This document shows, piece by piece, positions 1 to 64,000 of a DNA stretch of 64,000 nucleotides; the first letter of the stretch is position 1, and the number at the start of each line of letters is the position of its first letter. Origin of the DNA: Takakia lepidozioides (taxonomy: Eukaryota > Plantae > Bryophyta); NCBI GenBank assembly GCA_030704615.1, contig CM060733.1, positions 34,906,001 to 34,970,000 on the forward strand, read 5' to 3'. The position numbers and the translations under genes were made by a program. The notes below the pieces were generated by a model. It was given only the letters and a program-made list of their open reading frames with translations. It had not been told where the DNA came from and searched no databases.

Positions 1-953
1 GAATGTAGCGATAGATGGATGGATTTTGGGTTTTCCATCAACACACAAACCACTAAAGTTTTTCACCACAGAAGTAATACCAATCACTGGTGTGTATGTA
101 ATCACTAATGCGTAACCACTGGCCGAGTGGTTCCAACCACTAGCCGAGTGGTTCCAGTTACTAAATGGTCTGTAACCACTCACTCTACACCACTCTCAAA
201 GTGGTACCAATCAATGGGGGTCTTTAACCACTCCAGATCTACGTATACTGTCCCCGTCCACGTGGAATAATATAGTTCATAATTAAATATATTTTGAAAT
301 GATAAATCTTAAATAAAAATTGAATTATTACACGTGGAGTAGCAAGTGGTTTCAATCACCTCCCATCACTAAGGTGTCTTCAACCACTCACAACCCACCC
401 CAGAAGTAGTACCAATCACTCACGTGTATGTAACCACTCACAAGTGCCCACTTGAAGAGTGGTTCCAGTTACAAAAGGGTCTTAACCACTCACATTCCAC
501 CACTGTGCAAGTGGTACCAATCACTGGGGGGTCTTTAACCACTCCAGATCTACGTATATTATCCTCGTCCACGTGGAATAACATATTTTGAAATGATAAA
601 AATCTTAAAAAACAATTTATTACACGTGGAGTAGAAAGTGGTTTCAACCACTTCCCATCACTGAGGTGTCTTTAACCACTCATAATTTATCACTGTACCC
701 GTCCATGTCGGATATTATCATTATTAATATAAATATTTGACCAAATGTCGAATAATAAATATAAAATTAAATATTACACGTGGATTACTCAATGGTTGAA
801 CCACTTCCAACCACTCCATATGATGCCACCGTGGCATTTCATAGGAATTAACCACTGACCAGTGGTTACCATTACTTGGGAGTGATTTATAGAGTGATAA
901 AAGACAAAAGTGGTTAAGGGGGCCAGTGGTTATTCCGCGTTTTTCTTCTAGTG
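1..953. mobile_element. Right end of a CACTA (En/Spm) DNA transposon: terminal inverted repeat plus subterminal repeat array
   Basis: Ends in TTTTTCTTCTAGTG (940-953), whose reverse complement CACTAGAAGAAAAA is a typical CACTA TIR. It is preceded by dense AACCACT/AGTGGTT motifs in both orientations and two diverged ~300 bp units (~70-390 and ~400-680). Gypsy RT sequence begins immediately after 953. Confidence 0.7.
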
Positions 954-1890
954 TGGGTGATCACCTCACCCCCCAGCAGATTCATCACCTGCACCTATTT
1001 CTCCGTGACAATCTCGACATCCTTAGTAAAGGGCCCCATGACTTAGGCCGCACCACCGTTCTTGGTCATGACATATTCATCACAGATGGTAAGCCTATCA
1101 ACCAACATGCTTATAGGGAGAGTGTTCGTGAGCAAAAAGTCATTCATGAAGAGATTACCAAGATGCTTGTTGCTGATGTGATCACCCCCTCCATATCCCC
1201 TTGGGCCAGTCCCATTGTCTTGTGGGTAAGAAGGATGGCTCAACCCGTTTTTGTGTAGACTTTCGGCGTTTAAATGCCATCCAAGCCACGCATTAACGAA
1301 ACGCTAGACCAACTTAATGGTGCCACTATCTTCTCTTCATTGGATTTAGCCTCTGGCTTTTGGCAAGTACCTTCAACTACTGCTGCTAAGGAGAGAATTG
1401 CCTTCACCTGCAAGATGGGCCTCTTCCAATTTGAAACAATGCCTTTTGGCCTTTGCAACGCCACTGCTACATTTTAGCGCCTTATGGACATTGTTTTAGG
1501 AAACCTTCGTTGGGAGTGTGCTTTAATTTACATTGATGACATCAACATTTATCCTACAACGCTTGATGCTCATCTATTGGATTTACAGCGGGTTGTATGC
1601 AGGCTTCGTGCAGCCGGGCTTAAAGTTAAAGCTAAGAAGTGTGATAACAGCTCCATTTCCTGGGCCATCTGCTTTCTGCTGTTGGCATGAGTCCTAACCC
1701 AAATAAGATCCAGGCTGTGTGGAACTATCCAACCCCTTGAGATAAAACACGTGTTAAGGCCTTCTTGGGCTTGGATTCTTACTATCGTCGCTTCATTTTT
1801 CAATTTGCCAAACTTGCTGCTCCACTCACTCGCTTGTTATCCAAGGATGCTCGTTTTGTGTAGGGTATTGCAGAAACATCTGCCTTTGAG
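954..1890 (+). mobile_element. Degenerate Ty3/gypsy reverse transcriptase fragment
   Basis: Motifs PSISPWASPIVL, RFCVDFRRLN, SSLDLASGFWQV, MPFGLCNATATF and ALIYIDDI are spread over several frames with stops and frameshifts. Confidence 0.92.
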
Positions 1891-3828
1891 AAGGGGGGAT
1901 GCTTCCGCGTGAGCGCAGCCAGGCTCACGCCACGTCAGCAGTTATTGCCACGTGGGCTCACGGGTCTGACGCCACATCAGCAGACCTCGCCAGCGTGGTT
2001 GACGCCACATCAAGTGAAGCCACATCATTTCCATAGGCACGAACCTATAACCGTGGACCGAATAGGCAGAAAGGGGCCTATAGCCGCGGACTTGCGCGTT
2101 TGGCACATAAGGAACCATATGTAGGCAACGAGGCGAAGTGCAGAAGAGAACTTGTACCGAATGTTGCTGAATGATTGTGTTTGCAGAGACCGAATATAGA
2201 AGAATGGTTGTGGATGAATTAATGAGGATGAAGGAGAGTCAGCATGTTCCAAATATGGATGAATGAGAGTGGATGAATGTTGAATGAGGATGTCATTTAT
2301 CTGAACCAAGCACAACAATCAATGTCGTTTGCACAAACATCACAAATTGGAGAAATTCCCTCATGAAGCACATGACAAGATTTTATCCATGTCTGCCATT
2401 TGGGGAAAGGTAGATTGATGAAATCAACGTAGAATAAGACAACACAGCAGATGTGAGACAGATCTTTGATTTTTTTTTTTTCTCCCACTAGTTACAGCAA
2501 CATTCCACTGTGCAGCACGCTCCACTTTCGCTTTCCTCTTCAGTGTCGACACATTGTGAGGCATTTCAACACCATACTTCTTGCAACACACCACATCACC
2601 ACCCTAAACTGGCATTGGACTGAAAATGCGACCTAGTTGCCTTGCCAACGAGGTACAATCTGCTCATCTCTCCTGAGAGAGCACTGAAATTTTCAAGCTT
2701 ATTCATTAGTTGTAAGCATACCCATTAGTTGTAACAACATATTAGAAGATGAATTTGGCTACCGGTTGTGCATGAGGAGGAGTTATAGGTCTTTCACATT
2801 GTGCACCAAAAATTTGACGAAACCGCTAGGCAACACATGTTTTGTCTTCTTGTTTGACCCATAACCTTGATGTTAGGCATTCGTGTGGTGCCCTTGAACA
2901 TATGAGGCTGAGCATGCATGTTAACTTTGCTCATGCAGCTTTCTAGAATGATGTGAAATCCAGGCTGTAATGAACAACTGCTTGGAGTACATTGTTGTCA
3001 ATGCAATACAAGCCATGAACTGTGCATTGACAGCCAATAAGCAGGCAATCATGATTAACAATTGAGAACAAGCAAAATGTGATACCATCCTATAACTACA
3101 TTACCATGAACCCACTTTCCAATGAAGCCATGGTATTATAAAGTTGCGTAAGGACACAAAATGTGTCACACTCGTGGCTCGGCACGTCACCACAATTTTT
3201 TTTTAAAATAAATGAAGTTTGCATTTCAGTTACTACAACTATCCCCCGAAACTTGGGCACTATCATCAACAAAAACCCGAGCTCCAAGGTGCTTGTTGGG
3301 CTTCCGAGCAGGGCGACAGGCAGTTGGGGGAGACATCGTGACATTCTGCTACGAGCAATGGCCTCCGGGGCCGGGGAGGATGTATGAACGAGGAGGGTTG
3401 CACCACAAGTTACTCTGAAGAACAGAGACGTCGTGCAAAGAAATAGCTTCCAATATTTTGCCACCCAAATTACATGTATTGCATTAGCTAATGTGAAAGG
3501 CATAGGGGGGGGGAAGGGGGGAGAGGGGGGGGGGGGGGGGGCTGCACATGCTATAACTGGGAAGCGAACACCAAATGAACTTACTCACATGTGAAATCGT
3601 CGTCGAGGTCCTTGTCGTCTCCCTCATTGATATCGACATGCAATACAGCCTCCTGCTCTTTGGCGGCAGGCATTGGCCCTTGCAACTCTTGGAGGATCTG
3701 TAAAAATGGCTGTATCCCCTTCCATACCCAACAAATGTCGGCCCGCTGCCTTGCAAACATGGTACGAAGCTCCTGCAAGACATAGTTGTGTTACTAAGAT
3801 GTTACAAATTGTGTATTAAGGGAATGTT

Positions 3829-4265
3829 TTGGACAATTTGGAAGATGTCGATCTTATTGATCATGTTAAAGTTGTTGATGAAGAGTCTCCTGATCCTATG
3901 TTGGAGACCTTGTCCCCTGAGGAGCTAGTGGGCGGTGGTCATGCCATGCCCACCCAAGGTGTTCCTACAACATCAGGTAGTCAACCTAACATTGACATTC
4001 AAGGTATTTGTGATGCTATGACTACTTTGTCTAGCTGCCTTGCTCTCATGCAACTATTTTTAGACAAATAGGTAGGGGCTATGCCAATAGCCAAACCCAA
4101 GGAGGCTTCGCACACTCATAAACGACCTTATCCCGATTATGAGATAGGCCAAGATTTCAAAAACTTCCTCAACTTCTTTGAGATGAGTGTTAAATTCAAT
4201 GGCTTGCCTGCAGACATGGTGACGAATTCGTTCCGTTTTTGTCTTAAGGGTGAGGCCCGTGACCT
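3829..4265 (+). mobile_element. Possible retrotransposon gag fragment
   Basis: YPDYEIGQDFKNFLNFFEMSVKFNGL...FRFCLKGEARD resembles the gag capsid N-terminal region. It has an in-frame stop at 4069-4071. Weak resemblance only. Confidence 0.45.
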
Positions 4266-6517
4266 GTTACAAGTTAAGCACACTGAAAGTACCCCGGGCC
4301 GTTTAGGCTTCCAGGTAATCCTTTAAATAAAGCCAGGAGGCTAATCTTATCAGCCAGAAAGGCCACTTGTGGTTGCCTCAGCAGATGATGTCCAGATGCT
4401 CATCCAGATAGGTCGCCACGTATTCGCTACTTAGGATAAGCTAGCTTCTAACTCCAGACAGTCTGACTTTATTAAGCCAGCTTGTCACTCCTTCATCCTC
4501 GCAACGGTCATCCACTTTACATCCATCTCTTTCATTCATCCAAGCGAATCGTAAGGTAGGTGGAATCCAGCCTCTACACCACTCTATACTTTATAATCTT
4601 CAGATCAACAACCAGCATGGAGCCCAGTGGTAATGGGCACATACCACGTTGGATGTGGTTGTGGGTTCAAACCACCGTATGGTGTGTCATGAAGGTGTTC
4701 ATCTTCCTGCTGGAAGGCAGTAGCCCTTGGGGGTCAAGTGACACCATAAGTTACGCTCCCTTGGGGAGGCGTCATACTTCTAATCTTCTGATCTGGCGGT
4801 TGGAACTTGATGAAACTTTTTGTGGCACTGTATGTGTGTGAGAGAAGTATGTGTGTGTCGGAAAAGATTTGATCCACGCTATATGGCACCGAAACAATGC
4901 GGGCCTGTGGTTCAACAATGTATCAATGCTCCCGTGGAGACCGTTTGGTTGGGGCTAGGCAGGTTCGATCGTCCCCAGTCCTACAAGCACTTCGTTAGAG
5001 ACTGTTGAATGGGCACACTCTTGTAGTGGATCGCTCCTGGAGAAATGAGTCTGGGCAGATATGCATGGTGGCATGCCATGCTGGTGCAAAGAACAGCGAT
5101 ATGTGGGTTCAGCTCTGTGGTGTACTGGATTCACTGTTGTTCTTCCATCAACTCCTTTTTCTTCTGAAGCATTATAGAAACTTTTGGTATGGTTCTCGTC
5201 TTTCCATGCATTATATGAGAAACGGAGATGGAGAGGTACTTATGCACACTGCTGTGGTCCATGGTGGAGCAGCGCGGAGACCGCGTTGCAGTACACTTAT
5301 TAGGGGTGTGTAAACGGTAGAGATGTAGTCGTTGGCAATTGAGGGCTTACAGGCCGTTGGCTGTGATCAGACTACTGAGGGCATGGTCTCGGAAGGATAT
5401 CAACCCTACCAGAGCAAGTAGTGGGGTCTCCACACACAGCTAATGACAATCTTGCAACAGTGAATTGCAAGTTGACGTAGGGGCTGGTATGGCCATGCTA
5501 GAAGACACGACGCTTACTCCAGAATTGCCGCGGTGTCCCCCAAATTGGCCATTTTCTTTACACTGTCAGCGAACTGTGTCTGGAAAGAAGAGAGAGAGAC
5601 TTTTTTGGAAAAGCCCAGATGAGCATTTCTTTATAAGACTGGGGCAACCCGGAGTTCCTCACCATCCGTGTTTTAACGGTGTTCACATGCAGTCAAGGCA
5701 AAAAGTATAGAACAGCTTTGGCAAGAATTCATGTCAAATGCTTCACAGTGGTGGGACAACTGGGCTGATAAGGTGAGGCTCTCTACTGCTACCCAATCAT
5801 GTGCAGTTCCATGATGAAATGACAGTGGTTGTTTTCTGATTGAAGCTGGTATGATGCACCATGATTTTAGTGCTTGTGGTGCTTTGAAAATGACCCAAGC
5901 ATTCAAGTTCTAGTTCTGTGGCCTCTTTATTGCCTTGTTCTCGTGGAGCTTTAGTGGTCGAAACCCGGTATACTAGGCTTTAGGTAAATCTTGTAGCTGC
6001 TCAGCTGCTCACTAGTGTTTTTGTCCACAGAGAAGTCCAAGATCACCAGATAAGCTCACAATGGAGGCCCTTTGGAGCGACAGTTGGTCAAGCCCTCCTT
6101 GGGTGAAAGCAGAGCTGATTGCCATGATCCAAGGGCAAGCACAACCTGATGGTGGATCCAATGTCAATGTAAACCATGCTGTTCCATGTCAACAAATGCG
6201 ATTGGTATTGTTTTAAGACTTCTAACTCGTACGTTCTAGAGGACTCTGGTGGTTTGCATCCCTGTTAAATTGATAGCACGAAGCCTGTTGTCATGGAGAG
6301 ATATCTTTGAAAATTTGCTTAGGAAGGTTTGTAGTTAAGAACTTAGAGTCATGTAGGATGGCAGGCCTGAATCAGGCAAAATTGTTTGTTTAACATCAGA
6401 CTTGCGATACGGGAACTGCCTCCACCATCAGCACACCACCAACCTCTTGTGTCAATTGTGGGGATGTGAGGACACTATGGAAAACGGGCATACCACAAGG
6501 TGCGCTGCACATTTTAA

Positions 6518-8539
6518 ATGAACACGGCATTCGGGCAAATGCCTGAACGGGATATGCTTACCTGGGCTATATTGATCACAGGATATGCTAAGCATGGGTG
6601 TGGAATGGAAGCTTGGGAGATTTATAAGCAAATGCAATTAGACAGGATGACAGCCAACAGGGTCACGTTCATTTGTATTCTCAATGCATGTGCCAGCCAA
6701 GTAGCCCTGGAAAAGGGCAAGGAGGTCCATGCTGACCTCACCCAAGCTGGGATTGCCCCAGATATCATTCTGGAGACTACTCTAGTTGACATGTATGCCA
6801 AATGTGGGAGTATGAAGGATGCGTTCTCAGTGTTTGACTAAACGAGATATGGTCTCCTGGAATGCGATGATCATAGGATATGTTCAACATGGGGGTGTTA
6901 GGGAAGCTTTTGAAATGTATGAACAGATGCAATGGGAGGCAGTGATGCCCAACAAGGTCACCATCCTTGGTGTGCTTAATGGGTGTGCAAGCATAGGAGC
7001 CCTGGAAAAGGGGAAAGAGATCCATGCAGACATGATGAAAGCTGGAATTACACCAGATATCATTCTGGAGACTGCCCTTGCTGATATGTATTCCAAATGC
7101 GGGAGTATGAAGGGTGCGTGCAAAGTGTTCAACAATATGCCTGATCAAAATGTTGTCTCATGGGGTGTGATGATTGGAGGGTATGCTCAGCATGGGTGTG
7201 GTAGGGAGGCCCTGCAATTCTTTACACAAATGCAACAGGAAGGCTTGAAGCCGGATGGTATCACTTTCATATCCCTTCTCCCTGCATGTAGCCATGTGGG
7301 CCTGGTGGATGAAGGCCGTCACTATTTTGATTTCACGAGTCGAGATTATGGCCTCACTCCTACAGTGGATCATTTTGGCTGAATGGTGGATCTCCTTGTT
7401 GGTGCAGGGCGACTGGATGAGGCAGAGGGCTTGATCAAAGAAATGTCAATCAGACCAGATGCTGAGCTGTGGAGAGCCTTGCTAGGTGCCCGCAGAATTC
7501 ATGGTGACATTGACATAGCAGTTCAGCAAATAGCATTATCAAAAGTGATCCACAGTACACTGGAGCTTATGTGCTACTATCAAACATCTATGCTTCGGCT
7601 GGAAAGTCGGATGAGAAAGCATAGGCGAGAAAATTGATGGAGGACAGAGGTGTCAAAAAGGAGCCAGGGCTCAGCACCATTGAAGTCAACAACCAGGTGC
7701 ATATATTTGTTGCAAAAGAAATCCATTCTGAGGTGGAAAGGTTGTCTGGGCATATGAAGAAGGTGGGTTATATGACACGCCATTTGTATTGAATGACATG
7801 GAGGAAGAGCAAAAGGAATCATCACTTTGGCTGAATGGGATGTGATCTCATAGAGTGCAACGATCGCAGGTTGTGCCCAGCATGGCTATGCTAGGGATGC
7901 TGTGCGACTATTTGAGGAGATGCAAGAGGAAGGCTTGAAGCTGAACAGTATCACCTTTGTATCTCTTCTGTTTGCATGTAGCCATTGGGGCCAATCCAAC
8001 CATATGTTGGGGTGTGGAGGGCCTTGCTTGGTGCCTGCAGAGTTCATGGCTATGTGGAGGCAGCAGAATGTGCAGCAAAAAGCATTCTCCAGATATATCC
8101 ACAATACTCTGCAGCTTATGTGCTTCTATCGAACATCTACGCTCCGGCTGGCAGGTTGGATGATAAAGCAAATGTGAGGAGAATGATGGAGGAGAGAGGT
8201 GAAAGGAAGAAGCCAGGGCGCAGCTGGATTGAGGTCAACAACCCGGTGCATACATTTGCTTTTAGTAGACCAAATGCATCCACAAATTGAGGAAATCTAT
8301 GCCAAGCTGCAGAGATTGTCTGGGCAGATGAAGGCATTGGGTCATGTACCCGACACTCGCTTTGTATTGCATCATGTGGAGGAGGAGCAGAAAGAACTTC
8401 TCTGGGCCACCACAGTGAGAACCTGGCCATTGCTTTTGGGCTCATCAGCACACGCCTATTCGCATCAACAAGAACCTTCGGGTGTGCGGTGACTGCCAAA
8501 CGGCCGCCAAGTTCATCTCAAAGATTGTTGAGCGAGAAG
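6518..8539 (+). pseudogene. PLS-class PPR protein pseudogene with duplicated E/E+ region and truncated DYW deaminase domain
   Basis: PPR repeats (VSWNAMIIGYVQHG, ETTLVDMYAKCGS, ACSHVGLVDEGRHYF) and E motifs (VWRALLGACRVHG, AAYVLLSNIY). PG boxes KKEPGLSTIEVNN and KKPGRSWIEVNN. DYW motifs HHSENLAIAFGLI and KNLRVCGDCQTAAKFISKIVERE. Many stops and frameshifts, and the terminal DYW is missing. Confidence 0.92.
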
Positions 8540-9780
8540 GAGGTCCCGAGGCTTGTCCCATACTCCTGTACCGAATGTGGAGTTTATGGAAACAAAGCTA
8601 ATGGGAAGCAAGGACATGGAGGATGCCTCAATTTTTTGTGGCAATGGACATGCCCTGATTTTGCAGGTAAAGCAGCATTGCCCTTGGGTATGAGACCGAA
8701 GGCTGGCGTCAAGTGTCACTTCCTCTCAGTTGCAACGAGCTCATAGCATCTTCAGGAGGAGAGGAGTGGTCCATGACCTGGTCAGACAGCGACTAGGAGC
8801 ATATTCAACACAGCATTTGAGGATACTTTGCGTAGACACTCTGCATGGAGCACTCGAGAGGATAATCTGAGGGTTGACATGCAGCTGGTAGTGGTGCAGA
8901 CCTTGGTTCCAACCTATAGGAGTTTCATTCAGAGCTATGGTCCCTTGATAGAAAGGGGTGGCTCAAACATATATAAAGTACTCACCTGAGAAGGTTGAGG
9001 AGATGCTAGGTGACCTGTTTCGTGGTCGGCCTGTAAAGCCCCAGTAGAATGGCACCAACTTGCACACTCCTGATGTGAAGGGATCAATTTAATTCAAGTT
9101 CCTGGTTACTGCCTCCACCGTACCCCCCACCAACAAGCCTTTGACTGATACATGTCCAGGAAACCATGTATCTGCAACAAATGTATTGAACTGTTTTGCT
9201 CTGGAAACTGAGAGTCCAAAGCTCAGACATGTCCAAAGTGTTGGGATCCCGCTGAATTGGCAGAGACTATTGAGGCTCTCGAAAAGCCTGTGTAATACCA
9301 TCTACACCATAAGAAGTCCAGGGCCTGCGTATCCCCTTCTCTGGCTCCTAAGTGGCAAAGCTGCATGTCCTGCCCTTCCACATGGATCTCAGGACGCTTT
9401 AATGAATCTCTCTGGCTCATGCTCAAGGGATCTCTCCTGATGGAAGGATCTCAGCCTATTTCCCATTGGGAGGGAGAAAGTCCAGCATTCTTACGAAGAA
9501 ATCCCTTTCAAGCATGTACGTAGGGAAAAGCTGGAGGGGAAGATGAGGGGGAGTATGCGATTTTAGTCTAAGTCAGCCACCATGGAGGTTCTTCCATGGG
9601 ATTTCAAACCATGGCAAACTGGAGCATGCACAAAGCTCCACATAGACAACCCCAACGCACATGCTTTTTATTGGTTGCAGACACCTAGATCTGAATCAGT
9701 GCATTCGAGTGTTGCTGATACTTTTTGGATCCCAAATGCAGCCAAATTTGGTATCACTTTCCCCAAGAGCTTGGAATTTT

Positions 9781-9808
9781 GGGTTTAGGGTTTAGGGTTT
9801 AGGGTTTA
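9781..9808 (+). repeat. Short interstitial plant telomeric repeat, (TTTAGGG)3 plus partial units
   Basis: GGG TTTAGGG TTTAGGG TTTAGGG TTTA read directly. Confidence 0.85.
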
Positions 9809-10616
9809 CAAGCGTCCAGCAACTTGATTGTAACCTCATTGAGTATGCAGTACTTCATGTGTGTTTGAAATCATGCTTCCCGATTCTTGCCTGTCGCAGT
9901 CAGCTCACTCATCTCTCTGAAATATGTCCTTCGCGTTTTTTCTATCTTTGCAGAAGCTTAGTTGCAGTGTTTGCCAGAATCTTGTGAATTCTAGGTACGA
10001 TGTCAGTGTTCATTTGCAACATTCGGCAGTGCTTGTGTGCTTGCATCAAAATCGTTGACTGGACAAGACACTTTAAAGTCTCGATGCTGGTCTGTCATGG
10101 GAGTTGATATCTTTAATCCTCTCACACACTACTGTGCAGGAAGTTTGTGATGACTGTTTACTATCATAAAACATCAGCTCATAATGCTGCAAGAGGTCAC
10201 GCCCATTTCGATCTGTACCACCCAAAAACTGTGACTGGACTTGTTAGTGCAGTGTCATATATAGTAATATAACAGATAAGGATTCGATCACTTGTATGTA
10301 AAGTCACTAGCATGTACATTCAATCGTTTGATTCAGATTTGTTCAGCGCCAAATAACTTCTTAAGAGAATATGTTACCCAAATACAATTGGATAGCTGGG
10401 AATTCTTCCCATCCATTCTAGATCGAGAATCTCTCCAACCAAAGGACTCCAATCACGTTAGCCTGCCACCATCTGCCATCCCATATAATCTCTTTGCGAA
10501 AAGTCTGAATCCCGACATGAATCTTGGACCACCTGTTTTTGTGCTACAATCTGTACTTGACTTGAGCTAGACTGATTGATGGTTGGTATTATGGTATCTG
10601 CCGAGAGTCTGTGATG

Positions 10617-13427
10617 TTATTGGGCAAGCTCTATCCGGATGGAGTGAATGCTGATGGCAGTATCCTTGCTTCTGGGCACAAGACTGACTAGAATGCTGGG
10701 CTCCTTCTCAAGGCCAAGCTGCTTCAGCTTTGAGCTGATGCCTACCCTAAAAGAATGATCACGGCTCCGAGTGTGTTCTCGGGAATTTCCAGCAGTCGGA
10801 TAGGGATAGAAAGCGCCTGCATATTCTGTGCAACTCCAGGGTGTATGCTCATCCGCGTCGGGTAAATTCAAAAACAAGACAAACCCTATTGATTTACCTG
10901 ATGGTATCCTTATGCCTTCAATGGCAAGGACCTCTTCTTGCGATCCTGGTTCCTCTGGTTGCAACCCAAAAGCTTCAGGCTCTTTGGTTTGGATGATAAT
11001 GGGCACTGCTGGCCTTGAGATGTGAGCCTGGAAAACTGCACCAGTAAGAGGAATGTTTCTAATATGGAAAACTTCTGATCCTCGTGTGGCAATCAAATCA
11101 CAATCCTTGCTTGTTCGCTCTGTCTGCAATGAAGGGACGATGAATCTTGCAAGCTTGGCTATGCCCCTCGAGAGTTGCTCCTTGAAGAACTTTGGAGCAC
11201 AATCTGAAGACACTGGAACTGGAGCTGGCTTGGTGCTCAGACGGGTAGAATTGAACCAGAGCCAGTCATTCTCTACCTCTTCGTACCTGTAGCGCAATTT
11301 TTCAATATCAAGAGAGTCTGCTACCTGTACAAACCAGTAAGTGTCGTCACTGTTACTTGACCATTCCAAATCTGGACCAAAGTTTCCGTAGGCCTAGATG
11401 CGTAGATGCACATAATAACAATTCTAGAGAGGGAAGGCGAGACAGGAAAACCAACCTTCACACGAACAAGATCAGCGTTTTCATCGTAGAAGATAAACTC
11501 CGAATTGAGCCAGTCGGGGTCAGTAAGGTCGCCACGATGACCTCCTGGCAGGTGCTTCCAGAGATCCCACAAACGGTCCACATTGGCGTGATGTGTAAAG
11601 AAAATGGGATCTCTTGCAGCAGCAAAGCATCGGGTCATGTCCTCCCTATGTGGCTCCCTCTCATCTCCTGCCCCCACATGTACACAAAAACCAAATAAGC
11701 AGCTCTCGACAGTATCCTCTTACTGTCACCACCGTCACTGCATTAACGAAGACTCCCAGGAACTAGCATGTGGTTTCTTTGAAAATCTAGAATCTCCAAA
11801 CAAACTGCATGGGCGCCCGTCTAGGACTTGTAAGCAATCTGTAAGTCACCTTTAGACGCTGATTCATTTGACGCGCCAGACTCACCTCTCAAAAGCAGAG
11901 GATTGATCCAAAGTACAAGCTGCAGAGCCTCTTGCCATGTATATCTGGCAACTCAACGCACATTTGGCGTAGATGTTTGCCGATGGCTCTTTGCTTGATG
12001 AGCTCTTTCAGAAAGCAAACAATCCATTGTTTGCAAGTAAACTAGTGAGATTACTCAGATTCCGCCATGGAAGCATGGGCGACCGGGACAGCTGAGGAGG
12101 CGGAATGATTCCTACAGAGAGCGATCTATGAAGGTGGGTAAAGAACCTATCCAGTAGTGGACGCTGTCATGCGCCTGATTTTCGAAGGCGGAACCGCCAT
12201 AGAGCGGTGCGTCGCCACCGCGGAAAGGCTGCCCCAGAAACAGGAGCGGGGTGGGAGCGCCGCTCACAATACTGGTGTATAGAACGTTTCTATTCGCCGC
12301 CCGCTGCTCCTCCGGGCTGAGCACCGCGGCCGGCGGGCCGAAAGGCCAGAAGGTGAGGTCGACAATGGCAGGGGGCTGGTGGGCTGGGCTGCGTTTTTCG
12401 TCGAATAGCCCGACGTTTCGGCGGTCGACGTACATGGAGGGGAGCAAGTTCGAGGGCGGGTGGACGTCGAGCTGGTTGTCCCATTGCCAGAAGGGCAGCG
12501 CGAAGGTGTCGTCGCCCAACAGCGATGCGAGTATTCGCTCGTGAAAATACACGAACAAGCGATGGAAGGGCATAAGCAGCCAATTTTTGTGCACTTTCAA
12601 CTCCTCCGTGGAATTCACTTGCCTGCGATAACAAGTAGTCGGATCCAGAGTTGAGATCCAGTGTTAGAATCTCCACAAGTCGAGGTTGGTAGTCTAGTCG
12701 TAAGCTAGATGATCTTTCAGAGAGGCGATGCATAGCACAAGTCTTCTTGCTGCATGAACAGTTACTAGTTAGATTGTGCAACTTCGAATTTTTTTGCTAT
12801 ATAGTTAGTTACCTTGTAGCTATCGCCTCGATTATGAACTAAAATCTGTTGCTTAATGATGTGATTACGATTGAGTGCGGAAGAGGTTTCTCTCCTGTCG
12901 CTCCAGGAGAGGAAGAAAGAGGGAGAAGCTAGTATTCCAACAAAACAATGGCGAGACGACTGACTCAGAGAACGCGTTGAATAAATTGAGGGAGCACAAC
13001 TACTGCCAGGGCGAAGTTTTAACAATGCTTGCCTGTAAATTTCGGAACAGTAGGCACAGTGACTCTTGGCCTGGCGAAGGAACGATCGGGGGTCATCATC
13101 TGGAAGCGCTTTCATCATTTCATATGCTCGATTGAGCTTCTCTATGTACGCCTGATCCACGTTGTGTATGGATCGCCTTACCCGCATAGGCAAGTCTATG
13201 TTGAATTGGAAGTTGATTTGGGGCCTCTTGGGGGGCAGAAAGCAGCAGTCTAGTGGAGCATCGTTTTCAATTATTAGATTGCACCTGGTCAAGTCCGGGC
13301 CTAACACCGGAGCGGCATGCACCCTGTGTATCTTCCTACTACACAACGCCATAGATACTAGCATAATCGCCCACAACACTTTCTGTGTGCCCAATGCACA
13401 TCCTGGATGCAGTCCTTCCCTACCCAT
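10617..13427 (-). CDS. PPO: Polyphenol oxidase (type-3 copper), 4 exons, apparently intact, with N-terminal hydrophobic signal
   Basis: Predicted exons 13427-13033, 12622-12147, 11667-11456 and 11324-10617 splice in frame. CuA: HCAYC...KVHKNWLLMPFHR. CuB: ENQAHDSVHYWIGD...RDPIFFTHHANVDRLW. DWL domain (RVKVADSLDIEKLRYRYEEVENDWL) and C-terminal KFDV-like domain (EEVLAIEGI, TEYAGAF). Confidence 0.93.
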
Positions 13428-14770
13428 ACTTGTTGCCCACGAGTCCGAGACCAACTAAGATATCAGCTGTACTCTGCCAGAGAGAGCATAAGTGGAGAAC
13501 AATGCCTTGAAATTATCTTTCGGATACTCCTTGAAGGTGCAAGATTCGAAGACGCCCAGCTATGAGACGCCCAACCACGAGGCCACCCACTGTACATCAC
13601 TGCTGTAGCATAAGAGTTTCCAGAATCCAGACAGCCCCGATGCACACCACGACCCAACCATTTGAGAGCAGCGCACGAGTACCTCAGTCCCGAGCAATTT
13701 CCAGACCCTGCACTGTGAACCGACTCTACTCACCTTGGGTCCGCCAGGACCAAAGACTGTACCGTGCCAATCCGTCCTGCCCTCTCCCACGTGCGAGGAC
13801 CAGATCCAGGGTGGCTCCTCGCTGGGAAAGTTTCGTGAAGAGCAGGGTGTGCAAGAAGCACATGGGTAGTAACTAGTAACTATTGGGGTAAACCACAGTA
13901 ATAAATGAAACAACAGGTGCGATCTGAGCATCTGAGGATCCGTTGGCGCTGTGGAACATTCGATTGAGCCCTGTCAAATCCTCCTCAACCCCATTTTTTC
14001 CTTCTTTTCTTTCAAATTGCACTTGCATAACCTAGGTGATCCTGGGTTCAACCCTTCAACATGTGCCTTCACACCGTCCATTTGGCCCTCGATGGCCTGT
14101 GTTGAGCAGTAGGCTCTGTAAATTCACTGGACGTTAAGGAAATTTTATCTTTATCTTTTCAATGAAACTTCTATGTACTATTACTGTTATTACTTGGGAA
14201 GAATGACGGTGACTGTAGTATTAATTTCATGTATCCTGGTGGGAAATCTAGCGGTGAAATCCAGTCGTTTTTATCCCATGTAAAATGTATAGGATGCCGC
14301 AGTTCATAGGCCGCCCCTGACTAAAGCATTTACTGAAGCATTTAATGGCTGCTAGTGTTAAATTATACAGGGTGTTGGTCAGTTGCATCGGGATTCGGAG
14401 ACTGAAACAACCGCGCGTTATTCAGAAGTAGTAGAGAAGTGAGGTGGCAACTTGAAAGCCAGCACAATGCTCGTATGGTGTAGAAGAGCAAGATCAGCAG
14501 CTCGTTAGAAGTAACCTAAGCTCCTTATTGAGGATTGGCACGGACAGAAGGTTGTGCAGCTATGAGCTGAAGTGCGAGGATCTGCAACTGGGTCGAGGAA
14601 GGAGGAAGGAGGAAGGAAGACCCGCCTGCGTCCGAAGTGTCTAACCTGGTAGCTTCCGTTTTGAGATTATTCGACATGCTATCAGCTTCCTAGACATCTT
14701 ACACATCCAGATTTGAAGAGACCCATCGACGTTCTCGCCTCCATTCTAGACACAAGAAACGCCAGGAAGC

Positions 14771-16459
14771 ATGGGTATCGAGGCTGAGCCAAAGCTCCAA
14801 GTGGTCTTGCAAGACCCAACTCTGGTTGTTCCAGCTGTGCCTACCAAATCTCATGTGATGTATCTTTCCAACCTGGACCGGCCCCTGACTATTATTCGAC
14901 ACACTATGTACGTGTATCATGCCAAAGCGATAAGAGCCATGACAATCCAGCAAAAGCGATAAGAGAGGCACTTTCCAAGATACTTGTCCCGCATTACCCT
15001 CTAGCTGGAAGGCTTCAGATTAGTTCGGAGGGGAAACTCGAAGTCAATTGTAATGGCAAAGGGGCCGTGTTTGTGGAAGCTGAGGCAGATGCCGCTATAT
15101 CTGTCTTGAAAAGATATACCGAGTCTGGCAAGCCTCATCCGGAACTGATGCAACTGTTCTACTTAGTTCTAGAGGCAAAGAATCAGGAGGCATTGCATCC
15201 GCTACTTGAGACCCCCCCGTTGGTTGTCCAGGTAACTCATACTGCAGTCAAAGATTTGTTTTATGGTTGCCATCTGTGCATGCAGTGCCCGATTAAATCT
15301 TCCTGCGAGCTCACTGTAAGTGTTTTGAAATGTGTGTTTTGAAATATATCTGGAAATATTGATTGATGGATACCAGACTTGGATGTGAATGCATCTTTCC
15401 TCAAATGCTTGCACTCTTAGCAAGGTCCGATTGGTTATTCAGTATATAGACGACGACCTACCAAGGTGTTTGAATGCGAGATCATATGTCTCGCACTGTA
15501 TGCCGGACGCTCAATATCGCATCTGCGTCCAAAGGTTGAGTTCAGGAGTATCTAAGTTTTGGTTGAATCCCCCTTCTGTGTGCTCGCAGGTGACAAGGTT
15601 CAGGTGTGGTGGGTTCGTATTGGGCTTAGGCTGCAACCATGCGTTTCTGGACGGCTTCTCAGCCATGCAGTTCTTAAATGCTTGGGCCTCTATAGCGCGT
15701 GGAGACAGTACCCCTGTGCGTGCTCCATTCTTGGACCGTACTATTTTTCGCCCACGATCTCCACTTCAGATCGACTTTCCACACCATGAATGGCACGAGA
15801 TGGATCTGTCGAAAGATCTTTTGGGTGATGATTTTGAATACGACTCTTTCTATTTCACCCGTGAAACCCTCACAGAGTTAAAACAACAAGTATTGGAGGA
15901 GCCTGCGGGTAACGTGAGCAAGTGCTCCACTTTCGAGGCGCTCGCAGCCCATGTTTGGCGCGCACGCACGAAAGCACTTGAAATGGAACCATCCCAGAAA
16001 ACCAGACTCCTCGTGGGAGTTGATGTGCGTTCAAAGTTTGTGCCTCCCGTTCCCTCCGGCTTTGCTGGTAACGCAGTTTATGCAGCTTGCGCTATGACCA
16101 CAGCTGATGAGCTCCTATCCAAGCCTCTGTCTTATGCAGTGGAGCTTCTACAAGAAGGGATTGCTTTGATCACAGACAATTACTTGAGATCCGGAATTGA
16201 CTACATTGAGGACGTAAAGGAGATGCCATCTTTGGTCACCATGTCATTTACGATTACCAATTGGTCCCGATTGCCGTTCTATGAGATTGACTTCGGTTGG
16301 GGAAAGCCAATTTACTGTGGACCTCTCCCTCGAGGACCGCGAGAGATAGTTTGCTTTACATTGCCAGATGGAAGTGAGGCGGAAAAGAATAACTTGAGAG
16401 TGATTATCGGACTGCCTCCGAGAGCTATGAAGAAGTTCAAAGAGGCAATAGGCATTTGA
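14771..16459 (+). CDS. BAHD acyltransferase, hydroxycinnamoyl-CoA:alcohol (HHT/ASFT-like), 2 exons, with one apparent 1-bp frameshift near 14924-14926
   Basis: YLSNLD, HYPLAGRL, the conserved Q-intron (PLVVQ|VTRFRCGG, intron 15232-15589), catalytic HxxxD (NHAFLDG), KCSTFEALAAHVWRARTKAL and DFGWG. The frame from the ATG stops at 14962 unless one A is added to the AAA run. Confidence 0.88.
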
Positions 16460-18283
16460 ATCAGATGGGTTTCTGCAGAGTAACCGTTGTTTCATACAAT
16501 CTTATCTAATCAATTCTAGTAGGAGGTTTGCAATTAGCCGGCTAGTTTGCAACCTGTTTGCAATTGTGTGGGGTGGATCTTGCATCCGACGTATGCACCG
16601 TAGCGCCATACGTATACGGCCTATAAGAAGCGTTAAATGCATGTATTGTTTGTGTTTGTATGCGCCTCCAGTGCTGTAGTGCACACGCAATTCTCCATTC
16701 CTTCCTGCAATCACAAGAGCCTTGTCCTTGCTCACACGCAACTAAGAGCCTTGTCCTAGCATTGACTCTGTGTAACTGCTCCTACTGTGGAAGCTTCGTG
16801 CTTAGAAGCAGAGCGTGTAGGTGGTTAGGGTGATCAATGTCGGTCAACTATCTGAGGGACTATTGAGAGCAGGCTTTGTATCTGCAACGATCGCAATCAT
16901 ATGTATGGACTGCAGTTTCGTTGCGGACTTTAGTTCAGGGCTGTTGATGGCCCACATCTCTGGACCACAACTGTGTTGTTGGAACGTCAACCTAATTCTA
17001 GCGACTACAGAAGGTCGGCGACTAGTTTTCGCGTAGAGCAAGAATAGGGTGCCATAGTGCCATGTCATTGTTGCCACGTCATCATAGTCACATTATCGTC
17101 ACATGTCATCGTGCCACGTTTCGTCTCGTCGGCGTCAAAAGTTTTGGAACCTGCCCGGATTGCCTGGAAAATCCGAAAGAAACCTCTCTAGGGCCCAATG
17201 GACGGTCTGAAGGCACACGTTGAAGGATTGAGTTCCACCTACCTTAGGAGTCGTCTGGATGAATGTAAACACTGGATGAAGGGTGGATGACCGTTGCGAG
17301 GGAAACGGAATGACAAGCTGGCTTAATAAAGTAGGTTGTCTGGAGCTGGATGAGCATCTGAACATGATCTGTTAAGCCAATCACGAGTGGCCACTCTGTC
17401 AGATGGCATTATTTAAAGGATTACCTGGAAGCCTTCAGTGTGCTCAACTGGTGTACGTGTGTGTGACGGCGGTGGATGAATGTGTGTTGTAGTGACACGT
17501 CAAGTCTCCTCATAGTGTAGATCCTTTCTTCCTCGCAGGCACGCTTTACCAAGCTAAACATCCCCTCACTAGCACATACCTGCGGAGGAGTGGAATAAAA
17601 ACAGTGGTGCAGAATCTGGTTTTACAGCCTGAGCCAGAGGAACTGGCCCTGCCAAACTTCAAAGACAAAAAAAACAGAGATCACGACGGCCAGACTCACT
17701 TAACTTCACAACCGCAATCTCCAACACGCCTGCGATTTGAGGACAAGCTAACTTTTTTCACTTTTGCAGAAAAACAAAAAATGGGTGAATGACCTCGGCA
17801 TTCGCAATTACGGGCACATAGAAGGTGCTCTCTGATTGAAATTTCAGAGTGAAAAACCTAAAGTTAGGGCTGAAACTAGAGGATGACATTGCTCAATCTC
17901 GTACCAGAATTATATTCCATCATCTCATTTAAGTCTGCGATGTGTAATATCCTTGATTCTTCTACTCCAGCCGTGACAGCATTGCTAACTGAGGACTTCA
18001 TGACAAAAGTGGGTGTATCAATCCTTTTCACCCTAGTTAGAATTCGCATGACTAGGGAGCACTTGTGTTTATGGCTAGAATCCTAGATGAATTCAGCATT
18101 CAGTTCTTAATCGGTCTCAGCCTGAAATGGCCCAATGGGTGATGTTGAGCCCCGCCCCAAGTCCTCATCTTGAAGCCGTTTTTCATCAGAGAGCGGGGCA
18201 AATAGTCGATACAGCACTAATGAGTGCTAGTCTGTAACTTGGCATAAATAGATAAGTAAATCTTAAATTAGTCAGTGTCTGTG

Positions 18284-22233
<3,950 letters not shown>

Positions 22234-25200
22234 GGAGATCCCCAACCAGTTCCTCACAGAAGACTATTGCAGATGACGAACAGTTGAAGATCCAAAGCTC
22301 GATAGATGCTCTATAATTTCGAACATCTCTACTCCTTATCTAGCAGCGATTCTGGATTATACAGCACTCAGGGGGCATTTGCGCCCGGGCAGGGGAAATG
22401 TTTGAGTTTTGCTTTAGGTTTCTTTTTTGTTCCCCCCATAGAGAGTGGCGTTCATGTTCATGTTCTTTTCATATACTATTTGTTTGTTTGCCCATAGGAC
22501 ATCCTATTCCCGACCCAAACAGACCTTTTTTGGATCGTAATTGTAACAAGCCTAAAAAGGCCATCGGCTCTCAAAACATAAGAGAAAGGTGACAGTAAGG
22601 GGCATGCACGAGCGGCTTGCCACCAGACCACAGGCTGGTCACTTACCTTATTACTCACATGTGCCTCTCTCTTAACTCTACCGTCGAGAGGATCCAGAAG
22701 GCCAGCGGGGGCCAGCCACAGATACCCCACTCCCACTGTCACCCAACAAGATATGTACTTACATCTTCACGTAACGTAATGACAAGCACGTGGGTTGCAG
22801 CACTAATAGAAGCTTTGTCACACCCACGCCTAGATTCTCGAAGGCTCTCTCATAATCACACACAGTACCTAGGGCCGCTCTTCAAACCTCAACACTGAAC
22901 AATGCTACCTAATATATTAAGCACGAGCGGGATTTCAGATGGGCGTGGAAAGTAGTGGTGTCAAGTGTCAACCTCGTCTGTGTCGTCAACCTCGTTCAAG
23001 CATGTCCTTTGCTGTGAGTCAAGTTGAAGGTGTTGGAGATGGAGATCCACAGAATGGTCAAGTAGGATTAACTCTTAGATGCTACTCTTAGATGCTACTA
23101 CAAGGTTTAATATTTAGCAGTTACACGATCTATGATGACCACCACACTTAGTTGCTGCCCCACTCTCCGTTGTTTTTTCTGGTTGAAATCGCAGTGTGAC
23201 CATGTTACTGCAAGTCATCAAGAGTTACGAGTTACGCTGATTTATTTCAAGACGAAATATCTAAGTCAGAGGCCAACTAGGTTACACTAGGATTTAACGG
23301 AGACATGCAGTTGGCCAAGGTGTTGCTACTGCGTACTATTTACGGATAGATAGTGACAGCATTATTTTGAATTACTAGACTCCCGCCGGCGCCGAGCAAT
23401 CGATACTACGAATAGTATTTAGGCTTACTACAGAGAGAAGGTGCTGAAAACTTCTTTGTATGTTGATGCCTTATGGTGGAATTGCAGTAGTGTAAAGTGC
23501 TCCAATACCATCGTGTGTTTTGATTGCCTGAATCTTTGAATTGCTGTTCTAGATAGTATTGTGTGCTTTGAGTTTTTCTACAGTGTGTGCATGCTTGACC
23601 ATCCAAGGGAGAACTTGGACTTCCCTGTAGAGCTGTTTAGAGCTTCAGTATATAGTTAGCTCTTAGAAAGTTGGAAGTCGGACCTTTTTGACAGTAAGCT
23701 TTCCTTACTTGATCCACTTTAGAAGGATCTCCTTTTGCTGAGTCACGTTGGAGCATAGTGTAGGTATAGAGCTGCGCTGCTCGACCGATATGAGGGTGAC
23801 AGGGGCAGATCATGTCCTTTTTCCGCAGGACACGACAGGTTGTGATGGCTCCACGGTGCATGGCCTGATTCACTTTCTTACAAGTCCAGTGCCTGAATTG
23901 CCCCAGGCATATGTATCTCGTTGTAGGATTACGCGTGCGTTTCTGAGCCGGATAGGTATAAGATATTCGCTACTTCGCTGGCTACATCACTAACTACTAC
24001 ATACACACCAAGTAAACGTTTTCTAAGCTCACGAGTCATCACCCGTCCTCCGGCTCGGGATCCCAAATCGTGGAGACAACTTGGGCACAGACGCGCAGAC
24101 TACAGTGGGTTGCAGGTCCGTGTTGGATTTCGTCATCACAGTCTTGCTTCTGGCGCACTGTCCGCTGCTATCCGTCTGACATTAGAATCATTGACATGAC
24201 TTCGGAGGATCTCATGTTTTACTCGTTTTGTTGCGCGCTCTAGACTGAATTATCATAGCTGGACCTGAACTTGATGAGACAGAACGAACGCCCAGGAGAT
24301 GACGTCCGAATAAATAACTCCTCTCTCTTATTTCCGTGAATCAGTTGTCTGTTGTTATCTCGCTGTTTCTGTCTGGTGGCCAGTTCTCCACCTGTTTCTC
24401 AGGGCTTTGCCGTCCCTTTGCATGTGTTAGTTGAGAGCTTATGGCAGAGAGAAACAGCTGTATGCCTATAAACAATGTGTTGAGGCAGATTAAATAGCTG
24501 TTGCCTAGTGATCATTTTGGAAGTGGGAGAGGAAATGATGTTGAGATGACGTTGTTAGACTGGTTTTGTACCAGTATACACAAGGTGAGATTCATGTGGT
24601 TGCGCATAACATTTGCATGTACAGACAAGTTCAGGTTTTACCCTGTCCTTGTGAAAGGAGGTTGCAATTGGTAGATTGCATTTGTGGTGGGTTGTCGGAG
24701 GAGAACTCTCAGTAAATCAAGATCCTGCAGACGTGTGAGAATTACTTTACTTTGTAGACTGATCATCATATGCTGTTCTCCCTGCTTTGCAGCTTTCAAA
24801 TTATAACATCTTGGGAATAAACAATGTTGCCATGCAGACACCGTTGTAATTTACTCTGCACTCTCAAGAAAGCAGAGTTTTTTTAGGCGGGTGGAATTTG
24901 TTGAGATTTGCCCATCTGCTCTACAGCAGATGGAATGGAAGCTTACATGTAGAGTGGAATGTATTGAAATGTTCTGACACAACCAAGACAAAAGCAATCA
25001 CCAGCATGATGTACCTATGCAATGGAATTTCTTTGAGATGTTTTCACTTTCATCACATGTCTAACTGAGTTTATCTGAACTCCCGCTCCACGCCATAAAA
25101 CCTACTCTACAAATGGGCAGTACAGAATCAGACAGCCGACTTCCTTGTTCACGTTTAATTATCCCCAAACAATAATACTAGTGTCATGGTGGGTACACAA

Positions 25201-25828
25201 CTCGGTACCATCGAATCTTAGTCGGTGATAACATGGTTCACTTCTTTTCTTAACATGAAGTCGAACAGATTATTACAAAAGTTCAGCAGTATAAATCAAC
25301 CTTGTGTTCAGTGAGAGTGGAGTAAAGCTAAATTCTTATGGTGTAGTGTACTCTACATCAGCGTTGGAAAATTCTGATGTACAGTCCATGAAATCCAAGA
25401 AAAAATCCCAAATGTCTATCATCTGCAGCAATTAGAAGCGATATTTCAATCTGCTCTACTGAGAGAGCAGCTAGTTGGCATTGAACCAAGATGCTACCAA
25501 ATCACTTTCGCGAGTTTATTCCAATTCTAGCCCCAAAGGCTGTGTACACACACAGGAGCTCTGCCTCATGATAAAATATGCCTTACTTGAGCACATAACC
25601 CTGTCTGCACTGCAACGGTCGACCCCATGTAGAGTTTCAAAAAATATCTTTCACCCTCTCACAAATTGTTGATCTACTGATTAACACTAGTTGGCTGAGA
25701 AGCCCAATCACCGGAGTTCATCCTCACAGTGGAAAAATTACATAATGAGATTCCTTTGCTAAACTTGCTCAAACAGAGGGAAATTTGGTTTAGTTGTACA
25801 TTCTCACTGAGCCATCAATCGATATGGT

Positions 25829-28800
25829 TCACATTGAAGAACTGTGTCGCAGACAAAAGGATTCAATACGGTCCCACGACTCTTCCAGCAAAAGTAGAGG
25901 GATGGCGAACACCACCCGTATCCAATCTGGAGTGCCAAAAGCAGCACCTGTACATAGGTCACCAACTTCCATAAGATAACTAGTTGAATCACAATTCAAT
26001 TATCGAGAGGAGAGAGATTACAGATATCCTCCAGAATGCAGACATTTGTAGAGCGTTCAGCTGATCTTCATTTAACCCCAAATGTCACTCAGGAATGGAT
26101 GGAGCGCCTTAAGAAGGTGAGCTGCTGAGGGATATGTATGAGAGAGCGAGATGAGAGAGAATTAACAAAGAACCGTGGACGGTGGAAGATACTTCCACCA
26201 TGGGGATTCAATTCAGGATAAGGTGGAACCAACAAAGAACTACCTCAGCATAGAGAGAGAGAGAGAGAAAAGAGTGGTCGAGCAGGGTTGGCCGGAATAA
26301 TGAAAGTGAGATAGATGGAAGAGGCTCATTTTCTGGGAAATGCAATCACTTCAGCATTACAATTTGGTGGACAGGATTATTCTTTACTTTTTCATCATCT
26401 GTTTGTTTCACAGGACTGCATCTCATTATACTTCAATGGACGTTAAAATTGAGTTGGTGGGGTAACGTGAATGTCTTACCCATGTCTATACACAGGATTT
26501 CAACTGCTTCCTGAAGCCTCTTAGCTGTACTGGAAAACCAATTATTTGTTACTTCATACCAAGGATGAATATAGTACCTGGCAGTACTATGACTGACTCT
26601 TCCTTCACCAGTGCTGAGGCAAATTCCAAGTCATTTCGTAGGCCTTTAAACGCCCCCCTGTCAATTCTCACCTACAGGCACACACACAGCCAGTCAGCTA
26701 AAGACAGTAATCAAATTATCTCGTCATCTAAAATCAGGGAAATCCCAGTTCTAGGTTGTATCCACGAGGTTTGTTGGATCACACATCTAGCCTGAAACTT
26801 GAAGTATCCTCCTCTTCGCAGTATTCTCGCCTCTGCCATCGTCACCACCTGATAGGCTAGCAATGATCATCATACAACTCAGAAATTTGATGGAAAGTTA
26901 GCAACAGTACTTGGAAGTTGGAACTAACCATGATATACATTGCCCCCTGTGGCTTTATGGAGCAATGAAGGCCTTTAATTTGTTGGATACGTCTGTAGCA
27001 TAGATCAGCACCAGCCTTGAGTGACTTGAGTGTGTGATCATAGAAGTCATCAGGAGTGTCCAGCAGCATACCGGATACTGCAGCCTGCTCTCAGCATCAA
27101 TGAAACCCAAGCTGCTCAGGCAGTTAGCTTTGCTTAACAATACATCATGTATCTCTCCAGATCTACCGCTCATAAAATGAAATATTGAACGCAGTACTCT
27201 GTCCTTGTTCCAACTCCTAAGTCTGAGTGCATTGTGTCTGCAAAGTCTATACTACTGCAACTCGCCGACATTCCGATTTCCCGTCTATGCTAGTCGAATA
27301 AACCAGGCCATTGAGAGCAGAAAATAGGTGCATCACCTGAGATAATGTCGACGTCCCAATTGTCATTTGCATAAGCCTTGTTAGGGCCTCCACCACCTGT
27401 CCCAGCCATGATTTTATTAAAATTTAACTTATCATCCTCTCTCAGCCTGCCAAAGACATCACAACGTCACCATCTTGCGACAAAATTGTGCCTCTTCAAC
27501 TGTCATTCCGCAGCTCACCAGAGCTACCGTGATCAGCCTTGAGAGCACATGTCATTTGTGGCCATGATAGTGGACCTTACCTAGACAGATGTCCAGAGGG
27601 CTTCAAGCCCACCTTCTTTAGTCTTTTAATGGTAGTGTCCACCTGTCAGAAACTAATAAAGTGGCGGGGCATCCGTTGATTATCTCAAAAAGCATCATTA
27701 TTTCAGATAAAACACGTCGCTACCCTGCCTAACTGTTTTACAGACGAAAGATCCTGTCACAGCATGTGCGGCTGGTAATGGTATCCAGTTACTCAAACCT
27801 TTGTCATCAGATGTAGTTTGAACATTACTGTGCAAGGGAAGGATAATCAAGTGCAGAACACGCACCCTTGCTGTAGTTAGGATGCCTTTGGGGTCACCAA
27901 CAATGATCCACCCTAAGCGCCAGCCTGGTGCGAGCCACCTCTTTGAGATGCCCCCCACAGTAAGCACTGGCACTTTAAATGAGAAAGTTGCCATCGGTAT
28001 GAACTCTGCATCATCAAAGACCATATGTGCATAAATTTCGTCCGAGATAATTGGCACTCTGAGCCTCTCTGCAACAGCTGCAATCTGTCCTGGCGGGAGC
28101 ATGTTATCAGAATCTTGATGAGAGAAAGAGGAAGTAACTAGAAAGGGAAAACAAGCACACTAAAACTGACGCATCAAACAATCAATCAATTGACGGTGAA
28201 TCTTCCCCCAAACAGTCCATCCAAAAGATGAAGAATGTGCTGAGATAACAAATATTATAGGTCGCACCTTGGCCAAGTGTCGGTGATTGTACACAGAGCC
28301 ACATGGGTTGCTGGGATTACATATGATCCAAGCTGCAGTGTTTTCATCAACTAGTGACGCCACTTGATCCAGATCAACTTCCCAGTTTCTTTCTGGAAGT
28401 AGGTCATAGTGCCGACATTCCACCCCATAATAGTTGGCGAAAGTTTCGTAGACGGGGAAACCAGGCCTAGGCAGCAGCATGTTGACGCCCGTTCTCGCCA
28501 GGGCAGCAATGCACAGCTGAATCGCTTGAGAGCATCCAACAGTGATACATATGTCATCAGGTGTAAGCTGAAAGGGTAGAGTTGAGGAGTGATAGTCTGC
28601 AACAGCCCTGAAATGGTTAAAGAGCATGGTTAGAACTTCGGCTTAATTTGACAAAACTCTGACATTTTGTTACCACAAGTGAGCAAGACCTGAGCAGTGC
28701 AGCACGCTCCGAAAAAAAGAGAAGGAGCACGGCAGGAGTCGGCAGTACGAGGAAAGGACCAACTCGATGGAAAGATTCAGGTTTAACAAAATGATTAGAT

Positions 28801-29204
28801 ACGCGAGCAAGCAAACTAGAACTAATCTTAGCAACGGATATCTTGGCTCCTGTAACGAGCTTTGAAAGTAGAAAGGAAGGGAAATTGTACTTGCGACATT
28901 CATAGAATCCTGCGGAGTGTGCATATCCATTGAACTTGTAGCTCTTTGTGGCGGTCACCATTGCATCAACAGCAGCTTCAGGGACCTTCAGATGACCGAA
29001 CGCAGTCGGATCCCCTTGTGCCAGAGAAATTTTATCCTTGCCTTCCGTTGAGACCACACTCAGAGACTCAAGTAGATCTCGAATTGGGTTCACGCTCTGC
29101 AGAGCTGCAGTGCTTGCTCTCACATTCCATTCATGAACAAGGAACGTCTCCGCCTGATACCCGTGGCCCGACCTGTTGCCACGGTGCACAAACCTTTCTT
29201 GCAT
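25829..29204 (-). CDS. TAT: Tyrosine aminotransferase (PLP-dependent, TAT/nicotianamine aminotransferase family), 7 exons, intact
   Basis: Exons ~29204-28891, 28607-28268, 28084-27866, 27396-27337, 27084-26929, 26671-26578 and ~25947-25829. Motifs ISLAQGDPT, KFNGYAHSAG, LLPRPGFPVY, NPSNPCGSVY, SDEIY, PLP lysine GGISKRWLAPGWRLGW, KEESVIVLPG, WIRVVFA. The start codon is uncertain. Confidence 0.93.
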
Positions 29205-30656
29205 GGTTGCGTTCGGGTCACTTTCCAAAAAAAATCATGGAATACACAGATCTCTCCTTGCGTTCAGAGCGAGATGCCTGAACTAGGTGAGAAGATAAGC
29301 TGAGACTCAGTACTCCCCCTTCACTCCCGACAAATTCATTTATCTTTGCCCAAAGAAGCTCATGTAGCAGCCAGAGCCAGCTATCGCCGCAATATCACTC
29401 ACACGGATGTCGCCTTGAAGACTACCCGAGCGAGACACAGACAGACAGAGAGCGAAGGCTCCAGTGAAGAGAGAGAACGAGACTGACCGCCGCTATTACT
29501 GGGCCCAAGGCTTTTCTCGTTTTACCATTTTACTTTCCTCTATTATTGTTCCCAAATTTCCTGCTTTGGATGATGTAAACCCGCGAGCATACTTCATCTT
29601 GAACACCTGGACGAACAAAGGATAGAATTCATTCGTCATTCAGGAAGGGGTCCTCTTACGAACGGCCGCAAGGGGACCACGTGGACGCAGTAAAGATTGT
29701 GACGACAAAAGCCCCCTTTGATAGTACCACGCCAGGCTATGCCGCACAGGCACCTGCGGTATTTTCTTAATAGCACTATTAAATTACATTTTCCTACAGG
29801 CAATGAGAAATGAGTGGTAAAAGAAAAACAAATTAGGAAACATGATAGAGCCCATCAGCTGCACTGTGGTGGTTCTCCTGACAGACCAATCGAGATCACC
29901 TTACTGCATCACAAGCAGCACACATAAGAGGCCCTTTAGGGTTGATGGTCGGTTGATCTCCATGGTTGAAAGAAAAGTTAGCTGCTTGCAGGACACAATG
30001 CCAAGGACAATGTGGTGAGGGTTCCTTCCTCTTCAACACATTTCAGCCTGTTTTTCCCTCTCATGATCATCGTCCCTAATTTTTCATTCTGAAACCTGCA
30101 AGTTAGCTCGTTGGGGTGGGCCTATGGTGGTTTGGAGTGATTGGACATGTTACTAGTTACTACCAATGTGGCAACAGGAAAGCATCCGAAAACAGATAAC
30201 AGAGACGAGGAGTGATAGTGTGATCCAGGCTATCACCGTATAGTACATTGATCACGGGGTTAGTAGGCTGAACCCAGAAATTCTACCCGTTTGTCTAGTA
30301 TTTCAATTCTCTCGAGTCTTTACCAGTTGTCATGGAGGCTTTGTATCTAATCCTCTCACACAGTGCAGGATATTTATGATGACTAGTTACTATCGGAAAA
30401 AAAAATCAGCTTATAACGCAAGATATCAGGCCCATTAGGCCCATTTGTCGCCAAGAGATTGTGACTGCACTTACTCAGTAATACATGCTAATATAACACT
30501 TGTGACAAGTATGCAAGTCAATTGTTTTGTTCAGATTGTCATGAAGATTTTACAATGCAGAGAGGTTCTGGGGGCAAAATGGTGTCCATTATCATTTCCT
30601 GTAGTATTCCATCTTCCTATTACTGCGCCTCATCATCACTCAACCTCCAAAGCACG

Positions 30657-30900
30657 TCAGCCGGTAGCTCAGCTGGAGAGTGCACAGTGTGTCGCCCTGG
30701 TGGTTCGGGGTTCAAACCCGCTGCCCTGCCTGGTGTGTGGATTGTTCGTGACCGGTTGGTCTGGTGGTGACGTTTCCCACCTGTGTGCCTAATGGCTTAT
30801 CTGAAAGGGGGTTAATTTTTCCCCCTCCTCAAGGGCCTGAATTGTGAGCAGTCGCTCCCAGGTTTCCTTTTAAGAAAAGAAAAAAAAAAAAAAAAAAAAA
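30657..30900 (+). mobile_element. tRNA-derived SINE
   Basis: Pol III A box TAGCTCAGCTGG (30665-30676) and B box GGTTCAAACCC (30709-30719) at tRNA-like spacing. A ~150 bp unrelated body follows, ending in an A-rich tail (~30872-30900). Imperfect flanking repeat AACCTCCAAA / AACTTCAAAA. Confidence 0.78.
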
Positions 30901-31400
30901 CTTCAAAAAATACTGGACACCAACACTTCCTAATAATAAGGGCCCAGGTTTGAAAGGGGGTGTGGGGATTAGAGAGTGGTCCAGGAATTATGAAGCCGGA
31001 GTTATAGTAAGCTACAGCAGCAGGAGTTCAATTAATAACTGTCATGTAAGGGGGAAAAAAAAAAGGCTGGAAGGTAAGACCTATTAAATGTTCATGGTTG
31101 AATTGGGGTAAGCGTGGTTTCTAGGAGTGACGTGTGTTAGGGCAGCCTTCTAGAAGGTCCCACCGCCCCCAGGGTATATAAAGAGAACCCGGCTCTCTTC
31201 CCCTGCATCTTACTATCTATTCTTATTACTTACTACTTACTAGTACCTAGGGGGCTCTGCACACATGGCCCAAAAAAAAATGCAAACCAAGTAGAGGTAA
31301 TGATGAGTAAGGGCCATGTTCCTCTTTGCTATTTGGATCCAAACTCTGAGCTACAGATTGATGGTTGCTACTCTTATCATCTTCAGCAGTCATTGTGATG

Positions 31401-33674
31401 TTATTGGGCAAGCTCTATCCGGATGGATTGGATGATGATGGTATCATCCCTATCCTTGTTTCTGGGCACAAGACTGACCAGAATGCTAGGCTCCTTTTCA
31501 AGGCCAAGCTGCTTCAGCTTTGAGCTGATGCCTACCCTGAAGGAATGATCGTGGCTAGGAATCTGTTCTAGGATTGTCTATAGAATGCGGCCCCTGCATA
31601 TTCTGTACAACTCCAGGGTGTATGCTCATCCGCCTCGGGCAAATTCAAAAACAAGACAAACCCTACTGGTTTATTTGATGGTATCCTTATACCTTCAATG
31701 GCCAGGACCTCTTCTTGATATCCTGGCTCCTCTTGTTGCAATTCAAACGCTCCAGGCTCCCTGGTTTGGAGGATAATGGGGACAGGCCTTGAGATGTGAG
31801 CCTGGAAAACTGCACCAATAAGAGTAATGTTTGTAACATGCAACATTTCTGGTCCTCGTGTGGCAATCAAATCACAACTCTTGCTTGTTCGCTCTGTCTG
31901 CCATGAAGGCACGATAAACCTTGCAAGGTGCTCAAAAGGGTAGAATTGAACCAGAGCCAGTCATTCTCTACGTCTTCGTACTTGTAGCGAAATTTTTCCA
32001 TATCAAGAGAGTCTGCTACCTGTACAAATCAGCAAGTGTCTCACTGTTACTTGAACTTCAAATTTGGACCAAAGTTGTTCGTACTTTGTAAACGTAGGAT
32101 GCACGTATTAACCAGTACTGGCATTAACCGTTCTAGAGAGGGAAGTCGAGATGGGGAAGGCGAGATATGTCCACAAGTGGATAGAGGCATGGGGGTGTTT
32201 CTCGAAGGCGGTTGGAACATTGGGAGGGGCGTCGTCGCCGCGGTAAGGCACCAAAAGAAACAGGGACGGGGTGGGAGAGGCGCTCACAATACTGGTGTAT
32301 AGAACGTTTCTATTTGCCGCCCGCTGCTCCTCCGGGCTGATGACTACGGCCGGCGGGCCGAAAGGCCAGAAGGTGAGGTCGACAAGGGCAGGGGGCTGGT
32401 GGGCTGGGCTGCGTTTTTCGTCGAATAGCCCGACGTTTCGGCGGTCGACGTATGGAGGGGAGCACGTTGCAGGGCGTGTGGACGTCGGCCTGGTTGTCCC
32501 ACTGCCAGAAGGGCAGCGCGTCGCCCAACAGCGATGCGAGTATTCGCTCGTGAAAATAGACGTACCAGCGATGGAAGGGCATGCACAGCCAATTTGAGTG
32601 CGCACGTCAATGATCGCCGTGGAGTTCGCTTGACTGCGATAACAAGGAGTCGGATCCAGTGTTAGCTCATTGAAAGTTTCAGTCTCAACAAGTCGTGGCT
32701 AGCTAACTGATCTTTCGGAGAGGGATGCATAGCACAAGTCTTCTTGATGCATGTGAGCTAGTTATAGTTACTGGTATTCCACCAACTATGTGATGGGTGT
32801 CCTGATAAGGAGAAAACCATGAATATTTTGAAGCCGAGAATCACATGTCTTGTTTAAGTAGCATGCGGAGGTGTATCAGTGATCAAGTGAGACAGAAATC
32901 AGACGTGAGACGAAGAAGGAAAGCCCATGGGGACGAGTATATGTTCTACATGTATTTGAATCAAATCATACTCTCAACGAAACAGCCAGATGTTGTCGAA
33001 TGAGATTTTAAGGAGATGAAACTAGAATGCCAGGAGGATACGGCAACAACACATAGAGATAGCGGTCTTTAGACTTCCAAATCCTTTCCCATTACGTACT
33101 CTGTAATGCGATTTCACAAGATCAACCTATTCAGGACATTGCGCCAAACAAGAGGATTATAGAAGAGTGGGACTCAACACCTGAAAATGACTGTCAGGGT
33201 CGAGAGGACTCACTCAGAGAAAGTTGAAACGCGTTCAATAAATTGAGGGAGAGCAACTACTGCCAGGGCGAGGTTTTAAGAATGATTGCCTGTATACTTG
33301 GGAACAATAGGCACAGGACTGACGAAGGAACGATCGGCGGTCATCATCTGGAAGCGCTTTCATCAGTTCGTATGCTCGATTGAGCCTCTCTATGTACGCC
33401 TGATCCACGTTGTCTGTGGATCGCCTCACGCGAATAGGCAAGTCCGTGTTGAATCGGAAGCTGATTTCGGGTCTCTTGGGGGACAGAAGCAGCAGTCTAG
33501 TGGACGATCGTTGTCCATTATAGGTTTGCACCTGGTCAAGTCTGGGCCTAGTACCGGAGCGGCATGCACAGTGTGTATCTTCCTACTACACCACGCGATA
33601 GACACTAGCATAATCGCCCACAACAACTTCTCTGTGCCCCATCCACATCCTGGATGCAGTCCTTCCCTACCCAT
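31401..33674 (-). pseudogene. Polyphenol oxidase pseudogene, a duplicate of the gene at 10617-13427
   Basis: Near-collinear with the first PPO (MGREGLHPGC..., APVLGPDLTRC, identical long stretches in exon 2, RIELAQ* end). It has frameshifts in exons 1, 2 and 4, has lost the His of HCAYC, and lacks the CuB exon (RDPIF..HHANVD). Confidence 0.9.
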
Positions 33675-36036
33675 AGTTGTTGCCCTCGAATCCAGAGACT
33701 AACTGAGATATCAGCTGGACTCTGTGAGAGAAATGCCTTGAACTTGTACTTCGGATTCTCCTTGAAGGTGCAAAATTTGGAGACGTCTAGCTATCCAGTG
33801 CAAACAGCTCAGGAAACAGCAACTGCTCCGATTGTGCGATGTACCATAAGAGAGCCCCGGTAGATGATGATGACCACTGGAGTTTCCAGAGCCGTGTTTA
33901 CAATGTGTGTGGGCTGATACACTGACTTGGGAGGAGCTCGTGTTACTCGTTTTGCTGCTTTTCTGGACATTACTCAGGATGCCTGCAGTACTGGCTGAAG
34001 CTAAACGGCTGCAGACACTCATGTTTTAATTTTCTAGACCAGCACTAGGCCAGCTCCACCCTTCCGTTTCATGGAGCTACATGTATTTAGAACTGAGATG
34101 TCAGTCCATCTTAACTCTCCCTCGAACTCTGTGGACCCCAGCACTACAGTACCCAGCCATTGGATAACCCACTGTCAGCCAGCAAGAGCACTACACTAGG
34201 CCCAAAAATGGGCCCCACATTCAATAGTGGCGTTTTGTTGGATCTTGTCTGATGGCCGTGAAAATTGGCAGGTGCATGCAGGAGGCAGATGGCCAGGTCA
34301 CTGATGTGCGGTCAGGTTATTATGCAGCATGGCTTTCCAAGAGAGTGGACAATGGGCATCCATCATCCACCCCCTCTTCTGATGAGCTCGCACGCACCAA
34401 CTATGTATCCCACAATCATCGTTACTGCCTAAACTGTTTTGGGGCAGTAGTGGGCCATGGAACTGGATGATTGGGCTGAAACCTCTCACATGCTTGTGCT
34501 ACGGTATTGGGCAAGTAGGCTTCCATCGCAATCGATCCACATGACTATGGTAGAACGCTCAATCTATGACCAAAAATAATGTATTTGTTTGCTTCATCGA
34601 CTTGCTCCTCGATACCTTCTTCTGGGCTCCACAGGATGGAGCCCCTTTGGACATCATATATGCCATCTTATGTGAGATGTGTGTGTGTGTCTGTAACTGA
34701 GAGAGAGAGGGGGAGAGAGAAAAAGAGAGGGCACGCGTGTGTGTGGGTCAGACGTGTTTGTTTGCAGTTGATTGCAGGGAGGGGAGCACCAACTTTGCAA
34801 AGCAACCTCATCTTTACCTGCAGATTGTTCCTTCATCAGGTCCGTTCATTTGCAGCTGAATGCTACAGAGCTTACACATCACTCTATGCATACTGTCACA
34901 TTCGATTTCCACCGTCTCTTGGCCTCTGGAGAGTTGGTACTAATCGAGAGGGATGGAAAAGGATAGTTGATAACTAGCAGTTTGAATAGCTTAGTTTAGC
35001 TTGCTTCTCTTTCCTCCCTTCTTTGTCCTTTCCCAGGTTTTGGGATTTTTCTATCCTATGTTCAAATACCTCATGTTTTCTGTAAATAAAGCTGTACAGG
35101 ATTTCATCAGTTGATGAGACTGTCAATTGACAACATCATGGTTTTAGTGTCATTTTCAGCTGGGACTGTTACCTTGGAGTACTGACAGACATAGGTCATC
35201 GAGGATGGGAAGATGTGAAATGTGGACCCTCGGCTGAGCAATGAATACTGGCCCAAGTATTGAAATGTTTTAATAGTATCTGTCAGTAGGAAGTAAGTGC
35301 ACTCAGTCTGCAAAGATTTACGTAATTCAGTCTGGGAAATTGTTGTCAGCTAAATTGTATCCTGGACCTAAGCATAGGAGCAGCAATCCATGCTTCCATG
35401 ACGTCTGAATTTTCTTTCCTTCAATTCTTAGATCCCTACACTGCTTGGTTTGCGTTTTGGAGTTCGAACCATTGGTTGACGTAGGGGATGCGTCCCGGAC
35501 TCGGATAGTCTTTGTTTTGATTACGAGGACCACAGATCCTTGGCTATCTGCATGAGGGTTTGCATCTAGAGAATCTCTAATAGTTGTTTCTTGGGCTGCC
35601 TGCTTGGTCCAGTGAATGTTGTAAAGTTTCTTCCTTTCTTTCTTTCTTTCTTTGCACTCATCTTGTTATCCTATGCAGGATATAAACAGATCATCCGCTT
35701 AGTGTCCTTACTGACTTGCCAGTAATCTGCGGGTATAACATTTGCATGTACCTGCTGTGTTACCCACCTGCTGTGTTACCCAATGCTAGCAGTAACTGTG
35801 TGCAACATTCTGGATGGATATGGGAACAAACAATCAATCTTGTACCTAAGCAGCCTTGAAAATTGAAATTTGTAACACAAGTACATGTTCATTGACTTCA
35901 GAGTTCTCGGGTAGATAGGTTTCTGTGGCATTTCCTTTGCATTGTTGACTCTGCCAGACAGAGGTTGTTTTCCAATTTTGACTTGCAATCCTGACCATGT
36001 TTATGATTGTTTCCCTGGCTTTCAGTGAAACACTCA

Positions 36037-38905
36037 ATGGCAGAATCAACTAAAACCGCCAACAGGAGCATGGAGGTGAGCACTCCGCATCCTCTTGCAG
36101 GTGTGCAAAAAGGCTGGAACCCTGTGACAATGGGCTTCGTGGCATCCATGGCACTGAAGGCAGCAGTACTGCTTGGCATTCCAGACATCATAGGCAAAGC
36201 TGGCCCTGGGGCAACCCTATCTCTTGAAGATATTGCTGCACAGCTCCCAAGTGAATCTGTCAACACTAAACCCCTTCGTCTTATCATGGAAGAATTGGTG
36301 GTACACGGTGTTTTCAGCGCGACGCGACTTACATCAGAGTCTGGGAAGGTGTCGGTTCTGTATGGGCTGACAAATGCATCAAAATTGCTTGTAACGGAGA
36401 ATAGTGATACCTCTGAAGCTCCACGAGTCATCATGCACATGCACAAGGCTACCCAAGCGGCTTGGCACCACCTTCATGAGTCTGTTCTGTATGGGAAACA
36501 GCCATTCAAGGCAGCCCATGAGGGAAAGGTGAGCCTGTTCTTCTTCAAACTATGCAGTGGAACCTGAGGTTTCAGTTTTCTATTTGGCAGAATCAGGCTT
36601 ATCAGGCTTCATATTTTTCTTCAGATTTGGATGATTCAAGACCCTTTCTGGGGAGTGAGAAAAAAAATTGATCTGAATGCCTGTGTGCACTGCAGCTTGA
36701 TGTCTCAATCACCATACAAAAGCTCTTTTGAATCACAAATGCAGAAAGTAAACCATGGCTAGCGGCATCTGTGTTTGTGTTTGTTTGTGGATGTCCATGG
36801 CTTCATTTCTCTATCTTGTACAAATGGCCATTGCTACTGAATGCAGCCTAGTAATGCACTTATAGTGTGTTATAGTACTCAATCAGGAGATATCCGAATG
36901 TCCTTTCCCACAATTCCACTCCCCTAGCAGAGCTTTGACTTCCAGTGCTGAGTACAAAGTGGAAATGGATCCTGTGCTTGTGTGTTTCATGTTATGTATG
37001 TTCCTTTAACAACCCCTTGTTGCAATTATTGGTGGCAGAATATGTGGGAGTACGCAGGTGAGAACCCTGAATTCAACAAGGTTTTTAATGATGGCATGAC
37101 ATCCTTCTCTGTAATGGTGGCAAACCTTATTGCAAGAAATTACCATGGGTTCACGGATGTCAAGACTCTAGTTGATGTTGGTGGAGGATCTGGCATGACC
37201 ATTGGAATCATTGTTGCTGCAAATCCTCATGTTCATGGCATCAACTTTGATCTACCCCATGTTGTGGCTTTGGCACCCAGCATTCCTGGTAAGAGCTTCT
37301 TCTCCTGTGTCTCTGCACTAGTTGGGAAGGTCTTGTTCATCAACAGAAGGGAGTGTCAAGTGATATTTTGGGGGCGAGTATTTTGTGCAATCAGCCAATT
37401 TAGGGGTGAGGTTGAAGACTAAAACACTGTTCACATTGGCAAAAAGAGTTGGTGAAGATCTTTCTCTGATGGGCAGAGGACTGAGACTGAGATGAAGGTC
37501 GTTACGGCTGTTGGAATAATAGCTGTGCCATGTAACATCATTACCATTTTGATCTTCATTCATGAATGGCTGTGAAATTGACCTTCGCTACAATCTGTCA
37601 TCACATGGAGTGAAAAATGGTAGTACAAAGTATGATTGCTTGCAAAGAGTTAGTGGTGGTTGGGATTGTGAACATGGACTGTACTTTCTCAGGTGTGGAA
37701 CACGTCCAAGGAAGCATGTTTGAGAGCGTGCCAAGTGGTGATGCCATCTTCATGAAGGTCTGAGAAATCTGAACTGAGCCATTTCTATATAAGCTGACAG
37801 TCTGTCTTGCTAGAATGACAGATGAATGGTGCCAGCACACGAGAAAGAGTCAGTTGGTGTCAATCAAATCAATATATTCCTTTATTCACATGACAAAGAG
37901 CCAGGGCAGCTCATTTCTTGGCTTGCCAAGGTTGTCATTCAGGTTTTTAGTTCTCACAGTATGATCCAGGGCGTTTGCCCATTCCCTCCCCAGAAGAAAA
38001 AGTAAAAAGAAGGATTTATGGCAGCATGAAATTGAAGAGCATCTTCGAAAAAGATAAGGCTAGCAAACCTTCACCCCGCTGAGCCAAATTTAATTAGATA
38101 ACTACATCAGAAATTTACATTTACCTGCAAACATAAACTGGGGAAGTACTTATGTGGACTCTGTAGGAGATAGAAGGATATTTGTGGTACACGTGTGTGA
38201 GAGCGAGAGGAAGAAATGAAGAAAAAAGAGAGAGAATTCAATGGGAGGCCAAAGACGGATTTTTCGGTTAGCCTTCAGGCCAGATGATTCTAGCGTTGTG
38301 GGATATGGCCAAAAATTGCCATGGTGGTCAGGACAGGTTCAGGGTTTACGAGGATGCATATTGAGTGTTTTGGTAATTAAATATATAAAATTTGTATGGT
38401 TTAATTCCTAGTGTAGTCCTCTAGATTAACACAGATGTGACATGCTTGCTTGAATGTTGCACTGCCAGTGACATTCGAGAAGAAATGAAATGTCTACTTC
38501 ATAACGTCTGCATGGAAAGCTCAAAGAGCTTAGAGAGAGGGTGATGTGTCTAATTTTCATATCTCCTGAAGGGTTGTGGGTTGTGTTGAAACCTGTGTGC
38601 AGCGTATCTTGCACGACTGGGACGACGAGAACTGTATCAAGATCTTGCGTAACTGCCAAAAGGCATTGCCAGAAAATGGAAAAGTTATAATCTGTGATGC
38701 AGTTTTACCACCAGAGGCAGATTATGACAGCCAATTCGCCCCTTTAGCACTGATAATGGAACTAGTCATGCTTGTGCATACTGAAGGAGGGGAGAGAACA
38801 GAGGAGCAGTGGCGCCAACTGGTAGCTGCAGCTGGTTTCTCAAAGATCAACTTTGTTCCACTCCCAGATCCGAGGCACTCGATTATCGAGGCTCTTAAGT
38901 GCTGA
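36037..38905 (+). CDS. Class II (COMT-like) SAM-dependent O-methyltransferase, 4 exons, intact
   Basis: Exons 36037-36528, 37039-37288, 37693-37757 and 38603-38905. Dimerisation domain SMALKAAVLLGIPDII. SAM motifs LVDVGGGSG, GINFDLPHV, GVEHVQGSMFESVPSGDAIFMK. Catalytic ILHDW and GGERTE. Confidence 0.94.
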
Positions 38906-39279
38906 TTCCCGTATACTTCTGATGAAAGTTTAGTGATCATGTTGACGAAAAGGACAAAGAATTGCACAGAGTCCTACACAGCAATGAGCCCCAGTTATGC
39001 CAATTCGACCACTGATTGGGATGGGGTTGGTAAGCTTGCATGGTACAAAGGCAGTTTGTGGAGGGGGTGTCTCCTTCCAATTGTGCATGTCCATGAAGCA
39101 TGTATGCAAACCAGTGTGGTTGCACCATGGTGTTTACTTACTGCTGAATATATAATTATCTCAACTTCAAATTTAGCGGGGTGTTTACAGCTGCTTCCAC
39201 CAAGATATTTCATGACTAGAACCCATGTGCTTAACACATCATGAATCAACTATTCACTTGAAAAATATTTATTGACAAA

Positions 39280-42200
39280 TGCAGGCATCGTAGAGCAGTG
39301 CTCTCTTAGAGCAGGCAGTCTGTATCTCTTTGACTGTCACTCTGCCTTTCTTTGTGCCGCTCTTGTCTATGGAGATCTCTCCTATACATATACTTCTGGA
39401 CAGCACACCCTCTCAGTCATCTCTTGGCCTCCAAGTCGCTTCATCGACTTCATCGCTTCCTAGGCCAGCAGTGCCCTTTCGTTGCTTTGCCACACTCTTG
39501 ACCACTGACGCTCAAAATAACTTCCATGACATGCCATGGAGGCTGGGACACTGCCCCCTAACCGGAGCGTCAAAAGGTAGGTCCTAACTCCTAACAGATA
39601 AGTAGAGAGAAGCAAGGGGTACATGAGAATGGGCAAAACCTAAAGATTGCCCTTCTACGTCTGGAGGGCTGCAAGGAAAGCGCCTTGAATTTCCTTTACG
39701 GAGGCCACGCTTGTGTCCCCAGTCACATCCGATTCTTCCCCATCCACAGGTGAGAGGTGAAGGGTCAGTGCTACTGGAACTGCCAGCCCGTCGGGAGGGT
39801 GTCGTTCCAATCAACAGTGGCATCTGAGGTTCTGCAGCAGAGGAGCATCCATATATTCTAACAAAAGGGGGAAGGCGTATTATCTCACAGGGTCATTTGC
39901 CCCAATTGCTACAGCCCTGTATTGGACCATTTGTACTGTCTGGTATTTCATTTTTCTGCTGTTTTTCCTTGGAGGACATCCCCAGAATGCTCAGTGCACT
40001 TGCTGAGGAGGGGTCTGGAAATCAGGGAAGAAAGGTGCGTCTGACTAAAAACAATTGAACCATATACAGTGTAACCTGTCTATATCAATTGAGGCTAGAA
40101 ATTTGTCATCTATACCGTTCTTTCAATGGCCATTTCGCCCTTAGGATGTGCCTAGCATGATTTACCAGGAAGCTGTAATTGTTGTTTCTTCTGTTACAGG
40201 GTACAAGGCCAAGCCAATTGAGCCAGGCAGATGACAGCCCCTCTGTGTCCTTGAAGGAAAGCCATCAAGAAGATGATGTTGAAGTTGTGGAAGGAAGAAA
40301 GTACGCCCACACACTGAAACTGGTGAGGAAGGCAGTGCATGAGGTGCAACTGGTGTTACTGGATGGGTAGTAGAGAGAGAGGGCACAGCTTCAGGCTGCT
40401 GGGGCACTCTTGACTCAGGCTGAATATTAGGATGTTGTGACAGAGAGAAGCATAATAAAGCTTTGTGGATTTCCAGTGTGTCGCAATCGGCTCCCAACTG
40501 AGAATGCTTGCAGGGGGCGTTACCGGATCTCACTCAGCTCATAAAGTATGATATTGCAGGAGGAGCAGTTAGTTTTTGGTTTCCAGCTGCCTGATTGCTA
40601 GCAAAACATTTGCTGGAACTTTGGCTGTTCACCAGGATTCTGGGCTGTCAGGCAAAAACTGGTCAACATCCTGGGTTCAGTGCGAGGTTTGGCTGTTAGT
40701 GTGCCACTTGTGAAAGATTTGACAGACTCAGTGGCTTCAACCACAGATTCTCTTGGCCATTCAGAATATCATCTCAAAGAGATTCAAGAACTATGAACAT
40801 GACCTGTAAGCAGTTTGTCTGTTCTTATGCAGTGGCAAGGGCAGGCATCTCAATCCTTTCGACTTCTCATAATGTGAAGTCTGCAACATCAGCCAGGTTG
40901 ACTGATGAGAAAATTGCTATGGTGCAAGAATTAAAGAAAGTAAACTGGCCCATAGAAAAAGTGTCAAGCACAAAAGGGTGCAATGGCGATGTGAGATGGC
41001 CACAGGTCAGACCTGATGATGACGAACATGATGATGACGAAGATTTAGAAACCTTGGATGCTCAAGAAGGCTGGTACGATGCTCATCCTAAAGGCTTTAA
41101 CACAGAGGTGAGTGTTTGCCTTTTCCTATGTCTGTTAGACCCTCTATGTATCCTTATTTGTGCTTCTGAGCTTCGATCTTTAGTCATTGGTATAGCTTCT
41201 GTTTCTGGTTCCCTGCCCCCACTTCTTTCTCTCTCCCCCTCTATCTTGCCTCCACTTCTCATTTTATAATAGAACCGGTAAGGTAGAGGATGAGTTAGGT
41301 AGTTGTCCCTCGATTGTCTTCAAGGTCTAGCCTAAATTGAGTCTAATTGCGAAGCATCTCCACTGACTCTTATCTGAATCCTTGTGGTGTTATTAATGGT
41401 GCTCCCGGAGGCATCACTGAGGTGGTTGGAATCAAAATTGGGGCATTGTCTATTTGAACAGTTATCAGCATTCGGAACAATGTGGTCAGGTTTGGAGGGC
41501 TGGATTTCAGCGGCCACCATTGCGCACATCTATAGGAAAGAGCCCCATGAAGAGGATGATTTTGTTTCAACCAATGGGTGGGAGTACAGCCTGCAAGTTG
41601 TTATTGGTGATGGGGTCTCATCTGAAATTTTGCGCACATTCTCTCTTTGTGTTTCACGGGCACTGCCGGAACTGGTCCGGGTGCTACGGCTTTCCATTTC
41701 AATGTCAACATTGGAACAGTCTCTGGTAGTCTACGCGGCCTGGATCTCTGGTTGATGCTTTTGTTGTTATCTTCTCCTGAATTACTCGTACAATTCATAA
41801 CAAATGAAGGGTTGATCAGTTTTTGCCATGTTTGGAATCAGGGTTACATTATGTCTCTCAGTGTTGGGGTTCCCTCCATTACAGTGAGCCTTGTAGTGGC
41901 CCACCTTCTGCCGTTTTCTTACTCTCTGGCCCCTCTCTATGCCCTTTCGACTCTGTCCAAAGGTATCAGGTCCATTGTGGCAAGGCCATCACAAGTACAA
42001 TGTATTGATTACATCTCTTGTCAGTACCTGAGCCGATTCGCTATGGTTTCCTCTGCAGGGTCAACTGGTGAGAACAATGAGCTTTGTGGACGCCTTGCCA
42101 CCCTTTGGAGTGAAGCAGTGGTGCATCGTAGCACTACTCTTTTTGGATGCCCTCTCTGTGCAACGATTGCCGTCCCTTGGAGCCCACCTGTCCAACAGCC

Positions 42201-42575
42201 GGGCCTTGTTCCGTAGGGTAATGTCAACTGCTCAACTCAAATCCAAGTTTGTAGTATGATCTTTACTCACTGTACGTCTTACCAGATATCAGTCATAGTT
42301 TATGTGTATAATGGTGCTTGTGGCATGGTAATCAAGTTGGTTCAGCTTGTGGTGTTGTCTGTTTGGAGCAATAGATTCGACGAAGTTATGGAGTGGGATG
42401 TAAGGCTCAGTGCATGTCGAATTGGCTTGCGCAGATCGTTAACTGGATGGAGACTATGACTGGTGGGGCAATGATGGCAGGTACTGGATTCAACAGGAAC
42501 AAGTGAGGCAGAGTATGATGCCTACGGCTTTTCGCTGCTTCCTTCGGGACGATTGCCAAACATTTGTGACAATTG
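39280..42575 (+). pseudogene. RPAP2/Rtr1-like (RNA polymerase II CTD phosphatase homolog) remnant, C-terminal exons recognisable
   Basis: Segments GWYDAHPKGFNTE, LSAFGTMWSGLEGWISAATIAHIY, VIGDGVSSEILRTFSLCVSRALPELV and TMSFVDALPPFGVKQWCIVALLFLDALSV resemble plant RPAP2 C-termini from memory. The N-terminal zinc finger is not clearly intact and the 5' boundary is uncertain. Confidence 0.62.
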
Positions 42576-43451
42576 AGTGGTGGCTGACATGATGGATCCT
42601 AGGGGTTCCTTTCTTCAGATTCTTTTGAATATGTCAAATCTCACCAGGGGAATCTGACACTCAGGTTATATCTTGGGCGTCTATCCTTAATGAGCACTTG
42701 CTAGGGCTTGGAGGGGGATCTCAACTTGAGAAGCACAAATCTCCTAAACTTCATTGCATCAGATCAAAGCTCAGTAAAGCAACCATCATGGGAAGGGAGA
42801 GATGCACATATCGATTCCAATCTTTAACATGCCGAGTGGAAATGGTGTGGACAGTTATAGCTGTAAATTGTGAGTCCCAGTTCCACAAGTGACACTGTAG
42901 AAATGGTCTGAAAAGGTCACTTCACTTTTACATTGACATTTGGCATGTGTACTGCCCATTCACTACCAATGCCCATGAGTTTAAAACACCAGTTTAGCTG
43001 CTGCTAACAAGACCCAAATGGATGAGTCGTAATCCACTGGCCGTTCTTTTGCATTCCTTCAAATAGTTGCAAGACCTATGACAACCATGCTGGACTCATC
43101 CTGGAATCATCACATTGTCATTCACGACACCACATTTCGTTCAGCCATATTGTCAAATACTCCCTTCACATCCTCAATGCACCCACGTTCCAGATACATG
43201 CCCCCCATGGCTAGAATGACAATTGGTACAATTGGTACAATTCCAGCTTTGATGATGTCACGGTGAAAAAAAAGAAGCAGGAGGAATATTTGCCTATCCT
43301 CTCAAGTGCTCTTCAAAATGACAAGGGGGCAAAGCAAGAGGAGCGTGCATGCATGCGAGAGGAGGATCTCAACAAGCGAACTGACAGAAAATCATACACG
43401 CGTATGGCAATCAGACCGCTTTCCACATCTACATACACCAGAGTACATCAG

Positions 43452-43728
43452 CTGCCTGACACAAGGTCAGGCCGCCGCTTTATACAAACCCTAGCTGCAT
43501 GCCTTCCTGACACATGGTGAGGCATGTCAGGCTAGCCCGCGGCGCCACATCAAAACCCTAGATCTATTGAACGGCCATGATGCAGCCACAAGCCATAACT
43601 AACCCTGGCTATGATATCTGCGTAACGGTTCAACGATATTTTAAGCTAAAAAATTATACTACGAATGAGTATCGCCGCTTTGGATGATTAAGGTAAATCT
43701 TTGATGAGGAAAGTTTGGGGCATCACAT
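43452..43728. repeat. Dispersed ~277 bp repeat, copy 1 (direct copy at 55766-56042); reads TGTGATGCCCC on the minus strand like an LTR start
   Basis: Alignable by eye from CTGCCTGACACAAGGTCAGG to GGGGCATCACAT in both copies. Confidence 0.85.
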
Positions 43729-44013
43729 TTGTGAAGCCTAACCCCCACGAAAAATCCTGAGCTCCGCGAAGTACAATATAAGAAATAATAAGTAAATGTT
43801 TGGGATAAAATCACCCTCCACTGCTGGGTAAAAGACCTACAAAAGGAAAACCTGGCACCTGCAAATTGGGCTGGGGACAAAACCTTTGGCTAGGAAAACC
43901 GTGCAAGACTACACGTGGTGACATATCATAGGTCTACAAATGCATCAAGAGCTAGAATAAAAGGCCAGAAAGGCCGAAAAGCCGCAAAGTGCCAAATCCG
44001 CAAGCTAACACTA

Positions 44014-44368
44014 TGTCAAGTTAAATAAACACAGTGTGAAACTAACTAGAATAAATCTAGTTATTTGTATTTAACACTTGGAATTAGTTCAAGTGTTAAG
44101 TCAGGTGTCAAAGTTTAGCTTGACACTTGAACCATCTTATCTTCACGAGCTCGTCAGTCGTGCGGCTTATCTCTCTCGAGTTGAGCCCGCACGATCGAGC
44201 TCCCTCGCTGCTTAGCATCAGAGTGTACTTATGGAGGGAGAGTAGGATGTTGTGGGGTGGAGTCCCCATAGCTTGGGGTGCCCCTGGCTCGACTCTTATT
44301 TTAACGAGTGATTGTATTGTATTTCGTGTTTTTGTGTCAAGAGACAGTGTGAGTTTAGTTTTCATTTC
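44014..44368 (+). repeat. ~355 bp repeat starting TGTCAAG, probably the 5' part of an LTR (inverted copies at 47853-48207 and 60007-60305)
   Basis: All three copies share the same TGTCAAG/CTTGACA terminus and high identity. The ORF track shows the same spurious peptide (PQAMGTPPHNILLS..HKYT) three times. Confidence 0.88.
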
Positions 44369-45562
44369 ACTCGAGAGAGATGAGCTTGCATCGTCAGTGT
44401 TAGATGTGAGTTTTTAGTTAGCACTAGTATACTTATTTTTGTTTCAAAGCTTGTTTGAGAGCAGGTGAAGTGGAGAATTATGTAATCTATATATATATCT
44501 GTCGAGAATAGAATGCTTTGCTTTGTACAAGGTTGTTGGAAGGGGCTGAACTGAGAAGCCTATATTGTTGAAAGAAGATATTGCTTCCCATAATATAGGT
44601 TAACGGGTGCATTGCCGGACACTGAGGTCGAGCAGGTTCAATCTTCACCATGGGGGCCGGTCCAAGTACTAGTGGCATCTGAAATCACCGAGTCGAGCAC
44701 AAGTAGAAGCATGTATTGGGCTAGTGAGGCCATGAGAATGTAGAGCAGGCGGTGACAGTGTGGGGAACTGCTACCTGGGCATTGTGCTAGATTGCACGTC
44801 ACTAGCCAATGCGTGCAGATGTCGATTGTACTTATTGGTGATGTAATGAGTCGTCTCTTGAGCAATATCATTTCACTGGGACGTCTCTATCACTGCGATT
44901 TTCTTGTGGAAACAGGGCAGAGCTTTGTATTATTCTGATTTTCACTGCATCGGGTGTATCATTCGGGGAAGCTGGAAGATTCCCGCCCTTCCTCATGCCT
45001 GCTAGGCTCAGGGTGGAAGGTTCAAACTACTGCGGGCTGCTGGAGAGCTAGTAGGAGGTCTGCCACCTATCAGCCTCTGTCGGCTGCTGCTGGTCACATT
45101 GGGTTTTATTTATTTTATTGTCTTAAAAAACTTTCCAGCTTGCGGATCTTTTGCATCAACATGAGGGATGCAGAAGACGATTGTCTAAGCAACATTCCAG
45201 ACAAAGGAAGCTGCGACATCAGCTATTGAAGAAATCAGAGCGAAGTATAAAACCCATTGATTCATGTACCTGGTAGCCAGGTGTTTGCAGCCTGAAAAGT
45301 GGTCGGCCACCTTTGGACTGGTGATTTGCGTGGACCTGTATGAGACCCCATGAGACCGCCTGCTTTGATACTCTGCATAGAAAAGGGTCTTGAATGCAAA
45401 GGTACCCGACCAAGGAAGCCAGCCAGTTGGGTTAACAACTGCTCCCAAATGTACCATGTGAGAATACAATTTCCAACGTTGGGAACTGGTCTGAATTCTT
45501 TGTGAGTTGGGTTGTTCCACCAAAGGTGAAGTTGCCTCGGATATTCGGCAGGTGAGACCAGT

Positions 45563-45786
45563 CTGTTCCTGGCTTACGAGTTTGTTGAGGAGGGAGCTCT
45601 CAACGATCGTTTTCATAACGCTGCTGCAAATGGGCATCGGCCATTACCGTGGTCAGGCAGAGTGCAGATAGCCTTGGATGTAGCGGGGCTGGAGTACATC
45701 CACGATTACACCAAAGGCCCACTATGTCCACCGTGATGTCAAGACCTCCAACATTCTGCTCGATGGCCTCTTCCGTGTTAAGGTGT
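45563..45786 (+). pseudogene. Receptor-like kinase fragment (LysM-RLK/LYK3-like subdomains IV-VII)
   Basis: LFLAYEFVEEGAL...LPWSGRVQIALDVAGLEYIHDYTK, then a frameshift, then HYVHRDVKTSNILLDGLFRVKV. Confidence 0.75.
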
Positions 45787-46006
45787 TCGTCTGACACAAT
45801 GTGAGAGGGAGGGGGCAGGGTGGGGGGCTAGCTAAGAAGATATGATCAGTACAAACGACCGGAGCAGTTGCTTGAAGGGGCTCCACTGATTGAACTGTTT
45901 CTAGAACTTGTTGTGGTCTACATGAGAGACAAGTCTGTGGATGTCCTCCTTGTATGGCTGGGGCCAATGAGGACGTAATTGAAGGGCAGGTCTCTTCTCT
46001 TAGCCT

Positions 46007-47470
46007 GTGCACACAAGGAGACAAGATTATGATGCTACAGTGTGTAACTTACTTTCTGTTGATCAATTCTGGTTTGACAAAATAGAGATTGCGGTGCAAC
46101 AGGACATATCCTACTTTACTGAGAGTCAAGTTTTGGCGCCAAGACGACCTGACTCTGACCCGGCGGTGATCGCTACGGACTCTCTCTCTTTGACAAGGCA
46201 AGTTGTGGCTTCGAGGAACGATGCTCGTCTGTCTCGTGACGTGGTCAAGTCCCATTTCTTGAATCATCAGGTTATGTCGTGGAAAGAACCAGGGCTTCAC
46301 CTTCCTTTATCTATTGAACATGTTCACCGTGATTGGCTGGTCTCCTCCTTTGTCGAGCCATCTTGGCTGTCGTTAGCTCTCCGAGGTACGGGCTCTCTCA
46401 TTCTACTACTTCTTCGTTTTCAACACGAGCCAAGCAAGGGTCTGCCACCGTCGATCGACCTGCTTCAAGGATTGTCGTCGGATAGTCTGTTTGGCCGAGC
46501 TTCCGACATTGTCATTTTGCCAGGGACTTTGTTTGACGATCAACGGCTTGTCAGACCTGAGGTGCTTGAAAATCTTGATCGCTTTCCTGTTGAATCAGTG
46601 CTATCTCGCATTTGGGAGAAGGAGAACTCTACCTGTGTGTCCTTTGGGTTTAAGACCACGAGCACGTGGAAATGGTGGGCGCTCTCTATGCACGATTCTG
46701 ACTCTCATGACATTACCAAGGTGATCTCATGTTCAACCTGGCCTTGAATTAAGGGCGATCGTGGTATTGCGGGCTGCTGTAGCAGGTTGCTACCCATCCC
46801 TGTTCACCGACTTGGCTTAATCAGAACTCTTGTTGGTATTCGTTGCTTCCAGGTTATCTCTCTACTATTCCTATATCTTGGCATGCTTTTGCTCGTGTGG
46901 GCATTGATTTGGTAGGACCCCTCGCACTCACATCAAAGGGTCGAAGCTATCTTTGTGTAGCTACCGACTACTTGACTAAGTGGGTAGAAGTTAGGGCTTT
47001 GCGTACCAAGACTAGTGATGTTGTAGCTCAGTTCTTCTTCAATGAGATCCTTATGCGGCATGGGTGTCCTCGGGAGATACTAACGGATCAGGGCAAGGAG
47101 TTTTGTAACCAGCTCCTCACGGTGGTGTGCTTCAACTTTGGTGTCAAGCATTCCACCACAGCCCCATACCATCCCCAGACCAATGGCCTTACGGAACGCT
47201 TCAACCACACTCTTTGCCGCATGTTGGAGAAGAATGACGCGCTTACCAGGGAGTGGGATACCTTTCTTCCCCCTATTCTCTTTGCTTATCGCACCGCCGT
47301 GCATGCTAGCACTAAGAAGACTTGCAAGTGTGTTTCTCCTTTGCATTCTACCCCTCTTATTTCTACTGTAGCTAAGCCGGTTGATCTTGACACCTTTGTT
47401 GAGGACCTTCATGCTCGGCATGCGGTGTCCATCCATGCTGCCAAGACGAACATTGGTAAGGCTCAGCTCA
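46007..47470 (+). mobile_element. Ty3/gypsy pol remnant with integrase core
   Basis: VGIDLVGPL, VATDYLTKWVE, ILTDQGKEF, YHPQTNGLTERFN (D,D35E) and LFAYRTAVH in ORF 46843-47601. Confidence 0.9.
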
Positions 47471-47764
47471 CCCAGCCCGTACTTTTAATAAGCGTGTCAA
47501 GTATTCTAACCTTTTTCAAGTGGGACAGACCGTGTGCATTCGGCTGCAACATGGTAAGCATGCATGCAAATCTAAGCTTAAGATCGACGGTCCATACTTG
47601 ATCTATGAGCTTTTACGTGGGCAACCACGCGCATGATGAACCTGTTTCTCTCACAGATCTGGTGCATTCCGAGCTGGTCTTTGATCTTATGTGCATCAAT
47701 GTGGAGGGACGTACGGTGGGTGATGTCTTGATCTTCTTCAGATTGGTTTTTTTGGCGGATTAGT

Positions 47765-47849
47765 TGTCGTGCGCATACGTATCGCTACACAACTACATCG
47801 TTGTCCAAACCACACCACACATATATACACAATAAAGTAGTCTGCCACA
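47765..47849. repeat. Short TG...CA repeat (85 bp), second copy of the putative short LTR at 48210-48280
   Basis: TGTCGTGCGCATACGTATCGCTACACAACTAC...AATAAAGTAGTCTGCCACA occurs at both places. Confidence 0.8.
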
Positions 47850-47852
47850 ATA

Positions 47853-48207
47853 GAAATGAAAACTAAACTCACTCTGTCTCTTGACACAAAAACACGAAAA
47901 TACAATACAATCACTCGTTAAAATAAGAGTCGAGCCAGAGGCACCCCAAGCTATGGGGACTCCACCCCACAACATCCTACTCTCCTTCCATAAGTACACT
48001 CAGATGCTAAGCGGCGAGGGAGCTCGGTCGTGCAGGCTCAACTCGAGAGAGATGGGCCGCACGATTCACGAGCTCGTGAAGATAAGATGGTTCAAGTGTC
48101 AAGCTAAACTTGACACCTGACTTAACACTTGAACTAATTCCAAGTGTTAAATACAAATAACTAGATTTATTCTAGTTAGTTTCACACTGTGTTTATTTAA
48201 CTTGACA
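47853..48207 (-). repeat. Inverted copy of the 44014-44368 repeat
   Basis: Reverse complement of 44014-44368, ending CTTGACA at 48207. Confidence 0.88.
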
Positions 48208-48537
48208 GCTGTCGTGCGCATACGTATCGCTACACAACTACCACACCACACATATATGCACAATAAAGTAGTCTGCCACAATCGCCCCCCTAGCTGGTGG
48301 TTAGGTCCCTCTAAATCCAGATAGCCACAAGATGTAATAGCCACAGCCGTACTAAGTCCTCTATCACTGTCCCTATTGTACTCAAACTCTATAGACCAAG
48401 AGGCCGGGTACAAGAGCAACCCCATCGTTAGTCGCCGTCTTGCAATCTGTGAACTTGAGTCAGGATCTCGTGTGTTGGTCTTCTAGTAGCTTGGCCTTGC
48501 ATTTCTTGTTAGCCTTCCATGGTTGTATCTACTCCCA

Positions 48538-48690
48538 CTATCCAATGCAATGCGGACATAACCAATCCCCATCAGGAACCATCTCAAGAGGTGGAGTCAA
48601 GCATCCCATATGCCAACCTCTAGAGCATTGATCACACACCAGCATGGTGGCTGCCCCTCTAGCAGACCCATACAACATGCACCTCAAACT
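48538..48690 (-). other. PHD finger at the integrase C-terminus
   Basis: CMLYGSARGAATMLVCDQCSRGWHMGCLTPPLEMVPDGDWLCPHC matches C4HC3 with the second Cys changed to Tyr. Confidence 0.9.
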
Positions 48691-50667
48691 TGCAGGTACC
48701 ACTGCCAGATTTGGGTCAACCCTTCCATCAACATTTGGAAGGTGACATGGCGCGCAATTACGCACATGGTCCTTCAAAATCAGGCCATCCCGACCCTCCA
48801 AGATCAGGACTCCTGAGGGCAACACCTCTCGAACCCTCAAATTAGTACGTCACATCCAAGGTCGTAGGAACAGTCTGCTGCAGATAAACATAGTCACCAG
48901 GTTTAAATCTCCAAACCCAGGATGGATGAAGCCCCCACCACGTATGGTAGCAACCTCAACGTATCACGATGTTGTGCAATGGCAAGGTTCTCGAAGCCAT
49001 GGGCATGACTTTCTTGAACAACTTTGCACGCTGATCACATGCACGTGCCCACATGTCCGGATCGTCAAGGTTGAGAGCTGTAGCAGCTTCTCTATGAATG
49101 GATGCAAGCAAATCCGGCTCTCGGCCAAAGAGAAAAAAGTATGGTGAGAAGGAGGCAAGTGATGCTTGCTTGCTGAAACTGTAGCTCATGGCTAACCAAG
49201 GTAACTGAAGGTCCCAATCTCCTAGGTGTCCCTTCTGCAAGCCATACTTGCGCAAACCCCTCTTCACTGTCTGAACAACCCTCTTTGCCAAGCCATCGGC
49301 CTCAGGATGATCCCGAGAAGTGGTTGCGGTGGTCTATCAAGGCCTTGTCACACAACGCCTGAAACTCCCCCAAGCATTCTCTCTCTTGGTCCGTGAGTAC
49401 CTCAGCTGGAGCACCGAATCGGCTAAGTACATGATCCAAGAATGCATACGCAGCTCCCTCACTAGCCTTATCAGGCAATGGAACCAACTCGATCCACTTG
49501 GAGAAGTGCTCCACCATCACGAACACGTACTTGTTGCCCCAACACAATCCTACTCCACCTGTAGCCCAATCCCATAATCGGAAGAGGGTGCAATTGTGGT
49601 GTAGGGGTGTTGAATGAAGCACGCACCCTGTCACACACCATTCATCTAGCCACAAATTGTTGCACCTTTGTGTGCATACCACTCCACCAGTACTGCCCCT
49701 GCAGTAGACTATAAGTGCGTCGCACCCCAAAATGCCCCAACTCCTCATGGGCATGCCGCACTAACCGTGCCCGCTGTGTTGGGTGAGGCACAATCCTCAC
49801 TCGACCATCCTCCCACACTCGGAGCAAGTGTGTCCCCTCCCACTTGAACCTCTTGGCTCGTTGTAGGATCTGATCCCTTTCCTTGGCAATCATAGTGGCT
49901 GTCATGTCTCCAATGCGGAGATAGTCCAACACAGCTGAATCCTCATGTATATCTTTGGCGCCACCTTGCTCATTGCTGGCCTCAGGGTCCTCAGACACTC
50001 GGTCTACAGTCATCCCTGTTGTAGGTCCAACCTGGTCTTCCGTTGCCAAGATACATAGAAATGCAGATGCATGCCATCCGGGCACCATCTCCTCGTCCGT
50101 CTCACCATGCCACCGAGCTCCAGTGTCATCCTGCTAGCTTGTGCATGGATTGCGACTCAACCCATACGCATCTCGATTGACCAAACCCGGTCGATGCACA
50201 ACCTGAAAGTCATACTCTTGAAGTATGAGCGCCCACCTTGTAAGCTTCCCCGTAAGCTTGTCTGACTCCATCAACCACTTGAGTGGCTGGTGATCCATGA
50301 CAAGGGTAAAGAGATTGCCATATAGATAGCACCTGAAGTGTGCCACGGCCCACACTGCAGCTAAGCACTCTCCCTCATATGAGCTATACTTAGCCTCTGC
50401 AGCGTTGTTCGAGCGACTGACATAAGCCACTACGAACTCCCTTCCCTCATCATCCACCTATGTGAGCACCGCTCCAAGCCCTAGCATGCTCCAATCTGTA
50501 TGCAGCTGAAAATGACGCCCCCTCAAGCTCCCAGTTGTCCTCCGTGACTGCAACCTTGAGTCCAGCAGGCTTAGAGGTAGAAGATGCATCCCGTGGTTAC
50601 TATGCTGCAACCTCTTGAGCAGTGACCACTGCCTGCTCTGTTAGTGATAATGTCTCATCCTGCCCCA

Positions 50668-51861
50668 TCATCCCATCCTTAAGGACTCCTCAACCCAAGA
50701 AAAATCCCCAACCTCATCCATCACCGCCACCTTGGCTGCCAACTCCTTCTGAACCTCGAGCACCTCCCACGTGTGCCATGGATGTGGCATGCACCTCATG
50801 GTCCTCACCTGTTCGCCCCCACTTGCTGCCTGTATCGTCTCAGTAGGTAGAGAGACTATCAAGGGAAATATACTCCATACTCTGCGCTGCTCAGCCATAG
50901 CCAAGCTGATAATCCAGGTCAAGCAATTGAGATCCATGGCTTGCCCCAACACCTGACGACGTGATGCCTCAGAAAGAGATGGCACCGCCGTGGTACCAGT
51001 GGTAAAACCCATTGCCCGCTCGCGCTCGTCAGCATTGGGCTCCACTAACTGCTGCAACTGGCTATCCCACAAGAGGCCAGGTCCACCATCCCGGAAAGCA
51101 TGAGATTCTGGAAAGCTGAGCAGTGTAGGCAATGTTGCTCGTGGGTGACCCACCTTATTGACCACTGCCAAAGGTGATCGGTCATCATGTCTCACACGCT
51201 GAGACTGCCTCCCTATGTCCAAAATGCTATCCACCGTCAGGTTTGGTGGCCGCTGCACCCCATCAAATGCACGCTTGAGCAATGCAGGTGGTATCAAGTT
51301 GGTCCACCATAGTCGTGGCCGATGAGCCCGTGACCCCACTGCAGCTGCATCCAGCAACACTGCTGACCCAAGCCAAGACCGCACTTGATGTACATTGGCC
51401 ATCACCTTGGCTCGAGAATCACCCATCAATGGCACATTCTCCAAGATATATGTCGGAGAGTCTGTCTGCTGAAGCTGTAAATAACGCAGGACCCTCAACA
51501 TCTCCCAAAACAGGTGTGACCTTGAGTCTTGTAACCCATTGCCATACCCAGCTGATGAATGCCCTTAGCAGGGCCAACCTGCCACTACTAAGTGAATAGG
51601 GCCAACCCGCTCCAAATCATGCGCCCCCAGCAAGGAGATGTCTGCTGGCAAGTCTTGTTAGTATCTACGAACTGCAGACACTGGCAACAAATCAGGGTAC
51701 TGTTGCACCAACTGAGCAACATGGCGCAGTGAGATGCATCGTGCAGTCTCATCCCTCTCCACATATAGGTAACGTCGAACTCGTACACTTGTCTGCAGCA
51801 CTGCAGCCAATCTAGTGCTAATCCCGCCAAACAAGTCCAGAAGGCATATGCCTTCATCCGG
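50668..51861 (-). pseudogene. Retrotransposon-encoded C5 cytosine DNA methyltransferase domain (Dnmt3-like), two in-frame stops
   Basis: One reading frame contains motif I ICLLDLFGGIST, IV LVVAGWPC*GHS, V DSRSHLFWE, VI YILENV, VIII SRAHRPRLWWTN, IX ERERAMGFTTGTT and X RRQVLGQAM. TAA stops at 51658-51660 and 51565-51567. Confidence 0.93.
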
Positions 51862-54800
51862 GCACTATCACACAAGAGGTGTGGTATCCAATGGCGACAA
51901 CTGAGGTGGTCCTGGTGCAATCACCGCACTCTCCTCCTCTCCTGACGGTACAAATGCCTCTACCCAGGCTTGTTGCACCCGTCTATCAGCAGCCTGCTGC
52001 AAATCCTTGCTCGTACCCCACAATGGAGTGTAAGCGACCATGGTAGGCAACTCCGCCGTACCATGCATGTCATCCTACTCTGCTGGAGGTGGCACATCCT
52101 CTGCATGGGCATTGCCCTCCAACAACTCTCTAGGCCAACTAACTGCAGCTGTGAAGGCTGCTAATGTTGGCATCTTGCCCCGTCGAGCAGCAGCAACACC
52201 CCCAATGAACGTCATAGGGAGCTGTACACGACGACCATCCCCTGACTGCCATCCAGGCCTGTAGGATGCTGATTTCTCCCAAAAATCCAGGGTGAAGCCC
52301 ATGGGACACAACACTGCCCCACCAACGAGGATATCGTAAGAGACCGCGTCTGTCACAATGGCCTTGGCTCGCATCACTGAGCCATCTATAGGATGATCCG
52401 GCTGTAGTCTAATGGCCAACTCACGCCGTGTCATGCCCCGAGCCTGCTCCGATCCTCCCAGAGATGTCTGTATCTGGAAGGGACAAGGCTTCATATCCTC
52501 CTCCATGAGGCCCAAACCTGCAATAGTGGCTTTGCCTAACATCAGTGGCTGAGCTCCCGAGTCCAACAAGACCTGCAGTGGCTGGTACCTCTTGCCTGCC
52601 GGTCCACTCAAAGAGAAAATGTCATCTTGGTTGTCTAACAAGACAACTCCAGGTGTCACCATGGCGCGCTCAAATGCTAGCCTAACTGGCAGCTCCGTCA
52701 ACCTGTTAGCTGCAGCTTGCCATGGCGTAGCCGTGGCAGTCTTGACCCTCAAATCCGAGGATCCCTCTGCCACTACACCTTCCACTCACTCCGCAGAAGA
52801 TGAAGTGACCTCCCCACTCTCACAGAGTGTTGCTGCTAGTTTGAACACTGCAGCTGGTCTTACCCCCGACGTCACAATCATGGTTGCCGAGAACAGTGGG
52901 GCCTGACACACAGAGGTGGCCGCCCCCAACAACACACTAGCTGCACTAGCCTTGGCAGCAGTTGTCAGTGCTGCACGTGTAGCTCTTCCCAATGGCACAA
53001 TAACCTCCGTCTCGGTATCCGTGGGGCGAGAATTAGGTGCCATGGATGTCGTCGACACTGTCTCCGCCAAGATGAATGATTGAGGAAACCTAGCCTGACG
53101 GCTTGCCTCCCCACGTTGTGAATCCAACTCCACATCTGCACCTCGTGGCTCAGGAACTCGTGCTGCTCCTCGAGTGATGGCTGCTGCAGCAGACTCCACC
53201 TGCACTAGTGGTAGTGCTGCCCCACACATAAATCCCATGCCTCCCATGTCTCCTCCGTCAGGATGACGCTGCTGAGGAGGAACAGGAGGTGGACCCTCAG
53301 GTCTTGGAGCTGGTACCACCTGAGCTGTGGCCATGGCAGCAAGCCTTTGCTCTAGCTGCTGAAGCCGGTTGGCCATACCTTGGTCAACACCCTGACCTCC
53401 ACGTCCTTGGCCATACTGTGCTTGCCCTTGTCCTGCACCTCGTGCCTGAGCACCTCGTCCTCTCTGAGGTGCTCCACCTCACCCTCGGCCACCATTGTTC
53501 CCTTGGAACTGGCCTCGCCGCAACTTAGGGTGCAAGTCATAACACTGGGCATCTCCATGCCCATACTTGCCACAATGCCCACACTTGCAACTGTGCAGGC
53601 TGTGCTTGTGCCAGCCCTTTGCCACTTTCTGGGCAATCTTTCTTGACATGGGGTCCTCCACATGTCCAACATACCACCTCTGGTTGCTGTTGGCCTGCAA
53701 AAGAAGCTACTAGCCTCTGCACCTGAGGTCCCCTGTAAGCTCCATGGAATTTGGGTTGGGCAACCTTGCCCCCCTAACCACGTTGTTGGGCAGTCCCTTG
53801 TACCTATTGGCTGGCAGCTGCGCCTCGTGCAGGCATGTCCTTGCCAAATCCAATGGTAACAACTCGCTCCTCCACCATGTTGAGCTCAATCCGCTCAGCC
53901 AGCAAAAACACATCTGCTAATGTGGGCTGGGCCGCTTGTAACAGGGTTGCATCCCACACCCTTCTCCTGAGCTCCTTGTCCAAAATTCCATACCAGAAAT
54001 GGACTGCCTGAGCTTCAGTAACTCCTTAGGTCACACTTATCAAGCGCCTCATACGAGTGTAGGCCTCTCACAAGCTCTCACTGGATTTGAGTTGGAAGTC
54101 TTGCAAACTTCGTAGCTTCTCTGTCCTTACGCCTTGGTAGTATGTCCGCAACTCCTGGAAGAACTCCACCACCGGGTTGAATCTAGGCATATGTGTTGTA
54201 GTCGTGGCAGGAGGAGTAGTAGCACCTTTTGAATTGGTACCACCTGCAGAAGTACCGGCACTACTTGTTCTACTACTAGTGCTGGCAGTGGGAGATATTG
54301 GTGCTGATGCAGCTACTGGTCGCGTCGTGCCTCAAGTTATGGAGACATAGTCAGGTGACCAATACATCATCCACTCCTCAATCTCTGCTTCATGTCCTCG
54401 AACTCGTGGTAATCGTCCATAGGCGGGCCTTCCAAATGCTGGAACAGTCCCTTCCATGCCATGAATTTGGTGAACAGCTGTGGATTGCGCATCTGCTGCA
54501 AATCACACCAGCTGTCAAACTCCTAGATAAAGTCATCCAACTCAAATGTGCCCATAGCTCCAGAGTACCTACGAGGCCTCTTGGTAGCTCCATACATCTC
54601 CTCCATGTCGTCCCACAACAATGGCGAATGAAACTGCACACATGTTAATGAAGCCTCCGAGTCTGTGTCTGACTCTGTACTAGTTGAGGGTGGAGGTGAA
54701 GGTGGTCTGAAATGAACACCTCGTCTGGTGAACCCACTCTCACTGCTACTGCCTGTAGCCGTACTCCCATCAAAACCCTTGGGTAACTCCGTGATGACAC

Positions 54801-55765
54801 TCACAACCCGCACCTCCCCCACATGACATTATAAGGCTCTAGTACTAATTATAATAGTGACACGGGTGAGCACCTGTTGCGGATTAAGGGTCATATCCCA
54901 GTGGCTAAGGGCACATGCACCTTCATCCACCGCAAAGAACTCCTATGGTTGGCTGGTCATCAACCCAGCCTCACCATAGAAGAAACACTGGTGGTCTTGC
55001 TGGTCATCATTCCAGCCTCACCATCGACAGCATACTCTAGGATTGACCGGTGATCAAATCCGGCCTAATCCCTATGAAAGCAAGCGCCCACACAAAACCA
55101 ACATGGCGCACAGTCAAGCATGCAGGTGTGGGGGGGATCCAAACACAAGAAACCAAAACATCAACACCCCCATACCAAAATCCCTCCACAGTGCTGCTCC
55201 TGCAGAATACCCCAGCCCAAAAACCCCGGACTGACTGGCCTCCACCAAGAGAGGCTTTGGCAACGACAAATACAAAGTAATGAAAATAATAAAGAGAGGG
55301 AGGGGAAGAATAGAGGTCCGACCAAACAAGATCTAATTCTGATCTATGCTATCAACTGCCAGACTTCTCTCAAAGTGCCTCGCTCTGCATGATGGTAAGG
55401 TGTGGGAGGTATATCTATATCCAAAAACCTGCCACTAACCTTATCCCAAGCTACAGTAGCTCGCTCTAACCAACCCTCCTCCTCTCTCTTCCAGGTAGAG
55501 ACAAAACAATACTCCCCTATCTCCCGCTCACTGAATACTAAAGAATATAAAGGTAGGGTCTGACAATCTCTCAACTCGAAAGCTTTGAGACGGTTGCGGG
55601 TGTCCTCATTGCGAATGACTGCATCTCCTTCAAGCAGAACAAACCGTTTGTTGCTAATGAACCCCCGTTCGTGGTTGCCTCGTGCAGAGCGTGTCCGGCT
55701 GCAACCACGTCTGATTGCAAAAACTTGTGCAGCTCCTGCTCCTCTGCCCCAATACACCACGGCAA

Positions 55766-56042
55766 CTGCCTGACACAAGGTCAGGCCGCCACTTATACAA
55801 ACCCTAGCTGCATGTCTTCCTGACACGTGGCGAGACGTGTCAGGCTGAGCCCGCGGCGCCACATCAAAACCCTAGATCTATTGAACGGCCATGATGCAAC
55901 CACAAGCCATAACTAACCCTGGCTATGATATCCGCATAACGGTTCAACGGTATTTTAAGCTAAAAACAAATACTACGAATGAGTATCGTCGCTTTGGATG
56001 AATAAGGTAAATTTGTGATGAGGAAAGTTTGGGGCATCACAT
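55766..56042. repeat. Dispersed ~277 bp repeat, copy 2 (see 43452-43728)
   Basis: Direct repeat alignable by eye. Confidence 0.85.
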
Positions 56043-56806
56043 CACCATGCACTCGTCAGCGACTACCTGCCCACTAACCTTCATCCACGTGGATGAACTG
56101 TACAAATTTCTTCCTACCTACCAGATGCACAAGCCCCCCAAATTTCGGGAGATTCCACCATGTAGTTTGGGAGATTATATGATTTGTAGATGGTACATTT
56201 TTTGGAAAATGAAAAAAAAAAGCAAAACTTCATGTTTGACCAAGCAAATTATCCATGATCCCAAATTTTCCTGGGAGAAAAGTGTTGTATTCCGGTGAAG
56301 TGCACAATCCCAAACTAGCACAGTCTGCCCAAGAATTTCCCAAAAATACCCTAAATTGCATTTGGGATGTGGGATTTTGTGAAATTTCCGGCCTCCTCCA
56401 GGTCAGGCAATCAGTGGCCGGAATTTCGCCTGAATCCGGCGACGTTTTCTGGGCCACGTCGACATTTCCCATTATTTGTCAGGGCCAGCTCATTTGAGCC
56501 GTCCCAATGTTCCTCGGCGTTTTGGGGAGGGCCTCACAAGCACCCGACTGTAACTGTCGGGTTCCTTCTTTGTGGACTTGTTGCTGACATGGGACAAGCC
56601 CGACAAGCAATTTTACACACTGAACTGAGGGGGAGTCGAACCCCCTGATCTGCCCTCATATACAGACAGCCCCCCCCCCCACACACACACACACACACCC
56701 ACCTACCCACACACTCTATCCGCCATGTCCTGAGGCCAGCATAGCAACATCAAACACCTGCAGATGCGGTTCCCACCTACACACACACACACACACACAC
56801 ACATGC

Positions 56807-58563
56807 TCATCGACCCCGGAGTTGATGTGCTTCACGCCAACAATTGCCAAGACACATGAATGCATCCTCGCATTGGGGACAGAAGTAGTGGGTACACAGC
56901 CAACAGCCGATGCACACACGACGAAGTGGGCTGTGCAAAGAGGAATGCTAGCGGGCAGGCTCTGTCGCCAACACGGATGCACGAACCGGACGCACAGGCA
57001 GCCTGCCAGGAGCTGTAAGGGCGCGTGCCAAGGCCAGCGAGAACTCCAGATGGGTCAGGGGATGCAACCCCCTCGCTCGCATGTGATAGACATGCAAGAT
57101 GTAAGAATTCACAATCATGGTGTCCACAAGGGAAAAAAACACTCTATGCCACCATTTATGAGTCTTCAGCTGCATGCTATATGCAGCTCGCATCTGGTCT
57201 TGTACATCTACACCACGCATGTAAGTTTGGTATTGAACATGCATTGGAACGGAAGGCACCTGCACCCTGGCATTCCCCACAAACCTTCGCACCGTCACAG
57301 GTGAATTCGGACCAGATGTTGGCCGAGATGCGGATGACACCATGAATACGCCTTTCTTATCCCACCACAAACAAGCAGCAACTTGTCGACTGCGGTGCAT
57401 ACGCCACCATGTGTCCCCTTGCTTGGCAGTCTTGGACTTGGACAAGCGTGTTAAGGAAGGGGGCAATCCCTTTCTATTGACCCTGATAGTGCCAGTGGCC
57501 CATGTCCCAAGCAAAGCCATGTCATACATCAACCTTGGTGATGTGAAGTAATTGTCAATCACCACCACATGGCCGAGTCCATGCAATGGAGACACTAGCC
57601 TCCAAACCACATCATATCCTTCACCTTTGCCAGACTTCTTCCTGATGCCCTCGGGGCCCCCATTCTTGCCACAGTAGACATCAAAATCATACACATAGCT
57701 ACTGATTGCGTCTGCAAGGGCCCACACTTTTGATGCCCCACTTGCATGGCTTTTTAGGCATATACTGCCGTATAGCACAATACTTACCCTTGTACCTTAT
57801 CATAATCTCGTCAACTGTCAGCAATTTGTACAGGTTCCAATGCCGTTTGCAGGCACTGGCAATGTCTTCACAGGCCCATCTCACTTTCCCAATTTTGTCA
57901 AACACGGGACTGCTAAAATTAGACACCAACATCGAGTTATCCACCAAATGCAAGCAACGTAAGATTGCTTCATAACAATTTCTTGTCATGACCTTCCTGA
58001 TGACAGGGCATGCAAAGAATACCTCACTCTGCTGCCAGTAGCAGCAGCTGTTTGGCAGCCTCTTTATCCCCATGAACAAAAACACACCAAGCCAGGCAAG
58101 TAGCTCTGGCACAACCAATGGCCTCCAAGAAGCACCACCTCGAGTTCCAGAGGTCACCCTCTCCGCCGCGTAACGATTGGTTTCTCGACAAATTCGCAGC
58201 AGGGTTGCTTGGGACCAAAACAACTTGAAAAACAATTCCACAGGGGGACAATTCCCAAAAATCCGCCGAAGCATGGGCCCAGGTGGGGGACCAATGAATT
58301 TTTCTCTATCGCTGCAGAAGGTAGTTTCTTTGCACTCCCAACTTGCAGGAGTGAACAAAGCTGCAAAAAGCCTCTTCACTCACCTCGTCAACCTCCTCGG
58401 CAGGCCCATCACTCTCCCAGTCCATTTCCTCACATGAATCCATTTCCTCATATCCCTCCATAGGCCCCATCTCCACATCCCCATTTCCACAATCCAACAA
58501 GTCTAAACCACTAGCATCCAAATTGGGCCCCGCATGGGAAGAGCCCTGCAAATTGAAAGACAA
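56807..58563 (-). mobile_element. piggyBac-superfamily transposase pseudogene
   Basis: ICRETNRYA, ELLAWLGVFLFMGI, and the DDD triad LTVDEIMIRYKG / VVIDNYFTS / MRGVDVQDQ. Also QYMPKKPCKWGIK and KWWHRVFF. C-terminal Cys-rich RRVCIGC...FCPQC...MCLGNCWREAH lies behind a stop at 56948-56950. Frameshift near 57730. Confidence 0.93.
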
Positions 58564-59260
58564 TGCATGCAGAGGAGACTTGTAGGGGTTAGCGGAGGCG
58601 CACAGTCACCCGCGGTGAATTGCATTTGTGCGCTACCGCCCACTGTGCACCCCGCATCACTCCTTCTTCTCACAATTCTTCTCCTCACAGGTGGTCGATG
58701 AGGAGGCGAATTCTCCTTGCCCGCAGGCCTTTCTTGCTTCTGGCACGCTGCATCCCTCATTTGTTTGACTGTCCTCATCTGGCCAGACATCCTCTCTGAG
58801 CACAACATTCACAACCTCACCAAAGCCCTCTTTGTCACCTTCCTCCCTTTTCTCTTTCCACCCCAAAATCAAAATAACATGCCTTATAAATGCAAAGCAA
58901 AAATTCACAAGACGAGGATGCTTCGGCCACCACTGTGCGCAAGGAGGCAGAGGCAAAGAAAGCAAGTACTCCTCACACATCAAACCCAAAATGTCCCTCA
59001 ATTGCCCCTTGGTACAATGATGCTCAATCAACGCCCACTGAGTGACCACCTCAACAGCCCTCTTATACTGCAGCAGAGGTGTTGGTTGCTCCAAGGCATC
59101 ACACACCTTGCGCTTGTGTCCCATAGCATCCTGCGCTCAGACCCTATAAACCCCCCTAAGTACGAGCAATGCAAATGAGGAGACACAGAATGCAGAAATG
59201 ACACCAACGGCCGCCAAGGCATAAAGCGTTGCAGCACCCTCAACGAATGCACTAAAGCTC

Positions 59261-59533
59261 ATTCAACAGAGGCGGCAGCCATATCCCAAGACACAAAGAA
59301 GCAACAAGCTAAGGGCACTTAGAATAAATGAGAGAGCCTGCGCACTGCCTCCCCCCCCAGCCTACAAATTCATGAATGCGCATCAGCGCCCTAAACGAAC
59401 GCACTGCAGGACATTCAATAGAGGCGGCAAAGCATATCAGAGAACATAGACAAGCAACAAGCTAAGGGGACTTAGCTTCAATGACAAAGCCTGCAGAATG
59501 CCTCCCCCTAGCCTGCGAATTCATGAATGCGCA
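59261..59533. repeat. Two diverged tandem units (~120 bp, period ~152 bp) upstream of the piggyBac transposase
   Basis: ATTCAA.AGAGGCGGCA...AAGCAACAAGCTAAGGG.ACTTAG...ATTCATGAATGCGCA at ~59261-59381 and ~59413-59533. Confidence 0.7.
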
Positions 59534-60006
59534 GACCCGCCACCCGCCTCTAACCCTCAGCAATTGTGGGTTGGGTACCCAGGCAGCCAGAAATCAACAA
59601 GGCCTTGCGCCAACGCAAAATGTTGTCGCACACAAACACAAGCCACAAAATGCATGCGGGATAGAGCTGGCGGGGAGCTGTGAAGGAGAAGGTCGAACTG
59701 CCAAAATGCGCGCGAAAGAGAGGGTCGGGCGGGGGGTGCACAAAGGGCCGGGCGGTGCCATCATGGCGGGCCCATGCCCGTGCATCTGTGTTGAATGCTG
59801 TTCCCACCTGCGTGCTCTGTCCCCGCCGTCCCCCCCCCCCCCCCTCCACCCAAAATCCTTCAATTCCCAAACTTCCAAAAATTCCCAACGGGGAGTTTTC
59901 TCTTGGAGGCTCTGTTGGGGCGCCATAAAGACCTGCGTGTGCAGCTCGTTCTGCGCTACATTTTTTGTTCAAGCCGCTTGTTCATCAGACTTCATCCGTG
60001 CATGCA

Positions 60007-60305
60007 AATCACTCATTAAAATAAGAGTCGACTTAGGGGCACCCCAAGCTATTGGGACTCCACCCCACAACATCCTACTCTCCCTCCATAAGTACACTCA
60101 GATGCTCAGCAATGAGGGAGTTCGGTCGTGCAGGCTCAACTCGAGAGAGATGAGCCGCATGACTGACGAGCTCGTGAAGATAAGATGGTTAAGGTGTCAA
60201 GCTAAACTTGACACCTAACTTAACACTTGAACTAATTCCAAGTGTTAAATACAAATAACTAGATTTATTCTAGTTAGTTTCACACTGTGTTTATTTAACT
60301 TGACA
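60007..60305 (-). repeat. Third (inverted, truncated) copy of the 44014-44368 repeat
   Basis: Matches ~47908-48207 and ends CTTGACA. Confidence 0.88.
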
Positions 60306-60879
60306 AGACATTTGTGGAGCCAGCTGGGCCTGACTGCATCATTCCTGGACAACCAAGACTAATCAGGCTACTTGGCTTATAGGTCAGCCTCTACCACCTC
60401 TGAATCTGTAATTACAGGAATCAACCTTAGCTCCGGTTAAGTACATTGGGGCCAATGGAGTGCTTGAAGTAGGAAAATGTGCTGCAAAATTTGGGTTCAT
60501 TTAGCTGTCAGAGCCACAAAATGACACATAGTATGGGCAAAGAATAATCACTAGGAGTGTTCTAGTAGCAAATTTATCTGTAAACTCAGATTGGTAATTC
60601 TTAGATTAGTGTGATGCTCATTTTCCAGATGCAGGATACAAGAGGAAATTGTATAGATTATTTCCATCATTGATATATTTAGGTTCTATCTTGGCAGATT
60701 TGAGAGATGCATATGTATTTGTGCAGTAACTTTTTCAGTGGAAACTGTACATGTGAGCAATACACAATGGTGTTTCTAGAAGAGGGTGCCAATCTCTTTT
60801 TGTCACTCCACCCGCTGCTTTGCACCCCTGCTCCTTGGCATCCTTTGTTTTCCAGCAAGAAGCAAAGCTGCATCCCAGC

Positions 60880-60920
60880 TTAACCCCTAAACGACGAGCC
60901 GACCCGATTCGGGTCGGCCC
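60880..60920 (+). mobile_element. Probable piggyBac-type left terminus (TTAA target plus CCC-start TIR)
   Basis: TTAA|CCCCTAAACGACGA followed by the palindrome GCCGACCCG-ATT-CGGGTCGGC, with an abrupt rise in CpG content. The matching right end is not in the window. Confidence 0.5.
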
Positions 60921-61791
60921 GATTTTTCACACTTGATCCCGATGGGCTCTCTAGCACCATAGGGATGCTCCGCCTTTGGTTACCAATTTTGAAAGCCCCG
61001 AGGCTGAGGCATAGGATTTTTTCGCCAACGGTTTTTGAGAAATGAATGTGCTGGTGGTGTGTGTTAATTAGGATGCGATGGTGAGGAAACATCGACCCGT
61101 CTCCCTCGTGGATGGGGTGGTAGTACCACATATCAATTGTGGCCCGAGAGCGACTATTTTTTGTGGCAAGGAGCCACCCATTGCACCTGATCCAATACAG
61201 GCTGCCGGGCATAATCGTAGAAGGGACTAGGGCCAAATTTCAGGTGATGCGGAGGATGTTGACACTCCGGGATCGAGTCGGGCATGCCGCGGGTTGCCCC
61301 CTCGCGGGCCACCCCGTCCAACCACGTCCACCTTTGACCCCCCCGACAGGATTGAGTGTTGGTGCACTAAGTATTGGGAACGGATACCGCAGGGCGGCAC
61401 CAGACCACCGAGGGGGTGACCGCATGTTGTCGAAAAACATTACAAGAAGAACAAGATTGCGGATGCGCCAAAGGCGAGTGTTTTTCCCACCCCTCTCATT
61501 AACATTCATTTAAGGTACATTTGGGTTTATCTAATAATATAGTATGATTGGTAAGCATACATGAATCAAAATTACGACATAAGTATTGATGCGTCATTCA
61601 CTACGCATATTGCAGCCACGATTTGATGCCCAAGCTCGCAATCACATTGCACAGGAGGCATTTCGCGTCGGTTTACTTGCAGAATTTGTGCCAGAGCATG
61701 TGCCCGATGTGACCAGTTGGTTCCCCCAGCAGCACGTAGATGAGATGCGTATGGTCGAGGGGTACCGTAGGTGTCATAGGCGTTATGGCCG

Positions 61792-62763
61792 GTGACGAAC
61801 AGGCCCCCCCTCCTCTCTCCAGTTTCCTCAAGCGGTCCCCTTGATGCCTCCCCCCCGTCTGTTTCTTTGCCTGATCCACCTCCGGTAGTACCTGATCCGG
61901 ATGTTGTACCCCCGGCTGCATCTCCGACATTACATCCTCAACCACCTCCACTTTCATCTCCTCTGCTAGCAGTACCACCTCCACCTCCACATGCATGTGC
62001 CCCCCAAACCCCTAGGAGGGGTCGGCTTCTTCCTAGGTTTCCTCCCCTTCGGCTTGGGCGGCCTGAGCCGGATCCTCGCCCCCGATGGGAAGCGCATAGG
62101 ACTATGATACTGAGGACCGTCCAGCCTCGTTGTTGGGGGAATCATCTCGACCCTCCCACCCCCATCCGAGAAAATGTGGAGTTTGAGTATTGGGGGAGAC
62201 GGTATGTTGTGAGAGCCGCTACACACCCTGCTATGGGTCGGGATTTATTCACGGTCAATGATATTGTGGTTCATCCTCGGAGAAACAACATGGTGGACTT
62301 GTTTCCCTACTCCGGTCCATACTACACCTCCGCGGAGTTCCGTACATTATGCCTCGAAGCCCCATACATCCTACCCTACATTTTGTGTATCAACGGACAG
62401 GATGTACGTAGACGGGGGTTGTCTCCCATTGAGATCAGATTTTGTGATGGTGACCCCGACATCTTCGGCAATGTTGCTGGGCTAGTCAATAGTTCTTTTG
62501 GTCATCCTAGGAGAACCAATGTAATATGGGACGAGCGAAGCGATGGGCATGAGAGCTTTTGTGGTCATACGTCAGTATACTGTGAGGGGATGTACATGTT
62601 TGTGATGACCTATGCTAGTAGGACTATTAGGGCTGGCAGCGAACTATTTGCATCATACGAGTTTTCTCGGGATGATTGGGACCTCCGATTACAGCGTGAG
62701 TGGGATGTGTATGATAAAAATAGGGTTCCTTTGAGACAGGGATCGCGTAGAGGGGCATTGTAG
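61792..62763 (+). CDS. Intronless SET-domain protein with proline-rich N-terminus
   Basis: MGRDLFTVNDI (GxGLF-like), FPYSGPY, DGDPDIFGNVAGLVNSS (GNxARFINHS-like) and YASRTIRAGSELFASY (ELxxxY pseudoknot) in a 323-codon open frame. The true start is uncertain. Confidence 0.72.
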   Translation: MTNRPPLLSPVSSSGPLDASPPSVSLPDPPPVVPDPDVVPPAASPTLHPQPPPLSSPLLAVPPPPPHACAPQTPRRGRLLPRFPPLRLGRPEPDPRPRWEAHRTMILRTVQPRCWGNHLDPPTPIRENVEFEYWGRRYVVRAATHPAMGRDLFTVNDIVVHPRRNNMVDLFPYSGPYYTSAEFRTLCLEAPYILPYILCINGQDVRRRGLSPIEIRFCDGDPDIFGNVAGLVNSSFGHPRRTNVIWDERSDGHESFCGHTSVYCEGMYMFVMTYASRTIRAGSELFASYEFSRDDWDLRLQREWDVYDKNRVPLRQGSRRGAL

Positions 62764-64000
62764 ATATTCTCATGATGTACTTTGTATACATCCGATTAAT
62801 CGATTCATGTAAAAAAAAATCCTTGTTGCTCGTGTGGGTTGCAACTTCGCATATGTGATCTAAACATACTTATGCACATGTGGACCAAATATGAGCTTGA
62901 ACCAAGTTGATTCAATGGGTCATTCTAGTGTTGAACGCAGCTACGTGTCATAGAGACGGAAAATTGCGTTTCGCCTACAGATGATTTTTTTTTTATTCCA
63001 TTTTCAAGCCATATGCTTAATGATAGCATATGCAATGTGTGTGCAAAATTTGGGAGTAAACAAAAGTCATTTGGACCCATAACCAGATTTTGTTCTCTCA
63101 TTTGCACTCCAAAATTGAATTATTTACAACTTCATGCACTCTTTATAGAGAGTTTTGCAAAGTGACCCTAGAAACACACTTATTTTTTTTCCATTTGTTT
63201 TTTGTCCAATTTTTTTGCATGGATGTAGTGAAGCAAAGCCTGATGTCACAGAACAAAATAGAGCTAAAAATAAAATCATTACGCCCCTCAAAACCGCAAT
63301 AATACATTTTCTAAATGCAAATATTTATTTTAAATTCATTTAAATTCGGATTTAATTCAAAATTGGTGCAAGGGTGAGTGCGTCGTTGGGGAGGCAAATG
63401 TTTTTTTTTTTCTGCTGGATCTTTGTACAGGTGTTGCACACATATTCAAGCACATGTAGGAAAAAATGAAGCTTGAGCCATATCCGTTTGTTGTCCCCCC
63501 CCCTATGACACCATCCGGCCAGTTTTGGGAGGACCGATGGAAGGAGGCCCATGCGGGCACGGACGGTGAAGTGGACGTGCCCGGCATGAAACGACTTTCA
63601 ATCTTCTACGAGTTGCTATATTGGGCGGTACATATTCCACAAAAACACCATCAATATCCCTATGCATGCATGTGATATTCACTACAACAGATCACGGTAT
63701 ATATGACTGTATATATTACTATCCCGTAGTCATAAACGGTATATATGACTGCAATGACTTTAAGTCGTGCAAACCAAGTGAATACAATGAGTACAGTATG
63801 GTCGGTCATGGATGACTGCAGTAAGATGAACCAAGTGATACATCTCACTGTCATGTGGTAGTCATATGTACTTCTACCATACATGACTTAGTGTGCTGCT
63901 GCAAACTGTACACGTGTCTCATTTTAATAAGTCCAGGAGGTTTTCGTGGATGTGCGCCATATGACGTCTCCAAAAATTGACACGTGGCATATTATGAGGA

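Follow-up and report, generated by a model that had tools for sequence, protein, structure and literature searches.

A candidate phenolic gene cluster in the moss Takakia lepidozioides: five enzyme families in one row and the pathways they may serve

Does a row of enzyme genes in Takakia lepidozioides, the UV-B-adapted and endangered sister of all other mosses, form a biosynthetic gene cluster for phenolics, or did its members meet by chance? The row lies at 10617-38905 of a 64,000-nt stretch of contig CM060733.1 (the window, whose positions are used throughout) and brings five non-homologous enzyme families together within 28.3 kb, the adjacency of at least three such genes being a mark by which plant biosynthetic gene clusters are recognised. 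The order is polyphenol oxidase (PPO1), BAHD acyltransferase (BAHD), aldo-keto reductase (AKR), tyrosine aminotransferase (TAT), a broken second polyphenol oxidase (PPO2), and O-methyltransferase (OMT). An initial annotation had listed these genes as consecutive and had read them as one tyrosine-derived phenolic pathway. All six loci were confirmed where claimed, the intervals between them yielded no unrelated gene, and the gene identities were borne out by exon models and by Pfam domains (Tyrosinase/PPO1_DWL/PPO1_KFDV, Transferase, Aldo_ket_red, Aminotran_1_2, and Dimerisation/Methyltransf_2). Searches with the spliced models took one exon at a time; joined models were used for local frame checks, pairwise comparison, and trees only, with an X placed at the BAHD break. 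The coordinate-built exon models of PPO1, AKR, TAT, and OMT are open frames with canonical splice sites.

The intergenic gaps at 22300-25800 and 33700-36000 held no recognisable gene on the listing or scan, and the idea that the PPO2-OMT interval conceals another gene was rejected on 0 Pfam or Atlas matches. A broken PPR-E+/DYW gene and an RPAP2 remnant flank the locus with transposons beyond, matching the transposon and pseudogene borders described before. No decarboxylase was found within the window, as had been said of the tyrosol route, and neither HPPR (D-2-hydroxyacid dehydrogenase) nor CYP98A was found there. Assuming that 3-10% of genes belong to such tailoring families, 0.0007-0.27 runs of five would be expected per genome (27,467 genes) if genes were independent; the five-gene run exceeds this usual expectation, independence being a weak assumption.

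PPO1 (10617..13427, minus strand, 596 aa) has four exons (13427-13033, 12622-12147, 11667-11456, and 11324-10617) and a GC-AG intron 1. The CuA and CuB His sets and the DWL and KFDV domains of a plant polyphenol oxidase are in place. All six copper His are there, the gatekeeper position has Cys in place of Phe, and the first CuB His is followed by Asp. An Asp at this position is compatible with monophenolase activity; with the gatekeeper Cys, it gives hints only on such activity in PPO1. Because its N-terminus is signal-peptide-like, PPO1 looks secreted and is probably in another compartment than the cytosolic intermediates, unlike CYP98A. A metagenome scan with PPO exon 2 gave no matches. PPO2 (31401..33674, minus strand) is a pseudogene and a duplicate of PPO1 (81-86% identity) that lacks the full domain and His set of a polyphenol oxidase: exon 3 is deleted and the third CuB His with it, exon 4 has a 79-nt deletion, and there are several frameshifts.

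PPO1 and BAHD stand head to head across a 1343-bp spacer (13428..14770, unstranded), which contains a high-copy short repeat at ~14024-14158 and into which RNA-like contigs extend, to ~13721 on the PPO side and ~14622 on the BAHD side. This spacer is a candidate bidirectional promoter. The Marchantia MTPSL2-CPT5 pair, from a monoterpene cluster that likewise joins non-homologous genes, is also head to head, is spaced by 1556 bp (~1.3-1.6 kb across the two loci), and has a proven bidirectional promoter (10.64898/2026.07.16.738752).

BAHD (14771..16459, plus strand; exons 14771-15231 and 15590-16459) is shifted out of frame by 1 nt in exon 1 as assembled. The apparent frameshift site (14926..14934, plus strand) was compared with reads of two studies. 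DNA run X1 and the RNA-like run X5 from another study both carry one extra base behind 14931 at full depth and differ from the assembly by 4-5 other letters at 14926-14934, where the assembly reads much like a 16-nt stretch ~30 nt downstream. Because the DNA and RNA runs both carry the extra base, the frameshift is very likely an assembly error and the real gene very likely in frame, with ~443 aa. A pseudogene was rejected on the reads of the two studies and on RNA-like contigs, which cover only the exons in both X5 and X6. A real BAHD knockout had been named beforehand as counting against a cluster; the reads point to an in-frame gene, which favours one. The assembly likely makes BAHD look broken, and the gene would be missed by annotation-based cluster searches.

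The HxxxDG and DFGWG motifs of BAHD are present, and its best matches are in clade VI. The clade V membership first proposed gave way to a diverged, FHT-like position in clade VI, since scores of ~295 bits to FHT/ASFT, 198 to HCT, and 171 to rosmarinate synthase (RAS) rejected an HCT/RAS-like enzyme. The FHT/ASFT/HFT enzymes of clade VI-1 (e.g., MeHFT) match it at 45-50% and have its motifs and single intron in common. FHTs from liverwort, lycophyte, and angiosperm are 52-62% identical inter se, whereas BAHD is only 46-50% identical to them, and a quick tree, drawn without moss FHTs or an HCT outgroup, gave it a long branch that falls outside the conserved core of the FHTs. Both the BAHD and the TAT trees were quick trees with SH-aLRT support and no bootstrap. 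At a Marchantia paleacea FHT-like locus, the neighbours differ from those of BAHD. Read depth shows several close paralogues of both PPO and BAHD at other places in the genome, so either could have landed at the locus by chance. The acceptors of clade VI-1 BAHDs are primary alcohols (PMC6150198, PMC13710588).

AKR (18284..22233, minus strand, 333 aa) has seven exons (22233-22189, 21648-21469, 21345-21145, 20561-20389, 20041-19942, 19228-19075, and 18432-18284), the last intron being spliced in X5. Its closest match and only plant PDB match is perakine reductase (AKR13D1), whose catalytic Asp-Tyr-Lys-His tetrad it keeps; compared with perakine reductase, DvCHR, and a Perilla AKR, it has a diverged N-terminal loop and a shorter C-terminus. 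We know of no report of AKR13 enzymes reducing 2-oxo acids. AKR is predicted to be an AKR13 aldehyde reductase, and the perakine-reductase-like family is reported to reduce aldehydes (10.1101/2022.03.28.486017). Members of AKR13 have been drawn into specialised pathways repeatedly.

TAT (25829..29204, minus strand, 433 aa) has seven exons (29204-28891, 28607-28268, 28084-27866, 27396-27337, 27084-26929, 26671-26578, and 25947-25829). It shares 70-74% identity with TATs of mosses, 63% with the characterised TAT of Anthoceros, and 55% with that of Marchantia, and in a tree that included no leafy liverwort TAT it was sister to all other mosses (moss grouping, 97 SH-aLRT). A liverwort genome was rejected on this grouping and on the 55% identity. 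Its branch length is ordinary, it tracks the species tree, and it looks like an ordinary orthologue. OMT (36037..38905, plus strand, 369 aa; exons 36037-36528, 37039-37288, 37693-37757, and 38603-38905) is a class II (COMT-type) enzyme that stands head to head with PPO2, 2362 bp apart. The SAM-binding motif and catalytic His are present. COMTs and (iso)eugenol OMT are among its best PDB matches; scores are similar for COMT, alkaloid, and other OMTs, and some COMT substrate residues are missing.

At least three of the five enzyme genes are transcribed. The same two RNA-like samples, X5 and X6, contain BAHD, AKR, and the 5' end of PPO1; these are assembled contigs, from which expression levels cannot be ranked, and contig presence does not equal co-regulation. 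Within 10 kb of TAT, no PPO, BAHD, AKR, or OMT was found in Sphagnum (2 assemblies), Ceratodon (2 loci), Physcomitrium, Marchantia, or two moss-like metagenome contigs, and none of the cluster linkage was found beside 36 distant OMT relatives. A cluster conserved across other bryophytes was not found in these TAT and OMT neighbourhoods, and the linkage looked for in related genomes is absent from the four named genera. Most proven plant clusters are lineage-specific too, which makes the missing synteny weak evidence. The concern that the genes might be housekeeping orthologues with no conserved linkage was borne out in part, for a TAT that looks orthologous and for the linkage itself; PPO, BAHD, and AKR look specialised, judging by the missing gatekeeper Phe, the long branch, and the N-terminal loop, respectively.

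The reading preferred here, though held tentatively and at less than even confidence, is a lineage-specific Takakia cluster whose products would be hydroxycinnamoyl esters of an aromatic alcohol derived from tyrosine, with PPO acting last. TAT would convert Tyr to 4-hydroxyphenylpyruvate (possibly also Phe to phenylpyruvate), a decarboxylase encoded elsewhere would give 4-hydroxyphenylacetaldehyde, and the AKR13 enzyme would reduce this to tyrosol. The clade VI BAHD, from a group that uses p-coumaroyl-, caffeoyl-, or feruloyl-CoA on primary alcohols, would form the ester, and OMT would add a methyl to a catechol hydroxyl. A secreted or vacuolar PPO would finally hydroxylate or oxidise the exported ester to quinones or polymers that may serve in defence or UV screening. 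Duplicated copies of PPO, BAHD, AKR, and OMT would have been placed around an old TAT locus, the second PPO copy having decayed since.

This ester cluster is supported by the six consecutive enzyme loci, set against an expectation of 0.0007-0.27 by independent chance under the assumed family sizes, and by a BAHD that is intact in reads and present alongside AKR and the 5' end of PPO1 in both RNA-like samples. The head-to-head PPO1-BAHD arrangement (1343 bp, compared with 1556 bp in Marchantia) lends support by analogy. The specialised look of PPO, BAHD, and AKR also speaks for it, as do family preferences that would chain up, AKR13 on aldehydes and clade VI-1 BAHDs on primary alcohols. Against it stand a TAT whose branch and tree position appear to be those of a housekeeping orthologue, the lack of a decarboxylase in the window, the linkage missing near TAT in the other bryophytes, the paralogues of PPO and BAHD elsewhere, and a PPO predicted in another compartment. 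The tyrosol, hydroxytyrosol, and acteoside routes of olive, Rhodiola, and Lamiales also run from Tyr through aldehyde to alcohol, with BAHD hydroxycinnamoylation and PPO as a possible ortho-hydroxylase; they differ in using an aldehyde synthase or decarboxylase, non-AKR reductases, and UGTs, and in that the sugar is acylated. To our knowledge, none of these genes form clusters. In favour of the ester cluster, polyphenols induced by UV-B are reportedly abundant in Takakia (PMC13120521); no report of hydroxycinnamate esters of tyrosol type in Takakia was found in the literature.

About as likely as the ester cluster is chance co-location, in which a transposon-rich gene island holds members of expanded families (PPO, BAHD, OMT, and AKR) beside an ordinary TAT, with no shared pathway and at most a promoter common to PPO1 and BAHD. 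BAHD would make cuticle- or wall-type alkyl hydroxycinnamates, AKR would detoxify carbonyls, and TAT would serve tocopherol and plastoquinone supply or Tyr catabolism. The orthologue-like TAT, the unconserved linkage, the multi-copy, apparently recently amplified PPO and BAHD, the FHT/ASFT kinship of BAHD (its nearest characterised kin), and the predicted secretion of PPO all fit such an island, and many clusters predicted in plants are not borne out by co-expression tests. Under independence, six consecutive enzyme loci uninterrupted by any other gene would nevertheless be unusual, all five families can act on phenols, substrate-side features are diverged in three of the enzymes, and the missing synteny weighs little.

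Improbable, and well behind the ester cluster and chance, is a cluster for C6-C3 (monolignol-type) esters or phenylpropenes, with AKR reducing hydroxycinnamaldehydes, OMT methylating caffeyl-type catechols, BAHD acylating a cinnamyl alcohol, PPO oxidising the product, and TAT incidental or supplying Phe from phenylpyruvate. No missing decarboxylase is required, perakine reductase accepts p-coumaryl and cinnamic aldehyde, and COMTs and (iso)eugenol OMT match OMT. However, a TAT in the middle of the cluster is left unexplained, alkaloid OMTs match OMT equally well and COMT substrate residues are incomplete, and a presence of asarone in Takakia found no confirmation in the literature.

The rosmarinic-acid-like depside is less likely still. 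TAT and then AKR, or an HPPR elsewhere, would lead to 4-hydroxyphenyllactate, BAHD would be a convergent RAS, PPO would add the meta-hydroxyls, and OMT would methylate. The rosmarinic acid pathway of Lamiaceae, Boraginaceae, Anthoceros, and Neoblechnum (TAT, HPPR, RAS, and CYP98A), for which we know of no report of gene clustering, likewise enters from tyrosine through TAT and has a BAHD ester step, but it uses HPPR and CYP98 where AKR13, PPO, and OMT are present here, and no BAHD of the HCT/SHT-derived RAS clades (Va/Vc) is present in the row. The diverged clade VI BAHD might yet have RAS activity, because the fern RAS NbHCT21 arose in clade VI, near fatty-alcohol transferases. In ferns and hornworts, CYP98 does not hydroxylate these esters, and the meta-hydroxylase is still unknown (PMC13710588). 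The Asp of PPO1, compatible with monophenolase activity, would suit that role. The fern RAS subclade is, however, fern-specific, and mosses are not among the plants for which the introduction of the same paper gives rosmarinic acid, namely hornworts, ferns, and seed plants (PMC13710588). The depside route of the initial annotation keeps its TAT and a fern precedent and is weakened by a BAHD far closer to FHT/ASFT, a perakine-reductase-like AKR of aldehyde type in place of HPPR, a different enzyme family, and a signal-peptide-like PPO; of the broader phenolic reading, the identities, compact arrangement, and plausibility hold.

As the initial annotation had supposed, no described cluster of the same composition was found in the literature, and neither was any phenolic bryophyte cluster; those found or known to us are terpenoid. 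The Marchantia cluster and the momilactone cluster of Calohypnum have a scaffold-forming synthase and proven products, whereas the Takakia locus is a candidate phenolic cluster without a signature synthase. That it is the first moss phenolic gene cluster, and the first plant cluster built on TAT, AKR13, and PPO, making tyrosine-derived hydroxycinnamate esters, is rather doubtful. If this were true, the product might even be a rosmarinic-acid-like depside made by an independent route, and PPO would be the looked-for source of the meta-hydroxyl in non-seed plants. If real, the locus would offer enzyme candidates for the polyphenols of Takakia, whose chemistry is little known. Its five small genes would also give access to two questions: what enzyme places the meta-hydroxyl on esters derived from tyrosine in non-seed plants, in which CYP98 does not do so (PMC13710588), and how many times BAHD clade VI gave up fatty-alcohol transferases to work on aromatic acceptors.

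Spliced gene models were searched exon by exon, and Pfam supported the enzyme families and order proposed in the initial annotation, PPO-BAHD-AKR-TAT-(pseudo-PPO)-OMT, across positions 10617-38905. The locus comprises the polyphenol oxidase PPO1 (13427-10617, minus strand; open exon model, 596 aa), a BAHD acyltransferase (14771-16459, plus; 443 aa with an X at a break in the frame), an aldo-keto reductase (AKR; 22233-18284, minus; open, 333 aa), a tyrosine aminotransferase (TAT; 29204-25829, minus; open, 433 aa), PPO2, a broken second PPO (33674-31401, minus; exon 3 gone, several frameshifts), and a class II O-methyltransferase (OMT; 36037-38905, plus; open, 369 aa). The coordinate-built exon models have canonical splice sites, the single exception type being GC-AG, in one intron. 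The GC donor at PPO1 intron 1 (13032-12623) is retained in PPO2, which has 81-86% DNA identity to PPO1. As had been claimed, a Pfam scan, an Atlas search, and lists of the ORFs in the two largest gaps revealed no unrelated gene inside the cluster. Between PPO2 and OMT (34566-35740), several short stretches bounded by splice-like sites had no Pfam or Atlas match; they may represent leader exons of OMT or a gene that has decayed. The borders also agree with the description of transposon and pseudogene debris, consisting of a broken PPR gene of the PLS type that has E+ and partial DYW domains (about 6500-8500, in several frames as assembled), an RPAP2/Rtr1 remnant (40431-42500, with stops and frameshifts as assembled), and otherwise transposons. 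By layout, the locus is a candidate plant biosynthetic gene cluster.

The flanks include a short interstitial telomere-type repeat about 800 bp downstream of PPO1 (9777-9808; 7-nt unit, 4.6 copies), a Ty3-like retroelement (48538-53376, minus) that has a PHD-finger-like end and includes a stretch resembling a methyltransferase (50668-51501), a piggyBac-like DDE_Tnp_1_7 transposase split over two frames (56948-58379, minus), a proline-rich ORF that weakly matches the SET domain (61792-62763, plus), and related 280-356-bp repeats at 43449, 44014, 47853, 55763, and 60007.

BAHD exon 1 lacks one base in the assembly. Contigs from a DNA read run (X1) and an RNA-like read run (X5), which come from separate studies, carry one extra base behind 14931 at full local depth and differ from the assembly by four or five letters at 14926-14934, where the assembled sequence is similar to a 16-nt stretch about 30 nt further downstream. 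The simplest reading of the apparent frameshift is an assembly or polishing error, which speaks against the real BAHD knockout that would have undermined the cluster. A broken allele is conceivable in the strict sense, as rare variants get dropped from contigs. With X standing in for the break, the reading frame yields a 443-aa protein that has the HxxxDG and DFGWG motifs. Like errors in the assembly may give other genes the look of pseudogenes.

Contigs from X5 and a second RNA-like run, X6 (the RNA nature of both is a guess), cover the BAHD exons and not its intron. The last AKR intron is spliced out in X5 (18431 joined to 19074), the AKR 3′ end is present in both runs, and so is the PPO1 5′ end (13399-13715 and 13545-13721). 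Three of the five genes (PPO1, BAHD, and AKR) are therefore transcribed in the same two RNA-like samples, which indicates presence, not co-regulation. In DNA reads, PPO exon 1 and the BAHD exons are covered several-fold more deeply than single-copy sequence, so close PPO and BAHD paralogues exist elsewhere. PPO1 and BAHD lie head to head, 1343 bp apart, a layout like that of the Marchantia MTPSL2-CPT5 pair, which is 1556 bp apart and has a proven bidirectional promoter (10.64898/2026.07.16.738752). PPO2 and OMT are likewise head to head. The middle of the PPO1-BAHD spacer (14024-14158) holds a very high-copy short repeat at hundreds of times single-copy depth in X1, probably a MITE. The transcribed PPO1 leader contains a short upstream ATG frame (13560-13662, minus), a possible uORF, and PPO2 conserves the final 140 nt of this leader.

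The BAHD had been placed in clade V; its top matches are instead omega-hydroxypalmitate feruloyl transferases (FHTs; up to 295 bits, 49%), well ahead of solved HCTs (198 bits) and rosmarinate synthase (RAS; 171 bits), and sequence similarity assigns it to clade VI of the scheme now in use. FHT-like proteins of liverwort, lycophyte, and angiosperm share 52-62% identity with one another but only 46-50% with this BAHD, which sits on a long branch outside their core in a quick tree built without moss FHT or outgroup. Clade VI-1 BAHDs acylate primary alcohols (PMC6150198; PMC13710588). AKR, whose sole PDB match is perakine reductase (AKR13), retains the catalytic tetrad and has a diverged N-terminal loop. 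AKR13 members have been repurposed in other specialised pathways. PPO1 has the full set of copper ligands, with Asp directly after the first CuB His and the gatekeeper Phe replaced by Cys. Its N-terminus contains a hydrophobic, signal-like stretch, as is also predicted for Physcomitrium PPOs (PMC3472199).

Every pathway step is deduced from family preferences, which chain best via an aldehyde and a primary alcohol. TAT would convert Tyr to 4-hydroxyphenylpyruvate, a decarboxylase would yield 4-hydroxyphenylacetaldehyde, the AKR13 enzyme would reduce this to tyrosol, the clade VI BAHD would form a hydroxycinnamoyl ester, and OMT would give a methyl ether, with PPO as the final enzyme, outside the cytosol. 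As anticipated for the tyrosol route, no decarboxylase was found in the 64-kb window. Of the two routes first suggested, this tyrosol-type ester is the one we tentatively prefer.

Co-location without a common pathway is about as likely. TAT shares 70-74% identity with moss TATs, 63% with that of Anthoceros, and 55% with that of Marchantia, and a quick tree places it sister to Sphagnum plus Bryopsida with an ordinary branch length (0.24 versus 0.28 for Sphagnum). This is its species-tree position, Takakia lepidozioides (325-Mb genome, 27,467 genes) being sister to all other mosses (PMC13120521), and does not bear out a specialised TAT paralog. Conserved synteny likewise failed to appear: a range of 10 kb around TAT contained no PPO, BAHD, AKR, or OMT in Physcomitrium, Marchantia polymorpha, either of two Sphagnum assemblies, the two Ceratodon loci, or two metagenome contigs resembling moss. 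This range was wide enough to have revealed the window AKR, PPO2, and OMT (within 7 kb of TAT). No cluster partners lie beside the Marchantia paleacea FHT-like gene. Because the TAT linkage is absent in the bryophytes compared, the arrangement is lineage-specific. The Ceratodon chromosome 11 TAT (L008:1978-22936) neighbours another set of metabolic genes, a 2OG-Fe(II) dioxygenase and an epimerase/SDR gene. Runs of five are expected by independent chance at 0.0007-0.27 per genome if 3-10% of genes belong to such families, an estimate that favours a cluster only suggestively because such genes are not placed independently.

A monolignol-type variant of the cluster is unlikely. In its favour, perakine reductase accepts cinnamaldehydes; OMT resembles COMTs about as much as alkaloid OMTs. 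The rosmarinic-acid-like depside route, with AKR replacing HPPR and PPO replacing CYP98A, is attractive in that no meta-hydroxylase for these esters is known from non-seed plants, and a fern clade VI BAHD makes rosmarinic acid, but HPPR is a different enzyme family and mosses are absent from the occurrence list (PMC13710588), making it improbable. The locus does not belong to the canonical rosmarinic acid pathway, because it has neither HPPR nor CYP98A and its BAHD falls outside the RAS clades. In the literature searched, mostly outside subscription papers, neither a cluster of this composition, in line with the initial annotation, nor a phenolic cluster in any moss was found. Preferring the tyrosol-type ester, we regard the locus as a real, well-formed, and testable cluster candidate.
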